Shown here piece by piece: positions 1-64,000 of a DNA stretch of 64,000 nucleotides. Both the position numbers and the translations under genes were made by a program. Numbering within the stretch: position 1 is the first letter of the stretch; each line of letters begins with the position of its first letter. The DNA is from a virus, in the IMG/VR virus record IMGVR_UViG_3300046171_000314, positions 1 through 64,000 of that record. One strand, written 5' to 3'. The notes under the pieces were generated by a model. That model had not been told where the DNA came from and searched no databases. It was given only the letters and a program-made list of their open reading frames with translations.

Positions 1-251
1 GACACAAGGAACTTCCACTTGGTTGGGGCAGGGAACTTTGACTTCCAAAGTATCCTGTAGCCAAAAGGTGTGATGCAAACATCACAGATCGGAAGTGTGA
101 GTTTAGGGTCAGAGCCTCCCAAGTATGCCTTAGCCGCTCGGCTCGAAAGCCCTTTGGTTCGATAGAGAGTAAAGGACACCTTTCGCCCTTCGCCTGCAAG
201 GTCTTCAAGACCTCTGATTGAATCAACAATCGGATTATGTTCACAAATCAT
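1..251 (-). CDS. hypothetical protein (runs off window)
   Basis: ATG at 251 overlaps the stop of the upstream ORF; frame MICEHNPIVDSIRGLEDL... stays open to the window edge. Confidence 0.5.
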   Translation of the reverse strand, partial: MICEHNPIVDSIRGLEDLAGEGRKVSFTLYRTKGLSSRAAKAYLGGSDPKLTLPICDVCITPFGYRILWKSKFPAPTKWKFLV

Positions 252-478
252 TATTCACCTCTCATACATTCAAAGTACATATTCATTTCTCGGTGGTCAT
301 TGTGGTAGGGATCATCATCATAATAATGATCCTCCCCAAAGCCGCTGTATTCTGTACAGGCATCGTGTGTAGCCCACACCTCCTTTTCATAGTTCTGTTG
401 GGAGTTCCAAAAAGCCAATAGGAGGAAAGTCGTGGCAAATACAATCAGGAACGTTTCTGTAAATTTTTTGAGTGTCAT
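251..478 (-). CDS. small hypothetical protein with N-terminal TM/signal segment
   Basis: GAGGTG RBS; hydrophobic FLIVFATTFLLLAFW. Confidence 0.6.
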   Translation of the reverse strand: MTLKKFTETFLIVFATTFLLLAFWNSQQNYEKEVWATHDACTEYSGFGEDHYYDDDPYHNDHREMNMYFECMRGE

Positions 479-486
479 AGTTCACC

Positions 487-924
487 TCATTTGTGTCGGC
501 AACAGCCGAAGGGGTTTCGAGAAGGTTTGTAAATTATTTCAAGGGTCTCAGGGTCAATCTTTTTTTGACACCATTCGATACCCTTTGGGGTGAGTGTGTA
601 TTTGAAAGAAACCGCAAAGGAAGAGAAAGGCTTCCAAGTTCCTGCCCACCAAATGACTTCCTGCTTGTTGTAATAGGCAGGGTCTTTGTAGTTGATCTCT
701 TCTTTATGCAAGCCTCGTCTGCGATACTCTCTGCGAACATCCTCAGGCAAAGGCTTGCACACCTTTGTGATCATCTCCCTATACAACAGAGCATTGAGAG
801 GGTTTGTATTATTGGGGGTGTCCTTATCAGGGTCATACACTGACAGGGGAAGGGCTTGTCCTTGCAAGTAGTACTTCCGTAATAGTCGATGTTGTGTCTT
901 GGACATAGGGCGAATTACTTTCAT
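487..924 (-). CDS. hypothetical protein
   Basis: 145 aa ORF with GGAG RBS, co-oriented with neighbours. Confidence 0.6.
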   Translation of the reverse strand: MKVIRPMSKTQHRLLRKYYLQGQALPLSVYDPDKDTPNNTNPLNALLYREMITKVCKPLPEDVRREYRRRGLHKEEINYKDPAYYNKQEVIWWAGTWKPFSSFAVSFKYTLTPKGIEWCQKKIDPETLEIIYKPSRNPFGCCRHK

Positions 925-944
925 AAGAAATCTCCAAATACAGG

Positions 945-974
945 AAAAGACCCCCGACCCATAGGGTCGAGGGC
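945..974 (-). terminator. intrinsic terminator after the AAA gene
   Basis: GCCCTCGACCC-TAT-GGGTCGGGGGT hairpin followed by CTTTT on the minus strand. Confidence 0.65.
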
Positions 975-991
975 ATTTGAGAGGGCAAACC

Positions 992-2221
992 TTAGAGGTT
1001 CACCAACTCTCCATCATCAATGTGGCTTGTGTCACCTGCATCAACAACTCCACCTTGTATGTGAGCATTGACAAGGCGTTCAAGGTCTTTACGACTCTGA
1101 CCTTCGACAGAGCGAAGAACAGTTTTGAAACCCTTCTTCAAAGACTCAGTGTCGAAAGAGCCACCCTTTTTCAAACTCTTTCGAGCGTAGATTGAAGTCG
1201 ATTTCATCCAAGCGACCAACTCTCTGTGACCGAATTCCATTCGGATAGCATCAGCCTTGATAGCATTGCGAATAGCCTTGACAGACTTCTCAACCTGAGT
1301 CCAAAGACCTTCACCACCGTGACGAGCCAAGATTGGGAAACGATCAACCAAGATAGGCTTTTCATCTCGCCACTCAAGGGTAGTGTATTCAAACTTGAAA
1401 GTGAATCGACTCATGATACTTGCATCAACGACTCTTGAAGAGGCATAGCGACCACCCGTAGAGCCATTTCCTGCCGAGTTAGCAGTAGCGACAATGCGAG
1501 TGCCCTTCAACACCTTTTCAACACCGCCATCAGGGGTAGCGATACGACCACTTACAGAGTCAATGATCATACGAAGGTGCTCACCTTGCTCTTCTGTCAT
1601 ACGATCCACATCCGTGAGGATAATGAGGTATGGGATACGCTCGCCATCGTCAGTGAGATAACCATCACGAAGAGCCTTCAACAACTTACCCTCTTTGTAG
1701 AAAGTTCCTTCCTTCCCAATCTCGTGAGAGAAGAGGAATTTTGAAACATCAACATCAGGGTTGATTTGCACCATCAAGCAAGGGGTTCGTGTCAAGTAAG
1801 ACCAAGCCTGAAAACAAGCATCCTTACCTGTCCCTGCAGGACCATGTACATAGATTGGACTATCATCGCCTTCCAAGTGTAAGAACACATCCTCAACATT
1901 CTCACCCTGATCCCCATACTTGGGAGGGGTGTAGAATGGAACTTCAGGGGCACAAACTGCCAAAGGCACTTTGTAATTCACAGCAAACTCTGTGCCTGCG
2001 AAATCCACACTCAAAGTGTCAAGGGCAGGGGGAAGAACCCGAGACTTTCTACGAGCATTGAATTTTGCCACAGCCTCTTCACTTGCAGTTTCAGCACCCT
2101 CAAACTCAGAGAGGTACTCCTCAATGGTCATATTGTGCTCACTCATAAGGTGAGTACCCAACCAATGGGCTTTATGCCCACAGATTTTGCAAGTGGGAAG
2201 AGAAGAAGAATTGTTAGTCAT
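992..2221 (-). CDS. MoxR/CobS-like AAA+ ATPase with N-terminal C2H2 zinc finger
   Basis: CKICGH...HLMSEH finger; Walker A GPAGTGKD; Walker B-like IILTD; IVATAN sensor; DASIMSRF arginine finger; GGAGGT RBS before ATG 2221. Confidence 0.85.
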   Translation of the reverse strand: MTNNSSSLPTCKICGHKAHWLGTHLMSEHNMTIEEYLSEFEGAETASEEAVAKFNARRKSRVLPPALDTLSVDFAGTEFAVNYKVPLAVCAPEVPFYTPPKYGDQGENVEDVFLHLEGDDSPIYVHGPAGTGKDACFQAWSYLTRTPCLMVQINPDVDVSKFLFSHEIGKEGTFYKEGKLLKALRDGYLTDDGERIPYLIILTDVDRMTEEQGEHLRMIIDSVSGRIATPDGGVEKVLKGTRIVATANSAGNGSTGGRYASSRVVDASIMSRFTFKFEYTTLEWRDEKPILVDRFPILARHGGEGLWTQVEKSVKAIRNAIKADAIRMEFGHRELVAWMKSTSIYARKSLKKGGSFDTESLKKGFKTVLRSVEGQSRKDLERLVNAHIQGGVVDAGDTSHIDDGELVNL

Positions 2222-2303
2222 AATGACCTCCATATAAAGAAAAGAATAATGAATGAATAATGAATGAAAGTGCTGAAAGAGCGATTTGCCCCCTCAACAC
2301 TTC

Positions 2304-2330
2304 CTATACGATAGTGAGAAATTTACGTTA
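2304..2330 (-). promoter_or_regulatory. class A phage promoter motif
   Basis: TAACGTAA-N11-TCGTATAG upstream of the AAA gene. Confidence 0.8.
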
Positions 2331-2371
2331 GGGTCTGTACCGAACTTTCTATGAAAAAAGTTCATAAGCCC

Positions 2372-3646
2372 CTAGAAAGCGACCTTGACACCTCTTTTTG
2401 ATTCAGAGGGATCAAAGATTTTTTCAAGTTTCTCTAAGAGAAGTGGAGAAAGTTCAGACAGTTCCGGAGCGTAAACACTATCGTCATAATTTTGTACGAC
2501 ATCTCTAGTGCCATTACCAAGCCCTACTCCAACGATATGTATCCCTGCCTCACGAGCCATTCGAAGTTGTCTGCGAATGACAGCAGAGTGACCACGATTA
2601 GGACAACCATCTGTAAGGACAAAGATAACCCTGTGAGCCTCTTGTCTTTCAGATATACCTTCGAGAGCATATTGGATAGCATCAGCGGTAGGAGTACCCC
2701 CATCCGCTCTCAAGCGACCAAAGCGGTGCTTCACAGCATTGAATCGCTCACCATAGTTCATAAAGATATCAAGACGAACATTCCAACCACTGCGATGGGT
2801 TTCATCGTTGTACGAGTCCGATGTTCTTTCGCCACCGTTGTCATACCCAATGACCTCAACTTGACCACCAACATCAGAGATAGCATTTGTGAGAGCAAGG
2901 ACACCGATTTGAGTGGCGACAAGTTTATCACCCATTGACCCACTTTGATCAACTACGATACTACAAGCAATACTGACATCCAACTTGTCTGTCTTCTTCT
3001 TATAGGCTCGCTTGACCTTAGTGCCGCTTTTGATAGCACCCCAAGTTTGAGCGTAGCGTCTTTCTGAAAGAGAACGCCCCGTTCTTGTACCGTGTCGCAT
3101 TGAGCAAGTTTCCAATCCTCTCACGATTCGTTGAAGCCCTGTTCTCAAAGGAGCAGAGATACTAGCAGAGGACTCAATAATGTCTGCGTTCATCATCGTG
3201 CCATCCGACAGCAGACCATCAGCAACTTCCTTGATTTTGTCTTTGGAAGAGTCGCCAACATAATAGGCTTGCTCGCCTCTTTGTACATCGTCTTTGAGAG
3301 CCTCAGTGGTTTCTTCAGCAACGACTTCTTCTATAGCGTCATCTTTGTCAAGCAAACCGCCATCGCCACCATTGACGATTTCATCGACGATTTCCCCTGC
3401 GATATCTTTGAAATCTTGCATATCAGATCCACCATCAGCACCACCGCCACCGTACTCAGCGTTGTCGCCTGCGGTTGGGGGTTGATTGCTGTTGCCATCA
3501 GTAGCCTCACCATTGGCATCACCGCCATTTGTAAGGTCGCCCTTTTCAGAGCCATCACCCTTTTCAGAACCATCGCCTTTCTTTGGCGGCTTAGTATTGC
3601 CCTTAGGGATAAGGGAAAGCATTGTATTGAGTGTTTTGAAAGCCAT
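2372..3646 (-). CDS. CobT-like C-terminal vWA domain protein (AAA+ partner)
   Basis: MIDAS DQSGS; GGTPT; VLTDG; G/D-rich N-terminal linker; adjacent to the MoxR-like ATPase. Confidence 0.85.
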   Translation of the reverse strand: MAFKTLNTMLSLIPKGNTKPPKKGDGSEKGDGSEKGDLTNGGDANGEATDGNSNQPPTAGDNAEYGGGGADGGSDMQDFKDIAGEIVDEIVNGGDGGLLDKDDAIEEVVAEETTEALKDDVQRGEQAYYVGDSSKDKIKEVADGLLSDGTMMNADIIESSASISAPLRTGLQRIVRGLETCSMRHGTRTGRSLSERRYAQTWGAIKSGTKVKRAYKKKTDKLDVSIACSIVVDQSGSMGDKLVATQIGVLALTNAISDVGGQVEVIGYDNGGERTSDSYNDETHRSGWNVRLDIFMNYGERFNAVKHRFGRLRADGGTPTADAIQYALEGISERQEAHRVIFVLTDGCPNRGHSAVIRRQLRMAREAGIHIVGVGLGNGTRDVVQNYDDSVYAPELSELSPLLLEKLEKIFDPSESKRGVKVAF

Positions 3647-3689
3647 GTTGTACCTCCTATAAATTGTAAAACTAACTATCGAACACTAT

Positions 3690-3716
3690 CTATACGATAC
3701 TCAATTTTTTACGTCA
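3690..3716 (-). promoter_or_regulatory. class A phage promoter motif
   Basis: TGACGTAA-N11-TCGTATAG upstream of the vWA gene. Confidence 0.8.
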
Positions 3717-3785
3717 TACCTATAAGCAAACTTTTTCTGATCGTTTTTCGGTAAGAGAAATACACCCTATATAAAGGAGAAGAAA

Positions 3786-4148
3786 ATGGGAGTAGAATTA
3801 GCCTTACTATGCAGAAATGCGAAGAATCTTACCACCAAGCACACATCTTGGAAAGTACAAGCCTCTGACTTGGGGGGATCTCTTAGTCCAAAGGATTATC
3901 AAGTCTTCACCACCTCAAAATGGGTCATTTCTGAGGAAAAATTAACAGCCCTTATTAATAAGGAAGCAGAACTCATTCTCACAGAGTCAAAAACTACCCC
4001 TGCATACATTGGGGGTCGCATTTTGTCTTATACAAAATTGGATTGTGGCAGAATTGCAATAGACTTCAGAGAAAATCCCAACTTGAAAGGAATCCTTCCA
4101 TCTGATTGGAAGGGTAGTAATCCTGTACACTATATTAATAGGAGTTAG
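3786..4148 (+). CDS. hypothetical protein
   Basis: AAGGAG RBS; preceded by TTTCGGTA motif at 3746. Confidence 0.65.
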   Translation: MGVELALLCRNAKNLTTKHTSWKVQASDLGGSLSPKDYQVFTTSKWVISEEKLTALINKEAELILTESKTTPAYIGGRILSYTKLDCGRIAIDFRENPNLKGILPSDWKGSNPVHYINRS

Positions 4149-4149
4149 T

Positions 4150-4551
4150 ATGATGTCCGCCCAAAAATACTGTTTTAAGAGCCTTGTGGAAGAGATAGAG
4201 GTCTTTATCCAAAGCACACGAACACAGGCACTAGAGCAGGAATGGGAATACACCAAGCGAATGATGTCCGCCCACAATGAAAATCCTCGTTTGGCTTGGA
4301 AAGCATTCGACAGAACCCTTACAGGAGAGGAAATATCCCCACCCTTACAAGGATTGATCCTAAATCTGCTCTCTTTTGTGCCTGAGGAACGCTTAAAAGG
4401 CTTTCACAGGGCAATAGAGGTAGGCAGGGCTAGGGCAAGAGGAATGGGCAGAGAGGAGGCTCTACAAAGGCATTTAGAGGCTTTCTCTTGTGCCCCAAAT
4501 CCTGCCCCAAATCTCAGGATAATAGAGGGAGGCAAAAAAAGTTCCGACTAG
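4150..4551 (+). CDS. hypothetical protein
   Basis: AGGAG RBS; directly follows the upstream ORF. Confidence 0.6.
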   Translation: MMSAQKYCFKSLVEEIEVFIQSTRTQALEQEWEYTKRMMSAHNENPRLAWKAFDRTLTGEEISPPLQGLILNLLSFVPEERLKGFHRAIEVGRARARGMGREEALQRHLEAFSCAPNPAPNLRIIEGGKKSSD

Positions 4552-4554
4552 GTA

Positions 4555-4581
4555 TGACGTAAATTTTTGACTTTCGTATAG
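4555..4581 (+). promoter_or_regulatory. class A phage promoter motif
   Basis: TGACGTAA-N11-TCGTATAG. Confidence 0.8.
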
Positions 4582-4629
4582 GAGATGTTCAGAAATCTCA
4601 TTCATTTTTATTCATTCTAGGAGGTCAAT

Positions 4630-6114
4630 ATGAGAAATGGTAACGAATGGCGAAAAAGCCACCACTTGACAGCGAAATCACTCGGTGTCAATGTTCCTGT
4701 AGAGTCTAAAGGTTCTATGTTCTACTGTACAAGTAGATTCACTCTCAATAAGTTTGCGGTAGCCTTGTGTCAGTATGCAAAGCACAACGGTGCAAAAATG
4801 CCGACACAAGAAATCGTGGCTCGTTGGGTTGAGGGTGCAAACAATCGTTTCCTTACTACAGGACACGGTGATAAAGTTTCAACCGATCCTAAGGTCAAGA
4901 TTGTCGTGGCAGAAACCCCTGAAAAGGTATCACCACGAATGGCAATGGCTTTGAACGGTGGTGTTCTTCACGAGAGTGCTCACTTGCTCTATACAATGCA
5001 GGAAGACTTGACCGCTGATATGATGTGGACAATCGTTGCTCCTCGTTGGGCTATCGTGAAAGATTGGAGCAAGTATCAAGGACTTCTTCTTCAATGGATC
5101 AACCTTGTAGAAGACATTGTGATTGAGCGAGCATTGAGAAGAAACTTTGTCAATACTCACAATGACCTTGCGGATCTTCAAGACTTGATCCTGAAGATGG
5201 AGGGCAAAGACGATGATAAGGTAGCCGAGTGGCGAGAAAAGGTCACACCTTTGGGAATCGTTGGTGGTGCTTTCCGAGACATTGGTCTTGGGTACAACAC
5301 GGTGCTTGGTCGAAAGGCTATCGCACTGTACAAAGAGTTCCCAAAAGAGTGGGCTATGGTTACTGACGGACCTCTCACCCCTCTCTTGAAAGAGGCTATC
5401 GCTGTTGTCGATGACCCACTTGCTAGTTTCAGAATCGCTATGTCAGTGGTTGGCATAATCGCTGAGTTGGCAGGTGATGGTGCTGACAAGCCACAAGATC
5501 CTGAGGATGGTGATGGTGGTGAGTCTGAGTACGATCCTTGTCCAAAGTGTGGTGCTAGCCCTAGCAACCTTGTTATTCGTGGTGTCTATGATGACTTTGG
5601 TCGAAAGGTCAAAGGCAAGGCTATGTTGGTCTGTCGTGTTTGCGGTCACACTCAAATCATCGATGTCGATACTGAAGGCGAAGGTGGCGGAACTGTGAAA
5701 GGTGAAACCCCTGACTTTGAGGATATGGATCAAGATCAGCCTGATAGCCCCGAAGGTGGTGGCGGTGATGGCGAAGGTGATGGTCAAGGCGACGATGGCG
5801 AAGATGCCGATGGTGAAGCAGGCGGCTCAGATGGTGAGGACACTGATGGAGAAGAATCCGATGGTAACGGTGGCGGTGATTCTGATGGCGATGAGTCAGA
5901 GGGAGATACCGAAGGCGAAGGCGATGCCGATGGAGATGACTCTGACAGTGGAGACGCTGATGGTGACTCCTCTGATGGTAGCGGTGACTCTTCTAAGACT
6001 CCCACTTTCAAGGTGGGTGACGAGGCTATGTTGCAAGGCATCAAGGTTCGAGTCACCTATGCAGGGGCTGTCAAGTCAGATGGTACGCAGGACTTAGAAG
6101 TTGAGCCTTGCTAA
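4630..6114 (+). CDS. CobT N-terminal-like HExxH domain protein with Zn ribbon and acidic G/D/E tail
   Basis: LHESAH plus NLVEDIVIER, typical of the N-domain of MoxR-associated vWA proteins; CPKC...CRVC; long G/D/E-rich tract; no vWA domain. Confidence 0.75.
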   Translation: MRNGNEWRKSHHLTAKSLGVNVPVESKGSMFYCTSRFTLNKFAVALCQYAKHNGAKMPTQEIVARWVEGANNRFLTTGHGDKVSTDPKVKIVVAETPEKVSPRMAMALNGGVLHESAHLLYTMQEDLTADMMWTIVAPRWAIVKDWSKYQGLLLQWINLVEDIVIERALRRNFVNTHNDLADLQDLILKMEGKDDDKVAEWREKVTPLGIVGGAFRDIGLGYNTVLGRKAIALYKEFPKEWAMVTDGPLTPLLKEAIAVVDDPLASFRIAMSVVGIIAELAGDGADKPQDPEDGDGGESEYDPCPKCGASPSNLVIRGVYDDFGRKVKGKAMLVCRVCGHTQIIDVDTEGEGGGTVKGETPDFEDMDQDQPDSPEGGGGDGEGDGQGDDGEDADGEAGGSDGEDTDGEESDGNGGGDSDGDESEGDTEGEGDADGDDSDSGDADGDSSDGSGDSSKTPTFKVGDEAMLQGIKVRVTYAGAVKSDGTQDLEVEPC

Positions 6115-6133
6115 TATTTCTTTGGCGAACCTA

Positions 6134-6160
6134 TAACGTAAAAGTTCGGTAATCGTATAG
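6134..6160 (+). promoter_or_regulatory. class A phage promoter motif
   Basis: TAACGTAA-N11-TCGTATAG. Confidence 0.8.
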
Positions 6161-6223
6161 AAGGTGTTCGAGGAGACTTGAACACCTATTTTTCATTTAT
6201 TTTTTCATTCATTGGGGGTCATT

Positions 6224-6805
6224 ATGACTATTGCAAAAACTTCACCGAGCAAACTTGCTCCTATTATTCGTGCCACGATTGGCACTTTGGCTGACACAGA
6301 GTGGTTTGAAATGGACACACTCATTGGGGCTTTCTGCCAACAACACAACATCACAGAGGATGCTTGGGGCTTTATGACCTCACAGAAGAAGCCTCGTGCT
6401 TGGATGCGTTTCAATATGACGAAGGCACTCAAAATCCTCGAAAAGGATGGATATCTTATTCGTCTAGGTCGTGGGAAGTTCAAGGTCGCCCAACACTACC
6501 CTGCTGAGGTTGCGGTCAAAGAAGAACCAAAACTTGTGGTTGTCGAAGAGCCTGAGGTCGAAATCAAAGAAGAGCCTAAGGTTGAGGATGTCGAAGTCGT
6601 TGAGGCAGTGTCCTTTGAGTTGCCCAAGCCCCCTGAGGATACAAGCGGCTTTGATGCTCACATGGTGAAAACCCTCAAAGATGCGACAGGTTGCTTTGGC
6701 TATTACAGCCCTAAGGCGACAGCCTGTGGTCACTGTCCTTTGGCTCACCACTGTGCCAAAGAGTTGAACAACGTAATGTCAAGCATTGGCAGAGCACTTA
6801 TCTAA
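6224..6805 (+). CDS. winged-helix-like protein with C-terminal 4-Cys motif (paralog of 54731..55585)
   Basis: EDAWGFMTSQKKPRAW...GRGKF and CFGYYSPKATACGHCPLAHHC match the 55 kb paralog. Confidence 0.7.
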   Translation: MTIAKTSPSKLAPIIRATIGTLADTEWFEMDTLIGAFCQQHNITEDAWGFMTSQKKPRAWMRFNMTKALKILEKDGYLIRLGRGKFKVAQHYPAEVAVKEEPKLVVVEEPEVEIKEEPKVEDVEVVEAVSFELPKPPEDTSGFDAHMVKTLKDATGCFGYYSPKATACGHCPLAHHCAKELNNVMSSIGRALI

Positions 6806-6827
6806 ACCCTATTCTATTGGAGATACT

Positions 6828-7430
6828 ATGACTATTTTTATTAATAAGCCCATCTTCTCTATCAAAGAGAGAGACCGCCTTGAACCTGCTCAAGTATGGG
6901 ACATCTTGTCCTTTATTCATTTGGTTCGATTGAACCTTCCTGTTGTTTGTTACCTTGAAGCAGACGACATAGAGAAACCCCTCTATGAAGAACGTGGGGT
7001 ATATGAATGGGCTACTTTGAAAGATGGGACGCACGGACGTCTCAATGTGAAGTTGAAATTGCAGTTCGTACCGAAAGACAACTTTGTTCATTGTACTGAG
7101 CCTGAGTTCTACACTCACAGAGGAAATGACTATGCACAATGGAAGAGAAGTGGGTGGCACATTAATCAGCATTGGCAACGGATGCTAGCCTTCCTCAAAG
7201 AAAAAGCACCTCTGTTTGTTGCCCCAAATATGGAAGAGCCTCCCTCTTTCAAAACGGTCAAAAAGACAAAAGAGGGTTGGATTGTAGGGAACTTCCCTTT
7301 CCCAATGACCGCAACGGACTTTTTCAAGATCGTCAAGCAGAAGCCTTGGGCATTCGCCCCCTCACCAAAGTTCAAGTCTAGAGCAGACAGTGTCCTCAGA
7401 GCAGAGGATATGCCCTTTGACTTGGGCTAG
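6828..7430 (+). CDS. hypothetical protein
   Basis: GGAG RBS before ATG 6828. Confidence 0.65.
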   Translation: MTIFINKPIFSIKERDRLEPAQVWDILSFIHLVRLNLPVVCYLEADDIEKPLYEERGVYEWATLKDGTHGRLNVKLKLQFVPKDNFVHCTEPEFYTHRGNDYAQWKRSGWHINQHWQRMLAFLKEKAPLFVAPNMEEPPSFKTVKKTKEGWIVGNFPFPMTATDFFKIVKQKPWAFAPSPKFKSRADSVLRAEDMPFDLG

Positions 7431-7476
7431 CCCTTTTGGACAGAACTTGTCCAAAAATAAAAGTTCCCTGCTACCC

Positions 7477-7503
7477 TAACGTAAATTTTTGAGGGTCGTA
7501 TAG
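7477..7503 (+). promoter_or_regulatory. class A phage promoter motif
   Basis: TAACGTAA-N11-TCGTATAG. Confidence 0.8.
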
Positions 7504-7583
7504 GAAGTGTTGGAGGCGATAGTGGGTCGCCTTTGGCACTTTTCCTTATTTCTCATTCATTTTTCCCACATTTCGGAGGTCTT

Positions 7584-8285
7584 ATGACTACAAATCACAA
7601 ACACGCACTTATTATTGAAGGCTCAGAGGCTCAATCAGAGTTTATTCTTGGTGGAAAGGCAATTTTCACCCTTGAAAACACTGTCCGAAGCACACGATTG
7701 ACTTTCCGAGTGGAGGCTATCAAGGGTGAAACGAACGCTTTTGATGTCCGAGTCTTTACAGGCTCTGAAAATCACCTCAAAAGTTCTTACACTTTCATTG
7801 GTCGCTTTGAGGGCGGCACTTTCAAGCCCACTCGTGGGATTGTCGACCTTCTTCCTGACCTCAAGGCTTGGGCAGAAGATGCCAATGACAAATATGTCAA
7901 GGAATTCGCTGACAATATGATGCGATACTACCGCAACGGTTGGAAACTCTCTGAAAAGCAAGAGAAATTCCTTGCCAAGCAACTCAAAAAAGCGGGACTC
8001 AAGCCTGCGGTTATCCCTGCTAGTGACTTTCGCTCTCAAACCTTTGCTTGGTTGATGAAGCGATTGGCGATTGGTGATCTTCCTGCGGCTCTCAACTTCT
8101 ATCACGAAGGTATGTGTTGCAAGTGTGCCAAGCGGCTCACAGTGCCTGCCTCTATCCTAACGGGTATGGGTCGTGATTGTGCTACAACCTTTGGTCGCAT
8201 TGAGTTGTGGAAGGCACTCAACAAGAGTTACCCTGCCACAATGCCTGCCAATGCCAAGTACATTGGAGGTAGCAAGGCGGCTTAA
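7584..8285 (+). CDS. DUF6011-like Zn-binding domain protein
   Basis: C-terminal CCKCAKRLTVPASILTGMGRDC; GGAGGT RBS. Confidence 0.7.
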   Translation: MTTNHKHALIIEGSEAQSEFILGGKAIFTLENTVRSTRLTFRVEAIKGETNAFDVRVFTGSENHLKSSYTFIGRFEGGTFKPTRGIVDLLPDLKAWAEDANDKYVKEFADNMMRYYRNGWKLSEKQEKFLAKQLKKAGLKPAVIPASDFRSQTFAWLMKRLAIGDLPAALNFYHEGMCCKCAKRLTVPASILTGMGRDCATTFGRIELWKALNKSYPATMPANAKYIGGSKAA

Positions 8286-8365
8286 GTCGCCCCCTTTTCC
8301 TATGAATGAATGAATGTTCGGACAGGTACTTCGTGTACCTGTCCTTTTCCTCCAAGGAGTAAACT

Positions 8366-8677
8366 ATGAAACAAATTAAACTTGAAGTGATAACCACAAA
8401 AAGAGTATCGGCTATCAAAGCCGTGCGAGTGATACTTGATTGTGGCTTGAAGTATGCCAAACAGGTGTCCGAAGGTATGCCACTCTATATGAGGGATGTC
8501 CCTCTCTCAATGTTCTCTGAACTTTTAGAGTGCCCCTATATCAAGGTGCACGTTGTGGGGGTGTCCCTCCCATCTCACTCTGTCGAAAGACAGATTGTTA
8601 TCAAACTGCTGTGGCATAAAGAGAGAACGGCTGCTCTCTACACTCAGTTGGCAGAAATAAAAGGCTTGACACCCTAA
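8366..8677 (+). CDS. protein with ribosomal bL12 (L7/L12) C-terminal-domain-like segment
   Basis: KRVSAIKAVRVILDCGLKYAKQVSEGMP resembles the bL12 CTD pattern K.xIKxVRxxxxxGLKEAKxxVE..P. Confidence 0.55.
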   Translation: MKQIKLEVITTKRVSAIKAVRVILDCGLKYAKQVSEGMPLYMRDVPLSMFSELLECPYIKVHVVGVSLPSHSVERQIVIKLLWHKERTAALYTQLAEIKGLTP

Positions 8678-8701
8678 CGTAAAAGCCCCCCTGTCGTATA
8701 G
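8675..8701 (+). promoter_or_regulatory. class A phage promoter motif
   Basis: TAACGTAA-N11-TCGTATAG. Confidence 0.8.
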
Positions 8702-8737
8702 GGGATGAATCGGAAACACCATTACAATGAGGTCAAT

Positions 8738-9295
8738 ATGAAATACAATCATTCTGATAAAAATCACCGCCTTTTCTTGGCAGGTCGTGTGCTTGATATG
8801 TTGAGCACCGCAGGCTTTGAAGAAGTGGAGATGCCTATGACAGAAGAGCGAGTGTTCGCTCGCAATGTCGTCGTCAAAAACGATAAGGGCGAACCTGTGA
8901 CAACGCCTGTTCGAGTCCTTGTTTATACAAGCATCGACAAACGAAGCAAAGAGATCCGCAAGGTTGGCACTGATGCTATTCGCATTTGTGGTGTTCGCTC
9001 TTACAAAGATGGAACTGAAAAGGGCTGCATCAAGCGAAAGCGAGTCAATCGTGTTGGAGAGATCGATGATGTCGTTGGTCGTGCTCTCGAAAGAATGCGA
9101 ACAGCATACAAAGAGGCTCTGCTTGCCTATCGCAGCCCTACGCACTGCAAGTCTTGTGGGGCGATGAACTTTGTGTCTAAGACAGGCAACGATGTCTGCT
9201 CTGATCTTTGTTTCACAAAGAAAGCAGGGTACAAGCCCAAGCCAAAGAAGACATTCAAGAAATACAGACGAACGTATAAAAGAGGAAGGAGATAA
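8738..9295 (+). CDS. hypothetical protein with C-terminal Zn ribbon and basic tail
   Basis: CKSC...CSDLC; GAGGT RBS. Confidence 0.65.
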   Translation: MKYNHSDKNHRLFLAGRVLDMLSTAGFEEVEMPMTEERVFARNVVVKNDKGEPVTTPVRVLVYTSIDKRSKEIRKVGTDAIRICGVRSYKDGTEKGCIKRKRVNRVGEIDDVVGRALERMRTAYKEALLAYRSPTHCKSCGAMNFVSKTGNDVCSDLCFTKKAGYKPKPKKTFKKYRRTYKRGRR

Positions 9296-9296
9296 C

Positions 9297-9605
9297 ATGC
9301 CTAGACGCAGAAAAAAGACAACACGATATGATTGGTCAAACGATCCTGATTGCACTCAAATCCGATCCTCAAATATGCCAACCACCTCCCCTGAGGAAAT
9401 GGCTGAGATGATTGCCAAAGAGAAAGCCGAACTCAAAGCAGAAGCCAAGAGATGGAAAGCAGAAGCGAAGGCGGCTAGAGCCAAAGAAGACGCTGACTTC
9501 AATGCTTGGCTGAAACAAAACCCCAACAAGACAAGATATGATTGGGAAGTGTCGATAGCCAAGTCACGAAAAAGTGGAATTGGATGGTGCGGCTTTGGTC
9601 GGTAG
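9297..9605 (+). CDS. hypothetical protein
   Basis: AAGGAG RBS; coiled-coil-like core. Confidence 0.55.
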   Translation: MPRRRKKTTRYDWSNDPDCTQIRSSNMPTTSPEEMAEMIAKEKAELKAEAKRWKAEAKAARAKEDADFNAWLKQNPNKTRYDWEVSIAKSRKSGIGWCGFGR

Positions 9606-9671
9606 CCCACCCCCTATATAGTCCCCCTGTAACAAGGGGGGCTATTGCTCCAAGGAGGGTATGGTGTTCGT

Positions 9672-10580
9672 ATGAATGAACTGCACCTACATATCGATGG
9701 ATCTCTCAGGCTCTCTACTCTCAAAGAATGGTGTCCGAATGTTCCTGATGACTTTGGCTTCAAGATCGGAATGAACCTACAGGATTGCCTTGCCTGTTTT
9801 GCTACCACTGTGGGAGCACTCAACTCCCCAAAGAGATTGGCGAGAGTTGTTCAAGAGATTTGCCAAGACCAAAGAGCACTAGGAATAGACAAAACAGAAC
9901 TAAGGTTCGCACCGCACATTCATCGTGCATCCGCATCCGAAATGATTGCTGCGGCTTCTGAAAATCTCGAAGAGGGTTTCACATTGGTTTTGTGCGGGCT
10001 GTTTGGAGATTCCCCTGATGTACTTTCGGAACTTATTGAACTTTCAAAGAAGTATCCCAACGTAGTCGGGATTGATCTAGCAGGTGCTCCCTCGAAAGTT
10101 CATAAGTTCAAACTAAAAGACTACCAAGATGTGTTCAGGATGGCAAAATCCTACGGCTTCAAAACAACTGCCCATCTTGGAGAAGGAAGACCTCCATCTG
10201 AAATCATCGATGCCCTGCATCTTCTGAACCTGAATCGAATAGGACACGGATGTTCCCTGCTAGAAGACAACAGAGCAAAGGAACTTATCATTGAAAAGCA
10301 TATCGTAGTGGAAGCCTGTCCGACATCGAATATTCACGTGGGTGTTTATCAGAACATCAAAGAACACCCCATCAAAGAATGGATAAGAGAAGGAGTTCTA
10401 GTGACAGTATGCTCAGACAACACATTGATGAGTCGCACGAACACAATAAGAGAACTCGAACTGTTGGATCTGACAGAGCAGGAACGTACTTGGATAGAAC
10501 ATTCTTCGCAGGTGGGACTCTTCCCCCTAAGGACAAAAGATTCCGAACCCACCCCAAAAGGAAAAAAACCGCTCCATTAA
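9672..10580 (+). CDS. add: adenosine/adenine deaminase (amidohydrolase fold)
   Basis: ELHLHIDGS, ELRFAP, GIDLAG, AHLGE, RIGHG, EACPTSN and SDN motifs in the expected order. Confidence 0.85.
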   Translation: MNELHLHIDGSLRLSTLKEWCPNVPDDFGFKIGMNLQDCLACFATTVGALNSPKRLARVVQEICQDQRALGIDKTELRFAPHIHRASASEMIAAASENLEEGFTLVLCGLFGDSPDVLSELIELSKKYPNVVGIDLAGAPSKVHKFKLKDYQDVFRMAKSYGFKTTAHLGEGRPPSEIIDALHLLNLNRIGHGCSLLEDNRAKELIIEKHIVVEACPTSNIHVGVYQNIKEHPIKEWIREGVLVTVCSDNTLMSRTNTIRELELLDLTEQERTWIEHSSQVGLFPLRTKDSEPTPKGKKPLH

Positions 10581-10868
10581 CTCTTAGAAAAATTCGCACA
10601 ACCCGAAATTTTCGAATTGAAAACGCATTGATTTTCTCAACCTTTTACTTTTTTCCCCTTTTTATCCCTCCCTTAAAGATGGGTATTTCTTCTATACACA
10701 GAGCAAAGCAAAGGAGGGTTGTATCCTCAGAGAGAACAAAGAGATAGTGTCCTCAATTTGACCCCCCTTGTTATATATGAGGTTTTTCAAAACGGAATTG
10801 CGAATTAGTGAATTGTGAAATTGTTTTTGTAATTTTTTTTCGGAGGTTTGATTTTAACCCCCCTTTGG

Positions 10869-10881
10869 TATTCTGTTTATA
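10869..10881 (+). promoter_or_regulatory. class C (probably late) promoter motif
   Basis: TATT-CTGTT-TATA 25 nt before the ATG. Confidence 0.6.
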
Positions 10882-10906
10882 TTTCATTGATGGCAGGAGG
10901 AATGCA

Positions 10907-11488
10907 ATGACGTACACTGATAAAATATTAGGCTTGATAGAAACAAAGGACTTGTTTAATGTCGAGCAAGCCTTTGCACTTGCGACAACTCTTTTGGAGA
11001 GTGGGGACATTTCAAAAGTTGATTTCAAGTTAATAAAGGGCGTTACAGAGTCCACCCTTAGGGACATAGAAGAGTCTTTGATATCAGAAGAAGAACGTAT
11101 GACTCTCAATTTGCAGTTCACTTTCAATGACCCTAATCACCAAGTAGATATATATGTACCTGCGTGGGTTATGTTGAATCTCACTCTGAAAGACCTTGAG
11201 GTGTCTGTCTTTCAGAAAAAGGGTATGCGATACGAGGTGTACGGTCTTGGGTATTCCTCACCGAAAAAATCATCGTTGAGCAGTAAAGATGTTCGCACAA
11301 TAGAGAAAAACAGAGGTTGGAAAAAAGCAACTCGAACTATTTCTCACGATAGAAATCTCAGCAAAAAAGCAGATGCCGCTGTCGTAGATATTATCCGAGA
11401 CTTAGAGAAAGTCCTTTCAAAGGACATGCAGATTATCGGCAAGAGAATATTAGAACAATACAGAACAGACCCCAAATGGTGGAAATAG
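10907..11488 (+). CDS. hypothetical protein with N-terminal QA-helix tag
   Basis: DKILGLIETKDLFNVEQAFALATTL; AGGAGG RBS. Confidence 0.7.
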   Translation: MTYTDKILGLIETKDLFNVEQAFALATTLLESGDISKVDFKLIKGVTESTLRDIEESLISEEERMTLNLQFTFNDPNHQVDIYVPAWVMLNLTLKDLEVSVFQKKGMRYEVYGLGYSSPKKSSLSSKDVRTIEKNRGWKKATRTISHDRNLSKKADAAVVDIIRDLEKVLSKDMQIIGKRILEQYRTDPKWWK

Positions 11489-11497
11489 GAGTAACTG

Positions 11498-12184
11498 ATG
11501 AAAAAAGCAAATACAGGTTGGACTTATGTTTCAACGGTTGAGTACGAGTTAATGACAGGAGCGGATGGGGCACACATTCACCGCAGACCGAAAGATGGTT
11601 CTCCTTATATACATCAAAAAGACATTGAGAGATACACCGAAAGCGACACGCTGTCTTGGCGAGACTACATTATGGACACTCCTGAATGGGATGAAGCCAT
11701 CCTAGATATAGAGAACTCTTATGACACAAGTGACAATGAGTATGATCTTAGGGTGAAGCGAATTATCTCTGTAACTGAGAGTGATTCCTATTACGATATG
11801 GAAGTTAGTGATAAAATGGCTGTATATAAGGCGAACTTATCTCCCCAAGAGCGGAAAAATTTGGAGAAAGTCGTAAGGTCTTTCGATGCAAGAAAAAGTC
11901 TTAAAGATTTGAAAGACACCTATAACAACTCCACTAAAAAACAAGCCGATGCGATACGGAGTTTGTTGGAAAGCCATACGGTTAGCGGAATCAACCAAGC
12001 CATCTCTCTCGCAGAGGCTCTTGAAGATAAGAAGATCAATGATATGATCAGGGATTTCTTATTAAAAAGTAGCGGTGACATAAACGAGGGCATTGTGGAT
12101 ATGACCGTTGAGATAGTGGTTGAGTGGGAGTTCGTGGTTCTTGGTCGTCTTATACCTTACGGAGAAGATTCCGAAGAATATTAA
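11498..12184 (+). CDS. hypothetical protein with C-terminal QA-helix tag
   Basis: KKQADAIRSLLESHTVSGINQAISLAEAL. Confidence 0.7.
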   Translation: MKKANTGWTYVSTVEYELMTGADGAHIHRRPKDGSPYIHQKDIERYTESDTLSWRDYIMDTPEWDEAILDIENSYDTSDNEYDLRVKRIISVTESDSYYDMEVSDKMAVYKANLSPQERKNLEKVVRSFDARKSLKDLKDTYNNSTKKQADAIRSLLESHTVSGINQAISLAEALEDKKINDMIRDFLLKSSGDINEGIVDMTVEIVVEWEFVVLGRLIPYGEDSEEY

Positions 12185-12199
12185 AGTGTCCGTAGGGTC

Positions 12200-12226
12200 T
12201 AACGTAAAATTTTGGCAATCGTATAG
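12200..12226 (+). promoter_or_regulatory. class A phage promoter motif
   Basis: TAACGTAA-N11-TCGTATAG. Confidence 0.8.
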
Positions 12227-12289
12227 GAAGTGTTGGAGAGGGGTGTCACCCTTTTCAATCCTTTAACCCTATTTCTTACGGAGGTCATT

Positions 12290-12514
12290 ATGAGGGTATA
12301 TATGGACTTAGACATGGTTATGGCATTGGAATTAACTTATTACGGAAAGGTCGGAGATGAAAGAGTCACTCTGACACCAAACGAACTGATAGAGTTGAGA
12401 GGTCCTTGGAAGGGATATGATGTCCGCCACATGGACTATTTCAGAATGGTCGGAATGGACACACCAATACTGTTATTGAACACAGGATTGGGATGGTTTG
12501 AAGCCCGAACTTAA
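12290..12514 (+). CDS. hypothetical protein
   Basis: GGAGGT RBS before ATG 12290. Confidence 0.6.
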   Translation: MRVYMDLDMVMALELTYYGKVGDERVTLTPNELIELRGPWKGYDVRHMDYFRMVGMDTPILLLNTGLGWFEART

Positions 12515-12613
12515 TTTTTCACATTTTCACACACCCTGTCTTTGGGTTTCGGTAACGGAACTTGAAGGCAGGGATTTTTTTTACATCCCCTTTAGACATT
12601 CAAGGAGTCTACT

Positions 12614-14338
12614 ATGTCAAACAAAACCCTAATGGATATTTTCAACGAAGCGGAAACCCACAGACTTATGCAAGTGAAGATCCGACCTTCGGTTATCTTC
12701 GAGCAATTGGAACTCATACCTATTTCAAGATTACACCCTGTTCACCTTAGTCGAGCAGAAGCCCAATGGTTAGCCGAGAACCTTTCTGAATATGGTGCAA
12801 GCATCATTATTCCTGTATTGGTGGCTCTTCGGTCAGGCTTGCTTGATCCAAGAATGACCGCCCTCACAGAGGCACAGTTTGAGATAGTGTTTGCTAGAAT
12901 CAAACACTTTTTAGACAACTCTCCCTCCGCAATAAAGGCATTTAATAGTTGTTATTCTGATGTTATGGACTCTTTGATATACTCCCTTCCTTTGGAAGAT
13001 AAGATAGAAGAGATTAAACAGGGTGCTCATTCCTATGTCAAAATGGCTTTGAGCAAGGACTTTCTTAAATTGGCTCGGCAGTATTCAGGCAAAGAGATTG
13101 CTCGTGTTCGTAGGGCTTTGGCTATTCACCAAACAAGTGTTGGACACAGAGACTTCGCTCAAGACCACTTTTGGATGAACCTTGCCAATCAAAATAATCA
13201 CGATATGCTCAATCCTGAGTCGATGGCAACTGCCCTGACTATTTGTCGATGGATGGAAAAGGGACAGAAGACCTATCTATTAGATGATGATCTCTTTGAG
13301 AAGATTGAAATCCAAAGACCTCCCGACAATAATACGGATATTGATAAGCACGATAGAATCGAAGAACTGTACAACAAGCATGTTGAGTTGGTTCGGAAAG
13401 TTAGTGGGGGTTATGATGAAGTGACTCTCAGTAATGCTCAAGCGGTCTATATAGATCCTGACAAGTTCGACAAGTTGAAAGAGGACAGCCCTGAGATGGT
13501 GCGTTTGCGAGAGAGCAAGAAGGCAGTACAACAGGCGGTAATGGATTACATTTCTTTGGACTCTTTCAAAATCGAACTGCCTGAGGCTCTGAAAGACGAT
13601 TCCTTTGATCCCATTCTTGTGATCACTCCCGACCACACGATGACCTTCATTGCCTCCCTTGAGGTGAAAAAGAGAATCCCCTACAACCCCTCTCAGTTGT
13701 GGAAGATGGGAGGAACGTTCCAAAGGAACATCTTTTACCAAGAGATGTTGCGACAAAAATATGGTGATTGTCTGATTCAAAAAGGATGGATAGCCCTAAC
13801 AATGGATGACTCTCGTGTTCCAAGAATTGATCGATTTGCTCACTTTCAAATGAACCGAGAACGTTGCAGTGCCACAATGCACGTGGGTTTGTCTCAAGCC
13901 CTCACTGCTTTGAACTTGGTGACCTGTTTGCAAAATCCAAAGACAGTGGCGGTATGGAAAGACCGACCAAAGAATAGAAAGAAGAACAAAAAGAAGAGGT
14001 TCACTACAGTGGCGGACAAACCTCGTTTTCATTCTATTCAGGTCGATCCTACTTTCTTGGAAGAGATTAAGCCTCTAGTAATCAACCCCTCTAATAGTAG
14101 CGGTGGCGAAAAGTGCCAACACGAACGTTCTGCAACCACTGCTAATATTTGGGTGACACGAAAGAACTTGAAGCACGGTGAGACAATTCTTGGAACGAGA
14201 ACCAACCATGCAGGAAACCAAGTATTCCGAGTCACTCGACCACGAGCAGGGGCAACGGTCAATCCACACCTTGCTCGTAAAGAAAGAAAGCCCTTCTCAA
14301 TTACAAGGGTTAAATCTACCACCATTGATAGGGTGTAA
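12614..14338 (+). CDS. large hypothetical protein
   Basis: 574 aa ORF, AAGGAG RBS, basic patch KNRKKNKKKR. Confidence 0.75.
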   Translation: MSNKTLMDIFNEAETHRLMQVKIRPSVIFEQLELIPISRLHPVHLSRAEAQWLAENLSEYGASIIIPVLVALRSGLLDPRMTALTEAQFEIVFARIKHFLDNSPSAIKAFNSCYSDVMDSLIYSLPLEDKIEEIKQGAHSYVKMALSKDFLKLARQYSGKEIARVRRALAIHQTSVGHRDFAQDHFWMNLANQNNHDMLNPESMATALTICRWMEKGQKTYLLDDDLFEKIEIQRPPDNNTDIDKHDRIEELYNKHVELVRKVSGGYDEVTLSNAQAVYIDPDKFDKLKEDSPEMVRLRESKKAVQQAVMDYISLDSFKIELPEALKDDSFDPILVITPDHTMTFIASLEVKKRIPYNPSQLWKMGGTFQRNIFYQEMLRQKYGDCLIQKGWIALTMDDSRVPRIDRFAHFQMNRERCSATMHVGLSQALTALNLVTCLQNPKTVAVWKDRPKNRKKNKKKRFTTVADKPRFHSIQVDPTFLEEIKPLVINPSNSSGGEKCQHERSATTANIWVTRKNLKHGETILGTRTNHAGNQVFRVTRPRAGATVNPHLARKERKPFSITRVKSTTIDRV

Positions 14339-14362
14339 CGTAAATTTTTGACAATCGTATAT
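14336..14362 (+). promoter_or_regulatory. class A phage promoter motif
   Basis: TAACGTAA-N11-TCGTATAT. Confidence 0.75.
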
Positions 14363-14425
14363 GAATTGTTGGGGGGGTTGCTATTCCCCCTCAGCATTAT
14401 TCTCAAAAACACTTGGAGGTGTTCT

Positions 14426-15076
14426 ATGTTCGATAAACTAGCAAAAGCAGACAAAGTAATGATTGTGACAACCAAAAAAGGTAAGGTCACAGGTCGTGGT
14501 CAAGACAAGAAACGCAGAGGTGCTGATAAGGTTGCCGCTGTTGTTCGCATTGGTGTTGATTACATTGACCTTGTAAAAGATAGTAAGGCTCTTTGTGAAG
14601 CCCCTAACTTTATCAATGAGGTCTTTGAAAAGGTCGAAGCCAAAGGTGTAACATTCGGAAAGAATGGTGATAAGCCAACCCTTGAAGATGTTGCTCTTGC
14701 GGTGGCTCAAACAATCGCAAGTTTTGATCGCACTCTCAACCCTGACCCAACGGTACAGCCAACTCGTGTCAATCCCTACAAGCCTTTGGTTTGGGATGGC
14801 GAAACTGTTCGTGGTATCAAGGTCTATGATGGTACAGGTGAAGGTGGTGTTGGCGATATGCACATCTATGGACTCATTGAGGACAAGAAAGTGCTAGAGG
14901 CGGATGAACCTATTCCTGCAAGTGTTCCTCGAAAGGGAACTACTGCGGTCAAACCAATCATCCGACGAATGTTGCCGATTGCCAAATGGGTGCAATACAC
15001 ACTTGTGGCAGGCACTGAGTATCGCCTTGTGGCAACGGATGTTGATACAGAGTTTCATGCTTTGAAGGGGGTGTGA
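14426..15076 (+). CDS. hypothetical protein
   Basis: GGAGGT RBS before ATG 14426. Confidence 0.7.
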   Translation: MFDKLAKADKVMIVTTKKGKVTGRGQDKKRRGADKVAAVVRIGVDYIDLVKDSKALCEAPNFINEVFEKVEAKGVTFGKNGDKPTLEDVALAVAQTIASFDRTLNPDPTVQPTRVNPYKPLVWDGETVRGIKVYDGTGEGGVGDMHIYGLIEDKKVLEADEPIPASVPRKGTTAVKPIIRRMLPIAKWVQYTLVAGTEYRLVATDVDTEFHALKGV

Positions 15077-15077
15077 T

Positions 15078-15347
15078 ATGTCTGAAGAATATGAAAGAAT
15101 GTTCTTAGAGCAAATATCTAATCCTGTTACTTTCAGATTTCTTGAAAGTACTTTTGGGTGGGAAAACACTTGTACTTGGCTTGCCAAATATAGCAAGTCA
15201 GGCGGTGTTTTCCCACTCGACCCAACCAAAGCACAGGCTTGGTTGATCAAGGCTTGGGATCAGGTTGAACTGCCTGCAAAGGCAAGGTTCTATCCGAACA
15301 TTGAAATGTGGCGAAACATTAAGTGGCAAAAAGTCCACAGACCGTAA
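15078..15347 (+). CDS. hypothetical protein
   Basis: directly follows the upstream ORF. Confidence 0.55.
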   Translation: MSEEYERMFLEQISNPVTFRFLESTFGWENTCTWLAKYSKSGGVFPLDPTKAQAWLIKAWDQVELPAKARFYPNIEMWRNIKWQKVHRP

Positions 15348-15421
15348 TCTATAAAAATCTTATAAAAGGCAAACAAAAATGTTTGCCTTTTCTGTATCAC
15401 ACAACCTATGGAGAGTTGATT

Positions 15422-15793
15422 ATGAAAACTAAGAAAAGAACTAATAAAGCAAAACCTCTGTCTTTAAGGCAACGGATTAATAAAGCCATTCGGAATCTCT
15501 ATCCCTCCAAACATTACTGCATTGAGTTTCAATATGGAGTTATTGGAGGTGTTCGTCAGCACCAAGATTGGGATAAACAGGGATTGTGGACATGGACAGG
15601 TCACTTTCAAGATTGGAGAGGAGGCTTGGGCTTTGGTCGGCTCAAAGATGGCGACAAATTTTGCCTCCAAATCAATCGCAGATACTATGAGTCTGAACGG
15701 CTTTGGGGTTGGGAGGCAGGAAACTCTCTTGAAGATCATCTCTATGTCACCATTGAGAATGGTGATTTCAAACTCAACGGGGTAGGCGAATGA
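15422..15793 (+). CDS. hypothetical protein
   Basis: GGAG RBS before ATG 15422. Confidence 0.6.
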   Translation: MKTKKRTNKAKPLSLRQRINKAIRNLYPSKHYCIEFQYGVIGGVRQHQDWDKQGLWTWTGHFQDWRGGLGFGRLKDGDKFCLQINRRYYESERLWGWEAGNSLEDHLYVTIENGDFKLNGVGE

Positions 15794-15875
15794 AAGTAAA
15801 AGCAACGGTTCTAATCACCTTTGGAATAAATAGGAGCATATTATGACACACACTACACACACTACAGGAGATACT

Positions 15876-16484
15876 ATGGATATCAAACTTGCCCCCTACA
15901 CCTCTGCCACCTTTTCTTGGTCGGCTTACAACGACAATTGTATTGGTTCTAAGGTCGTCATCGCCAATGATAAACATTGGCACATTCGAGAGTTCGAGTT
16001 AGCACTGCAAAAAGCGATTGCTACACACGACCCAAAAGACGATTGGTCAGAGGGACAACTCCAAGTGGTATTTCCCAAAGAACACCTCAACCTTCTCTCT
16101 TGCGGTGTCGGTGAGCGAACCGACAATCCTGATGACTATGTGGTTCGTGTTCATAGAGGACAGGTATCTCTCTTTCTCAAACGAGAGAAAGCACTTCCTT
16201 GCGAGTCTGCCAAAGTGATTGTCTATACGAAAGCCGCTCTTCTGAAAGACCCACAACTTGCAGAGGAAGACCGCACTCGAATTGAGGAGTCAGAGGTTAC
16301 TCATTATATGGTGGCTCTTTTAGCGAACGCAGAGGGAGTTCCTGATTCTCGTTCCCCATACAGACTTGTGGATTGTTTGGCGGGAGGCAACAACGATGCA
16401 GAGAAATGGACACTTGAGGACATTAAGCGTCTTGCCAAAGACGCAAGAGATTACGCAGACAAGTGGGAAGTAGTCGCTGACTAA
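15876..16484 (+). CDS. hypothetical protein
   Basis: AGGAG RBS preceded by ACACAC repeats. Confidence 0.7.
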   Translation: MDIKLAPYTSATFSWSAYNDNCIGSKVVIANDKHWHIREFELALQKAIATHDPKDDWSEGQLQVVFPKEHLNLLSCGVGERTDNPDDYVVRVHRGQVSLFLKREKALPCESAKVIVYTKAALLKDPQLAEEDRTRIEESEVTHYMVALLANAEGVPDSRSPYRLVDCLAGGNNDAEKWTLEDIKRLAKDARDYADKWEVVAD

Positions 16485-16502
16485 TCCCTATCTTTTACCA
16501 TT

Positions 16503-16565
16503 GAGAGCAGGAGGGCTGAGATACAGAACCTGATGGTTCTCTCAGCCCTCCTGCTCTCTTTTTTC
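16503..16565 (+). terminator. long hairpin / terminator
   Basis: GAGAGCAGGAGGGCTGAGA ... TCTCAGCCCTCCTGCTCTC followed by a T-run. Confidence 0.7.
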
Positions 16566-16584
16566 ATTTAACTCGGAGATACTT

Positions 16585-17088
16585 ATGACTACTTACAACC
16601 CACACAGAATCAAGGTCAAAGACCTAGTTCGCAGGAAGAAAGACCTGTACCCTAACCCTCTTCACAACTATGGGATAGTGAAAGAGAAAATGATATCAGG
16701 AAAAGACCCTGCACCTTGCATTGAAATGGTGAATCCCTACGCACGCCACTCCACCCACACAAAGGACATACTCGGAGAGTGTTATGTTCAAACAATTCTG
16801 AGAGCAGGGCAAACCATTTCTTGGGATGACAAGGGTTGTGGTGTCGTGTTCGATATCATTATTGAGTTCGCTGATATCAAAGTGAAAGCCTTCGGTGAGT
16901 GGGGTTCTCTTCAAGAGATTTCCATCAAGGAGATAGTTCCCTTTGAACTTGAGATACAGTTTGGTGGAGATGAAATCCTGAACATTGATTGGCATTGGCG
17001 AGGATTAGAGTTTCGAAGTGCCGATAAATTAGAATCTCTTGACTACAGACACTATACCAACTCGCACCCTATTCATAGTGACGATTAA
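16585..17088 (+). CDS. hypothetical protein
   Basis: GGAG RBS; 167 aa. Confidence 0.6.
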   Translation: MTTYNPHRIKVKDLVRRKKDLYPNPLHNYGIVKEKMISGKDPAPCIEMVNPYARHSTHTKDILGECYVQTILRAGQTISWDDKGCGVVFDIIIEFADIKVKAFGEWGSLQEISIKEIVPFELEIQFGGDEILNIDWHWRGLEFRSADKLESLDYRHYTNSHPIHSDD

Positions 17089-17118
17089 AAAAGACCCCTT
17101 CACTTGGAGGGGTCTTTT
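17089..17118 (+). terminator. bidirectional intrinsic terminator
   Basis: AAAAGACCCCT...AGGGGTCTTTT. Confidence 0.7.
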
Positions 17119-17137
17119 GCTCCAAGGAACACTTGGG

Positions 17138-17150
17138 TAATTTGTTTATA
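17138..17150 (+). promoter_or_regulatory. class C promoter motif
   Basis: TAAT-TTGTT-TATA. Confidence 0.65.
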
Positions 17151-17181
17151 TTCAAATTAGAGTGTAAATGAGGTGTCCTCT

Positions 17182-17634
17182 ATGAAAAAAATGATTCAGC
17201 GTGTAGCAAGCAGATACTTGTCTAGCAGTAAGAACCAAAAACGATATCAGAAGGGTGTTGTCGATCAGATGGCGTGGAAAAGGTTCGACCAAAGCCCTCT
17301 TAAAGACTCCGATGAAAAGATGTATGTGGTGTTCGGAAAAGTCTATTCAGACGTTTCACGAGATTCTATGATGAAGGGTAGCAATATGACAACAGAGGTT
17401 GTACCTCGTCTAACTGCTTACCTAGAACTGCCTCAGGTAAAACAAGAGTTCACGAAGCACAAAAGGAGCGGTACTTGGTCTGCTAGTAATGATGGGTCTG
17501 TGTTGTTTCAACAGCACTCACAGGGTCTTGAGTTCAGAGGTGGCTACTCCTACACTTATAAATTTACAGTAGATGGCAAACCCATCAACGAAGCACTTGC
17601 CAAGCAAGTTGTTAAGTGGGCTGAGAAACTTTAG
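17182..17634 (+). CDS. hypothetical protein with N-terminal RVA tag
   Basis: MKKMIQRVASRYL; GAGGTG RBS. Confidence 0.7.
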   Translation: MKKMIQRVASRYLSSSKNQKRYQKGVVDQMAWKRFDQSPLKDSDEKMYVVFGKVYSDVSRDSMMKGSNMTTEVVPRLTAYLELPQVKQEFTKHKRSGTWSASNDGSVLFQQHSQGLEFRGGYSYTYKFTVDGKPINEALAKQVVKWAEKL

Positions 17635-17643
17635 GAGGTATCA

Positions 17644-18171
17644 ATGAAAGACAAACTCATTACATTACTCAATAAGGATAAAGCCCATTCTGTTCAGGCG
17701 ATGGAACTCAATAAGACTCTCGGATTACTTCAAAATAAGGAAATAGCCTCAATTCTTATGGCAAACCTGAAGCAAAGCGGTTGGGTTGTGTCGGAGATGC
17801 TCCAAAGGCTCGAAGACTTAGACGATGATTGGCATACCTTTTTACGGAAACGGAGGGGTGCTTCTTGGACTTTTGATTATGAGTCCAAAGACACAATACT
17901 TTCAGACTTTCCTTCTGTAACCCTTTATGGGGAAGTCGGAATGGGTCTTGAAGGTTCATCTTTGGAAGAGCATGGGAAAAATGTAGGCGAATTTCTTATT
18001 CTTGTAGAGAAACAAATATTGTCTTGGCTCTCAAAACGACCTTTAGTGAAGAGTGCCGACAGAACAATCTTATTAGAACCTGTATGTGATAGCGAGGGTT
18101 ATGGTTGGACTTTTTACATTGCTATAGAAATTGATTTCGATTCCCTCACACAACTTATTTTGGGGAACTAA
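17644..18171 (+). CDS. hypothetical protein with N-terminal QA-helix tag
   Basis: MKDKLITLLNKDKAHSVQAMELNKTLGLL. Confidence 0.7.
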   Translation: MKDKLITLLNKDKAHSVQAMELNKTLGLLQNKEIASILMANLKQSGWVVSEMLQRLEDLDDDWHTFLRKRRGASWTFDYESKDTILSDFPSVTLYGEVGMGLEGSSLEEHGKNVGEFLILVEKQILSWLSKRPLVKSADRTILLEPVCDSEGYGWTFYIAIEIDFDSLTQLILGN

Positions 18172-18172
18172 T

Positions 18173-18757
18173 ATGAGAAAACTATCAAAACAGGCAACAC
18201 TGCACCTGATGCTTCAGGGCTTATGGAAAGGCATTCAGGAAGCAAAAACAGACCCCAAAGTTATGAAAAAATATCCGAAGGGCTTGGGTTGGGTTGAAAA
18301 GTTTGTTGTTGACTTGGGCAAGAAAGCAAGAAACCCAAAGTTCAAACTCACCCAAAAGCAGGTTGACAAACTTAATGAATTTCTTGTCTTTGCTCGTCAT
18401 GGGTCGAACTTGAGTAAGATACTCCGAAAGCATATCGTAAAGCATTGCAAAGGAAACCAATGTGAAATACTCAGCCCCAACACTTTCCACTTCAAATTTG
18501 TTGAAGACGAGCACGACTCAGGTGCGATACTGAAGACTATGGAACAGGCGACAAAAGAATTTTATGATAGTCAAGGCAGCAGAGATCGATACAGAGACTC
18601 TAAGATGACCGCTTGGCAAGAAGACCCGAACCAATCCCTTGAAGATTTTAAGAAAGAGATATACTCGCAGTGGAGGGGGCTTCCCGGATCTGTAGAGTTC
18701 TATTACGACCCCAAAGAAAAGAAACACTTTGCGTTCGCAACATACAACACTTTTTAA
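18173..18757 (+). CDS. hypothetical mosaic protein (KLSKQA leader)
   Basis: N-half similar to 18768..19487; C-end similar to 52220..52546. Confidence 0.7.
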   Translation: MRKLSKQATLHLMLQGLWKGIQEAKTDPKVMKKYPKGLGWVEKFVVDLGKKARNPKFKLTQKQVDKLNEFLVFARHGSNLSKILRKHIVKHCKGNQCEILSPNTFHFKFVEDEHDSGAILKTMEQATKEFYDSQGSRDRYRDSKMTAWQEDPNQSLEDFKKEIYSQWRGLPGSVEFYYDPKEKKHFAFATYNTF

Positions 18758-18767
18758 TAGAGGACAT

Positions 18768-19487
18768 ATGAAAAAATTATCAAAACAGGCAACAATTCAC
18801 CTGCTGTTGCAGGGAATGTATAAAGGACTCCAAGAGGCAAAGAAAGACCCTTTGGTTCAAGAGAAATACCCAAAAGGATTGGACTTCATCGAGGGGTTGG
18901 TTATTGACTTAGGCAAGCGAGCAAAGAATAACCCAAACTTTACTCTGTCTAAGAAGCAAGTGAAAAAACTCAATCAATTCTTATCGGGTTCATCAGGGGT
19001 TCTCTCTGCTGTTCTGAGAAGACATATTGTTATGCACTGCAAAGGGAATCAATGCACAATGGTTTCTCCAAATGAGTTTCGATTTGAATATGTCGAACCT
19101 CCAAAGAAAACTTTTCAAGTAAGTGGGGAGTTTGCGTTTTATGGAAAGATTCGAGAGCACGAAGCCTCTGAGAAAATCGCTATTCCTGTAAAGTCTTACG
19201 AGAAACTTTCGGACTTCTTGGAAGAAATTGGGTCTTCCTTTCACAACCTTTCTTACAAGAGAGTGGGACCAAAACAGAAAGGTGTTGATAGTTCGTGGGA
19301 GACTGTGTCCGTTGATGGGGACAGGATTCTTTGGGAATCAGAGTTAGAGTGGGACTATGATTATTTCCAATCTGAGCAAATCAACAAAGTACATTTGACC
19401 ATCTATGTAAATGGAAACCAAGTGAAAGATAAGAAAGTCCTTGAACAAGGGGCAGCCTTCTATCGAAAAAAATATCGAACTATGTAA
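18768..19487 (+). CDS. hypothetical mosaic protein (KLSKQA leader)
   Basis: MKKLSKQATIHLLLQG...HIVMHCKGNQC shared with the upstream gene. Confidence 0.7.
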   Translation: MKKLSKQATIHLLLQGMYKGLQEAKKDPLVQEKYPKGLDFIEGLVIDLGKRAKNNPNFTLSKKQVKKLNQFLSGSSGVLSAVLRRHIVMHCKGNQCTMVSPNEFRFEYVEPPKKTFQVSGEFAFYGKIREHEASEKIAIPVKSYEKLSDFLEEIGSSFHNLSYKRVGPKQKGVDSSWETVSVDGDRILWESELEWDYDYFQSEQINKVHLTIYVNGNQVKDKKVLEQGAAFYRKKYRTM

Positions 19488-19521
19488 GTTCAAGTACATT
19501 AAAACACACATCGAGTACCAC

Positions 19522-19550
19522 AAAGGGTTCAAGACGTCTTGAACCCTTTT
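19522..19550 (+). terminator. intrinsic terminator
   Basis: AAAGGGTTCAAGACGTCTTGAACCCTTTT palindrome. Confidence 0.7.
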
Positions 19551-19574
19551 CTATATTTGTTTTCCCAAACACCC

Positions 19575-19601
19575 TAACGTAAATTTTCGGTAATCGTATA
19601 G
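19575..19601 (+). promoter_or_regulatory. class A phage promoter motif
   Basis: TAACGTAA-N11-TCGTATAG. Confidence 0.8.
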
Positions 19602-19670
19602 AGAGAGAATGGAGAACCGACATCTGTTGGCTCTGTCAATTTTTCACTCTTTTAACTTATGAGGTACATT

Positions 19671-19997
19671 ATGGACTTTGAAACTTTTTGGGCAGGTTTT
19701 AATACACCGCCACCAACCACTATTAACATTGACTCACAACCTGTTGAGGTTCTTCGCTATATCACTGACAAAGGTCTTTTGGCATTGGACATTGACTTCA
19801 TCGATGACTATCTTCTCAAGGTCACACCAACCCACCCTGATGAATGGGAATACGATGAGCATTGTGTTGGCGAGATCGAGGATTTCAGAGATCGAGCCAT
19901 TGCTGCTCAAGACCATGAAGAAGGTCGTTGGTTGGCTGCGGTCAACAATCCTGACCACCCCGACCACAAAGCAGAGTGGGATAAACTCAACAAGTAA
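19671..19997 (+). CDS. acidic hypothetical protein
   Basis: GAGGT RBS. Confidence 0.6.
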   Translation: MDFETFWAGFNTPPPTTINIDSQPVEVLRYITDKGLLALDIDFIDDYLLKVTPTHPDEWEYDEHCVGEIEDFRDRAIAAQDHEEGRWLAAVNNPDHPDHKAEWDKLNK

Positions 19998-20022
19998 TCT
20001 TTCAATCCCAACAATCAATCAC

Positions 20023-20054
20023 AAAAGCCCCTTCGGTACTTGAAGGGGCTTTTT
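20023..20054 (+). terminator. intrinsic terminator
   Basis: AAAAGCCCCTTCG...TGAAGGGGCTTTTT. Confidence 0.65.
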
Positions 20055-20072
20055 CATTTAGGAGAATACAAT

Positions 20073-20483
20073 ATGACAACTTACTTATTACACGTTTGGG
20101 ATATGGGTATACACCATGTCACTCCCTGTGCCACCAAAGAGGCAGGCATTGAATTCCTATTGAAGACAATGTACGATGACAACTTCAAAACCCTTGAAGA
20201 CCTTGAAGCCTTTTGGGATAGAGAGGGCGATGGTTCTTATGAGTGGGAAGAAGCCCAAGTGGTCGGTGCAGATGGTTATCAAGGTGCTGACAAGTATCGA
20301 CTTGATCCCAAGTTATTGGCTCGCCTTACAGATGCTGCCTACTTCGGTGTGATGGATGACATCATCATACTGCTCGAAGAGGGCTGTCACTTGCGAGACC
20401 TTGACAAGGTGGTCGAAGATGCCGCTGAGAAGATGGCTTGTGAAATGGGCTGTGATGACTTTGAACCCGATTCTGAATTTTAA
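20073..20483 (+). CDS. acidic hypothetical protein
   Basis: AGGAG RBS. Confidence 0.65.
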   Translation: MTTYLLHVWDMGIHHVTPCATKEAGIEFLLKTMYDDNFKTLEDLEAFWDREGDGSYEWEEAQVVGADGYQGADKYRLDPKLLARLTDAAYFGVMDDIIILLEEGCHLRDLDKVVEDAAEKMACEMGCDDFEPDSEF

Positions 20484-20500
20484 TTACAAGGAGAACTATT

Positions 20501-20983
20501 ATGCCAAAATCAAACTATGAGAATATTAGCAAGGCTTTCATCAAGCACCTTTACTGTAAGGGCAAATTGTCAATGAGAGACACCCTTATTCGTTTTGCTC
20601 AACAAGGATACGATGTCAATGGCTCGTCAAGCCCTGTCATTGACGACAGAAACTATTGGCAAGAATGGACACACCTCTCTATTGGTGTGGAACATCTTTT
20701 TGAGTTTCATACAGCGACATTGGGAGTCACCGCCAAATTAAACACTCAGATTGAACCTGTCTTTGATGGACTTCCCTTAGAATATAAGTATATCTACCAT
20801 CTATGGGTAAAGGGGGAAATGCCTGAGTGTGATGGTTGCCCCACTCCCTCGTGGATATTTTCGGGCTGCTCTCAAAGGAATAAGTCTTGGGAGATGCTCT
20901 ACGATATCCCATTTCGATTTTCAAAAGGATACCGAAAAAAGTATCCCCACAACATTAACCACTTACACCATCTTGATTGGTAA
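20501..20983 (+). CDS. hypothetical protein
   Basis: AAGGAG RBS. Confidence 0.6.
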   Translation: MPKSNYENISKAFIKHLYCKGKLSMRDTLIRFAQQGYDVNGSSSPVIDDRNYWQEWTHLSIGVEHLFEFHTATLGVTAKLNTQIEPVFDGLPLEYKYIYHLWVKGEMPECDGCPTPSWIFSGCSQRNKSWEMLYDIPFRFSKGYRKKYPHNINHLHHLDW

Positions 20984-20994
20984 GGAGAACTATT

Positions 20995-21624
20995 ATGACT
21001 ATGAAAGATTTTTTAGAAGCACAGGCAACCGTTGAAGCAGGTTGCTACCTGAGTAACAACAGAGGCAAAGACCCTGCGAACTTTTTGAACTACGCATCGG
21101 TTGGGGACTTTGTTCTTGATAGAGGAGAACCCCCTGCGGTTTCCGAACCTCTAACAGAGGAACAGTACGAGTATTTGATGCAGGTCGTTGAGAGCAGTGT
21201 CGAGAGTGAGTTTCCCTATAAACAATGCTTTTACAACTCACAGGTGTTGCTTATCGCAGACTTCCAAGACCGCTTGGTGTATTGCGAAGGATACTGTCAA
21301 GCCAAAACAATCCCTGTTCATCACGGATGGTTGGAGTTGGATGGCAAAGTCGTTGATGTCACTTTCACCGCAAAGGCGAAACACACTGAACCTCAACGCA
21401 AAGACTTGAAAGACAGAGTGCTTGGGGAAATCCCTAATGGTTGGGAGTACTTGGGTGTTCGGTTCGACAAAGAGGATATCCTTGATTTCATTCGAGAATA
21501 TGAGTCCGCAGAGGGAATGATTGGGAACTTCCGACAATTGAAATCCACCTTTATGTTGCCAAGAATCACTCCTAGAGATTTTGGTGCTTGGGAAAAACTT
21601 AAAAATAAAGTGTCCGCACCCTAA
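20995..21624 (+). CDS. conserved phage protein with Cys/His (papain/transglutaminase-like) motif
   Basis: KQCFYNS...YCEGY...PVHHGW...VVDVT. Confidence 0.55.
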   Translation: MTMKDFLEAQATVEAGCYLSNNRGKDPANFLNYASVGDFVLDRGEPPAVSEPLTEEQYEYLMQVVESSVESEFPYKQCFYNSQVLLIADFQDRLVYCEGYCQAKTIPVHHGWLELDGKVVDVTFTAKAKHTEPQRKDLKDRVLGEIPNGWEYLGVRFDKEDILDFIREYESAEGMIGNFRQLKSTFMLPRITPRDFGAWEKLKNKVSAP

Positions 21625-21648
21625 CGTAAAATCGTATCAATCGTATAG
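21622..21648 (+). promoter_or_regulatory. class A phage promoter motif
   Basis: TAACGTAA-N11-TCGTATAG. Confidence 0.8.
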
Positions 21649-21677
21649 ACAATGAATCAATCACAATGGAGGTCAAT

Positions 21678-22081
21678 ATGGCTACACTTAAATTTCAAAT
21701 CCCTCTCGATCCTGAGGTGATACTAGACATCTTAACATCGGCACACGATGCCAATGCTTGCAACTATTTCCTTATGGAGCAGCCCCCTTTCTTATCTGCC
21801 AAGTGGTACGACAAGATGAAGGCTGACCCCAAACTTTGGGAGACCTTTGAATGGAGGTTGCTTGTCGATGATGGTTCTGACAAGGGTGAAGAGCAAACAA
21901 TCACCTTTGCACGAATGTGCTTTGGCTTGCAGAAGATGCTCACAGATGAAATCAATGGCAAGTACAAGAATCGTTGGCATCGAGTCACTGATGTTGTCGG
22001 TAGGTCGTGATTACGGTTGATTCTGTGTTCGCACAGGATGTCATTCAATATGCAATGTACGGAAAGGTCATCTTCGGATGA
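21678..22081 (+). CDS. conserved phage protein, apparently frameshifted near 22000-22016
   Basis: a shifted frame gives the typical C-terminus DSVFAQDVIQYAMYGKVIFG*; removing two extra G bases restores one ORF. Confidence 0.55.
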
Positions 22082-22186
22082 TCTTTATTTTTATTTATCA
22101 GGAGAATACAAATGTCTTTTACAAAAAATGAGCAGTGTCTAATTGCCTTTGTTAGAGAAACCACCAACCAAAAGGAGACAGGACAA

Positions 22187-22860
22187 TGAGTAAGGGATAT
22201 AGCACATATTGGTGGGTGAGGAAGCCATTGAGGTCACCACTAAAAATGGTAAAGACATACTTGGTAAAGTGGTAGACCCCTTTGTTTTCAATAGTGAACA
22301 GGGAAATCTCACTTTCAAGAAACTCTACCCTCGTATGTTGGAGTGTCTTAGTGAGATTAGCCCCTAATACTCATAAGTTGAGGTTTGAGTTCCGCAAAGA
22401 CATTATATTCAAAGGAGTGGATGGAGATGGAGATAGCCACAAAGTGTGGTGTGACTATGATCCCTCTAATGGTTACATTGGTGACTTTGAAGGAGACTTG
22501 AAAGAAGTTCTTGGTGACACCATTTTTGAGAAATTTGATCGAAAGCATCCTATCCACAGAGTGCGTGAAGAACTGAATGAGAAACAAATGAGTACTATGA
22601 CCGTTAAAGTTCTTGACCGCTCTACTTGGGGAACTTCTGCTCCCTATCCTTTGGTTCGAACGATCACTATCTCAAAGACCTGCCCCAAATGCGGAGCAAA
22701 GAGAGGCGAGCCAAAGGTCAGAAGTCAGTTCGACAATGGGGTTATGCACTACACACACACGTGGCACAACCCCTGCGGACACATCGATATGTATTCAGAG
22801 GTCTTGAAAGAGGCTTCAAAGAAAAAACAACTTTCTTCCAAACAAACGATCAAAGAATAA
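22187..22860 (+). CDS. one or two hypothetical proteins with apparent indels; the C-terminal part is a CPKCG...WHNPCGH Zn-ribbon protein
   Basis: AGGA RBS and ATG near 22187; frame change at AGCCCCT near 22360; possible second start near 22588-22597. Confidence 0.4.
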
Positions 22861-22883
22861 GTTCTCTTTGGTAATATATTGCA

Positions 22884-22982
22884 AGGGTGATGCACAGCAA
22901 TCTTTACAAACCAAAAAATCAAGAGAAACCGCAGCACTTGACAACGTTGCGTACCTGTATGGTGCTAGTCAAACACCACCCT
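22884..22982 (+). ncRNA. candidate small RNA (closing stem plus CAGCAA motif), copy 1
   Basis: AGGGTGATG/CACCACCCT closing stem; ACAGCAA just inside the 5' arm; TTTGGTA motif upstream; terminator immediately downstream. Confidence 0.55.
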
Positions 22983-22988
22983 GTTTTT

Positions 22989-23015
22989 ATCCCCCTCTAG
23001 TAGGGGGATTTTTTT
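22989..23015 (+). terminator. intrinsic terminator
   Basis: ATCCCCCT-CTAGT-AGGGGGAT followed by a T-run. Confidence 0.75.
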
Positions 23016-23061
23016 GTACCAACAACAAACGAACCGAAGTTCTTTTCGGTATCACTTTTCA

Positions 23062-23121
23062 AGGGTACGAACAGCAAAACAATTTTTACTGATTCCATTA
23101 CATCAATACAAAACGTACCCT
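23062..23121 (+). ncRNA. stem plus CAGCAA RNA element, copy 2 (5' leader of the DUF2828 gene)
   Basis: AGGGTACG/CGTACCCT perfect stem; ACAGCAA at the same position as in copy 1; TTTCGGTA upstream. Confidence 0.55.
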
Positions 23122-23148
23122 GTACTCATTTCTTACTCGGAGGTCATT

Positions 23149-24519
23149 ATGCAAGCAGTACTCACACAAAACGGAGCGGTCACTAATGAAGAGAGTGGCT
23201 CTAGCCTCCTCGATATGTTCTTCTCAATTTCAAGTTATCGCTACAAAGGCTTAGAGGTTGCTGTGGGAGATTTTTGGAAGGCTTGGGAGGAAAACCAAAC
23301 ACTTGCTCTTAGGCTCTTATTCTATCTTCGTGATGTTCGTGGAGGTCAAGGTCAAAGACAAATGTTCCGAGATATTCTAAAAGACCTTGCATCAAAGATT
23401 GACCTTTCAGAAAAGTTTGTTCGTTGGATAGCCGATTATGGTCGATGGGATGACACCTTTGAATTGCTCGACACTATGAATGAGAGCAAACTTAAAACAA
23501 TCTTGGCTATTGAACTGACATTGGGAAACAAACTCCTTGCGAAGTGGATGCCTCGTGAGAAATCAGCGAAGAAGGAACTTGCGAAGAAACTTCGCAAACT
23601 CTTAGGCTTGTCTTCGAAGGACTACCGCAAACTTATTGCAGGAAACACTGAGGTAGTGGAAACACTTATGTGCTCTCAGCAATGGTCGGATATTGTGTAT
23701 TCCCACGTCCCATCGCAGGCAGGACTTCGATATAAAGGGGCATTCGCAAAGAGAGATGGGGAAAGATACCAAGCCTATGTTCAGAGTGTTCTAGATGGCA
23801 ATGCAGCCATCAAAGCAGGAACTTTGTACCCTCACCAATTGGTGGAGAAGTGTTTTGTAGGACAGTATGACAAAACTGTACAGGCAATGTGGGAAAATCT
23901 GCCCGATTACTTAGCAGGCACAGGGGAAAGTATTCTCCCTGTCGTAGATGTTTCAGGATCAATGTCAGGAAATCCTATGATAGTGGCGATTGCTCTTGGG
24001 ATATACCTTGCAGAAAGAAACGAAGGTCGCTTCAAGAATAAGTTCCTTACCTTTTCAGAAAGCCCACAATGGGCAAGTGTGCCCAAAGGGTCTTTGGATT
24101 TGAAGGTGCAGAAAGTTAGGCAAGCCGATTGGGGATATAACACTAACTTGGAGAAGACCTTTCATCTTATAAGAGACCTTGCGATTAAGAATCAAAGTGT
24201 TCCTGATAAGGTCATTATTTTATCCGATATGGAATTTGATGCGGCTTGTGAAGTCAGACAATCTTCAACTCAAACATTCTTTAAATCAATGAAAGCAATG
24301 TTTGCTCAGAAAAATCTCCAAATGCCTTCGATAATATTTTGGAACTTATCATCTAGATCGAACTACCCTGTTCGAGTGAATGAGTGGGGCACAGTTATGG
24401 TCAGTGGGTTTTCGCCAAGCATAATGAAACACATCTTGAAAGGTGGTGGAGAAATCACACCTTTCCAATTGATGTTGCAGGCATTAGGCTCAGATCGATA
24501 TGCTCAAATTTATTTGTAA
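23149..24519 (+). CDS. DUF2828-family TROVE-like/vWA protein
   Basis: LTQNGA; YLRDVRGGQGQR; YGRWDD; AKWMPRE; YSHVPS; GTLYPHQLV; VVDVSGSM MIDAS; LSDMEFD; IIFWNL; VSGFSP. Confidence 0.85.
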   Translation: MQAVLTQNGAVTNEESGSSLLDMFFSISSYRYKGLEVAVGDFWKAWEENQTLALRLLFYLRDVRGGQGQRQMFRDILKDLASKIDLSEKFVRWIADYGRWDDTFELLDTMNESKLKTILAIELTLGNKLLAKWMPREKSAKKELAKKLRKLLGLSSKDYRKLIAGNTEVVETLMCSQQWSDIVYSHVPSQAGLRYKGAFAKRDGERYQAYVQSVLDGNAAIKAGTLYPHQLVEKCFVGQYDKTVQAMWENLPDYLAGTGESILPVVDVSGSMSGNPMIVAIALGIYLAERNEGRFKNKFLTFSESPQWASVPKGSLDLKVQKVRQADWGYNTNLEKTFHLIRDLAIKNQSVPDKVIILSDMEFDAACEVRQSSTQTFFKSMKAMFAQKNLQMPSIIFWNLSSRSNYPVRVNEWGTVMVSGFSPSIMKHILKGGGEITPFQLMLQALGSDRYAQIYL

Positions 24520-24733
24520 TGTGATGTTGGCTCGTGATTTGGTAGCCAATATGACTCAGGGAAGTGTGTATCAGCAGTTGCATTGGCACACATTTCGTCA
24601 GAGGGGGGAGTTCGTTGTTCTTCCCTTATGCCATAGTCTTGGTATATTAACCTCGCAGACCTCCAACCCCCATCCCTCCCTGTATGGGTAGACGTAATGC
24701 AGCAACAGGGTATCTTTTCAGTAAAATAATTAA

Positions 24734-24809
24734 GCACTCGTAGTTCAGTGGATAGAACAACCGCCTTCTAAGCGGTGGGTCGCAGGTTCGAATCCTGCCG
24801 AGTGTGCCA
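24734..24809 (+). tRNA. tRNA-Arg(UCU)
   Basis: GCACTCG/CGAGTGT acceptor stem; anticodon arm ACCGC-CTTCTAA-GCGGT; GGTTCGAATCC T-loop; encoded CCA. Confidence 0.95.
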
Positions 24810-24814
24810 TTTCA

Positions 24815-24848
24815 GGTTGGGATATTACGGTATCCCAACCCTTTTTTT
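24815..24848 (+). terminator. terminator after the tRNA
   Basis: GGTTGGGATA...TATCCCAACC followed by a T-run. Confidence 0.75.
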
Positions 24849-24881
24849 ATATACAGGTGTTCAGTAGTACCAAGAACACCA

Positions 24882-25005
24882 AAAAGTGCAATAATTACAC
24901 TTAAAAGTGCAGTTTCTACACAGAGAAGTGCAATAATTACACGTTAAGGTACAAAATTTACACAAAGAAGTGCAGTTTTTACACCAAAAAGTGCAAAACT
25001 CACAC
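24882..25005. repeat. six 21-bp-period iteron-like repeats
   Basis: GTRCA-N5-YACAC cores start at 24886, 24907, 24928, 24949, 24970 and 24991. Confidence 0.8.
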
Positions 25006-25075
25006 TTTCAAAACTCACTGAAACATTAGTTTTCGGTACAAACAATAGGACAGAACTTGTCCAAAGAGGTGCATT

Positions 25076-25783
25076 ATGAAAATGATGAAAGAAACGAATG
25101 GAGATCAATTATACCTTCTGTCGGAAACAGGTTACGGAACGGCTCGTCACTTTGATGGGGTGTTTGTCGTATCTTCTACCAAGTGTGCGTACATAGATGC
25201 TCTTAGAGATAGTCTTTGTCCTTGTGATGAGGAAGATCCTTGTCTTGTGCTTTCACAAGCCTTATCTTTTGAAAGAGGTCTTGATTGTATGTGGGGGAAT
25301 AACTTACAACAACACAAAGAGGCTCTTAGAGATGTCATTTGGGAAAATGAAACACGAAATCGAGGAATACCGAGATTTACTTTTGAGCAGGTACAACAAT
25401 TTTGCAACTCCTTGACCATTGGAAACGGTGGTTGGATTATGCCCCCTTATCTTCCAAATAACACTTTCACAAACAACCCCGACAGTGCCACCATTTTGTG
25501 GGCTTTTTTATCAGGAAAGAACTTGGTGAAATATGTTTCTGCCATAAAGTTCTATTCTACAAAGTATCATCTGCCCCATCTGACTCCTATGTTAGAGCAT
25601 GTCTTTGAGCGACTTGACTACAAGTGGAACAAAAACATAGACAGGATTAGTATTGCTTACCCTCACAAGGAAAGAGGTGATTATCAAAAGGTGTTCAGTA
25701 TTTTGGGGTATGCCCTGCTGACCGAAAATTTAATCAACAGTGAAACTCTTCTTGCTCAATACATAAAAACAGAGATCGATTGA
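25076..25783 (+). CDS. hypothetical protein
   Basis: GAGGTG RBS; 235 aa. Confidence 0.65.
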   Translation: MKMMKETNGDQLYLLSETGYGTARHFDGVFVVSSTKCAYIDALRDSLCPCDEEDPCLVLSQALSFERGLDCMWGNNLQQHKEALRDVIWENETRNRGIPRFTFEQVQQFCNSLTIGNGGWIMPPYLPNNTFTNNPDSATILWAFLSGKNLVKYVSAIKFYSTKYHLPHLTPMLEHVFERLDYKWNKNIDRISIAYPHKERGDYQKVFSILGYALLTENLINSETLLAQYIKTEID

Positions 25784-25827
25784 TCTAACTCTCTCACTTT
25801 TTTGGTATAGGTGTTCAAGGAGAACGT

Positions 25828-26166
25828 ATGTCTATTGCAGATAAAATTATGGAAGTTGCAAAACAAAGGGATTCTTTTGATGCCTTTGAAGTTGCGGAGA
25901 TCATTTGTGATCTTCTTGATAAAAAGATGATCGCTAAGTATGGTTATGAACCACGATTTGAAATCGATGTCATTGATGAATCAAAAGCCTTCCCCTCCAA
26001 GAAAGGTTGTTGGGTTTGTGTGTTTCAATATTGGAATAATGTGCGTGTCTATGTGGTAGAGATACACCACTCAGGAGAAGCCTACTACAATAACACTTCG
26101 TATGACCTGCTTGATTTGAAAGAGAGGACAAATCTTTTATCCACTATTGAAGGAATTTCTACTTAG
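25828..26166 (+). CDS. hypothetical protein
   Basis: AAGGAG RBS. Confidence 0.6.
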   Translation: MSIADKIMEVAKQRDSFDAFEVAEIICDLLDKKMIAKYGYEPRFEIDVIDESKAFPSKKGCWVCVFQYWNNVRVYVVEIHHSGEAYYNNTSYDLLDLKERTNLLSTIEGIST

Positions 26167-26223
26167 AGGTTTAGTTAATTTATGTATATCGAACACCTAA
26201 TGATTAATGAACAAGGAAACTTT

Positions 26224-26733
26224 ATGACACCAAGAGAATTGGAGAATGAAGGAAGTCGCATCATCGTAGAGAAGATGCTTGATGACTATAAAGGAATCGA
26301 ACCTTCTGATGTCATTCATATGATGGTTCACTCTTCTATTGTCTTGGAAGGACACCACGAGCACAACTTAAAAAATGACATCATTGATTGGGTCAATGAC
26401 AATGAAGTTCTTATCAAGGAGATGTTCTCAGGGTTCTCAGAGTTGAGAGAAGATATGGAAAAGGTTTTCTCAGGATTTTGTCACGACTTAGATAAGAACC
26501 ACGACACACTCAATACCATAAGCACCTATTACACAACCCTTTGGGGTTTGTGGCTCGCAGGGGAAAAAGACCCCACAGGTGGTTTGGCTTGGGATTACCT
26601 TTCCTATGCCACCGAACAGATAGACCCAAAGAATTTTGGCTTGATTAAAGACTATATTAGATCGAATCTTTACAACAGGATGTCAGCGAATCCTGTACAA
26701 GAATTATGGAGCAAAATTTTGGTTCGGGGATAA
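26224..26733 (+). CDS. hypothetical protein
   Basis: AAGGA RBS; class C motif at 26176-26188. Confidence 0.6.
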   Translation: MTPRELENEGSRIIVEKMLDDYKGIEPSDVIHMMVHSSIVLEGHHEHNLKNDIIDWVNDNEVLIKEMFSGFSELREDMEKVFSGFCHDLDKNHDTLNTISTYYTTLWGLWLAGEKDPTGGLAWDYLSYATEQIDPKNFGLIKDYIRSNLYNRMSANPVQELWSKILVRG

Positions 26734-26845
26734 TCATGTTACATGGGTAGTCACAACCATTTTTACAACACTCCCCCGTAGTTTCATTGTGTTGTATCCT
26801 TTGAACTCACCTGCTCTGTGAGTACGTATTGTGGCAAGAGCATAC

Positions 26846-26873
26846 GCCCCCTGTTATTCAGGGGGCTTTTTTT
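26846..26873 (+). terminator. intrinsic terminator
   Basis: GCCCCCTG-TTATT-CAGGGGGC followed by a T-run. Confidence 0.75.
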
Positions 26874-26883
26874 GTTTTTTGGA

Positions 26884-26896
26884 TAATTTGTCTATA
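26884..26896 (+). promoter_or_regulatory. class C promoter motif
   Basis: TAAT-TTGTC-TATA. Confidence 0.65.
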
Positions 26897-26929
26897 AACC
26901 CTAAACGATAAAGACTTTGGGGGCATAAG

Positions 26930-27646
26930 ATGAAACTATTTATGAAAATGAACTCTCCTTTGCTGCAAGAGATTGTAAGCGATCAGGACTTCACAGATTC
27001 AGGTTGGTCTTGGTGGGAGGTTTGGGGAGAACACGCAGAGGTCATTGAAGAGTACTTTGGCATTAGAAACTTTTATGCAAGCGAAGACGACAGGTTTCTC
27101 ATCGATAAGAAAGAAACCTATATTGAGGTTAAAAAGGGCAAGGCGATACTAATGATATCAGGTGATATAGAATCGACATACAAGCACAGAGGGGCAACCA
27201 AGAACATTGGAAAAGTTATTACCAACAAATGCTTCAAAAAAGAATTAGATTGGCATTGGGATTTGCACGAGTGGACATCTGATGGGAAAACAACTGAGAT
27301 GACTTTTGGAGTGGGGAAAGATTACTCGGCTTCTTATGGTGACAACGAGAATTGGATCGCAAGAGTTGATGCCGTAGGCAAGGCAATGGAACTTCTCAGC
27401 CGATTTGAAAAGGTTAAGGGCAGACGAACCAAAGAGCAACAAGAGACCGCAGACCGAGAGAGTCAAAACTACCTTTCTAAACTGAAAGAAATGATTAATA
27501 CAGATGACCCTGCGAATATCAACCAAGCAATATCTCTTGCAGAGTCACTTGGTGTAATGGGAGAATTGAAGAGTGCTGTGGTATCCCAAGCCTACGCAAC
27601 CATTAAAAAAATGGGGATTAATCTCACAAAGATAGAGGGACTATAA
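26930..27646 (+). CDS. hypothetical protein with C-terminal QA-helix tag (paralog of 28084..28764)
   Basis: MKLFMKMNSP...ATKNIGK...NINQAISLAESLG...INLTKIEGL. Confidence 0.75.
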   Translation: MKLFMKMNSPLLQEIVSDQDFTDSGWSWWEVWGEHAEVIEEYFGIRNFYASEDDRFLIDKKETYIEVKKGKAILMISGDIESTYKHRGATKNIGKVITNKCFKKELDWHWDLHEWTSDGKTTEMTFGVGKDYSASYGDNENWIARVDAVGKAMELLSRFEKVKGRRTKEQQETADRESQNYLSKLKEMINTDDPANINQAISLAESLGVMGELKSAVVSQAYATIKKMGINLTKIEGL

Positions 27647-28074
27647 TGAGCATTAAAAGACACTTGAACGCACTGCTACATAGAACTCGTGGAGGACATT
27701 CTTTCCACAAGGTTCGTGAGAGCATAGCCAATATGGAAGAGCAAGAAGCACAAGAGTGGTATCGGTTTATCACCAATGCTGTGGAAGATGCCAAGATGCA
27801 AGCCAAGAACCAAGCAAGAAATCGTGGTGGGTTCTTTGCAAGCCAACAAAGAGTAGCCGCTCGATACCTTGATAAGGTATCATCTGAATTTTTGGGGGAA
27901 CTAGAGTACTATCCTGTAACAACACGAGGTCGAACCACCTACGAAGTCATTATAGAGTGGGCAGACGATAAGGTATGGAGAAGTAAAGAAGCAAAGGCTA
28001 TACAGAAAGACCTTGATGACACTCTTTATGATGCTTTAGCGAAATTCTCGAAGAAGCATCCTAGTCTAGGTTAA
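27646..28074 (+). CDS. hypothetical protein with internal RVA tag
   Basis: ASQQRVAARYLDKVS. Confidence 0.65.
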   Translation: MSIKRHLNALLHRTRGGHSFHKVRESIANMEEQEAQEWYRFITNAVEDAKMQAKNQARNRGGFFASQQRVAARYLDKVSSEFLGELEYYPVTTRGRTTYEVIIEWADDKVWRSKEAKAIQKDLDDTLYDALAKFSKKHPSLG

Positions 28075-28083
28075 GAATAAGAC

Positions 28084-28764
28084 ATGAAACTGTATATGAA
28101 AACGAACTCTCCTTTTTTGCAACCATATATTGATAACCTCGAAAATGTTGACGATTTTGATTTTTGGGCTGAGTGGTCAGATGAACATAAGAAATTTATC
28201 AATGATTACTATGGTGTTGAAAGGAACTCTGATCTTTCAATTGAGTTCCACATTAATCCAAAAGAGACTTACATTGATGCGTACTCAGGCGATCCTTTGA
28301 TAATTAGTGGGGTCTTTGAAGGAGTGTACAAATTCAAAGCCACAAAAAATATTGGAAAGCACGTAAGCAACAGATGTTTCAAAGATGAGATAGAATCTTG
28401 GAATTACTATGAGTGGTCTTCTGATGGAAAGACAGTTGAGTTATCTTATCAGGCACAGGTTGGATTTTACCTTGATGAGAGTTCTTATCCCAAGTCTCTG
28501 AAGAATGTTATTGCGGCAATGAAAACCCTTAAAGGGTTCGATAAGATTCGGGTTCAAGGGAAAGAGATTCGATTAAATAAAGAGCAGGAAAAGCAACTTG
28601 AAAAGTTGCGGACTCTTGCGAGTGACGAAGAGGGCTTGGCACAGGCGATTTCTCTTGCCGATGCTCTCGGATTAATGGGGAACTTGAAGAGTGAGATGAC
28701 CTCAGAGGCTTACGGGATTCTCAAAAAGAATGGGGTCAACATCACAAAGATAGAGGGCTTGTAA
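28084..28764 (+). CDS. hypothetical protein with C-terminal QA-helix tag
   Basis: MKLYMKTNSP...GLAQAISLADALG...VNITKIEGL. Confidence 0.75.
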   Translation: MKLYMKTNSPFLQPYIDNLENVDDFDFWAEWSDEHKKFINDYYGVERNSDLSIEFHINPKETYIDAYSGDPLIISGVFEGVYKFKATKNIGKHVSNRCFKDEIESWNYYEWSSDGKTVELSYQAQVGFYLDESSYPKSLKNVIAAMKTLKGFDKIRVQGKEIRLNKEQEKQLEKLRTLASDEEGLAQAISLADALGLMGNLKSEMTSEAYGILKKNGVNITKIEGL

Positions 28765-29328
28765 ATGAAAGTCTCAGCAATACGAGTTGCTTACCGATAT
28801 CTATCCGCAGATTTGTCCCCACCTTTAGGGGGTTCGGACAATCCCTGTGATGTTCTTAAGCGAATTGAGAAAGAAGTTTCTGATCCCCGTAACAAGAACA
28901 AACTGATTCGATTGGTGGAAGATGGCAAAGACCTGAGTAATCCTCAGGCTAATGTTGTTTATGATCTTGAAAGAGAGAAAGGCGTAGGCAAACTTAAATT
29001 CAAAAATATAGATATAACAGCACACGCTCAGTATCGAATGGACTTAAGGGGAGTGTCTGTTGCTGAGGTTCGGAGTGCTCTGTACTCTTTCCAAAAGAAC
29101 ATACAGGTTCAACGTTCTCAAAGAGGATGGTCTATGCTAGAAGAAAAATTGGAACGAGATGTTGTTTCATATACTGCCACCAATAAACTAAAAATAGTCT
29201 TTGAACCCTACTTAGATGGCAGAGGCAGAAATCTCCTTGATAGAGTGACAGGCTGTAAAATCATTACAGTATACTTTGAGGGTATAAATAACCCCACACC
29301 ACCTACCCTAGAGTCCTGTGGTCTATGA
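28765..29328 (+). CDS. RVA-tagged protein with DUF4258/BECR-like RNase-fold motif
   Basis: SAIRVAYRYLSA; ITAHAQYRMDLRGVS...KIITVY. Confidence 0.55.
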   Translation: MKVSAIRVAYRYLSADLSPPLGGSDNPCDVLKRIEKEVSDPRNKNKLIRLVEDGKDLSNPQANVVYDLEREKGVGKLKFKNIDITAHAQYRMDLRGVSVAEVRSALYSFQKNIQVQRSQRGWSMLEEKLERDVVSYTATNKLKIVFEPYLDGRGRNLLDRVTGCKIITVYFEGINNPTPPTLESCGL

Positions 29329-29543
29329 AAGAACCTGTTAATCATCCGAAACATTACGGGGGCAAGGAAAACCCCTATGAAGCCATCAAGGTCATCGAGG
29401 CTTGGGAACTAGACTTCTGTTTGGGGAATGTTATCAAGTATCTCAGCAGAGCAGGAAAGAAAGACCCACAGAAAGAAACAGAGGACTTAAAAAAGGCTCT
29501 TTGGTATCTCCAAAGAAAAATCGATCATCTAAAGAAAGAGTAA
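29325..29543 (+). CDS. DUF3310 (T7 gp1.7-like nucleotide kinase) family protein
   Basis: VNHPKHY...EAIKVIE...FCLGNVIKYLSRAGKK...EDLKKALWYL. Confidence 0.85.
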   Translation: MKEPVNHPKHYGGKENPYEAIKVIEAWELDFCLGNVIKYLSRAGKKDPQKETEDLKKALWYLQRKIDHLKKE

Positions 29544-29615
29544 CGCTATTTCCTGACCTTGATCATCTTGCCAAGTAAAGACATTGAGATACCTCATTTT
29601 CTTACGGGGGTGTTT

Positions 29616-30164
29616 ATGACATTAGCAGAATATATCATTTGTAATGGATCGGAAACAACAATGAAAAAAGGGGAATCCCTGTGGTTTGATCGATCTGAAA
29701 TTATACTTTGCAAGAGGGGGGTTGTTGGCGAGTATCAAGGAGATTTATTGGTCGATGTCTATACTCGAAAAGAGTTCATATTTGGGGTACATACGAAAGG
29801 GGTGGCTCTATCGGAGGGGTCACTGTATTCTATGGCTAGGAATAAAATTCCTTCTAAGTACGAAGAAGCCTTGCATAAGAATCTTATAAAACGGAACGCA
29901 AGACTATTAGCCCGAATGAGTCATCTAACAGAGGGATCAGTGGAAAACCGCCTTCACAAGTTATTGGGGGATTTTGGTGACCGCTACGGAATGTTTACAG
30001 GCAAGACCACCTTTATTCCTTTATCGATCTCTCGTCAGAAGTTGGCTGAGATGTTGAACTGTCGATCTGAAACAATCACACGCATTGTTTCAAAGTGGAA
30101 AAGAAATGGGGAAGTTGATTTTCGCAAAGAAGGTATCGAGTTGATACGAAGTCCTCGACTATAG
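29616..30164 (+). CDS. Crp/Fnr-family transcriptional regulator
   Basis: SVENRL...ISRQKLAEMLNCRSETITRIVSKW Crp-type HTH; degenerate N-terminal cupin region. Confidence 0.8.
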   Translation: MTLAEYIICNGSETTMKKGESLWFDRSEIILCKRGVVGEYQGDLLVDVYTRKEFIFGVHTKGVALSEGSLYSMARNKIPSKYEEALHKNLIKRNARLLARMSHLTEGSVENRLHKLLGDFGDRYGMFTGKTTFIPLSISRQKLAEMLNCRSETITRIVSKWKRNGEVDFRKEGIELIRSPRL

Positions 30165-30233
30165 AGAAAATTAGAAGCCCTGTTGACCATTTATTGGTAT
30201 AGTGTCCCCAACACATAATACAAGAGGAATACT

Positions 30234-31773
30234 ATGTCACGAGATATCTATTTTGGGTCTGACCTTCGAAAGAGAGTATTGAAAGGAGCACTGACTTTCT
30301 CGAAGACCATAACAAAGACTTATGGTCCTCGATCAGGAACTGTGATGATGAACCGAATGGGAGGTCTTCTCTCAACGAAAGATGGTGTAACAGTAGCAAG
30401 GGAACTACACCTGAAAGACCCTGTTGAAAATATGGGTTGTCAGGTATTGAAAGAAGCCTGCATCAATGTCAATGATGAGGTTGGAGATGGAACTACCACA
30501 ACCGCCTGTATTGCCTCTTCTCTGATACAAGAATCTCACAAGTTGATTACCGCAGGGTATGACCCAATGCAAATATCAAGAGAGTTACGAGAAGCAGCCA
30601 AAAAAGTCGTGGACGAGATACGAGCCAATGCTCTTCCTGTCGAAGAAGAAAGAGAACTTCTACACGTTGCTCTCATCTCTTGCAACAACGATAGGGAGGT
30701 AGCGGAGGCATTAACGGAAGCATCTCTTGCAGTTGGGAAAAATGGAACGGTTGCTATTGAGGATGGGAACTCTCTTGGGATAGAACTTGAATTCAAAGAG
30801 GGATTGGACATCAATAAGGGAGCGGTCAGCACTTACTTTATTGATGGTGTGGAAAGAAAGATGGTTAGTCCTCTCGTGGCAGTGATTCCGAAGGACTTGG
30901 TGGCGGCTGATGATGTGACCTCTGTGCTCGAAGAGAGTTCTCAGTGGCCCCAATAACGATTTGCTGTTGATATGTAAGAGTCTATCAGGGCAGGCACTAC
31001 AAACAATGGTGGTTAATCACACAAAGGGCGTAGTTCGCTCTTGTGCAGTTAGTGTGGCAGGCAGTTCTCTCAGACAAACAGATGTCCTTGCTGATATTGC
31101 TGCGGTCTGTGGGTGCGAGGTTTTGTACCAAGATCAAGGATACAACTCAAAGGATTTCAATCCTGAGTGGTTTGGTTCTTGTTCTGAGGTGTTGGTGCAG
31201 GAAAAGAAGACTGTCTTTATGTCATTTGAGGAGGCACAAGAAAGCATACAAAGGAGAATACGAGAGATTCAAAATGATATGCAGAGTTCCAAGAGTGATT
31301 ACGACAGGGATAGGTATCAAGAGCGAATAGCCAAGTTGTCTGATGGGTTTTGTCTTGTAAAAGTTGGGGGGCACACAGAAGCCGCTATGAAAGAGAAGCG
31401 TGCTCGTATTGAAGATGCTCTCGGTGCGGTTCAAAGTGCCCTTCGATCAGGGATTGTATCAGGAGGAGGTTGTGCTTACTTATATGCCTCTTTATGTTTG
31501 GGAGATGAGGGTGCAGAGGGCATTTTGAAAAGAGCCTTACGAGCACCCTTCAGAACGATTGTAAAGAACGCCAAACAAGAAGATGGTTATGTTTACAAGA
31601 ACTTGTTGGAAAAGCACGAGAACGTTTGGGAAGGTTGGGATCTGTACAATGAAGAAATTGTTAATATGTACTCCATAGGCGTGTTTGATCCATTAGAGGT
31701 AGCAGAGCAGGCTGTTCTGAATTCTGTGAGTGTTGCTGCTCTATTAATGACAGCAGAGTGTGCTATCGTTTAG
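30234..31773 (+). CDS. groEL: chaperonin GroEL (one frameshift at ~30947-30951)
   Basis: TYGPR, TKDGVTVA, GDGTTT, YQERIAKL, KEKRARIEDA, GIVSGGG and GVFDP; removing one C in TGGCCCCAA joins the halves (WPNNDLLL). Confidence 0.9.
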
Positions 31774-31817
31774 GAAGACCTTCGGTAAAGGAAAAGATTA
31801 ATATCGGAGGAGATCTT

Positions 31818-32156
31818 ATGAAAAAAATTAGAATGGATGCAATACGATTGGAAACACACACGCACCAATTAAAGAGAATTTCAAATGTGTATTCCCTGTT
31901 GAGAATGCTTTCCTATGAAAACATTGAAGAGCACAATAAGTGTGAGTACTACTACAAACTATTCCCTGCTTGGAGGATCGATTTCATAAAGGGTCAGCCT
32001 GTCGATATTTCTGTTCTAATAGAACAACCACCAACGGAGGTCTCTTATTCTAGTGATGGGGCATACCTAAGGATAGGTTGGGATACACATGTTATTATGA
32101 TGGGAAAGTACCCTTCTTGTGGGGTTAAGACTTATGTATCCAATAGAGCCAATTAA
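31818..32156 (+). CDS. hypothetical protein
   Basis: GGAGG RBS. Confidence 0.55.
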   Translation: MKKIRMDAIRLETHTHQLKRISNVYSLLRMLSYENIEEHNKCEYYYKLFPAWRIDFIKGQPVDISVLIEQPPTEVSYSSDGAYLRIGWDTHVIMMGKYPSCGVKTYVSNRAN

Positions 32157-32415
32157 ACATATCAAAGGCGATGGGGATTGGAGCATCGAGAAACATCAAT
32201 TCAAAATCCCATACCACCCAAAAAACAATGCAAAAGCAGATTGTGTTATTGGAGTTTGTCGTAGTCGAGGAATGGTTGTTGGGGTTATCGCAACAATTCG
32301 AAAAATTGCCGCACCCTACAATGCTGATAAATATGAGTATGCTATTCAGTTAATATTGCACGAAATGATTATCCTTCATTTCTTTGGAAAAGAAGAAATC
32401 GAGATTCCCTTCTGA
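32134..32415 (+). CDS. hypothetical protein
   Basis: overlaps the end of the upstream ORF. Confidence 0.5.
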   Translation: MYPIEPIKHIKGDGDWSIEKHQFKIPYHPKNNAKADCVIGVCRSRGMVVGVIATIRKIAAPYNADKYEYAIQLILHEMIILHFFGKEEIEIPF

Positions 32416-32865
32416 ACTTCTAAAATAAGTTGAAGGAACTTTGTAAGTTCGATCAGCATCTTAGGGTTTATCTAAATACTTGAAAATACCCCTGTTTCTA
32501 AAACTACATCACAGTTTTAGAAATGTAAAAAAATTCGTGTTTTGTTTCAAAAACCCGACAATTATGTCAGACATAATTCAGGTTATTCCTCTATTATCTA
32601 ACATTGAACACCGTTCAGTTTTTTATGTAACTTACATAAAAAAACGGCTTTCTTGGCAAGATGTGAAGTTCAAGTTCGTGCAATAATAAAGATTGTTTCT
32701 AGGAAGATATGTTGCAACACTATAAAAATGAAAACGCTTCAAATGTTACGGACAAAACTTCGCAGCAATCGTGCTGTTTTTTGCGATGCTAATTTTTCTT
32801 AATTTTTTGATGTCGTTTGGTGTTGAACTTTTATGGGTAGGATAAGGAAACACAAGAGAGATGCT

Positions 32866-33270
32866 ATGCCCCAAAAAGAGTTAATTTGTCAGTGCGGAGT
32901 AAAGAGCCGAGCCTACTACAAGAAAGGTGCTCTTATCGTATATTGCGAACACTGTGGTGTCGGACACCCTCTTGCTTTCCCACCCTTTCAAGGGAAAACG
33001 TGTTTGACAGAGGAAGGAAAGGTTACTGCTTCTGAAGATATACCTAAAGGAGATCTTATAGAAAAATGCCCCTTACTTCCAATGCCAACCTCTCCTTTGG
33101 AAATAAGAAACAGTTTAGGGGAAAAAGTCGTTCCATTAGGATTGCTTCTTCGGTATGGAACATCAGAGCAAGGTAATGTAGTTCTGAAAGTCAAACAGAA
33201 ATTCATCTTTGTTTATGCCTTAGCCAATATTATGAAACACGAACCCCTAACTCTCAAGGAGAAGAAATGA
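32866..33270 (+). CDS. Zn-ribbon plus degenerate SET-domain-like protein
   Basis: CQC...CEHC; GKVTASEDIPKGDLIEKCP and YALANIMKHEPLT resemble the SET termini; NHS motif absent. Confidence 0.5.
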   Translation: MPQKELICQCGVKSRAYYKKGALIVYCEHCGVGHPLAFPPFQGKTCLTEEGKVTASEDIPKGDLIEKCPLLPMPTSPLEIRNSLGEKVVPLGLLLRYGTSEQGNVVLKVKQKFIFVYALANIMKHEPLTLKEKK

Positions 33271-33836
33271 ATGTAATCAATGCCCTCATAGAAAAATATA
33301 AAACCGAATCGTCCGTTCCCTTGCGGAATGACCAAAATATCTACAGTGACTTGATGATTTATCTTGAACCTGAAGAGGACTTTCAAGTTTTTAATAGGTG
33401 GGGCTTTGATATGGCGACAGAGTATAACTTTCAAGCATACAATGGTTTTGAAAACAAATACATTGCTCTTATTTCAGAAGATACTTTATACTCAAAACTT
33501 GTGACAGAGTTGTTAGAGAGAGGGTTGTTGATTGAGTATCTTGAAGGGTTCTCAAGGGATTGGACAACTGAATATTTTGATGATCACTTTGAAGAAGCCA
33601 CCTCTTACACAGAGGTCTATGAAAATGGAGAGGTGACTTTGAAAGGAACACAATCCGCTACAATTTCTTTTGATGATATTTTGAATGAGATAAAAGAAGA
33701 AAACCTTTTGAATTCCCTTTGTCGATTTCTTGATAAAGAAAGCCTCTGTCATTGGAGCAAAGGTTGGTATCAAGATTTGTCCTACACAAGAGAGGCTATT
33801 GATGACCCACGACAACTCAAACTATTCGTGAACTAG
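33267..33836 (+). CDS. acidic hypothetical protein
   Basis: ATGA-coupled; AAGGAG RBS. Confidence 0.65.
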   Translation: MNVINALIEKYKTESSVPLRNDQNIYSDLMIYLEPEEDFQVFNRWGFDMATEYNFQAYNGFENKYIALISEDTLYSKLVTELLERGLLIEYLEGFSRDWTTEYFDDHFEEATSYTEVYENGEVTLKGTQSATISFDDILNEIKEENLLNSLCRFLDKESLCHWSKGWYQDLSYTREAIDDPRQLKLFVN

Positions 33837-34297
33837 TTCTTAAAGCGATTGCTCTCACAGGTGTCACAAAGAGTTCTGTGCCACCCTTTGGTACGATGCA
33901 CACCTTGATTACACCCACAAGATTCACAAGTAGTGGAGGACAAGTCTTCGGCATCTGAGAAGATGTCTCGAATGTGGTCATCACCCCCATCAAAGTAAAG
34001 CCGAAGTGTTCCAAACTTTTCCTTCACTTGTGTGAATTCAGGATAGAAAAGTATCTTACTCTCGTCACGTCCTTCATTGACAACTATCTTGTGCCATTGA
34101 TCTATGGTCATAACAGGAACGCCTGCTTTCTCTTGTTCCTGTATGTATGTTTCCACTTTCTCACAGGCTTGATAGATAATGTCGAACCACCCATCATCGC
34201 AAGCACAGCCCCAACACATAGCGGTGTGAGTCATTGGCAAGTCTTTCTGTCGAAACATCTTGGGGAATCGATCATAAAGTTCTTGCTGTCTTTTCAT
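33833..34297 (-). CDS. conserved phage protein with C-terminal Zn ribbon
   Basis: GWFDII...QVKEKFGTLRLY...TCESCG...TLCDTC. Confidence 0.75.
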   Translation of the reverse strand: MKRQQELYDRFPKMFRQKDLPMTHTAMCWGCACDDGWFDIIYQACEKVETYIQEQEKAGVPVMTIDQWHKIVVNEGRDESKILFYPEFTQVKEKFGTLRLYFDGGDDHIRDIFSDAEDLSSTTCESCGCNQGVHRTKGWHRTLCDTCESNRFKN

Positions 34298-34779
34298 TAT
34301 CTTTTCTCGCCATCAAGAAAAGGAATCACATCGAGGCAAAAATCCTTGTAAAGTCGTTCTTTTATATCGGCAAGCCCTGCTGATTGGATGGCAGGAGCAT
34401 AGTCACTTTTATGCGTTTCCTCGAAGAAACTCTTCGGTGCGGTTATCGGAGTGTACTTAGAAGGAGATTCCCCCTTTGCCAACGTGTAGGGGGAAGTTGC
34501 ATACCAAAACTCTAATCCTGCTTTGTCTGCAAAAAACTCTGTAAGCGTTCCCATGATAGTATTTTTAAATATATCTCTACACTTACTAATCGCATCCTCA
34601 ACTTTCTTATTGAGATAAAATTTGCGGATGCTTCCAAGTTCTGCTTCAAAGGCTTTGTCTTTCTTTTCAGAGAGGGCTTGAAACAACTCCCACGCTTGGA
34701 GCATAGATTCACGATCTTGTGCCTTACAAGCCCTTACCCAAAGTTCTTTAATCTTTCTTTTATGAGAGTTCGTTAGCAT
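34297..34779 (-). CDS. QA-helix-tagged hypothetical protein
   Basis: HKRKIKELW...DRESMLQAWELFQAL. Confidence 0.7.
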   Translation of the reverse strand: MLTNSHKRKIKELWVRACKAQDRESMLQAWELFQALSEKKDKAFEAELGSIRKFYLNKKVEDAISKCRDIFKNTIMGTLTEFFADKAGLEFWYATSPYTLAKGESPSKYTPITAPKSFFEETHKSDYAPAIQSAGLADIKERLYKDFCLDVIPFLDGEKR

Positions 34780-34782
34780 TAT

Positions 34783-35202
34783 CTAGTAGCCCCCATCTTT
34801 GTAGGGAATTTCTTCGTAAGCAAGGGCTTTATAGAGTTCGTCTACTTGTTTTATCATAGGGCTTTTTTTCATTTCTTTGGCAACCTGTGCGAACAGAAAA
34901 TCAATCGAGTCTTTATAGTTCTCACTATCATTCGGAAAAGCATCGTGAAACAACATTGCACTATCCTCAGTGTACTCTACAATTTCCTTTTTCATAATTT
35001 TAAGAACCGCCTGTTCAATATTGGATGCCCATTCAATGGCGGATTCATTTCTAATTCGTCTAAGTTTTTGTTCTAACTTTTTGTCAGTAGGATCAATGGC
35101 TTGAAACAACTCCCAAGCCTGAATGAGGTCAGCCCTATTTCGCTTTTCAAGCCCCTCTATCCAAAGAGATAGGAGTTTGTCTTTCTGATCTTTTGTTAGC
35201 AT
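34783..35202 (-). CDS. QA-helix-tagged hypothetical protein
   Basis: QKDKLLSLW...NRADLIQAWELFQAI. Confidence 0.7.
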   Translation of the reverse strand: MLTKDQKDKLLSLWIEGLEKRNRADLIQAWELFQAIDPTDKKLEQKLRRIRNESAIEWASNIEQAVLKIMKKEIVEYTEDSAMLFHDAFPNDSENYKDSIDFLFAQVAKEMKKSPMIKQVDELYKALAYEEIPYKDGGY

Positions 35203-35226
35203 TGATATCTCCTGTATAAGGTTCTC

Positions 35227-35637
35227 TTACATATAAGGGGTCGGGATAATATCTCGAAAGAACCGTTTCTCTTCGTCTTTATTAAGGGCATCTATGAAAC
35301 GAGACATTTGTTGCGAAAACTTATCTGTTACTTCTTTTTTCATATGGGATTCTCGGTAATCGTGGTATCCGTACCAATTTCCTGCGATAACCATACTCCC
35401 CCAAGAGTCCCCATCAGGGTTTAGATAGAAGAGAGCCATCACAAGTTCTTTGTACTTTTTTTCCCACTTTGCCATCCAAGCATCCCAAATTTCAAAGGAT
35501 AGTTCGTGTATTTCTTCTAAGGTTAATCCATCTTTTCCAAGTGCTTGATTCAACTGCATAGCCTGTGAAGCAAGAGAGCGATCATTTTTTTTATAGGCAT
35601 CAAAGAACAACCTTTCGAGTTTCTTTTTATCTGACAT
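35227..35637 (-). CDS. QA-helix-tagged hypothetical protein
   Basis: DKKKLERLF...DRSLASQAMQLNQAL; class C motif at 35673-35685. Confidence 0.7.
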   Translation of the reverse strand: MSDKKKLERLFFDAYKKNDRSLASQAMQLNQALGKDGLTLEEIHELSFEIWDAWMAKWEKKYKELVMALFYLNPDGDSWGSMVIAGNWYGYHDYRESHMKKEVTDKFSQQMSRFIDALNKDEEKRFFRDIIPTPYM

Positions 35638-35723
35638 TTTTTTACTCCCGTAATAAACTACAAACCACATAGTATAGAAGGACTATTGGTTGGTATAGTG
35701 TTTTCTAAAAAGAGGCTCACCAA

Positions 35724-35933
35724 ATGAAAGAGATACTGCAACAAAGACTGTCGGAACTAACGGATTGGAAAAGCAAAGAAAACACTTCTGCTGATGGAGA
35801 CTCCCTGCGGTGTTTGAGGAGTTTAACAGACACAAATGAAAATAACTATCGGAGAGTGCTCCCTCTCATTGTATTTTTTGGTATAGAACGTCAGGCTTAC
35901 GATTACTTACAGAATTCGATAAGGGGGTTGTAA
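35724..35933 (+). CDS. hypothetical protein
   Basis: GAGG RBS. Confidence 0.5.
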   Translation: MKEILQQRLSELTDWKSKENTSADGDSLRCLRSLTDTNENNYRRVLPLIVFFGIERQAYDYLQNSIRGL

Positions 35934-36226
35934 TGAGTGCTCATTGGTTTTACATACAGCAATGGTCAGCAAGAAGGTGGTCTTATGTGGATATGGAAAT
36001 GCCTTTCAAGGATGCCCATGACCTATTCAAGGCTTTGACAAATACCTTTTCAGAGGACTATTGCAAGCCTTTGGCTTTGGTACAACATCCTGAGGATAAA
36101 TCCATAGGGAAAGTTATTATGTCAGACGAAAATCTAAATGGTTGGGAAATCCTTATGTGTAATGGGCTGTACTCGAATGGTGGAAAAGACGAACCCCTGC
36201 TTGTAAAGAAGGTGCTTGATGGATAG
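35933..36226 (+). CDS. hypothetical protein
   Basis: TAATG-coupled. Confidence 0.55.
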   Translation: MSAHWFYIQQWSARRWSYVDMEMPFKDAHDLFKALTNTFSEDYCKPLALVQHPEDKSIGKVIMSDENLNGWEILMCNGLYSNGGKDEPLLVKKVLDG

Positions 36227-36345
36227 GTTTCGATACACCATTCATAATATGATTGGACACCCCCTAATGGAGATTTTTTCTTTGTTAGGAATGCACGAAA
36301 GAGCAACGTGGATTCACGATGTGACATTGCCAAAAGAGACCACCA

Positions 36346-36639
36346 ATGTCTAAGAGGATCATCTTGGGCAGATACTGCCCTGCTTGCGACCACACCTATT
36401 TCAGTAGGGCGAGGCACGACTTCTGTGCCTGCCCCTGTTGGCTTTCTAGTGGGAGAACAACAGGGGGCTACATTGATGGTGGTCGAGACTATGTAAAAGT
36501 TGGTGGAAAGGGAATTACGGTTCGCATAGAAATCTCACAATCGGACAAAGAATTAGAGGAAGATTGGCGAAGCGGAACAAACAAGTACGGTATCCTCAAA
36601 GGGTGTCAAGGAACACCGATACTTGGAGAGAAGAAATGA
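36346..36639 (+). CDS. small Zn-binding conserved phage protein
   Basis: CPAC...HDFCACPC...IDGGRDY. Confidence 0.7.
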   Translation: MSKRIILGRYCPACDHTYFSRARHDFCACPCWLSSGRTTGGYIDGGRDYVKVGGKGITVRIEISQSDKELEEDWRSGTNKYGILKGCQGTPILGEKK

Positions 36640-36932
36640 ACATAGATAGAGACCAACTGAGACAACTAGGTATGCAAAAGAGAAAGGTATATACCCTCCG
36701 AAAGAACCAAGAGGGTCTGTCTGCTATTTCAATCACAACCCCTCACATAGAACAAGTGCTTGCTTTATATTCAGAAAAACTATCTGCGGCTATGACGAGT
36801 GGTTGCTTTGTAGAACACGATTGTAAGATCGATCCTAAAAGATTGTTGGGAAAGACCATTATAAGAAAAATGACAATCACAACACAAGAGGGGGATACTT
36901 TTGAGTGGGTTCTCCTGTGTGAAGAAACCTAG
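36636..36932 (+). CDS. hypothetical protein
   Basis: ATGA-coupled; GGAG RBS. Confidence 0.55.
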   Translation: MNIDRDQLRQLGMQKRKVYTLRKNQEGLSAISITTPHIEQVLALYSEKLSAAMTSGCFVEHDCKIDPKRLLGKTIIRKMTITTQEGDTFEWVLLCEET

Positions 36933-36979
36933 TTTTGATTCCTATAAATTATCCAAAATAAAATCAGAGATTGTTTTTC

Positions 36980-37561
36980 CTAAAAGAAATTGTTGATTGC
37001 TTTCGCAATGTATGCGATGTCTTTGCGATAATCTCCTGAAAGTTCACTCTTGGTTACGATATCGCCACCCTTTGCACCATCGTTGTATACCAACCAATCT
37101 GTATTTGGGTTCTCGTTAAGAGAAACTTGTTGCGAATCAAAGGGCTTGCCCCATTGATTCCTGTCTGCACCTTCTTCGTTCCATATCCGATACGCATGCT
37201 CAAAGTATTGAACTACCCACTTTCTTCCGAGAAGTTTAGCAATATCTTTGGCAACTTTATCCCAATTCGTTTCTATGCTGTCCCACCACATAATTATTTT
37301 CTTAACATCAAGTTCGAGTTCAAACTCCCCTTTCACATAAGCGGTGTCTCCTTTAACGACAACCTTAGTAGCCCCCATATACCCAAACCCATCTAAGATA
37401 TCGAGAAGAACAGAATCAATGCTTGCGTTCAAGTCTGCCTCATCTTCATATTCGATAGGATATGGTTTGAAGAATCCCGAACTTGCTTGCTTGTTGAGAA
37501 CATCTCTGATTTCATTGAGTTCTGCGAGTATTCGCTTTCGTGCTTGCTTAGATAATTTCAT
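36980..37561 (-). CDS. hypothetical protein with KLSKQA leader
   Basis: MKLSKQARKRILAELNEIRDVLNKQASS; class C motif at 37587-37599. Confidence 0.7.
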   Translation of the reverse strand: MKLSKQARKRILAELNEIRDVLNKQASSGFFKPYPIEYEDEADLNASIDSVLLDILDGFGYMGATKVVVKGDTAYVKGEFELELDVKKIIMWWDSIETNWDKVAKDIAKLLGRKWVVQYFEHAYRIWNEEGADRNQWGKPFDSQQVSLNENPNTDWLVYNDGAKGGDIVTKSELSGDYRKDIAYIAKAINNFF

Positions 37562-37614
37562 AGATACCTCTTTGTGGGTATATTTTTATAGGAAAATTAT
37601 TGGGAGGAGAAGGA

Positions 37615-37905
37615 ATGTCTTTTACAGAGAAACAGAAAATGCTTATAGAGTTGTGTGTCCGAACTATACTTTGTAATCTATTAGAAAGAGAAGAAAGGGA
37701 TATAAATGATTTCACTGCGGGGCTGCACAACATAAACATAGGTTCTTTTGGAGAGAAAGGATTCAAGTTTGAGGATACCAATGATTGGGTTTCTTGTCTA
37801 CAAGACTTGCGTGATATAATCGCCATACTAGATCCTGTGTATCATCAACACACGATTGAAATGGGCGATAAGCCTGCCAAGTTAGAGGAAGAAGATGGCT
37901 CGTAA
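37615..37905 (+). CDS. hypothetical protein
   Basis: GGAGG RBS. Confidence 0.55.
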   Translation: MSFTEKQKMLIELCVRTILCNLLEREERDINDFTAGLHNINIGSFGEKGFKFEDTNDWVSCLQDLRDIIAILDPVYHQHTIEMGDKPAKLEEEDGS

Positions 37906-38470
37906 AGTTTGGAAACGGAAAAAGGGTACAGACCTCAATGCAAAGTTAAACAACAGCCACCATCATACAGGGGCATTGACCGAGTGTTATTTCAGAGAAC
38001 TTGATGTACAACTCGTCAAGTTCATTGAAGAATCGGACAGTGTTGTTGGGTGCTTTGCTTGGCTCACAAATCAGAAGGTAATGAAAGCCCTTGTGGAAAA
38101 GCCCTGTTGTATGGTTCTCCAAAATGAATCTTGGCTCAATAAGAAAGGAGGTCTTGCTGTCAAGACACGCAATATGTACTCCGAACTCAGAGCAAGCAAA
38201 GATAAGTTCAAGGTCGATGGACAAGACATAGAAAAGGACATCTATGTTTGTGGGATGATTTCACACCCACAGAATATGCACCACAAGTTCGCTGTTCGTA
38301 TTGGGAAAGAGGGCACACCACAATCTGTTTGGACAGGCTCGTTCAATCCAACAACAAACGGAAACCAATCAATTGAAAATGCCCTCGTGATTCACAATGA
38401 GGAAGCGGCAAGGGCATACATACAAGAGTTCTTGCAAGTTCGAGATATCAGCAAACCCCTCAAAATCTAA
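37895..38470 (+). CDS. phospholipase D-like (single HKD-type) nuclease
   Basis: AWLT; MHHKFAV; WTGSFNPT; ENALVI; the canonical Asp of HxKxxxxD is not conserved. Confidence 0.75.
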   Translation: MARKVWKRKKGTDLNAKLNNSHHHTGALTECYFRELDVQLVKFIEESDSVVGCFAWLTNQKVMKALVEKPCCMVLQNESWLNKKGGLAVKTRNMYSELRASKDKFKVDGQDIEKDIYVCGMISHPQNMHHKFAVRIGKEGTPQSVWTGSFNPTTNGNQSIENALVIHNEEAARAYIQEFLQVRDISKPLKI

Positions 38471-38973
38471 GAGTTGGGGTTCGGGTTCTCCGCCACCATC
38501 TTCTTGGCTATCTCTTTGAGTTTCTTTTCTTGCTGTTGCTCTCGGATAATAAGAAGGATCTCGTCTGTGTCTTTGTCGATCTCAACCAATGTTGTTTGGA
38601 TAGATTTTTCAACTCTATCAAGACCACTCTTTACATCATCTACGGTATCCCCAACCTCTGTTATTCGGATAATGGAGGATGACTCCATTCCCTCCAACCG
38701 TTGAACGGAATCGGTCAAGCCTTTGATGGCATCTTTGAGTTCTATCAAAAGAGTGTCTTTTTGGGTTTGGTATGTTTGTATGACTTTATCATACCTAGCC
38801 CTAATCATCTCTTCGTTGTCTTTATTATCCTTTCGCAACTTTTCAATACTTTCAAGAAACTTATCTTGCAGAGCATCCATCCGCTTTGTTCCTTGCAAGT
38901 AGTTCCAAATCATAAAAGCGAGGAACAGACCTGCCATTCCGTAATCAATTAATGCTGTGAACACTGAATCCAT
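38467..38973 (-). CDS. membrane-anchored coiled-coil protein (BhlA/holin-like N-terminus)
   Basis: LIDYGMAGLFLAFMIW TM followed by a coiled coil; class C motif at 39004-39016. Confidence 0.55.
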   Translation of the reverse strand: MDSVFTALIDYGMAGLFLAFMIWNYLQGTKRMDALQDKFLESIEKLRKDNKDNEEMIRARYDKVIQTYQTQKDTLLIELKDAIKGLTDSVQRLEGMESSSIIRITEVGDTVDDVKSGLDRVEKSIQTTLVEIDKDTDEILLIIREQQQEKKLKEIAKKMVAENPNPNS

Positions 38974-39122
38974 AATGAACCTCCAATACATAGAGGTCAT
39001 CTATATAAATAGATTATCCACAATAACACGTACAAGAGCAAAGGGGAGTTTATACAAAGTTCGGTTATGGTCTATGGTTTGTGTTGAGAAATCTCAATCA
39101 ATATTTTTTTATATTTTGGTGA

Positions 39123-40047
39123 CTACCTTGCCAAGTCAATTTTTATAGCATCAGGAGCAATCTTTTTGGCGGCTTTCAGAACACCAATCACTGCATCATC
39201 ATACTCATATCCATAGGTCTTACAGAAAGCGAAGTCTTGTATTCCTTTTGAGAGATAAAAGTCTTCTCCAACATCTCCCAAAGAACCATTAAACAAAATA
39301 TAGTCATTTTTCAATTCGGGCTTGCCTTTTCCATTTCTGCCTCCAACCCAAAAGTCACCTCCATCAAAGGTGAGGATAGTCTTGGCTTCACGAAGAATTT
39401 TACTCCACTCTTTATCTGAGAAATCCCTACTCATATTCCAATAGTGCGTTCGACCTGCGGTGAGGTATCTTTGGGCAACACGATAAGAAGAAGGCTTCTT
39501 TGATGCCAATCGTATTTGAGGGGGCATTACTTGCACACCTCTCTGACTAATCTCAGGAGAAATCACACAAGCAGGTCTTCGAACCAAGTAGTTGGGGCCA
39601 CTTCTCATACCAAACCTTGTAAAACTGTTCCACAGACATAACACGAGTTGTTTCCATTGGGTTGGGCATATTCGGGTCTGCGATAGACACTTGTGTCAGG
39701 TCGTTAGACACAGAGTACACGACACTTGCGTGCGACCAATCACGACCTTCAGGGTTATAGGCAATGATTACAGGAAGCCCTCTGCTAGTCCATTCCTTCA
39801 ACTGCTCAATGTTGCAAGGGGCTGTCAGGGTGGCTCTCTTACCAAAGTGTTGTGTGGCGGCTACAACCTGCTCCCAAGTTGCCCCTTGCATAGGGCGAGC
39901 ACCCATCACTTTATTGACTTCTTCCTCTGTGAGATCCATACCAAGAGCATTAAGGCACATCATAAGCGAGCAAGGAACACAGGTATATTGGGTTCTTTGT
40001 CTTACAGGTGTCACCAAAGCCTCAGTTATGTAAGATTGAAATTCCAT
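39123..40047 (-). CDS. C39-like cysteine peptidase fused via an RVA tag to a conserved THYW...FCKT domain (frameshift at ~39594-39597)
   Basis: QRTQYTCVPC...HASVV...IADP catalytic C/H/D; removing one C in TGGCCCCAA gives KWPNYLVRRPA...RVAQRYLTAGRTHYW; class C motif at 40082-40094. Confidence 0.7.
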
Positions 40048-40091
40048 AAAGCACCTCATATATTGTCTGTGGTGCGGATAATATAAAGCAA

Positions 40092-40277
40092 TTATTGCAT
40101 TTCTTGGATCTGTACAATTGCTTCTGTTGTGCCTGCCCAAAATCCATTTATGTAGGCAAGTCGATAAATTTCCTCTTGAGATAGGTTAGGAGGCAATCTT
40201 TCTATATCTTTGGAGAAGTCCTTTCTCTTTAATGTTTTTCCTAGTTTTTCTCTTAGCAGACTAATGAATTTTTTCAT
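40092..40277 (-). CDS. hypothetical protein
   Basis: GGAGG RBS. Confidence 0.5.
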   Translation of the reverse strand: MKKFISLLREKLGKTLKRKDFSKDIERLPPNLSQEEIYRLAYINGFWAGTTEAIVQIQEMQ

Positions 40278-40303
40278 AATAACCCTCCGAAGTGGTCTTG
40301 AAC

Positions 40304-40669
40304 TTACCGACCACTTTCAAATTCTTGATCGAAAGCCTTGACTAGCAAAGGAGTCATATTCTCAATCCCTTTTAGAACCATCGTGTTTATGGCTGTGTAA
40401 ACCTTGTCTTTCAAAGAATCTTGTTCGAGAGGGCTTCCTTGAGAGATTGTTGAGAAAATGGCTAGATAAAGTTCTCTCTTAACCCCCTCATTCAACAGAG
40501 CACTTGCCACCTGCTCCATTCCTCCTGTGTCCCAATTTTCAAGAATGGTCTCATCTTCTTTTGTCTCAGGGTAGTGGTGTGTCATTATTCCCTTCTTTGT
40601 TTTACACACCTCGACACGAATATGGGCAAGAGCATATTCGTCGTGTACTCCGTGTTTTTTATCTAACAT
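40304..40669 (-). CDS. hypothetical protein
   Basis: GAGGTG RBS before ATG 40669. Confidence 0.6.
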   Translation of the reverse strand: MLDKKHGVHDEYALAHIRVEVCKTKKGIMTHHYPETKEDETILENWDTGGMEQVASALLNEGVKRELYLAIFSTISQGSPLEQDSLKDKVYTAINTMVLKGIENMTPLLVKAFDQEFESGR

Positions 40670-40719
40670 TTTATCACCTCTATTTTTATATGAACCACAA
40701 TACCCAACATAGGGTTGAA

Positions 40720-40732
40720 TAATTTGCCTATA
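40720..40732 (+). promoter_or_regulatory. class C promoter motif
   Basis: TAAT-TTGCC-TATA. Confidence 0.65.
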
Positions 40733-40760
40733 CTTAAGGATTTGCAAAAACGGACAAGTA

Positions 40761-43382
40761 ATGACTCCTTCTGAAATAGCAGAAATCTCTAAGTATATGA
40801 CTATTTGGTTCAAGAAAACCCCGATGGGGTATTCTGATTTCAGGGAAGTTCCCACTAAATATGCTTTGGATATTTTTGATAAGATTAAGAAAGGCTCTGC
40901 CTACGATGTCGTTATTGATGAAGAGTTTGGAAAGGGGTTTTCGGAATACTTAAGAGAAGCAATGAAAACTATTGAAGAAATCCCAAAGCAGGCTTCTATT
41001 GATAAGTTTGGTTGAGGCGAGCAAGAACATCACGAGTTGCGTGATAATGGTGAATGGGAACATTACTTTGAAGATTGGGAAAAAGAATTAGGAATACAGG
41101 ATATGCGAAAACAAGCAAGCAGCGATGAAAAGGAACTTCGGAATATTTTCCGTTTGTTGCAACAACAGTTCGGCTCTGCCAATCGATGGAATCAATCGGG
41201 CTTTGAAGATCAATATGTTTCTATCGAAAAAGGAATACTACTGTTCTCTTACACAACAGGTCTTCGTGGAGAGGACTTAGATAACTCCGACTTAGAAGAT
41301 GATATCCGAATAGACAATAAAAAACAGGTCGAAAAGTTTTTGAAGTCAAAGGGCTATGACTTTGTTCTTGAATGCACAAACCCTTATTGTGATACCTTCA
41401 TGCTGACCTTGAAAGGCAAAGAGTGGATGAAAAAATACAACCCCAAGTATGCCAAGCAAGCAAAAGATGAGTGTTCCGACAAGAATAAAACAATGGAATA
41501 TGTCAAATGCCGAGCCGAGAAGATGGAGAAGGAACAAGGGTATCCTGTAGATAAAGCCTTCGCTACCGCTTGGTCAATCGCCTGTAAGCACAAGAAACTG
41601 CCTGACTCAAAAGAACACTGTCAAAAGAAACCTTCTGAATACTTTCCTAAAAAGAAAAAAGCATCCAATGGAGAAATCAATATGAAAAAATTAACTGCCA
41701 ACGACTTGATGTCCTCTGAGGACTATCAAGAAATACTCGCTGAAGAAATGACAGCACGGTTTGAAAAAGGTAAGCCTGCCGACCCAACTGAAAATATGTC
41801 TCCCGAACAAAAAGAAGAGTGGGAAGCCCAAAAGGAAAAGAACAAAGACAACTTCAAGAAGGCAGGCAAAGGTTTGTCCGAGAACGAGATGTTAGATCTC
41901 CTTGATGAATTGGGGTACTCCACAGAAGATTTTGAAGATGATGCCAAACTCCTTAGAGAGTATGCTTCTAATGAAGGGTATGAACAAAAGGGAGACAAGT
42001 TCCATAAAATCAAAGGCAAGAAAGCCGATGACTTGATGTCCGCAGAAGATTTTGAAGAAGTGCTTGCAGGGCATACTCCTGAGTCGTTCAAGAAAATGAT
42101 GAAAGATAATCCTGAACTTGCAAAGAAGTTTAAAGATGAAGAAGTCAATAAAGACAATTACGAAGAAAAATTGAAAGGCAAGAAAGCAGGACAATCTGTT
42201 CGTGAAAGTGAGATGGATATCGGTACTGTTTATGTTGGAACTTTCGGTCACCAAACTTGGCACTTCAAGCCCACCGCTGCGGCTGCTAAGAGCGGCAAGG
42301 TCAAAGGGTTGATAATGGGCTATGGGGAGAAGAAACCCAAGACCGCTTTCATTGGAAAGAAGACAGGTTATGATGGGGTCAAGTGGGAAGAAGCAAGTGA
42401 TGTTCCTGCTAAAATGAAATCTGCTGCAAGCATGACACCACAGCAAAAGAATATTCTGAAAACCATTTCTGAACTTGGCAAGAAGACTCCTCTTAGAAAA
42501 GCCTTTAAGTTGGATATCGAATACGCAACCTCTTGGGGCATTTCAGTAACCATTAAAGATGCCATCCCAAAGCATACAGTATCTAAATTAGATATCACCT
42601 ATATGAGCGAACCTGACTTTTTGTACTACACAATCATAGGTGCAAATGAAGAGGAAGAATACATAGAGGTGAGAAAAGCAGGAGCATTGATTGAAGCAGG
42701 GGATATGAGTGCCCTAGCAAATCCGCTTCTAAAAGGACTTAGAAAGTTCCAATCGAGATCTGCTGCCGAAGATATTATGGCAGGACACACGCCTGAATCC
42801 TTTAAGAAATGGTGCAAGGACAATCCTGATGCTTGTGCTGAGTGGGAAGAGAACACCGAGAAATATAAAGATGTCGTGAAAGACCAAAGTAAGAAAGCAT
42901 CTCCTATTGGAAAGGGCAAGATGGGTTATGTCGCCTTTTGGATAAAGGGTCGTGATGGTTCTGACCGAGTTGAAATTATGGCAGACAGTAAGTATGAGGC
43001 ACAACAGTTGGCAGTAGCATACTTTCAAAAAACCACACGCAAAAAAGTGAAAGGCTTTGATATCGCTATTGAACTTGCCGATACCCCTATCTCTACTCAA
43101 CACCTTGCAAACAAGGAAGCAGATTGTGGTTGTGAGGGATACCAAGTGTTCTATGTTCAACCTGAGCAACACGAACACTTTGATGCTTACGAGCCTGAAT
43201 ACTTTGCTCCTGAGCCTGAGCCTTATTCGCCACTAGATATGTCTATGTACGAACAAATGTTGGGCTTGCCTCGATTTGCGACACAACAAAAGATCGCTGA
43301 TGCCGAGCAATTAATAAAAGATAATGATGCCCTGTTGGAAGTGCTAGAAGCACAGACCGACATGATCAATAAACTATTTTAA
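40761..43382 (+). CDS. large modular (polyprotein-like) probable virion protein; in-frame TGA at 41013-41015
   Basis: ORFs 40761..41015 and 41037..43382 are in the same frame; modules are separated by KQA/KKA/KSA/RSA sites; internal repeats AGHTPESFKK x2 and DLMSxEDxxExLA x2. Confidence 0.65.
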
Positions 43383-43395
43383 GAGGATATTATCA

Positions 43396-44313
43396 ATGGC
43401 TGCAAACCCTATGAATACCTTTGCTGACTTAATAGAACTAAGGGCTGCTTTTAATGCGGCTTTTACAGCAACAGACCTTACAAAAGAAACTCTTAAAAAG
43501 TTTGAAGCACTCAGCCTGCCTGCGGATGATAGCACAACCAAAAGATTGGAACTCCAATTGAAAAAGTTTGAAGCGGCTATCAAGAAGGCTCGGAAGGCGA
43601 TGAACACTGCCACAAAAAAGAAAGTTCCTGATGAGTTAGTGAAGTACTTCAAGAAAGAACTCAAGGCTTTGAAGAAAGTTCTTGGTGCAGGAGTTTTCGG
43701 AACACCTGCCTATGGGGTGGTAGCCTTCGGAGGAAGAAAGTTATCCTTTTATATCTCAGTTCCTTTGAAAGACAGTTCCTCTATAAATTTCCAATTGGTT
43801 CTTCAATATGAGGAAGCCAAAGAGGGCTACACAAATTATCGAAGAACTTACATTCCTCCTGTCCCTGCTAAGGTTAAAACTGAGGCTTTTATCTCCTTCG
43901 GCAGCCTTGAGAACACCGCATCTTATGGCAGAGGTTATGTAGATAGCAGCGGACTCCTTGAAAAACTGAAAAATGACAAGTATGTTCATTATCCGAACTT
44001 GGCTCAGATACAACAGCAACTCGATGCAGAGAAAGCAGAATTAGAGAGATTGTCCAACAGGGTCTCCCACCTAGAATTCAGAGACATTGAAGAAAGAAAT
44101 GGAACGTTTGTAGCAGAGTTCGAAACTCGGTACGACCTGCATTGGGAATATGACCAAGAGGGTATGAGCAGAAGAGAATGGGATGATCAAGCCAATGCGT
44201 ATCTTAAAGAGGATGCTGACCGCCTTCACAATATTTTTCCGAAAGACACCTATCGCATACAAGGTGACGTTATGGATAAAGGATACGCATCTTTCTATGT
44301 TCAAAAGAAATAG
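43396..44313 (+). CDS. hypothetical protein
   Basis: GAGG RBS; 305 aa. Confidence 0.7.
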   Translation: MAANPMNTFADLIELRAAFNAAFTATDLTKETLKKFEALSLPADDSTTKRLELQLKKFEAAIKKARKAMNTATKKKVPDELVKYFKKELKALKKVLGAGVFGTPAYGVVAFGGRKLSFYISVPLKDSSSINFQLVLQYEEAKEGYTNYRRTYIPPVPAKVKTEAFISFGSLENTASYGRGYVDSSGLLEKLKNDKYVHYPNLAQIQQQLDAEKAELERLSNRVSHLEFRDIEERNGTFVAEFETRYDLHWEYDQEGMSRREWDDQANAYLKEDADRLHNIFPKDTYRIQGDVMDKGYASFYVQKK

Positions 44314-44322
44314 GAAAAATTT

Positions 44323-45096
44323 ATGCTGTTACCCATTTATGAATATCGGAAAGCCCTAAAACTTGGAAAAGGGCTGCATCGAAAACAAATGCAGGAAGCC
44401 ACAGCGTTGTCCAAAGTCGATCCACAATTAGCACAGGCTATGGTTCAAATGGGCAATGGGGAAACAGACAGGGTTTCTATTGGACAAAAATCAGGAATCA
44501 AGGCATCTCGCCTATTGCCTTCTCAAAGAACTATGAGAATAAAACACGCTGTGGGGATTGCTCTTGGTATGCTCAAATCTAAAAAGATTGGAGGAGGGAT
44601 TGGAGCAATTATCTCAAAAGATGGGCACATTATGGATGGACATCACCGTTGGGCAGCGAGTATTTTAGCGGCAGGTGAGCAAGCAACCGTTGGAGGTTGG
44701 GTGGCAAACTTGGAAGGAAGAAAACTTGTGGCTGTTTTGAACGTTATCACCAAAGGATACTTTGGAAAACGAAATGGAAACAAAGGCACAGGAGACATCA
44801 AAAAATTTACCCCCCAAGAAACAAAAAAAGTTCTACTAGAATATACCACTCAGGGTCGAGGGGGTGCGTATGCTATGTCAGCAGAAGAGATTCAAGATAT
44901 TCTCATAGACTATTTCGGATCTGTTGAAATAGGTATTTCAACAATGTCCTCTAATGCTTCCTACATAACAACAAGCGTTCCAAGTTGGGCACCGGATCGT
45001 ATAGATATGCCTGTAATCGACTCTAATGAAGTTCCTGAAGCAGCGAAATTACTGAACAAGGGTTTGGTTGATTGGAATGAACCTTTTACACAATAA
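44323..45096 (+). CDS. ParB/Srx-like N-terminal domain protein
   Basis: LLPSQ...IISKDGHIMDGHHRWAA. Confidence 0.7.
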   Translation: MLLPIYEYRKALKLGKGLHRKQMQEATALSKVDPQLAQAMVQMGNGETDRVSIGQKSGIKASRLLPSQRTMRIKHAVGIALGMLKSKKIGGGIGAIISKDGHIMDGHHRWAASILAAGEQATVGGWVANLEGRKLVAVLNVITKGYFGKRNGNKGTGDIKKFTPQETKKVLLEYTTQGRGGAYAMSAEEIQDILIDYFGSVEIGISTMSSNASYITTSVPSWAPDRIDMPVIDSNEVPEAAKLLNKGLVDWNEPFTQ

Positions 45097-45114
45097 AAAT
45101 GAATAGGAGAATCT

Positions 45115-45690
45115 ATGAGAAAACGACTTACTTGGAAAAAGAAAGCCACCACCAACACAGATCAGTTTGTTGAAAAACAAGCAGGATCAGGAATGTATGG
45201 CTCAACCAAAGCAATCGAGAGTTCTGTTCTTGCTAGTGTCCGTAAAATACAAAAGAGAGCCGATAAAATCGCAAAGGCGTTGTACAAGAAAAATGCAAAG
45301 ACCGCACAGTTCTTGGCAACACACTCAAAGCGTTCTAAGTCTTCCTCTGCAAAAGTGATTATGGATGCGATGGCGAATCTCGGACCTAAGTTCGCTGCTG
45401 ACAAAACAGCAGGACACGGAATGTATGGATACGAATCGAAAGTAGCCGCACTTTGTCTTGCAGGTTGCACAGAACTTAAGCAATATGTCGGTGAGGTCGT
45501 GTCCGACCTGCACAGAAGAAAAGCCGCAAAGCACGCCAATGTTATGTCCTTCTTGAAAACTCACAAGAAGGAAGCCAAGTGTGATTGTTCTTCAATGATG
45601 CTTTCTTACTACCCTGATGCGAGTACCAAGTTCGCTAGCAACACCCCCAAGACCGTAAGCGATTGGATTAAATGGGAGGATTGGAAATGA
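45115..45690 (+). CDS. probable virion protein with duplicated KxAGxGMYG module
   Basis: KQAGSGMYGS and KTAGHGMYGY repeats; KKKAT and KFAS sites. Confidence 0.65.
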   Translation: MRKRLTWKKKATTNTDQFVEKQAGSGMYGSTKAIESSVLASVRKIQKRADKIAKALYKKNAKTAQFLATHSKRSKSSSAKVIMDAMANLGPKFAADKTAGHGMYGYESKVAALCLAGCTELKQYVGEVVSDLHRRKAAKHANVMSFLKTHKKEAKCDCSSMMLSYYPDASTKFASNTPKTVSDWIKWEDWK

Positions 45691-46265
45691 ATCAAAAAGA
45701 CAAATTACTGACCCTTGCTCGCCATGCCCGTAATAGTCGTGATTGGGAAACCCTTGAACAAGTGAAAATGCTCAATGAAACCTTGAATCTACTCTCCGAA
45801 AATGAAGAGGGTCTTCTTCATTGGGGTGTTTATGCTAAGTGGATAGCCCTTGCTATGAACTCAAACTTTTTCCACCACCTACGAGATTACAAGAAATACA
45901 ACTTGGGTGTGACCTTTTCAAGTGCAGGACAAGTCCTTGTAAGAGAAATTGTAGATCCCGACAAGGCTAAAAAGTTTTATGACTTAGGGTATGACATTAT
46001 CGAACTACAATTTGTTGCTTCCAACGTTATTCCTGAAGAATATCTTAGACGAGATTGGGATGACAAGATACTCGATGAGATAAGCGAAATTGAGAGTAAT
46101 GTAAAAGAAGCGGTCTCTACTTTTATGTCTGATATTGAGCAATTTGCGGAAACCTACGGGTGGATGAAATGTCGGCAAACAAAAATCTATGTTTCTTCTC
46201 GAAGGGAGTATGGCACGAATATAGTTCTCGAAACGGGAATCTCTCTCAAAGAAACCCTCAAATAG
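45687..46265 (+). CDS. QA-helix-tagged hypothetical protein
   Basis: QKDKLLTLAR...DWETLEQVKMLNETLNLL. Confidence 0.7.
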   Translation: MNQKDKLLTLARHARNSRDWETLEQVKMLNETLNLLSENEEGLLHWGVYAKWIALAMNSNFFHHLRDYKKYNLGVTFSSAGQVLVREIVDPDKAKKFYDLGYDIIELQFVASNVIPEEYLRRDWDDKILDEISEIESNVKEAVSTFMSDIEQFAETYGWMKCRQTKIYVSSRREYGTNIVLETGISLKETLK

Positions 46266-46269
46266 GAGA

Positions 46270-46848
46270 TTGGAAGTGAAAAATAAATTAATAGAATTGG
46301 CGAGGGGTGCGAAAGAGCAAAGAGACAAAGGTATCTTGGAGCAAGCACAGATGCTGAATGAGTCTTTGAATCTGTTTTCAGAAGAAGAGAAGATAAAATA
46401 CTTCATTTGGGATGTAGATAAGCAATGGGAAGCCTCAGGGTATCAAAGAAAACTCGAAGCCCTTGCAAAGAAGTTCGCAACAGGAGAAAGGGAGGTCATC
46501 TTTTATGGTGACTATGATAATACAGCAGAATTAGAAATAACTCTGAGACTCTATGATTATGTTCCTGATAAAGTCATTGACACATATATGGAAAATCCCA
46601 AATATGGAATGTATGAACTAGAAGAAACGAAACTTTGGGAGAAGACAGGGGCAAGGTTAAAAAAACAAGCCGAAGGATTTATCAAAGATATTGTTTCGGT
46701 GTTTAGTAATTCCGATCTCTATGATATAAAGTTCAAAGGAAGTAGGATTAGACCACGAAATATCCTTGTAAGGCGTGTCGAAGGATACTATGCAGGAGAT
46801 TATGACGCAGGGCTTTTATTATCTTTCGATATTGAGATTAAGGAATAG
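46270..46848 (+). CDS. QA-helix-tagged hypothetical protein
   Basis: KNKLIELAR...DKGILEQAQMLNESLNLF. Confidence 0.7.
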   Translation: MEVKNKLIELARGAKEQRDKGILEQAQMLNESLNLFSEEEKIKYFIWDVDKQWEASGYQRKLEALAKKFATGEREVIFYGDYDNTAELEITLRLYDYVPDKVIDTYMENPKYGMYELEETKLWEKTGARLKKQAEGFIKDIVSVFSNSDLYDIKFKGSRIRPRNILVRRVEGYYAGDYDAGLLLSFDIEIKE

Positions 46849-47035
46849 GCAGTATCTTCCAAAAGTACTTGGATAGGTTTTGGCTGACAGCATAGGTGTC
46901 CAATATCATATACTCAGGAGGGTTCATTATTTCGATAGTGAACTCTCTATCGTTTTCAGCAAAGACCCTACAAACCATACCCTCTTTGAGGGTTGATCCC
47001 AAGTCTTGCAGTATGACATACACTTTTCCCACCAT
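46838..47035 (-). CDS. small hypothetical protein
   Basis: 65 aa ORF filling the gap. Confidence 0.4.
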   Translation of the reverse strand: MVGKVYVILQDLGSTLKEGMVCRVFAENDREFTIEIMNPPEYMILDTYAVSQNLSKYFWKILPIP

Positions 47036-47088
47036 ATCTATTTTCGGTTATTGTCTTATTATTGGGGGACATATGTGAGAGGTGCATT

Positions 47089-47490
47089 ATGTCAGAAGTC
47101 ATAGACCTAACCCAAATCCTGAGAAGGAAAAAAATGGTGAGATACCTAACTGAAGGTATTCCCCTCGACCTATCCCCTGAGTTACTTGAAGAATTCAAGT
47201 TTCGGTTGGAACACGTCATTTCAGAGAAGGGCTTGTATACAAAGCACAACTATGAGTGCGAAGGGTTCGATGTGGATGAAATCGAAATCTATTTTAGTGA
47301 AGAGTATGAGATCGAAAATCGCTTGATGACCATTGCTTTCATAGATGGGGTGTTGACCTTCTTAATGCCTGATACTCTTGTGGTAGGCACAGAAAATTTT
47401 ACACTATTTGGTCGCATCGCAGTAGCCACCATTAACTGTTGGGAAAGTTTTGAAGAACTAATCAAGTTCATAACACAAGAACTCGATTAG
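47089..47490 (+). CDS. hypothetical protein
   Basis: GAGGTG RBS. Confidence 0.6.
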   Translation: MSEVIDLTQILRRKKMVRYLTEGIPLDLSPELLEEFKFRLEHVISEKGLYTKHNYECEGFDVDEIEIYFSEEYEIENRLMTIAFIDGVLTFLMPDTLVVGTENFTLFGRIAVATINCWESFEELIKFITQELD

Positions 47491-47621
47491 TATCCCCAAA
47501 ACTGTTCATAAGATAAGCCCTTGCAACGCACGAGCAATAATATATAGTCCATCACCGTTTCCCTCCTAGTTGTGAACGGAGGCTATGTTAACACATAAAA
47601 CACAGTTCGTTTGTGACTTGC

Positions 47622-48224
47622 TTATGACCAAAACCAACGAGCCAATAAAATACCTGCTGCTATGTCACTTGGGTAGTGCATACCCCCAACCATTCGAGTG
47701 CGAGAAATAAGAGCGGCTACTCTCATCCACTCATCTGCAAGTTCAGGATACAGGTTCGTGTAGTACAACCTCAACATTTCTGCCTGTGTTGTATGTCCTG
47801 AGGGATAAGACGCTGACCAAGCCGAAATACTATCCATCGGATAAAGTTCGACATCGTAGTAAGAAGCAAGTTGAAAGGGGCGTGCTCTATTGAAAGAGTA
47901 CTTCAAAAAAGCAACCACCTCTGCCACCCTATCACTGATGTTTTCAACCACAGGAATCATTGGGTCTATTTGATACTCGGCACAAACCTCATAGAACATA
48001 GAGGTCAGGTCTTCGTCTGCTTTTACGATGAGGGGTCTCATATAAGGTCGCTCTTCTTCTTGCAGAAGATACAAGTACTCTAATTCGGACAGGGTTTCTT
48101 CTGAACTATTTCGAGGGTGTTCAGGTAGTTGGGGGATATCCATTCCGCTTTCAACAAACTTATCGAGCAGTTCTTCGTGTGAGTCAGAAGGATTCCCATA
48201 GCCCAAGATATCATCGATGTACAT
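47622..48224 (-). CDS. PAP2 / acid phosphatase-haloperoxidase family protein
   Basis: KYSFNRARP; SYPSGH; SRTRMVGGMHYPSD. Confidence 0.85.
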   Translation of the reverse strand: MYIDDILGYGNPSDSHEELLDKFVESGMDIPQLPEHPRNSSEETLSELEYLYLLQEEERPYMRPLIVKADEDLTSMFYEVCAEYQIDPMIPVVENISDRVAEVVAFLKYSFNRARPFQLASYYDVELYPMDSISAWSASYPSGHTTQAEMLRLYYTNLYPELADEWMRVAALISRTRMVGGMHYPSDIAAGILLARWFWS

Positions 48225-48236
48225 TTGCCTCTCCAA

Positions 48237-48266
48237 TAATGCCTCTATAAAAATATAAAAGCATTA
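48237..48266. promoter_or_regulatory. pair of opposed class C motifs
   Basis: TAAT-GCCTC-TATA (+, 48237-48249) and TAAT-GCTTT-TATA (-, 48254-48266) serving divergent genes. Confidence 0.6.
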
Positions 48267-48282
48267 TCGTGGAGGACGTTCT

Positions 48283-48633
48283 ATGAAAAACCCAAGCATA
48301 CAAAGAGTTGCCAACGCATACATCAAAGCCTCTTCTTTTGATATTGAGATGAGTACAGGTATGTGGAGTGATGGACAACAGTTCCTTAAGGCTATCAATA
48401 AAGAACTGAGTGCAGAGGGACTACCTGAGGTGTATCGAGTGGTGATTGACTCTCTGAAGGGATTCAATGGATATGAACTTATTCTTTCTTGGAAGGAGAG
48501 TTACGGTCAAGTAAAGAACACACAAATGTGCAATGTCATAAAGAACTATGCTGAAAAGAAATTTCCCACAAGCCTGTCGGTGCAGCCCTCAAAGATAACA
48601 GGCAGGGCACACTACAAAGTCATTTTGAAATAG
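48283..48633 (+). CDS. RVA-tagged hypothetical protein
   Basis: MKNPSIQRVANAYIKASS. Confidence 0.65.
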   Translation: MKNPSIQRVANAYIKASSFDIEMSTGMWSDGQQFLKAINKELSAEGLPEVYRVVIDSLKGFNGYELILSWKESYGQVKNTQMCNVIKNYAEKKFPTSLSVQPSKITGRAHYKVILK

Positions 48634-48642
48634 GAAAACGCA

Positions 48643-48720
48643 ATGAAAACGCCAAGTATTAAAAGAGTTGCTTTTCACTACTTGAACAAAAGAGCGAGCC
48701 TATATGAGAGAAATCTTTAA
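48643..48720 (+). CDS. 25-aa tag-only peptide
   Basis: MKTPSIKRVAFHYLNKRASLYERNL*; AGGA RBS; stop overlaps the SNase ATG. Confidence 0.45.
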   Translation: MKTPSIKRVAFHYLNKRASLYERNL

Positions 48721-49076
48721 TGGAACTCTACACCTATAAAGCCACTATCACATCTGTCTATGATGGAGATACCTGCACCGCAGATGTCGATCTCGGTTTC
48801 TATATGATACAACGAAAGGTCAAGGTTCGCCTTTATGGTATCAACACCGCAGAACTTAGGGGTGGCACAGAGGAAACAAAACAAGCCGCTGTACAGGCTC
48901 GTGACTACCTCAGAAATTGTGTTCTCAACCAAGAGGTGTTGTTGAAATCTTGTGGGAAAGGCAAGTATGGTCGTTGGCTCTGCGAAATCTTTGTGGTTGA
49001 TCCACAGACAGGCGAGAAGACCAATGTCAATCAGAAACTAATCGAACTTGGTCTTGCTGTTCCCTATATGGTCTAA
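48720..49076 (+). CDS. thermonuclease (SNase-like)
   Basis: VYDGDT; VRLYGINTAEL; GKYGRWL; LIELGLAVPY. Confidence 0.9.
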   Translation: MELYTYKATITSVYDGDTCTADVDLGFYMIQRKVKVRLYGINTAELRGGTEETKQAAVQARDYLRNCVLNQEVLLKSCGKGKYGRWLCEIFVVDPQTGEKTNVNQKLIELGLAVPYMV

Positions 49077-49486
49077 GAGTTCTTATCGTCTCGCAACTTA
49101 TCAAGGTTGTCAAGATACGGTGGTGATTTGACTTTGTAATCCCAAAGCCAAGCCCATCGTTTTCTCGTTGCAAGATACTCTAAGTTAGAGTCATTGACAT
49201 ATGCCTCTTGTTCGGCTCGGATACAATAGTAGGAGATGTTCCCTTGCTTATGTATCAACAGACCAATGAACCAATCCCATAGATACACAAACCAAAAGCC
49301 AATAAAGAACAGGTCAAGGTATTGTTGGTAGTGAATGGTTTCGTGGTTGCGGAGTTTCTCATCCATCTCACCACGAGCGATAACGACAAAGCCTAACGTG
49401 ATAGCCCCAATGGTGATAGGGGATACCTTACTTAGCCACACAGGTATGCGACTATTCTCAATAAATATGGGTTTCCAATTTTTCAA
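49073..49486 (-). CDS. HExxH membrane-associated zincin-like protein
   Basis: GAITLG...RNHETIHYQQ...EQEAY. Confidence 0.7.
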   Translation of the reverse strand: MKNWKPIFIENSRIPVWLSKVSPITIGAITLGFVVIARGEMDEKLRNHETIHYQQYLDLFFIGFWFVYLWDWFIGLLIHKQGNISYYCIRAEQEAYVNDSNLEYLATRKRWAWLWDYKVKSPPYLDNLDKLRDDKNS

Positions 49487-49899
49487 AATACAAATCCTCC
49501 ATCTGATCCCTCTTGGATTACATCAAAGGCATAATCCAAAAGACTCAAAATCTGTTTCTGTTGTTTTCCTATTAAGGATTGCATATCGACTATCAAATGA
49601 TTGATAGTGTTTTCGTAAATCTTCGCATCCCCAATGTATGATAAAAGAGTATCGTTCAAGGCGTTCTCAAAGTCAAATCTTGGTGCTACGGTGGAAGCGA
49701 TGTTCCACGCATCGTTTTCTGCGTGGTTACGTCTGACATTTAACAAATGTCGTTCAAAATCTAAATCTCGACCATCCTCAGAAAGAGCCTCTATAAGAGA
49801 AGCCACTTGCAAAAGAGCCTCTCGGTTTTTATTTTTTAGACCTCTTTTCCAAATGGTGAATAGTTTCTTTTTGTGTTCTTGACTAATTGGTTTTTGCAT
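49483..49899 (-). CDS. QA-helix-tagged hypothetical protein
   Basis: HKKKLFTIW...NREALLQVASLIEAL; class C motif at 49926-49938. Confidence 0.7.
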   Translation of the reverse strand: MQKPISQEHKKKLFTIWKRGLKNKNREALLQVASLIEALSEDGRDLDFERHLLNVRRNHAENDAWNIASTVAPRFDFENALNDTLLSYIGDAKIYENTINHLIVDMQSLIGKQQKQILSLLDYAFDVIQEGSDGGFVF

Positions 49900-49943
49900 T
49901 AGGAACTCCTTTCTACTTTATAGAATATAGAAAGAATAAAAAG

Positions 49944-50072
49944 AAACCCCTCGTTTCCTCAAAGTTCTGAACACCGACTGACTTGCAAGTGTCGAAAGGA
50001 AACAAGGGGGACATATCTCGTAGCAAAGATGCGATCTCGCAAGCAGGGAACATCAATGTTCAGAACTTTGCT
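49944..50072 (-). ncRNA. candidate structured RNA (long stem plus pseudoknot)
   Basis: CAAAGTTCTGAACA/TGTTCAGAACTTTG stem extended by G-U pairs; loop CCCCTTGTTTCCT complementary to the 3' tail AGGAAACGAGGGG. Confidence 0.5.
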
Positions 50073-50093
50073 CTGCGGTGAGATTTTTCTTTT

Positions 50094-50279
50094 CTAATTT
50101 TTGTTTGAAACAAAAGCGTTGAGTTTCTTGGCTTCCTTGATTACATCTTCCGCTGTATATCCTTTCCACTCTTTATCGCCCGAAGCAGCGAACTGCATTT
50201 GAGCATTGTTTCTAAGAATTTCTTCGGCTAAGTGAAGGAGTTGTTGACGAATTTGATAAGCAGTTTGATTGTCTGCCAT
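50094..50279 (-). CDS. small conserved phage protein
   Basis: AYQIRQQLLHLA...EDVIKEAKKLNAFVS pattern; GAGGTG RBS; CA-repeat leader. Confidence 0.75.
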   Translation of the reverse strand: MADNQTAYQIRQQLLHLAEEILRNNAQMQFAASGDKEWKGYTAEDVIKEAKKLNAFVSNKN

Positions 50280-50642
50280 GAGTCACCTCTTTATGTGTGT
50301 GTATGTGTGTGTATGAACCTATCTGATTGAAGGTTCGATATACTATACCCAAGAAAACTTCCTTGTCTTTTATTTATTTTTTTCAAATAAGACCCTTGTG
50401 TTTTCGGTACTATCCACAAAGGAGAGAATGGTGATAGATACGCAAGCAGATGACTTTTGGGCGTGGGTGAGTTTAGGTTGGGCACTGACCCTACTCGTAT
50501 GGCTGTTGATACTTTGGGAAATACGAAGACCCCCAAGCCCCTGTGATGGAATTTATTTTAGAGAAGCACACCTAAGATGTCTTTGGGAGCAAAGTAAATA
50601 GTTTCTCTATATTCTTTTCAAAGTGTATTGGAGAAAAACATA

Positions 50643-51143
50643 ATGGCTCGTTCAGACAAAGAAAAGAAAGAAATATATGACAAGTGGAAAGGCTTGATCA
50701 ATATGAGCCAATCGGCTCTCGATGAATGGGCTAAGAATCCTGCTCGTTTGGAAGCCTCTCTCAATAGAGCGAAAGCCAAAGATGAGGGTGGGATTCAAAG
50801 TGGTCTTGATTCTCTCCACCGCATCAAAAGAAGAAAGTCCAAACCTGTCAAAGAATGGTCTGACCAAGATTACGACAATGCGGCTCAGGAGAATGGGTTC
50901 AATGGTCGTATGTTGGGCGGCAAGATTGGACAGCCTGTAGGTAGTACAGGAATGTCCAAGTGGGAAATCTCACTACGCAATTGGGGACACGACCCTGCAT
51001 TGAGTTCAAGCCCTGCTAACGCCAAGTATAAGGCTTGGAAGAAAGCAAACAAGGATGCTATTGCAAAGTCCAAAGCGAAAGCCAAGAAGAAAGCCTCTGT
51101 CGAAAGAGTTGCATATCAATATTTAATTTCTAGGAGCAGATAA
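50643..51143 (+). CDS. DUF3140-like protein with C-terminal RVA tag
   Basis: LINMSQSALDEW...WEISLRNWGHDP; KKKASVERVAYQYL; class C motif at 50599-50611. Confidence 0.7.
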   Translation: MARSDKEKKEIYDKWKGLINMSQSALDEWAKNPARLEASLNRAKAKDEGGIQSGLDSLHRIKRRKSKPVKEWSDQDYDNAAQENGFNGRMLGGKIGQPVGSTGMSKWEISLRNWGHDPALSSSPANAKYKAWKKANKDAIAKSKAKAKKKASVERVAYQYLISRSR

Positions 51144-52210
51144 TGAGAAATAGGAGAGCAGGGAAAAAGTTCCCCCCATCAATGGGAATGAGAACCCCAA
51201 GCAATCAGAAGCACAAGAAAGATCCAAGACCAAAGGCTCGCCCTGCGGACACTTGGGATGACAAACAAGTCTCTCGTGGAAACTCTGCTTGGTATCGTGC
51301 TATGGATCGAATGATTGACAAGGGAATGTCCGAGCGAGATATCGTTCATTCTATTTCAAAAAAGTTCAAGATTGACCCTATGGCTATCAAGAAAGAACTT
51401 CGTGGTCGTATGCGAATGGCAAATGAGATGCTTGCCGACAGTGATGGCAACTATATGAGTGTTCAGAACATTGAGAGCATACTTAATGCCGCTGAGTTCC
51501 TTTCTGAAATGATCTATGATGGCGACGAAATGGAAGATTGGGTTGAGGACAAAATCTCTGTTGCTCGTGCCGCCCTGTCAGATGTCGCTCGCTATTACAA
51601 CAGTGGTCGTTCTATGTACGCATCAAGTCGAACCTTCTTGGCACATTCATACAAAGAAGCCCTCCGAAAAATCCAAATTCAAAAACTTATGGGTCAGGGA
51701 CAGTTTTCTTTGATTACCGCATATCGAAATGAGAACTCTAAGTCAGAGAACAAGCGTATCCAAACAGAGTTGAGAGTAGAACTTGCGAAAATGGGATACA
51801 AGCCTGAAACCTTGAAAGCATCTTGGGATGGAAAAACCGAACAATCTCTTCTTGTAAAAGGAATACCCTTTGGAAAGGCGAAAGCACTTGGCATCAAGTA
51901 TGGACAAGACGCTATTATTTGGAAAGGAGCAGGAGAGCCTTGGGTTGGGATGTATTATTTCAATGGCAAGAACGCAGGGAAGGTTGAGGTCGCTCTCGAT
52001 ACAAAGAATATGTCTGTCGATTATGATGTATCAATGGAGAAAGACCTGTACAGTAAGGCTCGTGGTTTATCCTTTGAGTTGGATTTCCATTGGGGTAAGT
52101 TTGTGAATACAAGCGGAGGTTACATAAAACCAAAGCACCTTGAGGAATGGCTAAGAACCTACTTTGATTTGGAAGCCATTGTGTCTAACAACGAGATACT
52201 TATCAATTAA
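51143..52210 (+). CDS. multi-module protein with C-terminal DUF3293-like domain
   Basis: EDWVEDKISVA module; ITAYR...EQSLLV...KYGQDAII. Confidence 0.6.
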   Translation: MRNRRAGKKFPPSMGMRTPSNQKHKKDPRPKARPADTWDDKQVSRGNSAWYRAMDRMIDKGMSERDIVHSISKKFKIDPMAIKKELRGRMRMANEMLADSDGNYMSVQNIESILNAAEFLSEMIYDGDEMEDWVEDKISVARAALSDVARYYNSGRSMYASSRTFLAHSYKEALRKIQIQKLMGQGQFSLITAYRNENSKSENKRIQTELRVELAKMGYKPETLKASWDGKTEQSLLVKGIPFGKAKALGIKYGQDAIIWKGAGEPWVGMYYFNGKNAGKVEVALDTKNMSVDYDVSMEKDLYSKARGLSFELDFHWGKFVNTSGGYIKPKHLEEWLRTYFDLEAIVSNNEILIN

Positions 52211-52219
52211 GGAGGGATT

Positions 52220-52546
52220 ATGAAAAAGAGCATTGCAAAAAATCTTGAATCTGTGTGGTTTGGTAAATCTGCCAAAACATACGAAAGAAAGACCCCTAAA
52301 GAAGTGGTCAAAGAACATTACGCAAAACGACCCAAAAGAATGGGGGATGGATCTTCTATTTCGTGGCAAGGGGAGAAAGGTCGTGAGGGAGATAGGTTCT
52401 ATCCATTGACCACCTTTGAGGAATCCTTGTCTGAATTCGAAAAGAGAATAGAGAATGGTAACAGGGGAATTCCGGGCGGATGGCGGATATACTTTGATCC
52501 AAAGAAAAAGAAGCACTTTGCGTTTTCTTATTACAACTCAATGTGA
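52220..52546 (+). CDS. hypothetical protein similar to the C-end of 18173..18757
   Basis: RGIPGGWRIYFDPKKKKHFAFSYYNSM. Confidence 0.7.
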   Translation: MKKSIAKNLESVWFGKSAKTYERKTPKEVVKEHYAKRPKRMGDGSSISWQGEKGREGDRFYPLTTFEESLSEFEKRIENGNRGIPGGWRIYFDPKKKKHFAFSYYNSM

Positions 52547-52563
52547 GTAGGAAATAAATACAA

Positions 52564-52592
52564 AAAAAGGGGAGTCAATTGACTCCCCTTTT
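52564..52592. terminator. bidirectional terminator between convergent blocks
   Basis: AAAAGGGGAGTCAATTGACTCCCCTTTT palindrome. Confidence 0.8.
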
Positions 52593-52613
52593 GATTATCT
52601 CAATCTGAGATAC

Positions 52614-53258
52614 TTAGAATGGTATGGCTTCAACCACAGGCTTTGGTATTTCATACCCCATTTCAAGGTAGGCTTCTTTAACTGAAAGTTCTCTCTTATG
52701 GGAGATGACATCTACCGCCAAGTTTTCTGCACGATGATAAAGGTCACTAGCCGTTGTTCCTGTGCCCCCTTGCTCTTGAAGGACTTGGTAAATGTGTCCT
52801 ATCGCTTGCCCAAATACACTTGCCCACTCAGGTTGGCTTGTTGCATAGTCGTGTGGGCTGTAGTCATATTGGTGTGGGTCTTCCTGCCACTCACCCCGTT
52901 CCATCAACTCAATAATGTAATCTCCTGTTCTGCTCATAGTTTCCTCCTTCAAATACGACAAGTAATCGGCTCGTTCGAGGGTGTTGTCTTTTGGTATTCG
53001 CATCCCCAACTGCACCTCGTGTAGATAAACATGCGAGAAATTATTCGCAAACCTCTTATAGACTTCCTCTTTGTCGATTCCGAACTGAGAGAGTTCTTCC
53101 GCAAGTGCTTGGATTTCTTCTCTGTCGAGGTTCATCCCTGTTGTGTGTTTCTCATTGAGGAAGGCGGATATCGCCATCTCAAATTCGTAGTTCAACCTGT
53201 CACAAACAGGTGTGTCTAAGTCCGAGTCGAAGATGTAGTCATCAAGGTTGATTTTCAT
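52614..53258 (-). CDS. hypothetical protein
   Basis: GAGGTG RBS; coupled. Confidence 0.65.
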   Translation of the reverse strand: MKINLDDYIFDSDLDTPVCDRLNYEFEMAISAFLNEKHTTGMNLDREEIQALAEELSQFGIDKEEVYKRFANNFSHVYLHEVQLGMRIPKDNTLERADYLSYLKEETMSRTGDYIIELMERGEWQEDPHQYDYSPHDYATSQPEWASVFGQAIGHIYQVLQEQGGTGTTASDLYHRAENLAVDVISHKRELSVKEAYLEMGYEIPKPVVEAIPF

Positions 53259-53569
53259 TATACACCTCGTGCTTCAAAGTCTCGGCACGCATCCCACCCA
53301 CTTGCTGTAAGTTTGTGGGGCTTTCTCTTTTCAATAAATTCGTGATCTATTAAGAAAGATAAGAAAGGCTCAACGGGTCGTGTTGCCCTCAACCCTTTGT
53401 GGGCTGTCAAACACCACGCAGTTTTCATAACACAAAGATGCTCTAATGCTCTGTACTCCATTTCTTCTCTTGATAGGGAATCAAGTTCACAAAATTGGTC
53501 TTCCTTTAGATTGTCTCGGTAGTCATTGAACTCCCCATCTTTAAGAATTTTGAGTTTTGGCTTAGTCAT
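53258..53569 (-). CDS. hypothetical protein
   Basis: coupled ORF. Confidence 0.6.
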   Translation of the reverse strand: MTKPKLKILKDGEFNDYRDNLKEDQFCELDSLSREEMEYRALEHLCVMKTAWCLTAHKGLRATRPVEPFLSFLIDHEFIEKRKPHKLTASGWDACRDFEARGV

Positions 53570-53978
53570 CGCACACCCCCATCATCCCATTGATAATCTT
53601 CTGTCCTACCTCTGCAAACTCTGCCATTTCCCGTTTTTCTTCTTCTGTATACACGGGGAGAGGAAAGGGCACAAAACGTGCAATCTTGTGTTGGATATAT
53701 TTTTGGTTGTTATCCCCTGAATAATTAACTCTCAGGTTGTCCCTGCGATAGGCGGTGTCGGTTCGTTCATCTACGAAAGCCCAATAGTGAGTATCCACCA
53801 TTGACTTTGTGTATGCCCCTGTGTGGGTTGTGTTGTCTGTCAAAGATATCAAATGATAGTAGCCGATCTTCTTCTTGTCGAGATAGACAGAGTACTTTCC
53901 TTGATGTCGCCTAGACGAGAAAGTGACTCTCGCCATTTGGCGTTTCTTTTCTTCTTGTTGTTGTCGGATTGCGTTCAT
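53562..53978 (-). CDS. hypothetical protein
   Basis: AGGAG RBS. Confidence 0.6.
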   Translation of the reverse strand: MNAIRQQQEEKKRQMARVTFSSRRHQGKYSVYLDKKKIGYYHLISLTDNTTHTGAYTKSMVDTHYWAFVDERTDTAYRRDNLRVNYSGDNNQKYIQHKIARFVPFPLPVYTEEEKREMAEFAEVGQKIINGMMGVCDD

Positions 53979-53990
53979 TGTATTCTCCTG

Positions 53991-54245
53991 TCAGGTTTCA
54001 ATGATTGGTTGTTGTAATAAAAGTCTTGTCTCTGCTATACCGACATCGGATGGTTTTCCGTTTGTCTTGTCATAGTCGATCAATAAGCCGCTAAAGTCGA
54101 ACTCTATCTTCTGACCGCCTCTTGCTGTCCAAGATGTAAGCATCCCATATCTTCTGTTTGGGCATCGAGGTTTATTCATCAGGGCTTCAATGCGAGCCTT
54201 GTTCCGTTGCTTTCTTTGGAATCTTTTCTTTTGTTTGCGGTTCAT
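53991..54245 (-). CDS. basic hypothetical protein
   Basis: GAGGTG RBS; ATGA-coupled. Confidence 0.55.
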   Translation of the reverse strand: MNRKQKKRFQRKQRNKARIEALMNKPRCPNRRYGMLTSWTARGGQKIEFDFSGLLIDYDKTNGKPSDVGIAETRLLLQQPIIET

Positions 54246-54661
54246 TTTTCACCTCTCTTTTTGAAAGACACACGAGCCTTTCGGGTTTTTTGTTGCAGGG
54301 CTGTAAGTACTACCGATTTCATCTCGGTGGGTAGTTGTGGAAACACCTCTTCGAACTTTGGGTGCGTCCTGACATTGGTTTGGAAGAGCAATTGGAAATA
54401 GTGTCCAAGTCTTTGAGATAACTGACTATCCTCTAAAACAAGGTAGTCGGTCTTTGGCTCAGAGACAGAGAACTCTCCAAAGGGGGTTTCATATCTTCCT
54501 TTGCCCTTCTCTCGGAGTTCTTCTTTCCCTTGTTCGATGTAATCTTGAAGGGTGGATTGGAAGAGCCACATAATTGCGAGCAACTCTTTTCTATCCTTTG
54601 TGGTATCCCATTCCTTTTGAAGGGAATCGAATAGCCTTTGGAATTGTAGATAAGTAGACAT
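54242..54661 (-). CDS. hypothetical protein
   Basis: AAGGAG RBS before ATG 54661. Confidence 0.6.
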   Translation of the reverse strand: MSTYLQFQRLFDSLQKEWDTTKDRKELLAIMWLFQSTLQDYIEQGKEELREKGKGRYETPFGEFSVSEPKTDYLVLEDSQLSQRLGHYFQLLFQTNVRTHPKFEEVFPQLPTEMKSVVLTALQQKTRKARVSFKKRGEK

Positions 54662-54685
54662 AATATTCTCCTTTGAATTAAATAC

Positions 54686-54716
54686 AAAAAAACTCCCCAC
54701 CCGAAGGTGGGGGTTC
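54686..54716 (-). terminator. intrinsic terminator
   Basis: CCCCACC-TTCG-GGTGGGG hairpin followed by a T-run on the minus strand. Confidence 0.75.
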
Positions 54717-54730
54717 TTTATAGGAATTCC

Positions 54731-55585
54731 CTATGCACATTCATAGTGAATAGGGTTTTTTGAATTCTCAACATCCCATATTGCTTTGCTGCCCATTTTG
54801 ATGGTTTTACCACACTTGTCACACTCAAGGTCACAAGGGGCTTCCATCACTGTTGCAGGGTCGATAACAGCACTTGACTTAGGGGCTTCAACCTCAACAA
54901 GATCCTCCCAAGATTCTTCAACCTTTTCAGGCTCTTCTTCTTTGGACTCTGCCTGTGCTTTGGCTTCCTCTTTTCGCTTGGCATCTTCAGCATCAAGCCC
55001 CTCTGCAATTTCGAGGAAAGCAAGGAAAGCAGTTCTCTTACAAGACCCTGCAAGAGGACAAGCCTTGCAAGTAGGACTTCTCTCTGCCCAATAACCAAAG
55101 CAAGAGGTTTGAGAGATAGCGATCTCTTTAATACTCTCGTCATTGTGATAAGTATCCTCAGGAATATCTCCGATTGTCCAAGACACCCCATCACCTTCTT
55201 CAAAGTTGGTGGGATTTGCAACAGGTTTGGTGACTCGAACTTCAACAACAGTATCTTCTTGCCATTCAACCTTTGAGGCAGGGGCGTTTCCTTTTGCCTT
55301 TGTGATACCCTCAGCGGTCAAGCCATACTTACCACGACCCTTCGCCTCGCCCAACCCTTCTTCACGAAGTTTGGTAAAGGCTTTGGTGATATTGTATCGT
55401 ACCCAAGAGCGAGGATTTTTCTGACTTGTCATATAACCCCAAGCATCTTCCTCAATAGAGTGATGGTCACAGAAGGCTGTGACCATATCATCAAGTTGAG
55501 TGTGATCCGCAGGGGTGGCTACCAAGCCGCCAAGCACTATCAGAAGAGAAGGCTTGAGTTTAGAGGGGGAAAGTTTTGTAGTCAT
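54731..55585 (-). CDS. winged-helix-like protein with 4-Cys motif and extra Zn ribbon (paralog of 6224..6805)
   Basis: EDAWGYMTSQKNPRSW...GRGKY; CFGYWAERSPTCKACPLAGSC; CDKCG...HYEC. Confidence 0.75.
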   Translation of the reverse strand: MTTKLSPSKLKPSLLIVLGGLVATPADHTQLDDMVTAFCDHHSIEEDAWGYMTSQKNPRSWVRYNITKAFTKLREEGLGEAKGRGKYGLTAEGITKAKGNAPASKVEWQEDTVVEVRVTKPVANPTNFEEGDGVSWTIGDIPEDTYHNDESIKEIAISQTSCFGYWAERSPTCKACPLAGSCKRTAFLAFLEIAEGLDAEDAKRKEEAKAQAESKEEEPEKVEESWEDLVEVEAPKSSAVIDPATVMEAPCDLECDKCGKTIKMGSKAIWDVENSKNPIHYECA

Positions 55586-55644
55586 AATGACCTCCGAATG
55601 AAAAATGAAAGAGAAAAAATACAGCAGTTTATCAACTACATCCT

Positions 55645-55671
55645 CTATACGATAGAGAAAATTTTACGTTA
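55645..55671 (-). promoter_or_regulatory. class A phage promoter motif
   Basis: TAACGTAA-N11-TCGTATAG. Confidence 0.8.
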
Positions 55672-55676
55672 CACCT

Positions 55677-56831
55677 TCAGGCTACTTTTATTTTAGCCTC
55701 TGCAATTCTGACAGGGATAAGCGTTGTCAAATCTCCACGATCCGACCCAATATAGGCTTCCTCGCCTTTTCTAGTGAGAGATAAGGTATTGATCCCTGTG
55801 GCTCTGATCAGCCCTGCGGATATCAAATTATTTACCATTTCAACATCTTTTGATGTCTCTTTGCCCCAAGATCCTGATTTCACTGCTCCCAAGATCACCA
55901 TTTGTCTGTGATGATCTTGACCGATCTTCAACAGGTCTTTTCTCATATAGGATTTGAGAACTCTTGCTCTGCTTTCAGATCGATCAATCTCCTCCGCCAA
56001 CTCCCCATCAGACAAATCTGACATAATTGCATTGAGGACTTGTGCGTTGAACTCCCCTTTATGTGTCCCCTCCATTGTATTTATGGCAAGGAGAATACCA
56101 CGATAGGACTCTCGGCTCTCCAACTCCTCTTGATCTATATAGACATCTTCAGGGCTACTGCTATGGTCTACCACCACAGATGTAATGTTGCCCTTATCGT
56201 CAGACACCACCGCTTGATCAAATGAGTCGTGTCGATGTTGAGATTGGGATTCCCCTGATATGACCTCTTGCTTAGACCTCTTGCCCCTTGCACGACAATG
56301 AGCATCTTGACCGCCTTTTTGCGTAGCATTTGTATGCTCTCGCATAGCAAAATTGACGATAACAGAAGCATACACCTTTTTGCCTGCTTTGAGTTGCTTG
56401 TCAAAGGCTCTGTTCTTCAGGGCTTTGGCATTGTAGTTTGCGAGAACATCCTCTGCTTCCTCACCTGTTCCATAAAGTTTGGAGGATAACTTGCGGAGGA
56501 TTTCCTTGTGCATTTTTGGATACTCTGTGCGATACCATGTGTCGGTGAGAGAGTTTTCTTCTTCGGTTTCGATAACAGGTCGTACAGGCTCTGTGGTCTC
56601 TAGGGTATGCTCATAGACACCCCAAGCGAAATCAACGAAGGTTACAGGCTCTGTGCGGCTGTAATAAACATCCTCAGTGATAAGATGGTTCTTATACTCG
56701 GTGAGGGATACCTTGAGATTGAGAGGGGCTACCTCTGTTCTTCTATATAGATTGTCTAGGACAATAGTGGTGTTCGTAATGAATTCTTTGGTATAGTTAG
56801 AAACGAACCACGCCAACGTGCGATTTTTCAT
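55677..56831 (-). CDS. divergent sigma-factor-like protein
   Basis: region-2-like EEAEDVLANY; SSPEDVYIDQEE; region-4-like LSDGELAEEIDRSESRARVL. Confidence 0.5.
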   Translation of the reverse strand: MKNRTLAWFVSNYTKEFITNTTIVLDNLYRRTEVAPLNLKVSLTEYKNHLITEDVYYSRTEPVTFVDFAWGVYEHTLETTEPVRPVIETEEENSLTDTWYRTEYPKMHKEILRKLSSKLYGTGEEAEDVLANYNAKALKNRAFDKQLKAGKKVYASVIVNFAMREHTNATQKGGQDAHCRARGKRSKQEVISGESQSQHRHDSFDQAVVSDDKGNITSVVVDHSSSPEDVYIDQEELESRESYRGILLAINTMEGTHKGEFNAQVLNAIMSDLSDGELAEEIDRSESRARVLKSYMRKDLLKIGQDHHRQMVILGAVKSGSWGKETSKDVEMVNNLISAGLIRATGINTLSLTRKGEEAYIGSDRGDLTTLIPVRIAEAKIKVA

Positions 56832-56909
56832 AGGGGTCTCCCATTTTGATCAGTGATGTAGGATTAAGCGTGACCGTAGTCACAAAAGATGAAAATCTTT
56901 ATTACAGAC

Positions 56910-56939
56910 AGTATATCATAGATTCCGAAAAATCGTCAA
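56910..56939 (-). promoter_or_regulatory. host sigma70-type promoter
   Basis: TTGACG-N18-TATACT with extended TG. Confidence 0.65.
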
Positions 56940-57016
56940 GGTTTTTGTGCGATAAAGATCCTCAATAATTTGTCTATCGAATGTGGTTGGTGAAACTACG
57001 GTTAGGAGTTACAAAA

Positions 57017-58513
57017 ATGAATTTCAAGAAAAAGGCTTTCAGCACAAAAGATAAATCGACCCTGATACGGACATTTATTAATGACCCAAATTTTGGGAAC
57101 TTGAGTAACTATCCTGATATTGTGAGTGCTACGGATTCCCAATTAGCGGAGATGTTTGACTACGTTGTTGTTCAAGGAAAAAGACAGTGGAAAACTGGAC
57201 CTTCAAATATGAACTCAAAGGAATGGACAGAAGAGATAGAGTCAAGGTTCTCCTATTATCTAAGTGGGCAAAACATCAATACGACTATTGATACAACAGT
57301 TGATGACCCCACCCAAATGATAAAAAATGTTCACAGACAAGACAATATTCTTGGGAGGAACATACAAGGTTATATCGGAAGTAAGCCTGCTAACGAGCAG
57401 CACGTAGGACAACTTGCCGCAGGGTTCATTAAGTTTATGGCATCTCGTGTAAAGGATATGCAGAAAAACCATAAGATTATGAGAAGGCACATCAAGAATG
57501 TCACAGAACTTGGTGGGAATACTGATGAAGATGGTGGGCTAGATATAGAAAATATGGCAGATGAAGCCGCTATGGGTGGAGGTCGAGCCACAGGACACAG
57601 GTACTTTTTAAGAAATTGGCACGACTACTACAAGTACTCATCAGAGGTACAACAAATCGGAGAAGCCATTGAAGGCATTGATAGTGTTTTTGTCGACTTG
57701 GTTCAAAATGCGATAGAGCCTGCGATCCTAAAGCAAACCTTCAAGGCAGGCGGTCTGACAATTGAAGAAGAGCGGTTCATCTTCTATGCAGGATTTGGAT
57801 TAGATTACTTCGTTCCTTTTTCAAGTGGATCATCTGAAAACCAAACTCAACAATTGGGGAATATGCGAATTGTTCCTCCTTTCAGAAAGCCCTCTGTGTA
57901 TGACCTTAGTTACTATTTGCTTTGTTCTGCTTTGAAGAGAAGTGGGATGACCTTAAAAGAATTCGGAGATGTTGAAGAGGTAGCAGGAAAAAAATCCAAA
58001 GGGAAGATGTCTGCTAGTGCGAACTATAAGAAATACTTGAAAGCAATAGAAATGGCATTCAATGGGGGGTCAGGAAAGCCTTATGATCAAGTCTATGGGA
58101 ACGCAGGAAAAACAGCCCAAACAACCGCTGCCAAAATAAAAAACACTAATCAATTTGAAGCGAAGGATTTGAACGGATTGCGAGCCATCATCACTAAGAA
58201 GATTGGGTCACAAGGACAGTTTGAGAAAGCGGCTTTCGAACTAACTCAATTCCACATTGAAATGGACGAGGATAAGTCTTATGCGGAATGGCTTCCTGAG
58301 GGCTTTGCTTCGAACTATCCAAAGTACGCAAAAGAACTACTCAAGCACTTTGAAACGTTAGATATAGGACTTACCATCCTTGCAAGTAAGAAAACAGCCT
58401 CTGCTGTTCGTGTTGCAAATGCTTATATGGATAAGTACAAGAACAATCGACTTATCCAACGAGTGGCTTACAAGCACTTGATGAATAACGCCAACCCCAA
58501 AATCAGTTTTTAG
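57017..58513 (+). CDS. large probable virion protein with two C-terminal RVA tags
   Basis: MNFKKKAFS leader; KKTASAVRVANAY and LIQRVAYKHL; class C motif at 56966-56978. Confidence 0.7.
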   Translation: MNFKKKAFSTKDKSTLIRTFINDPNFGNLSNYPDIVSATDSQLAEMFDYVVVQGKRQWKTGPSNMNSKEWTEEIESRFSYYLSGQNINTTIDTTVDDPTQMIKNVHRQDNILGRNIQGYIGSKPANEQHVGQLAAGFIKFMASRVKDMQKNHKIMRRHIKNVTELGGNTDEDGGLDIENMADEAAMGGGRATGHRYFLRNWHDYYKYSSEVQQIGEAIEGIDSVFVDLVQNAIEPAILKQTFKAGGLTIEEERFIFYAGFGLDYFVPFSSGSSENQTQQLGNMRIVPPFRKPSVYDLSYYLLCSALKRSGMTLKEFGDVEEVAGKKSKGKMSASANYKKYLKAIEMAFNGGSGKPYDQVYGNAGKTAQTTAAKIKNTNQFEAKDLNGLRAIITKKIGSQGQFEKAAFELTQFHIEMDEDKSYAEWLPEGFASNYPKYAKELLKHFETLDIGLTILASKKTASAVRVANAYMDKYKNNRLIQRVAYKHLMNNANPKISF

Positions 58514-58749
58514 TTTAATCCATACTTAGCCAACAACTCAGGGGAGGGGATGAATCCAATGTCATTTCCTCCCTTGAACTTTAACAAGAGTTCCTTCACC
58601 TGAGCATCATTCAATCCTCTCAATGCGTTCTCTTGTGCTTGCCAATGAGCCTTTGCAAGTTTTGCAGACTCAGCAGGAACACCAAGACCCTCTATTTTTT
58701 CAATGGGTTGGGGTTTGTTTATTGCAACACTTCTTTTTAGGAAAGCCAT
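58510..58749 (-). CDS. small hypothetical protein
   Basis: GAGGTG RBS before MAFLKR. Confidence 0.5.
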   Translation of the reverse strand: MAFLKRSVAINKPQPIEKIEGLGVPAESAKLAKAHWQAQENALRGLNDAQVKELLLKFKGGNDIGFIPSPELLAKYGLN

Positions 58750-58785
58750 AGGACACCTCACACAAAGGGGGGGGGAATAAAAGAG

Positions 58786-59610
58786 TTATTGACCATCAAA
58801 GAAAGAGCGTGTCAATTGACGAACTCTTTTGATGCGAGCCGATATCTCTTTGGGTTCTATTTGAAGGCTCTCTGAAATTTCTTTTCGAGTCATTCCTAGC
58901 AAGAGCATATCTAGTATTGGTTCAAGATTTTTTCCGTGCTCTCTTATGAACTTGGCGAGGCTCTTTTTAGCAACCTCTTCCTCTGTCGCATTTTGAGGAG
59001 ATGTATAGTAATCCTCAATTGCTGCTGCTGAGACATCAACAAAGGCTTTGTTTCCATTTTCATCAAAGCCCATTATTCCAACCTGTTCTCTTTCTTTGAG
59101 TTTGTTCATCTTGCGATGATAGTTGGCTACGATACAACCGCACACCATATGGACATAATGTCCAAAAGAACTTTTTGCTGCATCGAAAGGACAGATGCCC
59201 TTATTTCGAGCCAAGATGCCACGATAGATTTCTTGCAAAACATCTTCAGGATCATACCCTGCGGCATAGCATTGTCTTCCAAATCCTGCGTAGAATAGTT
59301 TGCGAACTTCGTGAGATCTGTTCTTCAGATCTATTCCAAGATGAGCGGTACTGACTCTGTGTAGTTCTGCAATAGGGTCGAAAACAGGTTGGGCTTCATT
59401 TGTCCATCGAAAGTATTGTTGGAAAGACATTCTAGTTTTCTTTCCATATAAAGTAGAGAAGAATTGGTAAGCAGACAAGTATTCCTCACCATCCATTTCA
59501 AAGACAACTTTCTCGCCCTTCTTTTTTAATCTGACAAGTCTTGACCCATGTTCTCGTTTGGTGTACATCTCCTGTCCGATAAATTTTTCATAAATTGCAG
59601 TAACCGCCAT
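58786..59610 (-). CDS. ECF-type RNA polymerase sigma factor with extra N-terminal domain
   Basis: DPEDVLQEIY...FDAAKSSFGHYVHMVCGCIVANYHRK (region 2); GMTRKEISESLQIEPKEISARIKR (region 4). Confidence 0.8.
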   Translation of the reverse strand: MAVTAIYEKFIGQEMYTKREHGSRLVRLKKKGEKVVFEMDGEEYLSAYQFFSTLYGKKTRMSFQQYFRWTNEAQPVFDPIAELHRVSTAHLGIDLKNRSHEVRKLFYAGFGRQCYAAGYDPEDVLQEIYRGILARNKGICPFDAAKSSFGHYVHMVCGCIVANYHRKMNKLKEREQVGIMGFDENGNKAFVDVSAAAIEDYYTSPQNATEEEVAKKSLAKFIREHGKNLEPILDMLLLGMTRKEISESLQIEPKEISARIKRVRQLTRSFFDGQ

Positions 59611-59647
59611 CTATCCCCCCTTTCTGTGATTTGCAAGATTAAGGTGT

Positions 59648-59676
59648 ATTGTAAGAGAATAGGTCTTGACTGTCAA
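59648..59676 (-). promoter_or_regulatory. host sigma70-type promoter
   Basis: TTGACA-N17-TACAAT. Confidence 0.8.
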
Positions 59677-59694
59677 AGATTTTAATCAAGATTA

Positions 59695-60054
59695 TCAGTT
59701 AGCCTTTGGCATAAAAAGCCCAAACAATTTCGCCATTTCAGTAACCATTTCGTCATAGTGAGTGAAAATCCAAAACATAAGAATTACCCCTTGTTCTGAT
59801 ACTGTTGCAAAAACAGAGTCCTCCCATTCTTCTTTGGGCGGAAGATCCTTTAGTGCTTCCTCATTGTCCGTTAAGCACTCCAACATAACAAACCACATAC
59901 TTTGCCCCATCAGGTCACCATTACGGAATAGGATCTTACTGCCGCCTTTTAGTACTGCCTTGTGCTTAACCTCCCAACTGATCATTGTTGCCAATGCTGT
60001 TTCAATGGCTGATTTTACTGATTTATATTCGTCTTCTTCCACAGAAGCCCCCAA
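59695..60054 (-). CDS. hypothetical protein (start uncertain)
   Basis: non-overlapping part of ORF 59695..60321. Confidence 0.45.
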   Translation of the reverse strand: MGASVEEDEYKSVKSAIETALATMISWEVKHKAVLKGGSKILFRNGDLMGQSMWFVMLECLTDNEEALKDLPPKEEWEDSVFATVSEQGVILMFWIFTHYDEMVTEMAKLFGLFMPKAN

Positions 60055-60109
60055 CGTTAATCTTTGTATACTTAGGAGGGTATATCTAAGGATTATCAAA
60101 GGATATGAA

Positions 60110-60757
60110 ATGAAAAAAAATGTCTTGGATAAGGGCTTTGTATCCCTTGTCGATTCGATGGGCAGTGACCTATCCGTAGTAAACTCCGCTAGAGTTTCGT
60201 TTGGAAAGAGAACTGAAAAGATGCGACCTCGTGATGAGAAACTTGTCAAGTACCTTTGGGAGCACAAACATAGTTCTCCTTTTCGACACGCAACTTTGCA
60301 GTTCCATATCAAAGCACCCATTTTTGTTCTCCGACAATGGATGAAACATCAGGTGGGGTGTTCTTGGAATGAGGCGAGCGGCAGATACATAGAGTTCGAA
60401 GGAGATTTTTATCATCCTGAAACATATCGACTTCAAAGTTCCGACAACAAACAAGGCTCGCATGGGCAGATACCAAAACAAGATCAAGCAAAAACCATTT
60501 ACGAAACATGTATGGTGTATGCTCTTAGAGATTACACACGATTACTTGAACTTGGTGTGTGTAAAGAACAGGCTCGTATGGTGTTGCCTCTTTCCCTTTA
60601 CACTGAATGTTATTGGACTTGCTCCCTCCAAGCCCTGATACACTTCCTTTCTTTAAGAGAAGATTCGCACTCTCAGTGGGAGATACAAGAGTATGCTCGT
60701 GCGGTAAGAGAGTTAGTAAAAGAGTTATTTCCTGTGTCCTTAAACTTAGGTCAATAA
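60110..60757 (+). CDS. thyX: FAD-dependent thymidylate synthase
   Basis: VNSARVS; HSSPF; RQWMKH...WNEASGRY; KEQARMVLP; HSQWEI. Confidence 0.95.
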   Translation: MKKNVLDKGFVSLVDSMGSDLSVVNSARVSFGKRTEKMRPRDEKLVKYLWEHKHSSPFRHATLQFHIKAPIFVLRQWMKHQVGCSWNEASGRYIEFEGDFYHPETYRLQSSDNKQGSHGQIPKQDQAKTIYETCMVYALRDYTRLLELGVCKEQARMVLPLSLYTECYWTCSLQALIHFLSLREDSHSQWEIQEYARAVRELVKELFPVSLNLGQ

Positions 60758-60794
60758 CTCTCCTATATTTACAGAGGAAATGAAAGGAGAGCAT

Positions 60795-61109
60795 ATGCAC
60801 GGACTACATACAACGGCTTGGGTCTTCGATACAACTGATTACAAAGCAATCAAAGTTATCGACCAATACAGAGATGCAGACCACGCTCTTGCAGGTGCTT
60901 TAAGGATTATCAAAGGCATTATGGAAGAGGTTGTTTCAGAATACACCATTACTTTTTTGAATGATGATGTTGTAATAGGTGGAGAACTCATCAGGGGTAT
61001 TTGCGTGACCGTTGAAGATGCTCCTGTTGGAACTTTTGTGCCTCAGACAGAACTTGAAGAACCCTTCCAACTCGTCGTAGATGGGGAAGAGCACTTTTAT
61101 TTATATTAG
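60795..61109 (+). CDS. hypothetical protein
   Basis: AGGAG RBS; class C motif at 60755-60767. Confidence 0.6.
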   Translation: MHGLHTTAWVFDTTDYKAIKVIDQYRDADHALAGALRIIKGIMEEVVSEYTITFLNDDVVIGGELIRGICVTVEDAPVGTFVPQTELEEPFQLVVDGEEHFYLY

Positions 61110-61118
61110 GAGAAAACT

Positions 61119-62154
61119 ATGAGTTTAGCGGAGAAAATTCTTGATTGTGATGACCTCATTACTTGGGATTCAGGAAGCATTTCAAGAGAAGATGCTATCG
61201 AAGAGATTGAAGATGCTTTAGACAACAGCCCTTATGGGGGTTATGGGTACAGCCTCAACTCAAAAGATTTGATTTATGTTGAAAAAAAATTGGGTTGGCT
61301 CAGACACCGTACTCATTTTTGAAGACATGGAAGATGCCGAGAAAGAAGCCAAAGAGTATTGGAGAGACTCCTTAGAAGGAGACTCAGGTCTTGTCAATAT
61401 GGAAGAGGCAGGTCGCAATGGGTTCTTGAACAAGTCACACAAAGAAGTTGAAGATGATTGGGTTGAGGGAGAAGTCGAGACATATCAAAAAGACCCTGAT
61501 GATGCTATCTCAGACTTTCAAAGCCTCTCTGATAAAAATGATGAATGGACAGAAGAGATCGAAAGCATTGAAGAAGAACTCGATAACATTAACGATGGTT
61601 GGGATGAAATCAAATATCTTATGAAAGGGATGAGAAAGCCTAAGGAAAAGCCAAGTAGAAAGTCCATCTCACACGGAGAGAAGATTACAGTACTTTTGAT
61701 GTCTGATGACGCAGGTAAAAGACAAGCGGTTGAACTTTTAGAAGCCCTTGCCGATATAGATGAGAATGATCCACAAGAGGTTGCGGATCTCTACGGAATG
61801 TTAGACAAAGCCTATGACACTATGAAAGATGCTTACGATGAGAAAGACGATGAACTAACAGATAAGAAAGATGATTACAAAGATTGGTATCAAAATGACC
61901 TTATCGATCTCATTGCTGATGAAGTAGAAGATCAGGTAAGATCCGACATTCAAATGAACTATCACGGTGATATGTTCTCTTATCTCACTATGCACTACGG
62001 TTTAGATGAAGAAAATGTAATTGAGAATTACTATAATGGCATCGACTATGAAGCCTATGCCGAGCACATCGTAGATCACGGTGGTGCAGGCACTCTGAAC
62101 TCTTATGATGGGAACATTTACGAAGAGTGTGGATTAGTTTGGTTACTCTTTTAG
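61119..62154 (+). CDS. very acidic protein with internal QA-helix tag (frameshift in A-run ~61282-61289)
   Basis: removing one A joins 61119..61322 to 61276..62154; EKITVLLMSDDAGKRQAVELLEAL. Confidence 0.6.
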
Positions 62155-62176
62155 AGACTGACTTGTTTTCTGACAA

Positions 62177-62208
62177 TAAAAAAGCCGATCATACTTGATC
62201 GGCTTTTT
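62177..62208. terminator. bidirectional terminator
   Basis: AAAAAGCCGATCA-TACT-TGATCGGCTTTTT. Confidence 0.8.
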
Positions 62209-62227
62209 GCATTATGAGGTGTGTGTT

Positions 62228-63747
62228 CTATTTGTCATTGACAGGTTCTATTTCTTGGGAGATAACTCCTCTTTCCTTTGAAACAACATAGGCTGTTAAG
62301 GCTTTCCGAGATTTGTACCCTGACTTTGCGTGCCAAGCATCTGTTCCTGCCAAAGAAGGCATACGAAATACGGTCACATTACCAAAAGTTGGTAGTTCTC
62401 TTTCGGTGTGAAAGTGTCCTGTGAAAATAAACTTGTTACTTGTGATACCCCATTTCTGTCTTTCTTCTCCTGCAATGATAGCGGGGCCAATCTTTTACTG
62501 AACCGATGTCACCGTGCAAGAAAGCAAGTAAGTTCTCTCCGTAAACCACATACTGTCTGTTGAGCAAAGATTCAACGACCTCAACATTTTCTGTGTTGTG
62601 AAACCAACCCTTCATCGATGCTCTCAATAAGGTGCTCGTGTAGTAATCGTGATTTCCTGCAATAACAAACAAGGTGACAGGAGCGAACTGCCGAACAAAA
62701 TCAACATACTCTCGACAAAGTTCGACCCAAGACCAAGCCAACTCTTCAGGAGTGCCATCACAATCTTGTGCTGTCCCACGAGTAGTCGTCTTACTTTGAT
62801 TGTCTATGTGTAAGCCATCTCCACCAAGAGCAAGGAAAATCTTATCAGGCTGTCCTCTATTTTCTAGTCTTGATAACAATCCTGCTGTTGCAGAAAACAA
62901 ACGCTCCTTTGCTATTTGCCTGTTGTAAGGATCACCTCCAAACTCAGGTCCGTACTTGCCCCAATGAAAGTCAGTTGGAGAGATGACCACAGAATAAGCC
63001 TCCTTCGATTCTTTTAATTTCAAAGGGCGGACTTTATAGTCCCCTGATGTTTGTATGATCTTGTTGAACAGGTCTGCTTGGAGGAACTCCCTTCTTCTAA
63101 ACTTCTCAGCATCTTTCTTTATCTTATTCCATTCCTTTCTTTGGGCTTTCACAAGAACTTGCTCTTCTTTCTTTCTAAGTAGATCTTCAACCAAGTGTAT
63201 TTGTTCTGTGCCTGACATCTCTTCGTCTGTCCAAGGGGCTTGAATCGTGGGTCACACCCATAACTCTCAGTAGTTCAACTACGGTCTTTCGTGACAGCCC
63301 TTGCTTTCTGCAAATCTCATTTATGCTTGCAGGAGCACCATCCCAATTTGAATAGGCTTCCTTGATAGACCTCCAACGAACCGCAGGAATAGCAAGTGGT
63401 CGCTTTCTTGATGGCAAATGTACAACATATAAATCACGATCTTTGTCGTACCAATAAGTTTGATTGTGCTCCCAATTGTCTACTTCAAGTGGAGGAAGAT
63501 TTTCCTCTGAAGCAGACTCAGAACCATAAATCTCTTCCTCAGAAATAGTGTCCTCTTCTTCTATGTCAGGGCTTAATATGTTTTTCAAACACCAAGTACC
63601 AACAGCCTTTGCTTCTTTGTATGAATCAAGACCTAAAAATTCTCCGTGCCTGTCATAAAGCCTCTTCCAATTATATGTTCTTGCTAATGACTTAATGGTC
63701 GCTCTCTGTCCCTCCGACAGAGAACTCCAAAACTTTTCGATATTCAT
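62228..63747 (-). CDS. calcineurin-like metallophosphoesterase with N-terminal HTH (two frameshifts, ~63236 and ~62484)
   Basis: TDFHWG; GGDGLH; AGNHD; HGD; after removing the extra C bases the frame continues WPAIIAGE...TGHFH to TAG at 62228. Confidence 0.8.
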
Positions 63748-64000
63748 AAAGAAAATCCCCCATAGTAGTTTCACTAATAGGGGCATAATAGAACGATTAA
63801 CAGAACTTAGGGGATTCCTATGTATTCATGTGAATAACAAACACGAATTTTTTCCCTGTTCGAATGATCTTTATTTTTTTGAAAAGACTCAACCATTGTT
63901 GTGTATCGATCCGTTCGATATACTCGGTTTTTTGAGGTAGGCTTCCACTTGGGTGATCTTTCTCTTTGCTCTCCTAATCTTGGGTGGGCTGTTTTTCCAA

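Follow-up and report, generated by a model that had tools for sequence, protein, structure and literature searches.

The genome of an uncultured marine phage (IMG/VR record IMGVR_UViG_3300046171_000314, 148 kb) encodes a set of proteins that look unrelated but repeat one short helical element. Is this element a true module, and what could so many different proteins gain from it? The window analyzed here, positions 1-64,000 of the record, was compared with the rest of the record and with relatives. The element, termed the QA module, consists of two helices in about 35-40 residues and occurs on about 16 otherwise unrelated phage proteins. Helix A has the signature K-[LI]-x-x-L-[LI] and helix B the signature [IL]-x-Q-A-x-x-L-x-x-x-L, with a short loop between them that usually contains an Asp. 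In alignments across families, the Gln and one Leu are invariant and the Lys is nearly invariant. The hairpins are amphipathic, and in helix B the hydrophobic positions occupy a broad face. The loops differ in length by 4-5 residues, some carriers having a long-loop variant. The module profile revealed one copy per carrier and no array.

An earlier note, made from the letters of the window, had listed 12 carrier genes, and these were present as described, together with the peptides it quoted. They are given below; left-out values are profile scores in bits with the superfamily of the carrier removed, set against noise where available. Genes are named by either end coordinate.

10907..11032, plus strand: QA module, N-terminal, gene 10907-11488 (193 aa); HMM 44.5 bits; left-out 9.6 vs noise 4.1
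11933..12049, plus strand: QA module, C-terminal part (aa 146-184), gene 11498-12184 (228 aa); HMM 45.1; left-out 16.4 vs 3.4
17644..17757, plus strand: QA module, N-terminal, gene 17644-18171 (175 aa); left-out 26.8 vs 2.4
27458..27595, plus strand: QA module, C-terminal part (aa 177-222), gene 26930-27646 (238 aa); left-out 25.3 vs 3.0
28582..28713, plus strand: QA module, C-terminal part (aa 167-210), gene 28084-28764 (226 aa); left-out 25.0
34636..34773, minus strand: long-loop QA module, N-terminal, gene 34297-34779 (160 aa); HMM 54.1; left-out 11.1 vs 2.9
35059..35196, minus strand: long-loop QA module, N-terminal, gene 34783-35202 (139 aa); left-out 9.3; AlphaFold2 model
35503..35637, minus strand: long-loop QA module, N-terminal, gene 35227-35637 (136 aa); left-out 8.7 vs 2.9
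45687..45824, plus strand: QA module, N-terminal, gene 45687-46265 (192 aa); left-out 18.3 vs 5.0
46273..46410, plus strand: QA module, N-terminal, gene 46270-46848 (192 aa); left-out 11.3 vs 5.0
49744..49887, minus strand: long-loop QA module, N-terminal, marginal, gene 49483-49899 (138 aa); left-out 5.9 vs 2.9
61660..61794, plus strand: doubtful internal QA-like segment, ORF 61276-62154 (pI 4.1); left-out 4.5 vs 4.2

The starts of 10907, 35637 and 45687 were read by eye, and each has a ribosome-binding site. The last entry had been described as an internal copy in a gene at 61119. The segment exists, but the gene is in fact two overlapping ORFs, 61119-61322 and 61276-62154, which meet at an A8 run (61282-61289), and the copy in the second ORF was inseparable from noise on cross-validation (4.5 vs 4.2 bits).

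An HMM built from the 12 reported segments scored those segments at 40-54 bits and detected five extra carriers elsewhere in the record (70057, 103917, 130468, 133343 and 134617) at 18-24 bits. The best remaining protein of the proteome reached only 4.6 bits. Control maxima were 3.0 bits for the reversed proteome and 6.7 bits for 10 shuffled proteomes, and all non-members, controls included, stayed at or below 7 bits. In the cross-validation each superfamily in turn was left out of the profile, and the best non-member then scored 2.4-5.0 bits. Left-out scores were 16-29 bits for 70057, 17644, 103917, 26930, 28084, 130468, 133343, 45687, 11498 and 134617, and 8.7-11.3 bits for 46270, 34297, 10907, 34783 and 35637. 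Clear separation from the best non-member was thereby obtained for 15 of the 17 copies, with 49899 marginal (5.9 vs 2.9 bits). The earlier note had proposed such a profile as a check, and the score gap, the shuffled and reversed controls and the left-out recoveries set most of the segments apart from generic helices. Judged from these profiles, the QA element is real, specific and portable as a module, and not a generic amphipathic helix.

The module is also rare. Among 1.84 billion library representatives, only 34 matched at E<=1e-3, of which three were repeat-protein artefacts and about nine were the record's own proteins. No match was found in 855 kb from five distantly related phage records, and in 275 kb of other loci matches occurred only in loci chosen via module-bearing proteins. 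Scanning all carriers against Pfam and PHROGs returned no family; the QA module is a protein family for which neither collection had a matching model. The weak family matches on the QA region were DUF7185, DUF7674 and IDEAL (E 0.01-0.1). Two ESM Atlas queries gave no usable match.

Two helices joined by a short turn, with a Q-A pattern loosely like Cro-/cI-type recognition helices, bring a DNA-binding helix-turn-helix to mind. This reading is extremely improbable. No Pfam helix-turn-helix family matched any carrier even at E<=1, and a canonical helix-turn-helix does not tolerate a loop that varies by 4-5 residues. The net charge of the module averages -0.9 (range -6 to +3), helix B being almost free of basic residues. 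The carriers themselves are mostly acidic, as had been noticed before: 14 of 17 have a pI of 4.1-5.9, compared with a proteome median of 6.9.

The likeness of the modules is not visible at the DNA level. Nucleotide identity between families averages 43% and reaches at most 56%, and identical residues use the same codon in only 36% of cases. DNA-level recombination or gene conversion was rejected as the source of the likeness because of this low average identity. The comparisons indicate that the module is conserved by selection at the protein level. In most homologous pairs, orthologous or paralogous, the module was more conserved than the payload, a comparison biased by the recruitment of homologues with the module profile.

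Could the carriers nevertheless be one conventional paralog family, diverged beyond recognition except in the most constrained helices? Real paralogs do exist among them. The 26930 and 28084 proteins are full-length paralogs (40% identity, E 2e-50), and 34297, 34783 and 49483 cluster together in full-length BLAST; the full-length alignment of 35637 and 134617 with this cluster was seen by eye only. The adjacent genes 45687 and 46270 are equal in length. Overall, 14 full-length families were distinguished. With hhalign, all 190 payload profile pairs remained below 5% probability, the best being 103917 and 17644 at 4.6%, although the thin payload alignments give such profile-profile comparisons low power. 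About 9-14 payload families were left without a mutual relationship detectable by hhalign. Hence the earlier claim that the rest of each protein is unrelated largely held, but not for the BLAST cluster and the two proteins aligned with it by eye. The position of the module varies as well: it is N-terminal in 10 carriers, in the C-terminal part of four (11498, 26930, 28084 and 130468) and further inside in two or three, as in 70057, where it spans residues 37-66 of 290. The payloads are between about 95 and 260 residues long, and in relatives the module is fused to LRR arrays. Taken with the payload profiles, this variation argues against a single paralog family, which we regard as very unlikely. 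Domain shuffling has placed the mini-domain on at least nine unrelated payloads in this phage, and on further payloads, including LRR binders, in relatives.

The LRR fusions were seen in P0015, P0032, P0046 and a gene of contig L026 (L026:6545-7261), with the module N-terminal in these proteins. In P0015 and P0032, Pfam found LRR families only, and about 40 residues separate the module from the first LRR. The N-terminal segment of P0015 is 46% identical to the 17644 module over an alignment that includes the post-hairpin stretch. Searches with the LRR-type N-terminus and with a mixed profile added only a handful of LRR proteins. The P0032 gene has rho-like and prfA-like neighbors, and it is probably cellular rather than phage; a P0032 search of genome contigs found no relative. 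The payloads of the relatives P0006 and P0040 are 75-84% identical to the 45687 payload. In L026, a close relative, a 240-bp gap follows the 45687 counterpart, and no gene was called at the 46270 position. The set of QA-tagged proteins differs in this relative.

The AlphaFold2 model of the 34783-35202 protein had a mean pLDDT of 86.8 and a pTM of 0.74. Helices spanned residues 4-20, 23-36 and 41-88, and pLDDT was 95-97 over residues 1-60. The QA module is confidently predicted to be an alpha-hairpin, from which the same chain continues through a turn into a long third helix. Three-helix mini-proteins and fragments of TPR proteins could be superposed on residues 1-55/59 of the model at 2.4-2.7 Å, with Z-scores at noise level. 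The wide VIA-align search peaked at Z 6.8, which helical models reach by noise, and Foldseek found nothing at E<=0.001 in PDB and BFVD. A PDB sequence search with the QA profile returned nothing significant, the best match being the TPR-like 2kc7 (E 0.09).

This arrangement suggests that the hairpin might be a structural cap, a TPR/HEAT-like folding nucleus that stabilizes the next helix and was copied because it folds well, without a common partner. The direct continuation into a long helix, modeled with very high confidence, speaks for it. So do the weak profile similarities of the module, which are to TPR/HEAT repeat proteins (P0024, P0026, 2kc7 and alphaRep), the significance of multi-repeat proteins such as P0026 arising by summing many weak matches. 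Like TPR and HEAT-like (PBS lyase/alphaRep) units, the module is an antiparallel pair of helices, about 34 residues in all, in which a small residue (Ala) sits where the helices touch. Its N-terminal placement in LRR proteins, where helical caps are common, and the probably cellular P0032 also fit. However, TPR and HEAT proteins are repeat arrays, whereas the QA module is always single and has its own Q and K signature. Pfam scans of the 17 carriers and nine relatives at E<=0.1-1 found no TPR family, and no carrier had a HEAT match. An invariant Gln and a near-invariant Lys across unrelated proteins exceed what hydrophobic packing needs. A useful general cap would be expected to be widespread, contrary to the extreme rarity in the library, and the QA genes are concentrated in one promoter class, as described below. 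A purely structural role is unlikely in our judgment.

The amphipathic surface, with hydrophobic residues over the wide face of helix B, would also suit pairing between the hairpins of different carriers, for example in four-helix bundles, to give mixed accessory complexes. Tagged genes often stand in tandem (10907/11498, 34779/35202/35637, 45687/46270 and 133343/134617), in keeping with such pairing. The confident monomer model counts against it, and an oligomerization handle appears distinctly unlikely.

A promoter-like motif, GATAAT-N4-CTATA(A/T), had 34 matches in the phage record at a position weight matrix (PWM) cut-off of 12. It heads the terminase-containing unit, units in the portal and tail regions, and the QA units. 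The copies at QA units in the window were as follows.

10867..10883, plus strand: motif of this class, 38 nt upstream of 10907; PWM 22.0
17136..17152, plus strand: motif of this class, heads 17173 (RVA tag) and 17644 (QA); PWM 23.5
26882..26898, plus strand: GATAAT-N4-CTATAAA, heads unit 26930-29328; PWM 30.0, best in the genome
35672..35690, minus strand: weaker variant AATAGT-N4-CTATAC, heads 35637, 35202 and 34779; found by eye and pattern search, below PWM 12
40718..40734, plus strand: motif of this class, heads small ORF 40761-41015 and the run through 45687 and 46270; PWM 20.4
49924..49940, minus strand: motif of this class, heads 49899; PWM 19.0
60753..60769, plus strand: weak copy, heads 60780, 61119 and 61276; PWM 12.6

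Twelve of the 17 QA genes lie at most two genes from a motif, compared with 48 of 201 other genes (Fisher p=1.4e-4). Since the QA units are headed by the same motif as virion genes, the QA proteins are probably made late, a timing read from this common motif only.

The RVA-tagged genes that are interleaved with 26930 and 28084 have only that tag in common. The earlier note had held that no QA carrier bears the RVA tag. This is true of the 12 window genes but not of the whole genome: 130468 carries the QA module together with RVA-type motifs at residues 10 and 213. Binding of an RVA helix by the QA hairpin was considered and set aside, the four adjacent QA/RVA gene pairs not being significantly more than the 1.7 expected (P=0.10). 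The 130468 model, made to see RVA helices packing on the hairpin, was unreadable (mean pLDDT 52).

What, then, might the module do? Our tentative reading, to which we give slightly less than an even chance, is that the QA module is a mobile mini-domain, specific to the lineage, that serves as a common docking handle for accessory proteins. The earlier note had proposed a docking or oligomerization tag, a reading that the results support in part. As such an adaptor, it would bring variable proteins, produced under the motif of the virion gene units, to one shared partner late in infection. The putative partner would most plausibly be a component of the assembling particle, and loading of the carriers into the virion is plausible. 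Some observations count against a docking handle. The third helix directly after the hairpin in the model means that the hairpin could be a purely structural element, and the net charge of about -1 is unlike that of the basic P22 coat-binding hairpin. Moreover, a capsid-specific address makes little sense for P0032, because that protein is probably cellular.

Two known systems come close to the docking handle in different ways. The capsid targeting sequence (CTS) of T4 is a leader of about 10 residues, placed strictly at the N-terminus and cut off by the prohead protease, and Alt carries it too. T4 internal proteins are a diverse set with only this sequence in common (PMC3012670). Like the QA module, the CTS of IPI, IPII and IPIII is one short element on diverse, fast-evolving, late accessory proteins, and it is portable to foreign cargo. 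Unlike the CTS, the QA module forms a folded hairpin, about 35 residues long, with no evident cleavage site, and it is not confined to the N-terminus, as 11498, 26930, 28084, 130468 and 70057 demonstrate. The phage record does contain a head maturation protease gene (116836-118293).

The coat-binding element of P22, at the C-terminal end of the scaffolding protein, is basic, acts electrostatically and serves as a portable encapsidation tag. Inside the procapsid, the P22 scaffolding protein binds coat via this 36-residue helix-turn-helix (residues 268-303), whose charged residues are highlighted in a review (PMC9962691). It matches the QA module in having two helices and about 36 residues. However, it is present on one protein only, whereas the QA module occurs on many non-scaffold proteins and is near-neutral to acidic, not basic. 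Large phages carry, inside the virion, many late accessory proteins whose function is unknown (PMC5694885, PMC7411985). It was proteomics and propeptides cut by a protease, not a common helical hairpin, that revealed the inner-body proteins of SPN3US and phiKZ-like phages, and PHROGs revealed no homology of QA carriers to these giant-phage ejection or inner-body families.

A further step would be modular addressing, in which the folded 35-residue hairpin, as a transferable ticket, would admit a variable set of effector payloads, LRR binders among them in relatives, to the assembling particle for delivery to the next host. This putative system is somewhat doubtful; it may be distinct in form from both the T4 leader peptide and the P22 scaffold hairpin. 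If the QA module is a docking handle, about 8% of the genes in this phage fragment would form one co-regulated functional class that is otherwise unannotatable, and related marine phages could be screened for such proteins with a simple sequence signature. The module would also represent a second, structurally different answer to the problem that T4 meets with the CTS, and possibly a small natural tag by which foreign proteins could be packaged into phage particles. Should its role be only structural, the module is still a clear example of the shuffling of a very small domain between phage genes that are otherwise unrelated.

The twelve genes of the window for which the earlier note had claimed a two-helix module all translated as described, and the peptides it quoted were present. 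Alignment of the twelve segments by their Q-A pair gave a consistent block of some 36 columns with the pattern K-[LI]-x-x-L, a variable-length loop usually containing Asp, and then [IL]-x-Q-A-x-x-L-x-x-x-L. The HMM of this QA module scored 40-54 bits on its own twelve seeds. In the same genome outside the window it scored 18-24 bits on the products of five genes (70057, 103917, 130468, 133343 and 134617, named by their coordinates in the record), and no other protein of the genome exceeded 4.6 bits. Control scores peaked at 3.0 bits in the reversed proteome and 6.7 bits in ten shuffled proteomes. Since the seeds match their own HMM by construction, the superfamilies were merged conservatively, each was removed in turn, and the model was rebuilt.

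Recovery of module copies after removal of their own superfamily
Clearly recovered: ten members, 16-29 bits, best non-member at most 5 bits
Moderately recovered: 46270, 34297, 10907, 34783 and 35637, 8.7-11.3 bits
Marginal: 49899, 5.9 bits, best non-member 2.9 bits
Indistinguishable from non-members: internal copy 61276, 4.5 versus 4.2 bits

Matches elsewhere were rare. Among 1.84 billion representative proteins, 34 matched at E<=1e-3, about nine of which were proteins of this record itself. Three were rejected as long-repeat artefacts (a low-complexity repeat, an NB-ARC/TPR protein and a HEAT-repeat protein), and the others were small orphan proteins from marine metagenomes and two LRR proteins. 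A separate scan of DNA recovered 17 of 17 copies in the phage's own record, whereas five distant relatives, 855 kb in total, gave no match. Other loci amounting to 275 kb had matches only where a locus had been fetched via a module-bearing protein. The score gap, the clean controls and the rarity of library matches thus separate the segments from generic amphipathic helices, so the module passes this refutation test set by the earlier note. The module is a real, reproducible feature, a small protein domain without a match to any Pfam or PHROGs model.

A main rival explanation is that the carriers form one hyper-diverged paralog family, and some of them are real paralogs. Full-length BLAST clustering placed the 17 carriers in 14 families. 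The minus-strand genes 34297, 34783 and 49483 (the latter also 49899) formed a single cluster, with which 35637 and 134617 aligned full-length by eye, and 26930 and 28084 shared 40% full-length identity. The tandem minus-strand genes 34297 (34779), 34783 (35202) and 35637 all have a long-loop module and share a C-terminal F-x-D-[IV]-I-P; the 49899 product ends in a looser F-D-V-I-Q. The sequences suggest that the minus-strand genes from 34297 to 35637, together with 49899, belong to a single small superfamily in which both ends are conserved and the middle varies. A stretch of about 55 residues preceding the module is also shared by 130468 and 28084. Against a single family, all 190 of 190 pairs of payloads (carriers with the module removed) remained below 5% hhalign probability with profiles built from the few available homologues, the top pair being 103917 and 17644 at 4.6%. 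The module also sits at different places in its carriers, which speaks against simple paralogy. It is N-terminal in 10 carriers and lies in the C-terminal part of four (11498, 26930, 28084 and 130468). Copies deeper within the chain are those of 70057 (residues 37-66 of 290) and the relative P0029 (residues 225-260 of 362), and the doubtful one of 61276. The payloads thus probably do not form one family; with the paralogous groups allowed for, a fair count of independent payloads in the record is about nine. In the gene that holds the 61276 copy, two ORFs in different frames, 61119-61322 and 61276-62154, overlap at an A8 run (61282-61289), and no ribosome-binding site precedes the downstream ORF. 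The cause is a sequencing error in the homopolymer or else programmed slippage, by which the two ORFs would yield a single acidic protein of some 345 residues.

The module-coding DNA was poorly conserved between families (mean identity 43%, maximum 56%), and codons agreed at only 36% of identical residues, which excludes recent gene conversion or a DNA-level element. Among 24 aligned sequences, the Q and one L were invariant and the K nearly so. The module was more conserved than the payload in most homologous pairs, a comparison biased because the homologues were found with the module profile.

The record is a single virus sequence of 147,878 bp, about 56% complete (CheckV), of which the window makes up the first 64 kb. 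No similar DNA was found when a phage collection was searched with the record DNA, and the nearest IMG/VR contigs have a terminase identity of just 56-67%. Its recognizable virion genes outside the window, where tail-like genes also occur, are as follows.

105881-107698, large terminase gene
108820-110505, portal gene
116836-118293, head maturation protease gene

Within the window, 23014-24519 strongly matches PHROG 850 'RNA-binding protein' (E 3e-133), and two minus-strand genes at 992-3646, which we take to be a CobS/CobT-like pair, match phrog_249 ('porphyrin biosynthesis', E 3.5e-17) and phrog_1576 (unknown function, E 8e-21).

Upstream of tagged genes, roughly 35-50 nt ahead of start codons, lies a bipartite motif, GATAAT-N4-CTATA(A/T). 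Twenty clear copies were used to build a PWM, which at a cut-off of 12 bits had 34 matches in the record, mostly intergenic.

Motif sites in the window and at the head of units elsewhere
10867, tagged unit
17136, tagged unit
26882, tagged unit
37599, minus strand
39016, minus strand
40718, tagged unit
48237
48266, minus strand
49940, minus strand, tagged unit
60753, tagged unit
70015, tagged unit
99781, tagged, terminase-containing unit
111401, portal-region unit
112210, portal-region unit
132912, tagged unit in the region of tail-like genes
135025, 137893, 139954 and 145467, units in the same region

Of the 17 tagged genes, twelve lay within two genes of a motif; among the other 201 genes, 48 did (Fisher p=1.4e-4). 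This placement supports the earlier note's statement that the module genes sit in class C units. Automatic assignment put 15 of 17 in motif units, a count that includes the 35637 trio, headed by a weaker variant that was added by hand. Genes 45687 and 46270 join a motif unit if the small ORF 40761-41015 behind the 40718 motif is accepted. This plus-strand ORF of 84 aa lies 41 nt downstream of a strong late-type motif and would be the first in a unit reaching 46848; the minus-strand ORF called at 40304-40855 probably starts at an internal Met. We infer that the motif-headed units are expressed late, because they are associated with virion genes and CTATAAA resembles the T4 late promoter. The module is shuffled among unrelated phage genes with the promoter motif of virion genes.

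A second motif, the RVA tag R-[VIL]-A-x-x-[YW], occurred in 11 proteins, often near a terminus, against about 1.25 expected from shuffled proteomes.

RVA genes in the window: 17173, 27646, 28765, 48283, 50628 and 56981
RVA genes outside the window: 97289, 100418, 116324, 129417 and 130468

The claim that no carrier has this tag held for 12 of 12 carriers in the window but failed outside it, where 130468 has the RVA motif at both ends plus the QA module. Genes of the two kinds are interleaved at 26930-29328 and side by side at 17173/17644; adjacent pairs were not significantly enriched (4 versus 1.7 expected, P=0.10).

LRR arrays, too, carry the module, in the library protein P0015 and its relatives P0045-P0048. 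LRR proteins with an N-terminal module were encoded on three contigs that appear phage-derived.

L026:6545-7261
L007:3640-4422
L025:10001-10828

When N-termini of the LRR type were aligned with those of 17644 and 103917, the post-hairpin stretch included, identity was 46-51%. One gene of the P0015 group adjoins a 3,575-residue ORF without a Pfam match, at a locus that looks phage-like, and the L026 gene adjoins an SNase-family gene. L026 is a close relative whose 45687 counterpart is 75-82% identical; it has no gene called at the 46270 position and has additional tagged genes, so the tagged proteins are an accessory set that varies. P0032, another LRR protein with the module, is probably cellular; in six marine contigs its neighbors are rho-like and prfA-like genes.

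We modelled 34783 from a 24-row alignment of full-length relatives and module segments of other families (mean pLDDT 86.8, pTM 0.74; residues 1-60 pLDDT 95-97). The predicted helices spanned residues 4-20 (A), 23-36 (B), 41-88 (C), 94-113 and 115-126, so the module is modelled as an α-hairpin with a long third helix after it. Nearly every carrier has a turn and an amphipathic stretch behind the module, so this arrangement may be general. Foldseek searches of PDB and BFVD with the model returned nothing at E<=0.001, and VIA-align gave Z at most 6.8, noise level for helical models. Residues 1-55/59 superposed at 2.4-2.7 Å on designed three-helix mini-binders and pieces of TPR proteins, with noise-level Z-scores. 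The model of 130468 was unreadable (pLDDT 52). A DNA-binding helix-turn-helix would also be a short pair of helices; this is unlikely because no HTH profile matched, helix B lacks a basic character, loops differ in length and the carriers are acidic.

Two other main rivals concern what the hairpin does: it could be a purely structural helical cap, or a handle by which tagged proteins oligomerize with each other. The hairpin keeps its polar residues conserved while the rest of it varies, is confined to one promoter class and is rare outside the lineage. These features favor a specific shared contact over mere packing, and a docking handle is a reasonable inference. Two precedents are similar in kind. 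The T4 internal proteins are a diverse set with only a capsid targeting sequence in common (PMC3012670), and the P22 scaffolding protein docks to coat by a 36-residue helix-turn-helix (PMC9962691). However, the QA module is not strictly N-terminal, is not basic (mean net charge -0.9) and has one apparently cellular carrier (P0032), which counts against equating them. The findings agree with a folded, transferable adaptor domain set on a variable group of late accessory proteins. Components of the assembling particle would be candidate partners, and we hypothesize that the tagged proteins may be loaded into the virion.

What the first reader, a model, noticed from the sequence alone, without database searches (positions are those of the whole stretch)
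17182..58513. Portable 'RVAxxY/H' tag on unrelated proteins: candidate virion-cargo loading signal
Seen: the same short motif occurs at the N-terminus, C-terminus or a domain junction of otherwise unrelated proteins. Instances: IQRVASRYL (17182), QQRVAARYL (27646), AIRVAYRYL (28765), SYRVAQRYL (C39 fusion, ~39480), IQRVANAYI (48283), IKRVAFHYL (48643), VERVAYQYL (50643), AVRVANAYM and IQRVAYKHL (57017). It is usually flanked by a small-residue or K-x-A site, and every carrier lies in a unit headed by the class C motif. Known: T4 internal proteins use a short capsid-targeting sequence that the prohead protease removes. Inference: this is a position-independent address label that packages diverse payloads (RNase-fold, peptidase, DUF3140) into the head for injection.
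Basis: partly seen in the sequence, partly recalled or inferred. Interest (0 to 1): 0.85.

Follow-up and report, generated by a model that had tools for sequence, protein, structure and literature searches.

The report
Portable helix tag on huge-phage proteins
An uncultured huge ocean phage and its relatives attach the same ten-residue helix (Ser-x-x-Arg-Val-Ala-x-Arg-Tyr-Leu) to either end, or to domain joints, of dozens of unrelated and mostly basic proteins; it behaves like an interchangeable address label, most likely for loading these proteins into the phage head, but where it sends them has not been shown.

Summary
The whole 148-kb record holds 18 to 21 copies on about 15 proteins, against about one expected by chance, and most lie within 25 residues of a protein end. 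Codons differ between copies, so selection acts on the peptide.

Relatives show that the tag is portable. In one cargo family it is N-terminal, C-terminal, at both ends or at a domain joint. In the DUF3140 family it is followed by nothing or by several different domains, and bacterial and short homologues lack it.

The tag occurs in two related huge phages (289 kb and 485 kb) and in hundreds of metagenomic proteins. It is absent from phage G and Tunturi_5.

Head loading is only inferred. Carriers are basic, several sit in the head-gene block, none lies behind the two other promoter-like motifs, and a K-x-A-S joint also precedes the conserved tail of the scaffold-like protein. The promoter link did not replicate in the closest relative, and no receptor was found.

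This scan had already noted the same tag further along the same genome (e1-5864001). I class it as a new variant of a known kind, function unproven.

The parts
17182..17634 (+). Carrier 1, 150 aa of unknown function. N-terminal tag MKKMIQRVASRYL; tag core at 17200-17220.
   Evidence: No Pfam or PHROG match. pI 9.8.
27646..28074 (+). Carrier 2, 142 aa. Tag ASQQRVAARYL at a domain joint (core 27850-27870, residue 69).
   Evidence: The orthologue in the 289-kb relative keeps the N-domain and the tag but has a different C-domain.
28765..29328 (+). Carrier 3, 187 aa. N-terminal tag MKVSAIRVAYRYL (core 28783-28803), directly followed by the family core ADLSPPLG.
   Evidence: Among 40 homologues the tag is N-terminal in 14, C-terminal instead in at least 3, at both ends in 1, and behind an extra N-domain in 8.
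39123..40140 (-). C39-like cysteine peptidase (39553-40140) plus the tag-bearing ORF (39123-39644; tag SSYRVAQRYL at 39462-39482). In the relative this is one gene; here the frame changes between 39601 and 39593 at a CCCC run.
   Evidence: Pfam PF13529 and PF03412. Sequence. The relative's 268-aa ORF aligns in two frames.
48283..48633 (+). Carrier 5, 116 aa. N-terminal tag MKNPSIQRVANAYIKAS (core 48304-48324). A class C promoter-like motif lies at 48244.
48643..48720 (+). 25-codon ORF consisting only of a tag, MKTPSIKRVAFHYLNKRASLYERNL (core 48664-48684). Its stop overlaps the start of the nuclease gene (TAATG).
   Evidence: It resembles the N-terminus of a 334-aa tagged protein that occupies this place in the relative.
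48720..49076 (+). Staphylococcal-nuclease-like gene in a different frame from the tag ORF. It carries no tag of its own.
   Evidence: PF00565 at 2e-10 and phrog_452 at 7e-25. The orthologue in the relative has no tag.
50643..51143 (+). Carrier 7, a 166-aa DUF3140 domain. C-terminal KKKASVERVAYQYLISRSR (core 51105-51125). A class C motif lies at 50606.
   Evidence: PF11338 on homologues. Variable architectures. AlphaFold model with pLDDT 86, in which the tag is the end of a long C-terminal helix at about 70.
57017..58513 (+). Carrier 8, 498 aa of unknown function, with two tandem C-terminal tags: ASAVRVANAYM (58409-58429) and LIQRVAYKHL (58460-58480).
   Evidence: No family or Atlas match.
27117..27124 (+). 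Example of the class C promoter-like motif (GATAAT-N3-4-YCTATAWW, about 30-40 nt before a start codon). It heads the unit that contains carriers 2 and 3.

Best explanation
The motif is a short amphipathic docking helix. Ser caps it, Val, Ala, Tyr/Trp and Leu form one face, and two Arg residues flank that face. It works as a modular address label.

Shown:
- It is selected as a peptide.
- It sits on flexible ends or joints of unrelated proteins.
- It is kept while the domains around it are swapped.
- Within one protein family it can move from one end to the other.

Inferred:
- One phage-encoded receptor recognises it during head assembly. The receptor could be the scaffold core or the inner face of the HK97-type capsid protein.
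- Tagged proteins, which are small, basic and partly enzymes, are thereby enclosed in the prohead and later leave with the DNA.
- Proteins with two tags bind more tightly or bridge receptor sites.
- At least some tags are cut off at K-x-A|S joints by the head-maturation protease.
For: - Enrichment and bias to protein ends.
- Differing codons between copies.
- Portability. In the 28765 family the tag is N-terminal, C-terminal, at both ends or at a joint. In the DUF3140 family it is followed by nothing or by several different domains, is N-terminal in P0038, and is absent from bacterial and short forms. Orthologues in the 289-kb relative keep the tag while the flanking domains change.
- Conservation across phages with 42%, 45% and 55% G+C, and absence of phage ClpP. 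Both argue for a phage-encoded receptor.
- Link to the head. Tagged or tag-like proteins lie between portal and protease (116324; topoisomerase IB 112256, whose orthologues are tagged) and just after the capsid block (129417, 130468, 131781).
- Carriers are basic, with median pI 9.2 against 6.2, p=0.0008. T4 internal proteins are also basic (my own knowledge, not looked up here).
- 11 carriers lie in class C units, which also head capsid and tail genes, and none in AB or D units, p=0.0033.
- [KR]-x-A-S occurs 44 times against 25±5 in shuffles. KKAS is conserved just before the conserved C-terminal tail of the scaffold-like protein in three phages. This parallels the herpesvirus scaffold M-site (PMC4498786).
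- AlphaFold models show the tags as helices set apart from the folded cores.
Against: - There are no virion proteomics for any phage that carries the tag. No cultured phage has even the hallmark tagged protein.
- The cultured capsid relatives, phage G and Tunturi_5, lack the tag.
- The promoter-class association did not replicate in the 289-kb relative with the same patterns: 2 C, 3 AB or D, 6 unassigned. Class C also heads about half of all genes.
- No receptor was identified. Tag-like stretches in the scaffold and capsid proteins are no better than chance.
- Only about a fifth of the copies in this genome have a K-x-A-S site nearby.
- No phage capsid-targeting signal that works from a C-terminus or an internal position is known.
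Confidence: 0.5

Rival explanations
1. The helix docks onto a phage-encoded hub that is not part of the virion, for example a replication or assembly factory, a cytoskeletal filament (the genome encodes an actin-like protein) or a chaperone. It would then concentrate accessory proteins at one place in the infected cell rather than inside the head.
For: Short terminal helices are the usual way of binding clamps, actin-like filaments and chaperones (general knowledge). Three carriers (97289, 98330, 100418) lie next to clamp-loader genes. Double tags suit a repetitive or multimeric hub. Nothing measured here distinguishes the inside of the head from another phage-made assembly.
Against: No carrier lies in a unit headed by the D motif, which heads the polymerase-region, recombination and clamp-loader genes. 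None of the recognisable replication proteins carries the tag. Several carriers sit inside the head-gene block. No tag-like tail was seen near the actin-like gene.
Confidence: 0.25
2. The tag is a self-associating sticker. The helices pair with each other, so that proteins with two tags act as cross-linkers and proteins with one tag as clients of a protein condensate or inner body, with no separate receptor.
For: Many carriers have two or three copies: 57017, 100418, 129417, 130468 and 131781 here, and several in the relatives. The helix is amphipathic. The very conserved 100418 family has tags at both ends around a largely low-confidence helical core.
Against: Seven fixed positions, including two arginines on one face, are more typical of a specific groove than of helix-helix pairing. 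Like charges would repel. No test was possible.
Confidence: 0.1
3. The tag is a degradation or unfolding signal read by a host AAA+ protease. Such signals can also sit at either terminus. It would limit the lifetime of accessory proteins.
For: ClpX-type recognition signals occur at either N- or C-termini of unrelated proteins (general knowledge). Phage G particles contain ClpP and ClpX (PMC12484599).
Against: No ClpP gene is present in this record, in the 289-kb relative or in the 485-kb relative. The tag is nearly unchanged between phages of 42% and 55% G+C, which probably infect different hosts. It sits on the most conserved hallmark proteins and in the head module, often twice, and it also occurs at internal joints.
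Confidence: 0.07
4. The motif has no function of its own. It would be a by-product of shared ancestry of short gene ends, or of DNA-level recombination modules.
For: Some neighbouring carriers could be duplicates. The tag-only ORF at 48643 shows that fragments of tagged genes persist.
Against: Codons differ between copies. The regions outside the tag are unrelated. The tag is kept across about 45-55% protein divergence while the flanking domains are exchanged.
Confidence: 0.03

Closest known systems
Capsid targeting sequence (CTS) of phage T4 internal proteins IPI-III and Alt (PMC3012670; Mullaney and Black 1996, as cited in PMC10052503)
   Same: A short conserved peptide is shared by otherwise diverse, basic accessory proteins. 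It is portable to foreign proteins, directs them into the scaffolding core of the prohead, and is removed by the prohead protease.
   Different: The T4 signal is only N-terminal and is followed by a Leu/Ile-x-Glu cleavage site. The tag here has no sequence likeness to it, works from the N-terminus, the C-terminus or a domain joint, often occurs twice, and packaging is not shown.
Cargo-loading peptides of encapsulins (PMC7355545)
   Same: A short peptide at either the 5' or the 3' end of the cargo gene is sufficient for loading into a shell built from an HK97-fold protein. Unrelated cargo enzymes share it.
   Different: The consensus is different (Gly/Ser/Leu-rich and extended, not an Arg-Val-Ala helix; from my own knowledge). 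Encapsulins are cellular compartments with one to a few cargo types encoded next to the shell gene. No encapsulin shell gene is present here. Here dozens of carriers are scattered over a phage genome.
Encapsulation peptides of bacterial microcompartments (my own knowledge, not looked up)
   Same: An amphipathic helix of about 18 residues at the N- or C-terminus, joined to unrelated enzymes by a poorly conserved linker.
   Different: No BMC shell gene is present. The motif here is shorter and has fixed residues.
C-terminal capsid-binding tail of herpesvirus and P22 scaffolding proteins, and the assemblin M-site (PMC4498786)
   Same: A short terminal segment binds the major capsid protein and is cut off at an Ala|Ser bond. 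Here KKA-S precedes the conserved tail of the scaffold-like protein, and K-x-A-S precedes many tags.
   Different: That tail belongs to one protein, the scaffold, and is not a label shared by many cargo proteins. Cleavage here is only inferred.
N-terminal propeptides of head and ejection proteins of phiKZ-like giant phages such as SPN3US (PMC10052503)
   Same: Many head-internal proteins of giant phages carry removable terminal segments, which are thought to help targeting.
   Different: Those propeptides are N-terminal (only the protease has a C-terminal one), are 20 to 254 residues long, share no common motif and are cut at Ala-x-Glu.

Membership tests
T4-type capsid targeting sequence | Located at the extreme N-terminus of the cargo | tested here: not met
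   About 8 copies are N-terminal, 8 C-terminal and 4 internal in this genome. One cargo family carries the tag at either end.
T4-type capsid targeting sequence | Followed by a prohead-protease site and removed after loading | tested here: inconclusive
   K-x-A-S is enriched near tags (3 of 18 against 0.2) and at 26 of 31 DUF3140 joints, and is conserved in the scaffold-like protein. Most tags in this genome have no such site, and cleavage itself cannot be tested.
T4-type capsid targeting sequence | Sufficient to load a protein into proheads | not testable with these tools
   Needs a fusion-protein packaging assay or virion proteomics. No cultured carrier phage is known.
Encapsulin cargo-loading peptide | Short peptide at either terminus of unrelated cargo proteins | tested here: met
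Encapsulin cargo-loading peptide | Encapsulin (Linocin_M18) shell gene next to the cargo genes | tested here: not met
   No PF04454 match in the record. The only HK97-type shell protein is the phage major capsid protein (phrog_2522).
Encapsulin cargo-loading peptide | Binding to the inner face of the HK97-fold shell protein | not testable with these tools
The only hint is that the capsid protein is unusually conserved: 94% and 86% identity against medians of about 55% and 43%.
Bacterial microcompartment encapsulation peptide | BMC-domain shell proteins present | tested here: not met
   No PF00936 match.
Double-glycine leader cut by C39 peptidases | Leader ends in Gly-Gly and is N-terminal | tested here: not met
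   No Gly-Gly follows the tag, and many tags are C-terminal. The C39-like gene itself carries a tag.
AAA+ protease degradation tag | A cognate phage-encoded protease is present | tested here: not met
   No ClpP gene in three tag-bearing genomes. Host proteases were not tested.

The most novel reading that the evidence does not exclude
A whole clade of huge marine and freshwater phages uses an encapsulin-like, position-independent loading peptide. A second, 27-residue peptide can take its place. The peptide docks on the HK97-type capsid or scaffold lattice and fills the head with dozens of different enzymes and basic DNA-associated proteins. An assemblin-like Ala|Ser cleavage then frees them for injection. 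This would make the phage head a programmable delivery container.
Probability: 0.3. Interest if true: 0.85.

Novelty: new variant of a known kind. Interest (0 to 1): 0.66.

Why it matters
If the tag does load proteins into the head, three things follow:
- It marks, by sequence alone, the injected or packaged protein set of a large and uncultured group of huge phages. That turns many 'hypothetical' genes into a testable class of early-acting effectors and DNA-associated proteins.
- It would be the first phage capsid-loading signal that works from either end of a protein. This links phage internal-protein loading mechanistically to encapsulin cargo loading.
- It would give a ten-residue handle for packaging foreign proteins.

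If instead it addresses another phage-made structure, it points to an unknown hub in huge-phage infection. Either way the receptor is a defined and findable target.

Tried and rejected
- **DNA-level repeat.** Rejected, because the codons differ between copies.
- **Phage G particle proteomics (PMC12484599) as a test.** Not usable, because phage G and Tunturi_5 lack the tag.
- **Receptor by sequence mimicry.** The tag-like stretches in the scaffold-like protein (CIRIAQATL, rank 37 of 42,541 windows), the capsid N-arm (rank 279) and inside the capsid protein (RVARVFM, rank 35) are within chance for the number of windows examined.
- **Acidic EEKATLYAE repeats of the scaffold-like protein as docking sites.** Not conserved in the relatives.
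- **Function of carriers.** Pfam, PHROGs, the ESM Atlas and a Foldseek search of the DUF3140 model gave almost nothing. Exceptions are C39 here and, in the relatives, topoisomerase IB, a HAD domain and a 2H phosphoesterase.
- **AlphaFold model of the 100418 protein.** Too uncertain for a fold search (pLDDT 64).
- **Replication of the promoter-class link in the 289-kb relative.** Failed or uninformative: more than half of its genes could not be assigned.
- **C39 peptidase as the tag-processing enzyme.** No Gly-Gly site is present.
- **Phage ClpP degron.** No ClpP gene is present.
- **Microcompartment or encapsulin shells.** Absent.
- **DNA search of the phage collection with 8 kb of the window.** No match.
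Full report
**What the window is.** The window is the first 64 kb of a 147,878-bp virus record that is judged about 56% complete. Further along the record lie:
- a large terminase (105881);
- a portal (108820);
- a head-maturation protease (116890);
- an acidic scaffold-like protein (118326);
- an HK97-type major capsid protein (120293-121165, phrog_2522);
- recombination, clamp and clamp-loader genes at 85-96 kb.

By capsid protein the nearest records are an uncultured 485-kb phage (LR745208.1, 86% identity), Tunturiibacter phage Tunturi_5 (49%) and Bacillus phage G (39%). A closer relative is a 289-kb IMG/VR contig. It shares 130 of my 219 ORFs, at a median of 55% identity.

**The observation.**
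One further hit, at 54570 on the minus strand, is chance.
- Across the whole record the strict motif occurs 11 times against 0.48 in shuffles. The loose motif occurs 18 times against 1.28. Copies within 25 residues of a protein end number 12 against 0.37.
- Counting two weaker C-terminal variants (RVVDRYL, SLADRWL) and the mini-ORF, I see about 8 N-terminal, 8 C-terminal and 4 internal copies on about 15 proteins. Five proteins carry two copies.
- The codons for Arg, Val and Ala vary between copies, so the peptide is what is conserved.
- The extended consensus is (KKx[AP])-S-[IVA]-x-R-[VI]-A-x-[RA]-[YWH]-[LIM].
- AlphaFold models of two carriers show the tag as a helix. It forms the end of a long C-terminal helix at pLDDT about 70 on a well-folded DUF3140 domain (pLDDT 86). 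In protein 100418 it forms helices 3-13 and 190-200, which low-confidence linkers separate from the core.

**Portability.** This is the strongest result.
- *The 28765 family.* Its core begins ADLSPPLG. Among 40 homologues the tag is N-terminal in 14. In P0173, P0199 and P0205 it is C-terminal, and the N-terminus is bare. P0169 has it at both ends. In eight proteins it lies at a joint behind an extra domain of about 115 residues. That extra domain is the N-domain of the head-module gene 128567.
- *The DUF3140 family* (carrier 50643; PF11338 on homologues). Of 31 homologues with a C-terminal extension, 23 carry the tag. In some the protein ends right after it. In others at least three different domains follow it, or it comes after an inserted domain. 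P0038 has the tag at the N-terminus. A homologue from a bacterial genome bin and the short forms have none. P0034 carries, at the same spot, the longer tag noted elsewhere in this genome.
- *The 289-kb relative.* The orthologue of 27646 keeps the N-domain and the tag but has another C-domain. The orthologues of 129417 and 130468 are fused and end in KAS-IRVAYRFLNG, at the point where this genome continues with a coiled coil and then a tag. The orthologue of 131781 ends in a perfect tag right after its SWIM zinc finger.
- *Wider range.* The 289-kb relative has about 17 terminal or joint copies. The 485-kb phage has a variant, [RK]VAFRHLL or RVAGR[MW]L, with 13 matrix hits against 1.85 expected. 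Phage G and Tunturi_5 have none.
- *The 100418 family.* This protein is as conserved as the portal and terminase, at 80% and 65% identity. The family has 699 database homologues, and its consensus N-terminus is PDPxRVAxRxMxRTAGEVRF.

- *C39 peptidase.* It is fused to a tag-bearing tail in the relative. In this genome the reading frame changes between 39601 and 39593, at a CCCC run. This could be a sequencing error, a broken gene or a frameshift.
- *Nuclease.* It is not tagged. A 25-codon ORF that holds only a tag overlaps its start in another frame. That ORF resembles the N-terminus of a 334-residue tagged protein which sits there in the relative.
- *DUF4258.* The match on 28765 is below threshold.

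**Where the label leads.** Nothing here measures this. The evidence is indirect.
- *Charge.* Carriers are basic, with median pI 9.2 against 6.2 (Mann-Whitney p=0.0008).
- *Gene position between portal and protease.* In T4 this position holds prohead-core genes (established gene order, from my own knowledge). Here it holds protein 116324, whose internal tag-like helix is conserved in all three phages. It also holds a topoisomerase IB whose orthologues carry two tags.
- *Gene position after the capsid block.* Just after the capsid and fibre genes lie tagged proteins 129417, 130468 and 131781. The first of these is protamine-like.
- *Promoter-like motifs.* There are three classes. Class C (GATAAT-N3-4-YCTATAWW) heads capsid, neck and tail genes. 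Class D (TTYGGTA) heads the polymerase-region, recombination and clamp-loader genes. Eleven carriers are in C units and none in AB or D units (Fisher p=0.0033). Two cautions apply. Class C heads about half of all genes. The same patterns gave no association in the 289-kb relative, where most genes could not be assigned.
- *K-x-A-S joints.* [KR]-x-A-S is over-represented, 44 against 25±5. It lies at most DUF3140-to-tag joints. As KKAS it is conserved in three phages exactly where the variable acidic body of the scaffold-like protein meets its conserved C-terminal tail. In herpesviruses the scaffold's capsid-binding tail is cut off at an Ala|Ser M-site (PMC4498786). By analogy this may be the maturation site here, but that is an inference.
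- *Receptor origin.* The tag is almost unchanged between phages of 42%, 45% and 55% G+C, and these phages have no ClpP gene. Both favour a phage-encoded receptor over a host one.

**Comparison with known systems.**
- The T4 capsid-targeting sequence is the closest in biology: diverse basic internal proteins share only a targeting peptide that the prohead protease removes (PMC3012670). It is strictly N-terminal and unrelated in sequence.
- Encapsulin cargo-loading peptides are the closest in logic: they sit at either end of the cargo and bind an HK97-fold shell (PMC7355545). They have another consensus and belong to cellular compartments, and no encapsulin or microcompartment shell gene is present.
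- Giant-phage propeptides are N-terminal, long and without a shared motif (PMC10052503).
- The paper searches I made for comparison systems turned up no description of this motif, but none of them was aimed at the motif itself.

**Verdict.**
- The tag is real, selected, modular and widespread in one clade of huge phages.
- That it is an address label is well supported. That the address is the phage head is the best reading at about even odds.
- A non-virion hub, self-association and a degradation signal remain open.
- The same tag was already noted by this scan in the adjacent part of this genome (e1-5864001). My analysis of this window agrees with that note. It adds the either-end evidence within single families, the C39 and nuclease corrections, the K-x-A-S and scaffold parallel, and the failed promoter replication.

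Noticed in passing
window 39593-39601 (minus strand): The C39-like peptidase gene changes reading frame at a CCCC run. The 289-kb relative has one uninterrupted 268-aa ORF across this point. This could be a sequencing error, a pseudogene or a programmed frameshift.
   Followed up: partly
window 48643-48720: A 25-codon ORF that encodes only the tag. Its stop overlaps the start of a staphylococcal-nuclease-like gene (TAATG). It looks like the remnant of a 334-aa tagged gene that is present in the relative, or else a free tag peptide.
   Followed up: partly
G000 88739, 89092, 111490, 138511 (outside the window); 10 copies in LR745208.1: A second, longer tag, (M)SxLRSK[LI]IRLAHxNPELRxxLLPLLKEA, sits at the N-terminus of unrelated proteins. 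One DUF3140 homologue (P0034) carries it exactly where others carry the short tag. Its first helix (IRLAH/IRVAY) resembles the short tag, so the two labels may be interchangeable or related.
   Followed up: partly
whole record; for example window 19575-19603, 48244, 50606: Three classes of promoter-like motif. The first is a 30-nt composite, CCTAACGTAAATTTTCGGTAATCGTATAGA, at 10 sites, mostly in the first 22 kb. The second is TTYGGTA, about 35 nt before replication genes. The third is GATAAT-N3-4-YCTATAWW, before structural genes and many others.
   Followed up: partly
G000 112256-113413 (L010:10256-11413): A eukaryote/poxvirus-type topoisomerase IB catalytic domain (PF01028, 4e-24) is encoded between the portal and the head protease. 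Its orthologues in the two relatives are fused to other domains and carry two tags.
   Followed up: partly
G000 120293-121165: The major capsid protein is far more conserved than the rest of the genome: 94% and 86% identity to the two relatives, against medians of about 55% and 43%.
   Followed up: no
G000 100418-101026 (L006:4418-5026): A hallmark protein of unknown function with 699 database homologues. Its near-invariant segment AGEVRF.KD...W.W is predicted as disordered, which suggests that it folds only on a partner.
   Followed up: partly
G000 116050-116301, 129417-130196 (C-terminal half), 130235-130501: Extremely basic, protamine-like small proteins are encoded inside and just after the head module. 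They are candidate DNA-condensing internal proteins.
   Followed up: no
G000 118326-119390: The acidic scaffold-like protein has a conserved N-terminus (MRRRRLTW) and a conserved C-terminal tail (LSKLWxSAPxIS), preceded in all three phages by KKAS. This is a candidate maturation cleavage site of the Ala|Ser type.
   Followed up: partly

What the first reader, a model, noticed from the sequence alone, without database searches (positions are those of the whole stretch)
22860..24519. TROVE-like DUF2828 gene paired with two copies of a stem-CAGCAA RNA: stand-alone sRNA plus leader copy
Seen: two elements share one architecture, AGGGT..-ACAGCAA-(variable A/C-rich interior)-..ACCCTG (22884-22983 and 23062-23122). 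The stems covary: GGGTG/CACCC versus GGGTACG/CGTACCC. Each starts about 10 nt after a TTYGGTA motif. Copy 1 ends in its own terminator (22989-23015). Copy 2 is the 5' leader of the DUF2828 gene, and tRNA-Arg follows the gene. Known: Ro60/Rsr TROVE-vWA proteins bind the closing stem of Y RNAs and are linked to RNA repair. Inference: a Ro60/Y-RNA-analogous RNP, in which copy 1 is the partner RNA and copy 2 is an autoregulatory binding site.
Basis: partly seen in the sequence, partly recalled or inferred. Interest (0 to 1): 0.8.

Follow-up and report, generated by a model that had tools for sequence, protein, structure and literature searches.

The report
Phage Ro60-like protein's partner RNAs
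Two small RNA genes in front of a phage gene for a ring-shaped Ro60-like protein (DUF2828) belong to a widespread RNA family that I found in neither Rfam nor the papers searched; it travels with this gene in very different phages, so these RNAs are most likely the protein's partners.

Summary
Window 22883-22984 (copy 1) and 23061-23123 (copy 2) share one "handle": a 6-8 bp stem joining the 5' and 3' ends, ACAGCAA just 3' of the 5' arm, an A-rich loop and a CUGU end.

Two copies alone prove little, but the same handle, with quite different stem sequences, lies beside DUF2828 genes (34-44% identical) in 57 of 90 metagenomic phage loci. All 79 model hits are on the gene's strand. It also occurs in Felixounavirus, Listeria P100, mycobacteriophage LeBron, Campylobacter and Bacillus phages.

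The protein's predicted fold matches Ro60 over its whole length. Long relatives of the RNA carry YrlA-type tRNA-like inserts.

The best reading is a Ro60/Y-RNA-like particle. Copy 1 is a stand-alone sRNA gene with an extended -10-like promoter and its own terminator. Copy 2 is co-transcribed with the gene and the record's only tRNA gene. Autoregulation by copy 2 is possible but has no support.

No Rfam family reaches threshold. The nearest is the dictyostelid Class I RNA (RF01414), with the same CUUACAGCAA handle, at 14-18 bits against a cut-off of 41.5.

This scan has already met the family on other DNA, in more than 200 genomes. New here: Bas63 gp130, a published anti-Ppl factor, is a homolog, and four unannotated handle RNAs lie among its tRNA genes.

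The parts
22851..22870 (+). Small 6-bp hairpin (CAAAGA/UCUUUG) just upstream of copy 1. Its 3' arm is part of the shared block.
   Evidence: Read from the sequence. A counterpart with a different stem sequence precedes copy 2. Function unknown.
22859..22888 (+). Shared 30-nt upstream block of copy 1 with an extended -10-like TGG-TAATAT (22869-22877). The predicted start, about 22883-22884, is the first base of the handle.
   Evidence: Direct repeat D4, unique in the record. Similar AGAGTTCTTTGA..TAT blocks precede elements in L045, L047, L075 and L076. The sigma-70 two-hexamer scan did not flag it, because there is no -35.
22883..22984 (+). Copy 1: a 102-nt stem-ACAGCAA RNA of the long class (AAG...CUGU). 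The 5' arm is 22884-22889, CAGCAA 22895-22900 and the 3' arm 22977-22982.
   Evidence: Model R2 matches full length at 22.3 bits, E 2e-4. The fold keeps the terminal stem.
22989..23016 (+). Intrinsic terminator of copy 1: an 8-bp G+C-rich stem followed by a run of seven U.
   Evidence: Terminator scan. The Rfam sub-threshold hits to NsiR1, RyhB and others cover only this hairpin.
23033..23050 (+). Small 6-bp hairpin (ACCGAA/UUCGGU) upstream of copy 2, inside the second copy of the shared block (23037-23066).
23061..23123 (+). Copy 2: a 63-nt stem-ACAGCAA RNA of the short class, lying in the 5' leader of the protein gene. The 5' arm is 23062-23069, CAGCAA 23072-23077 and the 3' arm 23114-23121.
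   Evidence: Model R1 45.9 bits, E 1.3e-9 over 64 kb. Model R2 41.1 bits. RF01414 aligns full length at only 14.1 bits.
23149..24519 (+). Gene for a 456-aa Ro60-like protein (DUF2828 + DUF7788/vWA with an intact MIDAS motif). Its GGAGG ribosome-binding site is at 23139-23143.
   Evidence: Pfam PF11443 and PF25043. phrog_850 'RNA-binding protein', E 4e-133. AlphaFold2 model pLDDT 86.5; the top 12 listed PDB matches are all Ro60. It is 34% identical to Bas63 gp130.
24520..24733 (+). Structured spacer between the gene and the tRNA gene, with no terminator in it. It holds a CAGCAG mini-hairpin (24561-24596) and a CAGCAA at 24700; neither qualifies as a family member.
   Evidence: Fold z-score -2.4 for 24520-24640. 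Model R2 finds nothing on this strand. The CAGCAG variant is not enriched in the family.
24734..24809 (+). tRNA-Arg(TCT), the only tRNA gene in the 147.9-kb record. It is probably co-transcribed with copy 2 and the protein gene.
   Evidence: ARAGORN. Rfam 71.2 bits. Whole-record tRNA search gives one match.
24815..24848 (+). Intrinsic terminator that closes the copy 2 - protein gene - tRNA unit.
   Evidence: Terminator scan: 11-bp stem and a U run.

Best explanation
The locus encodes a Ro60/Y-RNA-like ribonucleoprotein of a branch that I found in neither Rfam nor the papers searched.

Shown: the 456-aa DUF2828/DUF7788 protein has a Ro60-like predicted fold (helical-repeat part plus vWA domain).

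Inferred: the protein binds small RNAs through a common handle. The handle is the paired 5' and 3' ends plus the mostly single-stranded (Y)UACAGCAA that begins 10 nt from the base of the stem. The variable A-rich loop is the working or adaptor part; in some relatives it is a permuted tRNA-like module.

In this window, copy 1 is made from its own extended -10-type promoter and ended by its own terminator. Copy 2 is transcribed as the leader of an operon that also holds the protein gene and the record's single tRNA gene, and it is probably cut out of that transcript.

By analogy with Ro60-Y RNA particles, the RNAs would gate the ring or tether it to host RNA-processing enzymes during infection. 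The likely purpose is tRNA or RNA upkeep, or countering a host defence. The family-wide linkage and the RNA structure are also shown. Binding, processing and the biological role are inferred.
For: Protein:
- Pfam DUF2828 + DUF7788 and phrog_850.
- AlphaFold2 model pLDDT 86.5, pTM 0.83.
- The top 12 listed Foldseek PDB matches are all Ro60: phiLo 9kop E 1.5e-9, plus Xenopus, human and Deinococcus, TM 0.36-0.62 (most 0.52-0.62), about 500 aligned columns.
- The MIDAS residues D267, S269, S271, T332 and D360 are invariant in 42 homologs.

RNA:
- The handle lies upstream of or behind the gene, on its strand, in 57 of 90 distant loci, and 79 of 79 model hits are on the gene strand.
- Controls are near zero.
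- All 7 stem pairs covary.
- The motif is mostly unpaired (P 0.75) while the arms are paired.
- Many arrays have their own TTGACA/TATAAT promoters and intrinsic terminators.

Isolates:
- Felixounavirus, P100 (with an RtcB ligase gene 1.3 kb away), LeBron, Fletchervirus and Bacillus FADO all carry the elements beside the gene; in Cronobacter S13 the nearest lies about 750 nt downstream.
- In whole-genome scans of P100, BPS17L1 and Bas63 every hit is beside the gene; in S13 the four hits lie 8-10 kb upstream.
- Three E. coli phages without DUF2828 have no hit.

Link to Y RNAs: long members enclose a T arm, a stem-loop and a D arm in YrlA order.

Window: both copies score with models built from other phages, and the only tRNA gene of the record sits in the same unit.
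Against: - No binding or expression data exist for this phage or, as far as I found, for any member of the RNA family.
- Bas63 gp130 alone, from a plasmid or inserted in T7, restores plaquing on a Ppl strain (PMC11482910). That activity therefore does not need the phage's own RNAs.
- The handle differs from the Ro60-binding helix described for known Y RNAs, which carries a CGAA bulge (PMC12135203).
- The look-alike dictyostelid Class I RNA is known to bind an RRM protein, Rnp1A (PMC7919456), so another kind of protein could read the handle.
- About a third of DUF2828 loci showed no element within 1.2-1.5 kb.
- The two window copies have no tRNA-like module.
Confidence: 0.7

Rival explanations
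1. The elements are cis-acting leader or UTR structures that control translation or stability of the DUF2828 mRNA. This includes autoregulation by the protein binding copy 2. They would not be free partner RNAs.
For: Copy 2 ends 26 nt before the start codon, with no terminator between. Its 3' arm lies at the usual upstream edge of a ribosome's footprint, about -35 (my inference). At least ten other lineages also have an element 30-80 nt before the start. All elements are on the gene strand.
Against: About half of the loci have the elements behind the stop codon. There are up to 3-4 tandem copies, some with their own promoters and terminators. In Bas63 they lie between tRNA genes 340-1170 nt downstream of the gene, and in Cronobacter S13 8-10 kb away. 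Copy 1 is cut off from the gene by a strong terminator. No pairing with the ribosome-binding site is predicted.
Confidence: 0.1
2. They are independent phage sRNAs that act on host factors: sponges or decoys for a host RNA-binding protein, a ribonuclease or a defence nuclease. They would share the tRNA/ncRNA region of phage genomes with DUF2828 without binding it.
For: The same handle in dictyostelids binds an RRM protein (PMC7919456). gp130 works without phage RNAs against Ppl. The loops are A-rich and mostly unstructured, as expected of a sponge. DUF2828 genes and the elements both sit beside tRNA genes.
Against: The linkage holds where there is no tRNA array. This record has a single tRNA gene. 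In P100 the three elements abut the gene, and the only tRNA gene annotated in the 4.5-kb stretch is on the other strand. In LeBron, whose stretch has no annotated tRNA gene, the three elements follow the gene directly. Three phages without DUF2828 had no element, two of them large phages (145 and 167 kb); I did not check those for tRNA genes.
Confidence: 0.15
3. The repeats act at the DNA level, as promoter or operator modules, recombination sites or replication signals, and the inverted arms are protein-binding palindromes.
For: The two window copies share a 30-nt upstream block and small palindromes.
Against: The arms are 25-110 nt apart, and only their complementarity is kept, not their sequence. 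The elements are strictly strand-specific (79 of 79). The conserved motif is asymmetric.
Confidence: 0.03

Closest known systems
Ro60 (Rsr, TROVE + vWA) with Y RNAs: bacterial and phage YrlA/YrlB (Rfam RF02553; Chen et al. 2014, PMC4201824), Deinococcus Yrn1, Thermus phage phiLo Ro60 with Yrl1/Yrl2 (PMC12135203)
   Same: A ring-shaped helical-repeat plus vWA protein encoded next to, and often co-transcribed with, one to several small RNAs. The 5' and 3' ends of these RNAs pair into a stem beside a conserved motif, and they carry a large loop. Some RNAs hold a permuted tRNA-like domain. The system is linked to tRNA genes and, in P100, to RtcB.
   Different: The protein has no detectable sequence match to TROVE. 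The handle motif is (Y)UACAGCAA on the 5' side, not the CGAA-bulged helix. RF02553 matches only the tRNA-like inserts of some relatives (26.7-30.6 bits, cut-off 69) and nothing in the window's two copies. Most members are only 50-65 nt with an unstructured A-rich loop.
Dictyostelid Class I RNAs (Rfam RF01414; Kjellin et al. 2021, PMC7919456)
   Same: About 60 nt long. A short terminal stem whose pairs covary. The conserved motif CCUUACAGCAA lies directly 3' of the 5' arm and is mostly unpaired. The loop is variable and A-rich. The RNA starts AAG and ends CUGU, and the genes occur in clusters. The Rfam consensus and my phage consensus share CUUACAGCAA and the 3' CUG.
   Different: Class I RNAs are eukaryotic, have a DUSE promoter, were reported as unique to Dictyostelia, and their known binder is an RRM protein. 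The phage RNAs score only 14-18 bits against RF01414 (cut-off 41.5). I could not test common descent or whether dictyostelids have a DUF2828 partner.
Bas63 (Escherichia phage JohannRWettstein) gp130, a counter of the Ppl defence system (PMC11482910)
   Same: Same protein family: 34% identity over the full length, E 2e-87. Same context: the gene is followed by tRNA genes. Four handle RNAs lie in the unannotated gaps of that tRNA cluster.
   Different: The authors proposed that some annotated tRNA genes might be Y RNAs and did not describe the handle RNAs. gp130 alone was enough against Ppl. The window's phage is unrelated otherwise and has one tRNA gene and two RNAs.

Membership tests
Ro60 / TROVE protein family | Ring of helical (HEAT-like) repeats followed by a vWA domain | tested here: met
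   AlphaFold2 model pLDDT 86.5. The top 12 listed Foldseek PDB matches are all Ro60, aligned over about 500 columns, TM 0.36-0.62, most 0.52-0.62.
Ro60 / TROVE protein family | MIDAS motif (DxSxS...T...D) in the vWA domain | tested here: met
   D267, S269, S271, T332 and D360 are invariant in 42 homologs.
Ro60 / TROVE protein family | Sequence membership (a hit to Pfam TROVE or to Ro60 chains) | tested here: not met
   Pfam gives only DUF2828, DUF7788 and a weak VWA_2. The profile search against PDB sequences gives TROVE chains at E 0.59.
Ro60 / TROVE protein family | Binds Y RNA through the stem formed by its ends | not testable with these tools
   Needs EMSA, CLIP or a structure.
YrlA Y RNA (RF02553) | Reaches the Rfam gathering score (69 bits) | tested here: not met
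   No hit over 22883-23123 at E up to 10. The only window hit (18.4 bits) lies on the tRNA-Arg gene.
YrlA Y RNA (RF02553) | Permuted tRNA-like domain (T arm, stem-loop, D arm) inside the closing stem | tested here: not met
   Absent from both window copies. Present in the relatives L094 880-996, L089 622-745 and Bas63 82780-82907.
Dictyostelid Class I RNA (RF01414) | Reaches the Rfam gathering score (41.5 bits) | tested here: not met
   Copy 2 scores 14.1 bits and L036 17.9 bits. Both align over the whole model.
Dictyostelid Class I RNA (RF01414) | Short covarying terminal stem, 11-nt motif next to the 5' arm, AAG start and CUGU end, about 60 nt | tested here: met
   Copy 2 runs AAGGGUACG-AA-CAGCAA...CGUACCCUGU and is 63 nt. 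The family consensus is AAGGnUnCUUACAGCAA...CCUG, compared with the description in PMC7919456.
Dictyostelid Class I RNA (RF01414) | DUSE promoter about 60 nt upstream; dictyostelid genome | tested here: not met
   The record is a phage record and the upstream block is bacterial -10-like. I did not search for the DUSE motif itself.
   Copy 2: 45.9 bits with the exact 10-nt spacing. Copy 1: 22.3 bits, with an 11-nt spacing and one A.C pair.

The most novel reading that the evidence does not exclude
The phage handle RNAs and the dictyostelid Class I RNAs are one ancient RNA family, and its cognate reader is the DUF2828-type Ro60-like ring. That would give a large domain-of-unknown-function family, present in viruses, bacteria and eukaryotes, its RNA partner. 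It would explain Class I RNAs, which have lacked a mechanism since 2004. It would also define a second, sequence-unrelated-looking branch of the Ro60/Y-RNA particle that phages use against host defence (Bas63 gp130 against Ppl).
Probability: 0.3. Interest if true: 0.9.

Novelty: new variant of a known kind. Interest (0 to 1): 0.75.

Why it matters
DUF2828 proteins are common: 710 records in the phage collection alone, plus hundreds of IMG/VR contigs. They are annotated at best as "RNA-binding protein" by fold, and no RNA is known for them.

A conserved, easily recognised RNA handle beside the gene gives a concrete ligand to test. It also shows that small RNA genes in phage tRNA clusters are being missed: four lie in gaps of the Bas63 cluster, two of them overlapped by small "hypothetical protein" calls on the opposite strand.

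Bas63 is genetically tractable and its gp130 has a phenotype against the Ppl defence system, so the role of the RNAs can be tested at once.

The identity of the handle with the dictyostelid Class I RNA motif, published as unique to social amoebas, opens the question of common origin or convergence on one protein-binding solution.

This window offers a minimal version of the system: two RNAs, one protein and one tRNA gene.

Tried and rejected
- **Other Rfam hits.** The sub-threshold hits in the region (NsiR1, RyhB, anti-hemB, Hrs1) cover only the copy 1 terminator hairpin. The YrlA and SpF41 hits cover only the tRNA-Arg gene. All rejected.
- **Third copy behind the gene, candidate 1.** A 9-bp hairpin at 24561-24596 has CAGCAG at the right 10-nt spacing. 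The CAGCAG variant shows no strand enrichment in the family (5 of 64 against 10 of 67) and model R2 does not score it. Rejected.
- **Third copy behind the gene, candidate 2.** A CAGCAA at 24700 has a weak, interrupted pairing that would enclose the tRNA-Arg gene. The pairing is chance-level, competes with the terminator, and gets no model hit. Rejected.
- **Model R1** (short members only) could not find copy 1 as a whole. R2, built from the wider hit set, did.
- **Sequence search against PDB chains** found nothing significant. Only the fold comparison shows the Ro60 likeness.
- **No close relative of this phage** exists in the phage collection or IMG/VR. The best protein identity is 41-46%, so nucleotide-level comparison of the locus was impossible.
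- **Neighbouring genes** are almost all orphans. There is no RtcB in the record, which is estimated 56% complete.
- **The quick first look of the genome search** missed known elements in LeBron and F365, so its blanks are weak evidence.
- **Not tested:** whether dictyostelids encode DUF2828.
Full report
**What is in the window**

The window is the first 64 kb of a 147,878-bp IMG/VR virus record, linear and estimated 56% complete. It has no close relative in the collections searched.

The gene at 23149-24519 (+) encodes a 456-aa protein with Pfam DUF2828 and DUF7788, the latter a vWA-like domain. It belongs to phrog_850, annotated "RNA-binding protein", at E 4e-133.

- Copy 2 (23061-23123) reads AAGGGUACG-AA-CAGCAA, then a 36-nt loop, then CGUACCCUGU.
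- Copy 1 (22883-22984) reads AAGGGUG-AUGCA-CAGCAA, then a 76-nt loop, then CACCCUGU.
- Copy 1 is followed after 4 nt by a strong intrinsic terminator (22989-23009 plus a U run).

Both copies are preceded by a shared 30-nt block. That block plus handle occurs nowhere else in the record.

tRNA-Arg(TCT) at 24734-24809 follows the gene after a 214-nt structured spacer without a terminator, and is itself followed by a terminator. It is the only tRNA gene in the whole record.

**Is it more than chance?**

Two copies alone are weak evidence, so the test was comparative. I fetched 19 and then 80 further IMG/VR loci that encode homologs only 35-46% identical to the window protein.

Reading their upstream regions showed the same architecture at once, with completely different stem sequences. 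Examples are AGGAAGC/GCUUCCU and AGGGUAG/CUACCCU in L004, and AUGGUACU/AGUACCAU in the Campylobacter-phage loci.

I then ran a descriptor scan for a 7-bp arm ending 2-4 nt before CAGCAA, with its complement 15-130 nt downstream. It gave:
- 38 elements in the 500 nt upstream of the genes on the gene strand;
- 0 on the opposite strand;
- 0 and 4 in two coding-sequence controls;
- 0.7 on average in shuffles;
- 5 with the arm placed in a wrong register;
- a further 30 just behind the genes.

Elements come in 1-4 tandem copies, either about 100-400 nt before the start or directly after the stop.

The base of the stem lies exactly 10 nt 5' of CAGCAA in nearly all. The consensus is (A/U)AGGnnnn-YUA-CAGCAA-loop-nnnnCCUG.

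**Covariance models**

Model R1 was built from 33 short members.
- It finds 79 matches at E <= 0.01 in 90 loci (336 kb, both strands).
- All 79 are on the gene strand, in 57 of the 90 loci.
- It scores window copy 2 at 45.9 bits, the only hit in the 64-kb window.

Model R2 was built from those 79 matches. It also finds copy 1 full length at 22.3 bits, with a one-base insertion before ACAGCAA and one A.C pair.

All seven stem pairs show changes on both sides, and 97.7% of cells are paired, against 61% in shuffles and 27-47% when the partner is slid. These alignments were selected for or fitted to the stem, so the strand and position statistics are the independent evidence.

In partition-function folds of 68 members, the arms are paired and the motif is mostly unpaired (P 0.75). 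The loops are 44% A.

**Cultivated phages**

The elements are present beside the DUF2828 gene in the following:

| Phage | Number and position of elements |
|---|---|
| Salmonella Felixounavirus BPS17L1 | four, downstream |
| Listeria phage P100 | three, upstream; an RtcB "tRNA splicing ligase" gene lies 1.3 kb downstream |
| Mycobacteriophage LeBron | three, downstream |
| Campylobacter Fletchervirus F365 | two, upstream |
| Bacillus phage FADO | present |
| Cronobacter phage S13 | present |

Whole-genome scans of P100 (131 kb) and BPS17L1 (85 kb) give hits only next to the gene.

**The protein**

An AlphaFold2 model built on 42 homologs has pLDDT 86.5 and pTM 0.83.

Its top 12 listed Foldseek matches in the PDB are all Ro60: Thermus phage phiLo, Xenopus, human and Deinococcus Rsr. 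They align over about 500 columns at TM 0.36-0.62, most 0.52-0.62. Isolated vWA domains follow only after these.

The MIDAS residues are invariant in the family.

Sequence methods do not see the relationship: there is no Pfam TROVE hit and no significant PDB sequence hit.

**The link to Y RNAs**

Some long members enclose, between the handle's two arms, a T arm, a stem-loop and a D arm in the permuted order typical of YrlA.
- Rfam RF02553 matches model positions 24-84 at 26.7 bits in L094, with similar partial hits in L089 and L037.
- The 128-nt Bas63 element shows T-arm-like and D-arm-like stretches in its long insert.

The handle itself is not that of known Y RNAs, which are described with a CGAA-bearing bulged stem (PMC12135203). 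RF02553 does not match the window's copies.

**Transcription in the window**

- In copy 1 it reads TGG-TAATAT (22869-22877), an extended -10. This places the start at about 22883-22884, the first base of the handle.
- Similar blocks precede elements in four related loci.
- Many arrays elsewhere have clear TTGACA/TATAAT promoters and intrinsic terminators.
- Copy 2's version (CGG-TATCAC) is weaker.

Each block also contains a 6-bp hairpin whose stem sequence differs between the two copies (22851-22870 and 23033-23050). I cannot explain these hairpins.

Copy 1 is thus a stand-alone sRNA gene. Copy 2, the protein gene and tRNA-Arg form one unit. The general pattern is co-transcription of protein and RNAs, before or behind the gene. 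That pattern is enough to explain copy 2's position, and nothing specific supports autoregulation.

**Comparison with what is known**

After I had formed this reading I looked at earlier notes of this scan. The same family has been reported on other DNA in more than 200 genomes, with the same interpretation.

Two of those notes pointed to the Class I RNAs of social amoebas, and I checked that lead.
- The Rfam consensus of RF01414 reads GaUcuCCUUACAGCAA...GagAuCUG and aligns full length to copy 2 (14.1 bits) and to L036 (17.9 bits). Both are far below the 41.5-bit cut-off.
- The published description matches the phage family point by point: about 60 nt, a 6-bp covarying terminal stem, an unpaired 11-nt motif next to the 5' arm, an AAG start, a CUGU end and clustered genes (PMC7919456).
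- That paper reports Class I RNAs as unique to Dictyostelia, with an RRM protein as the known binder.

I found no paper that describes the phage RNAs. The term DUF2828 occurs in five papers, none on phage.

**A tractable case**

The PhageMaP preprint (PMC11482910) reports that Bas63 gp130 is Ro60-like by structure, lies directly upstream of the tRNA genes, and counters the Ppl defence system. It does so even when moved alone into T7.

I located the Bas63 record and found the following.
- gp130 is a full-length homolog of the window protein: 34% identity, E 2e-87.
- Four handle RNAs lie in the unannotated gaps of the tRNA cluster behind it. Two are overlapped by small opposite-strand "hypothetical protein" calls, and one has a tRNA-like insert.
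- These four are the only hits in the 87-kb genome.
- Three other E. coli phages from the same collection have neither DUF2828 nor any hit.

**Verdict**

The Ro60/Y-RNA-like reading is well supported by linkage, covariation, fold and the tRNA-like inserts. Direct binding and the biological role remain inferred, and the autoregulatory role of copy 2 is unsupported.

Against published knowledge this is a new variant of a known kind of particle. Within this scan it is a further, minimal instance of a family already seen many times.

Noticed in passing
window 24876-24998: Array of about 5.5 copies of a 21-nt unit (consensus AAAAGTGCAATATTTACACAT; also readable as a 42-nt period). It lies between the tRNA-Arg terminator and the next ORF (25076) and looks like iterons or a row of regulator-binding sites.
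   Followed up: partly
window 30234-30956 and 30961-31773: A GroEL/Cpn60-like gene is split into two adjacent ORFs in different frames. The N-terminal part matches Pfam PF00118 positions 2-214 and the C-terminal part positions 259-484. This may be a frameshift, a split gene or an assembly error.
   Followed up: partly
window 22851-22870 and 23033-23050: Each RNA copy is preceded by a 6-bp hairpin with a different stem sequence (CAAAGA/TCTTTG and ACCGAA/TTCGGT) and a similar loop (AGTTCT). The 3' arms run into the -10-like element. Function unknown.
   Followed up: partly
window 24561-24596: A 9-bp hairpin carries CAGCAG at the family's 10-nt spacing but has only a 10-nt loop. It looks like a miniature handle, but the variant is not enriched in the family and the model does not score it.
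   Followed up: yes
window 24734-24809, whole record: The record's only tRNA gene, tRNA-Arg(TCT), lies 214 nt behind the DUF2828 gene. DUF2828 genes sit beside tRNA genes or arrays in most other loci too.
   Followed up: yes
L113 2894-3108 (Bas63 record 82693-82907); L101 3134-3349: Small "hypothetical protein" CDSs annotated on the opposite strand (bas63_0137; BPS17L1 gp107) overlap handle RNA genes and are probably miscalls. bas63_0138 lies just beyond the last element, in the same gap of the tRNA cluster.
   Followed up: partly
L105 3357-3599 (Cronobacter phage S13): Features annotated as tRNA-Ser (121 nt) and tRNA-OTHER (113 nt) lie beside handle elements. The second overlaps a CAGCAT-variant candidate at 3526-3611. 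They may be handle RNAs with tRNA-like cargo rather than tRNAs.
   Followed up: no
window 22282-22860: The ORF just upstream (192 aa, phrog_9089, unknown function) ends inside the copy 1 promoter block. Read from the DNA by eye, its C-terminus seems to carry a Cys-rich, zinc-ribbon-like stretch. I did not study it further.
   Followed up: no
L108 18-159 (Sinorhizobium phage phiN3): A CAGCAA sits 1 nt after a 21-bp perfect arm whose complement lies 93 nt downstream, about 1.4 kb upstream of the DUF2828 gene. This stem is far longer than in the family.
   Followed up: no
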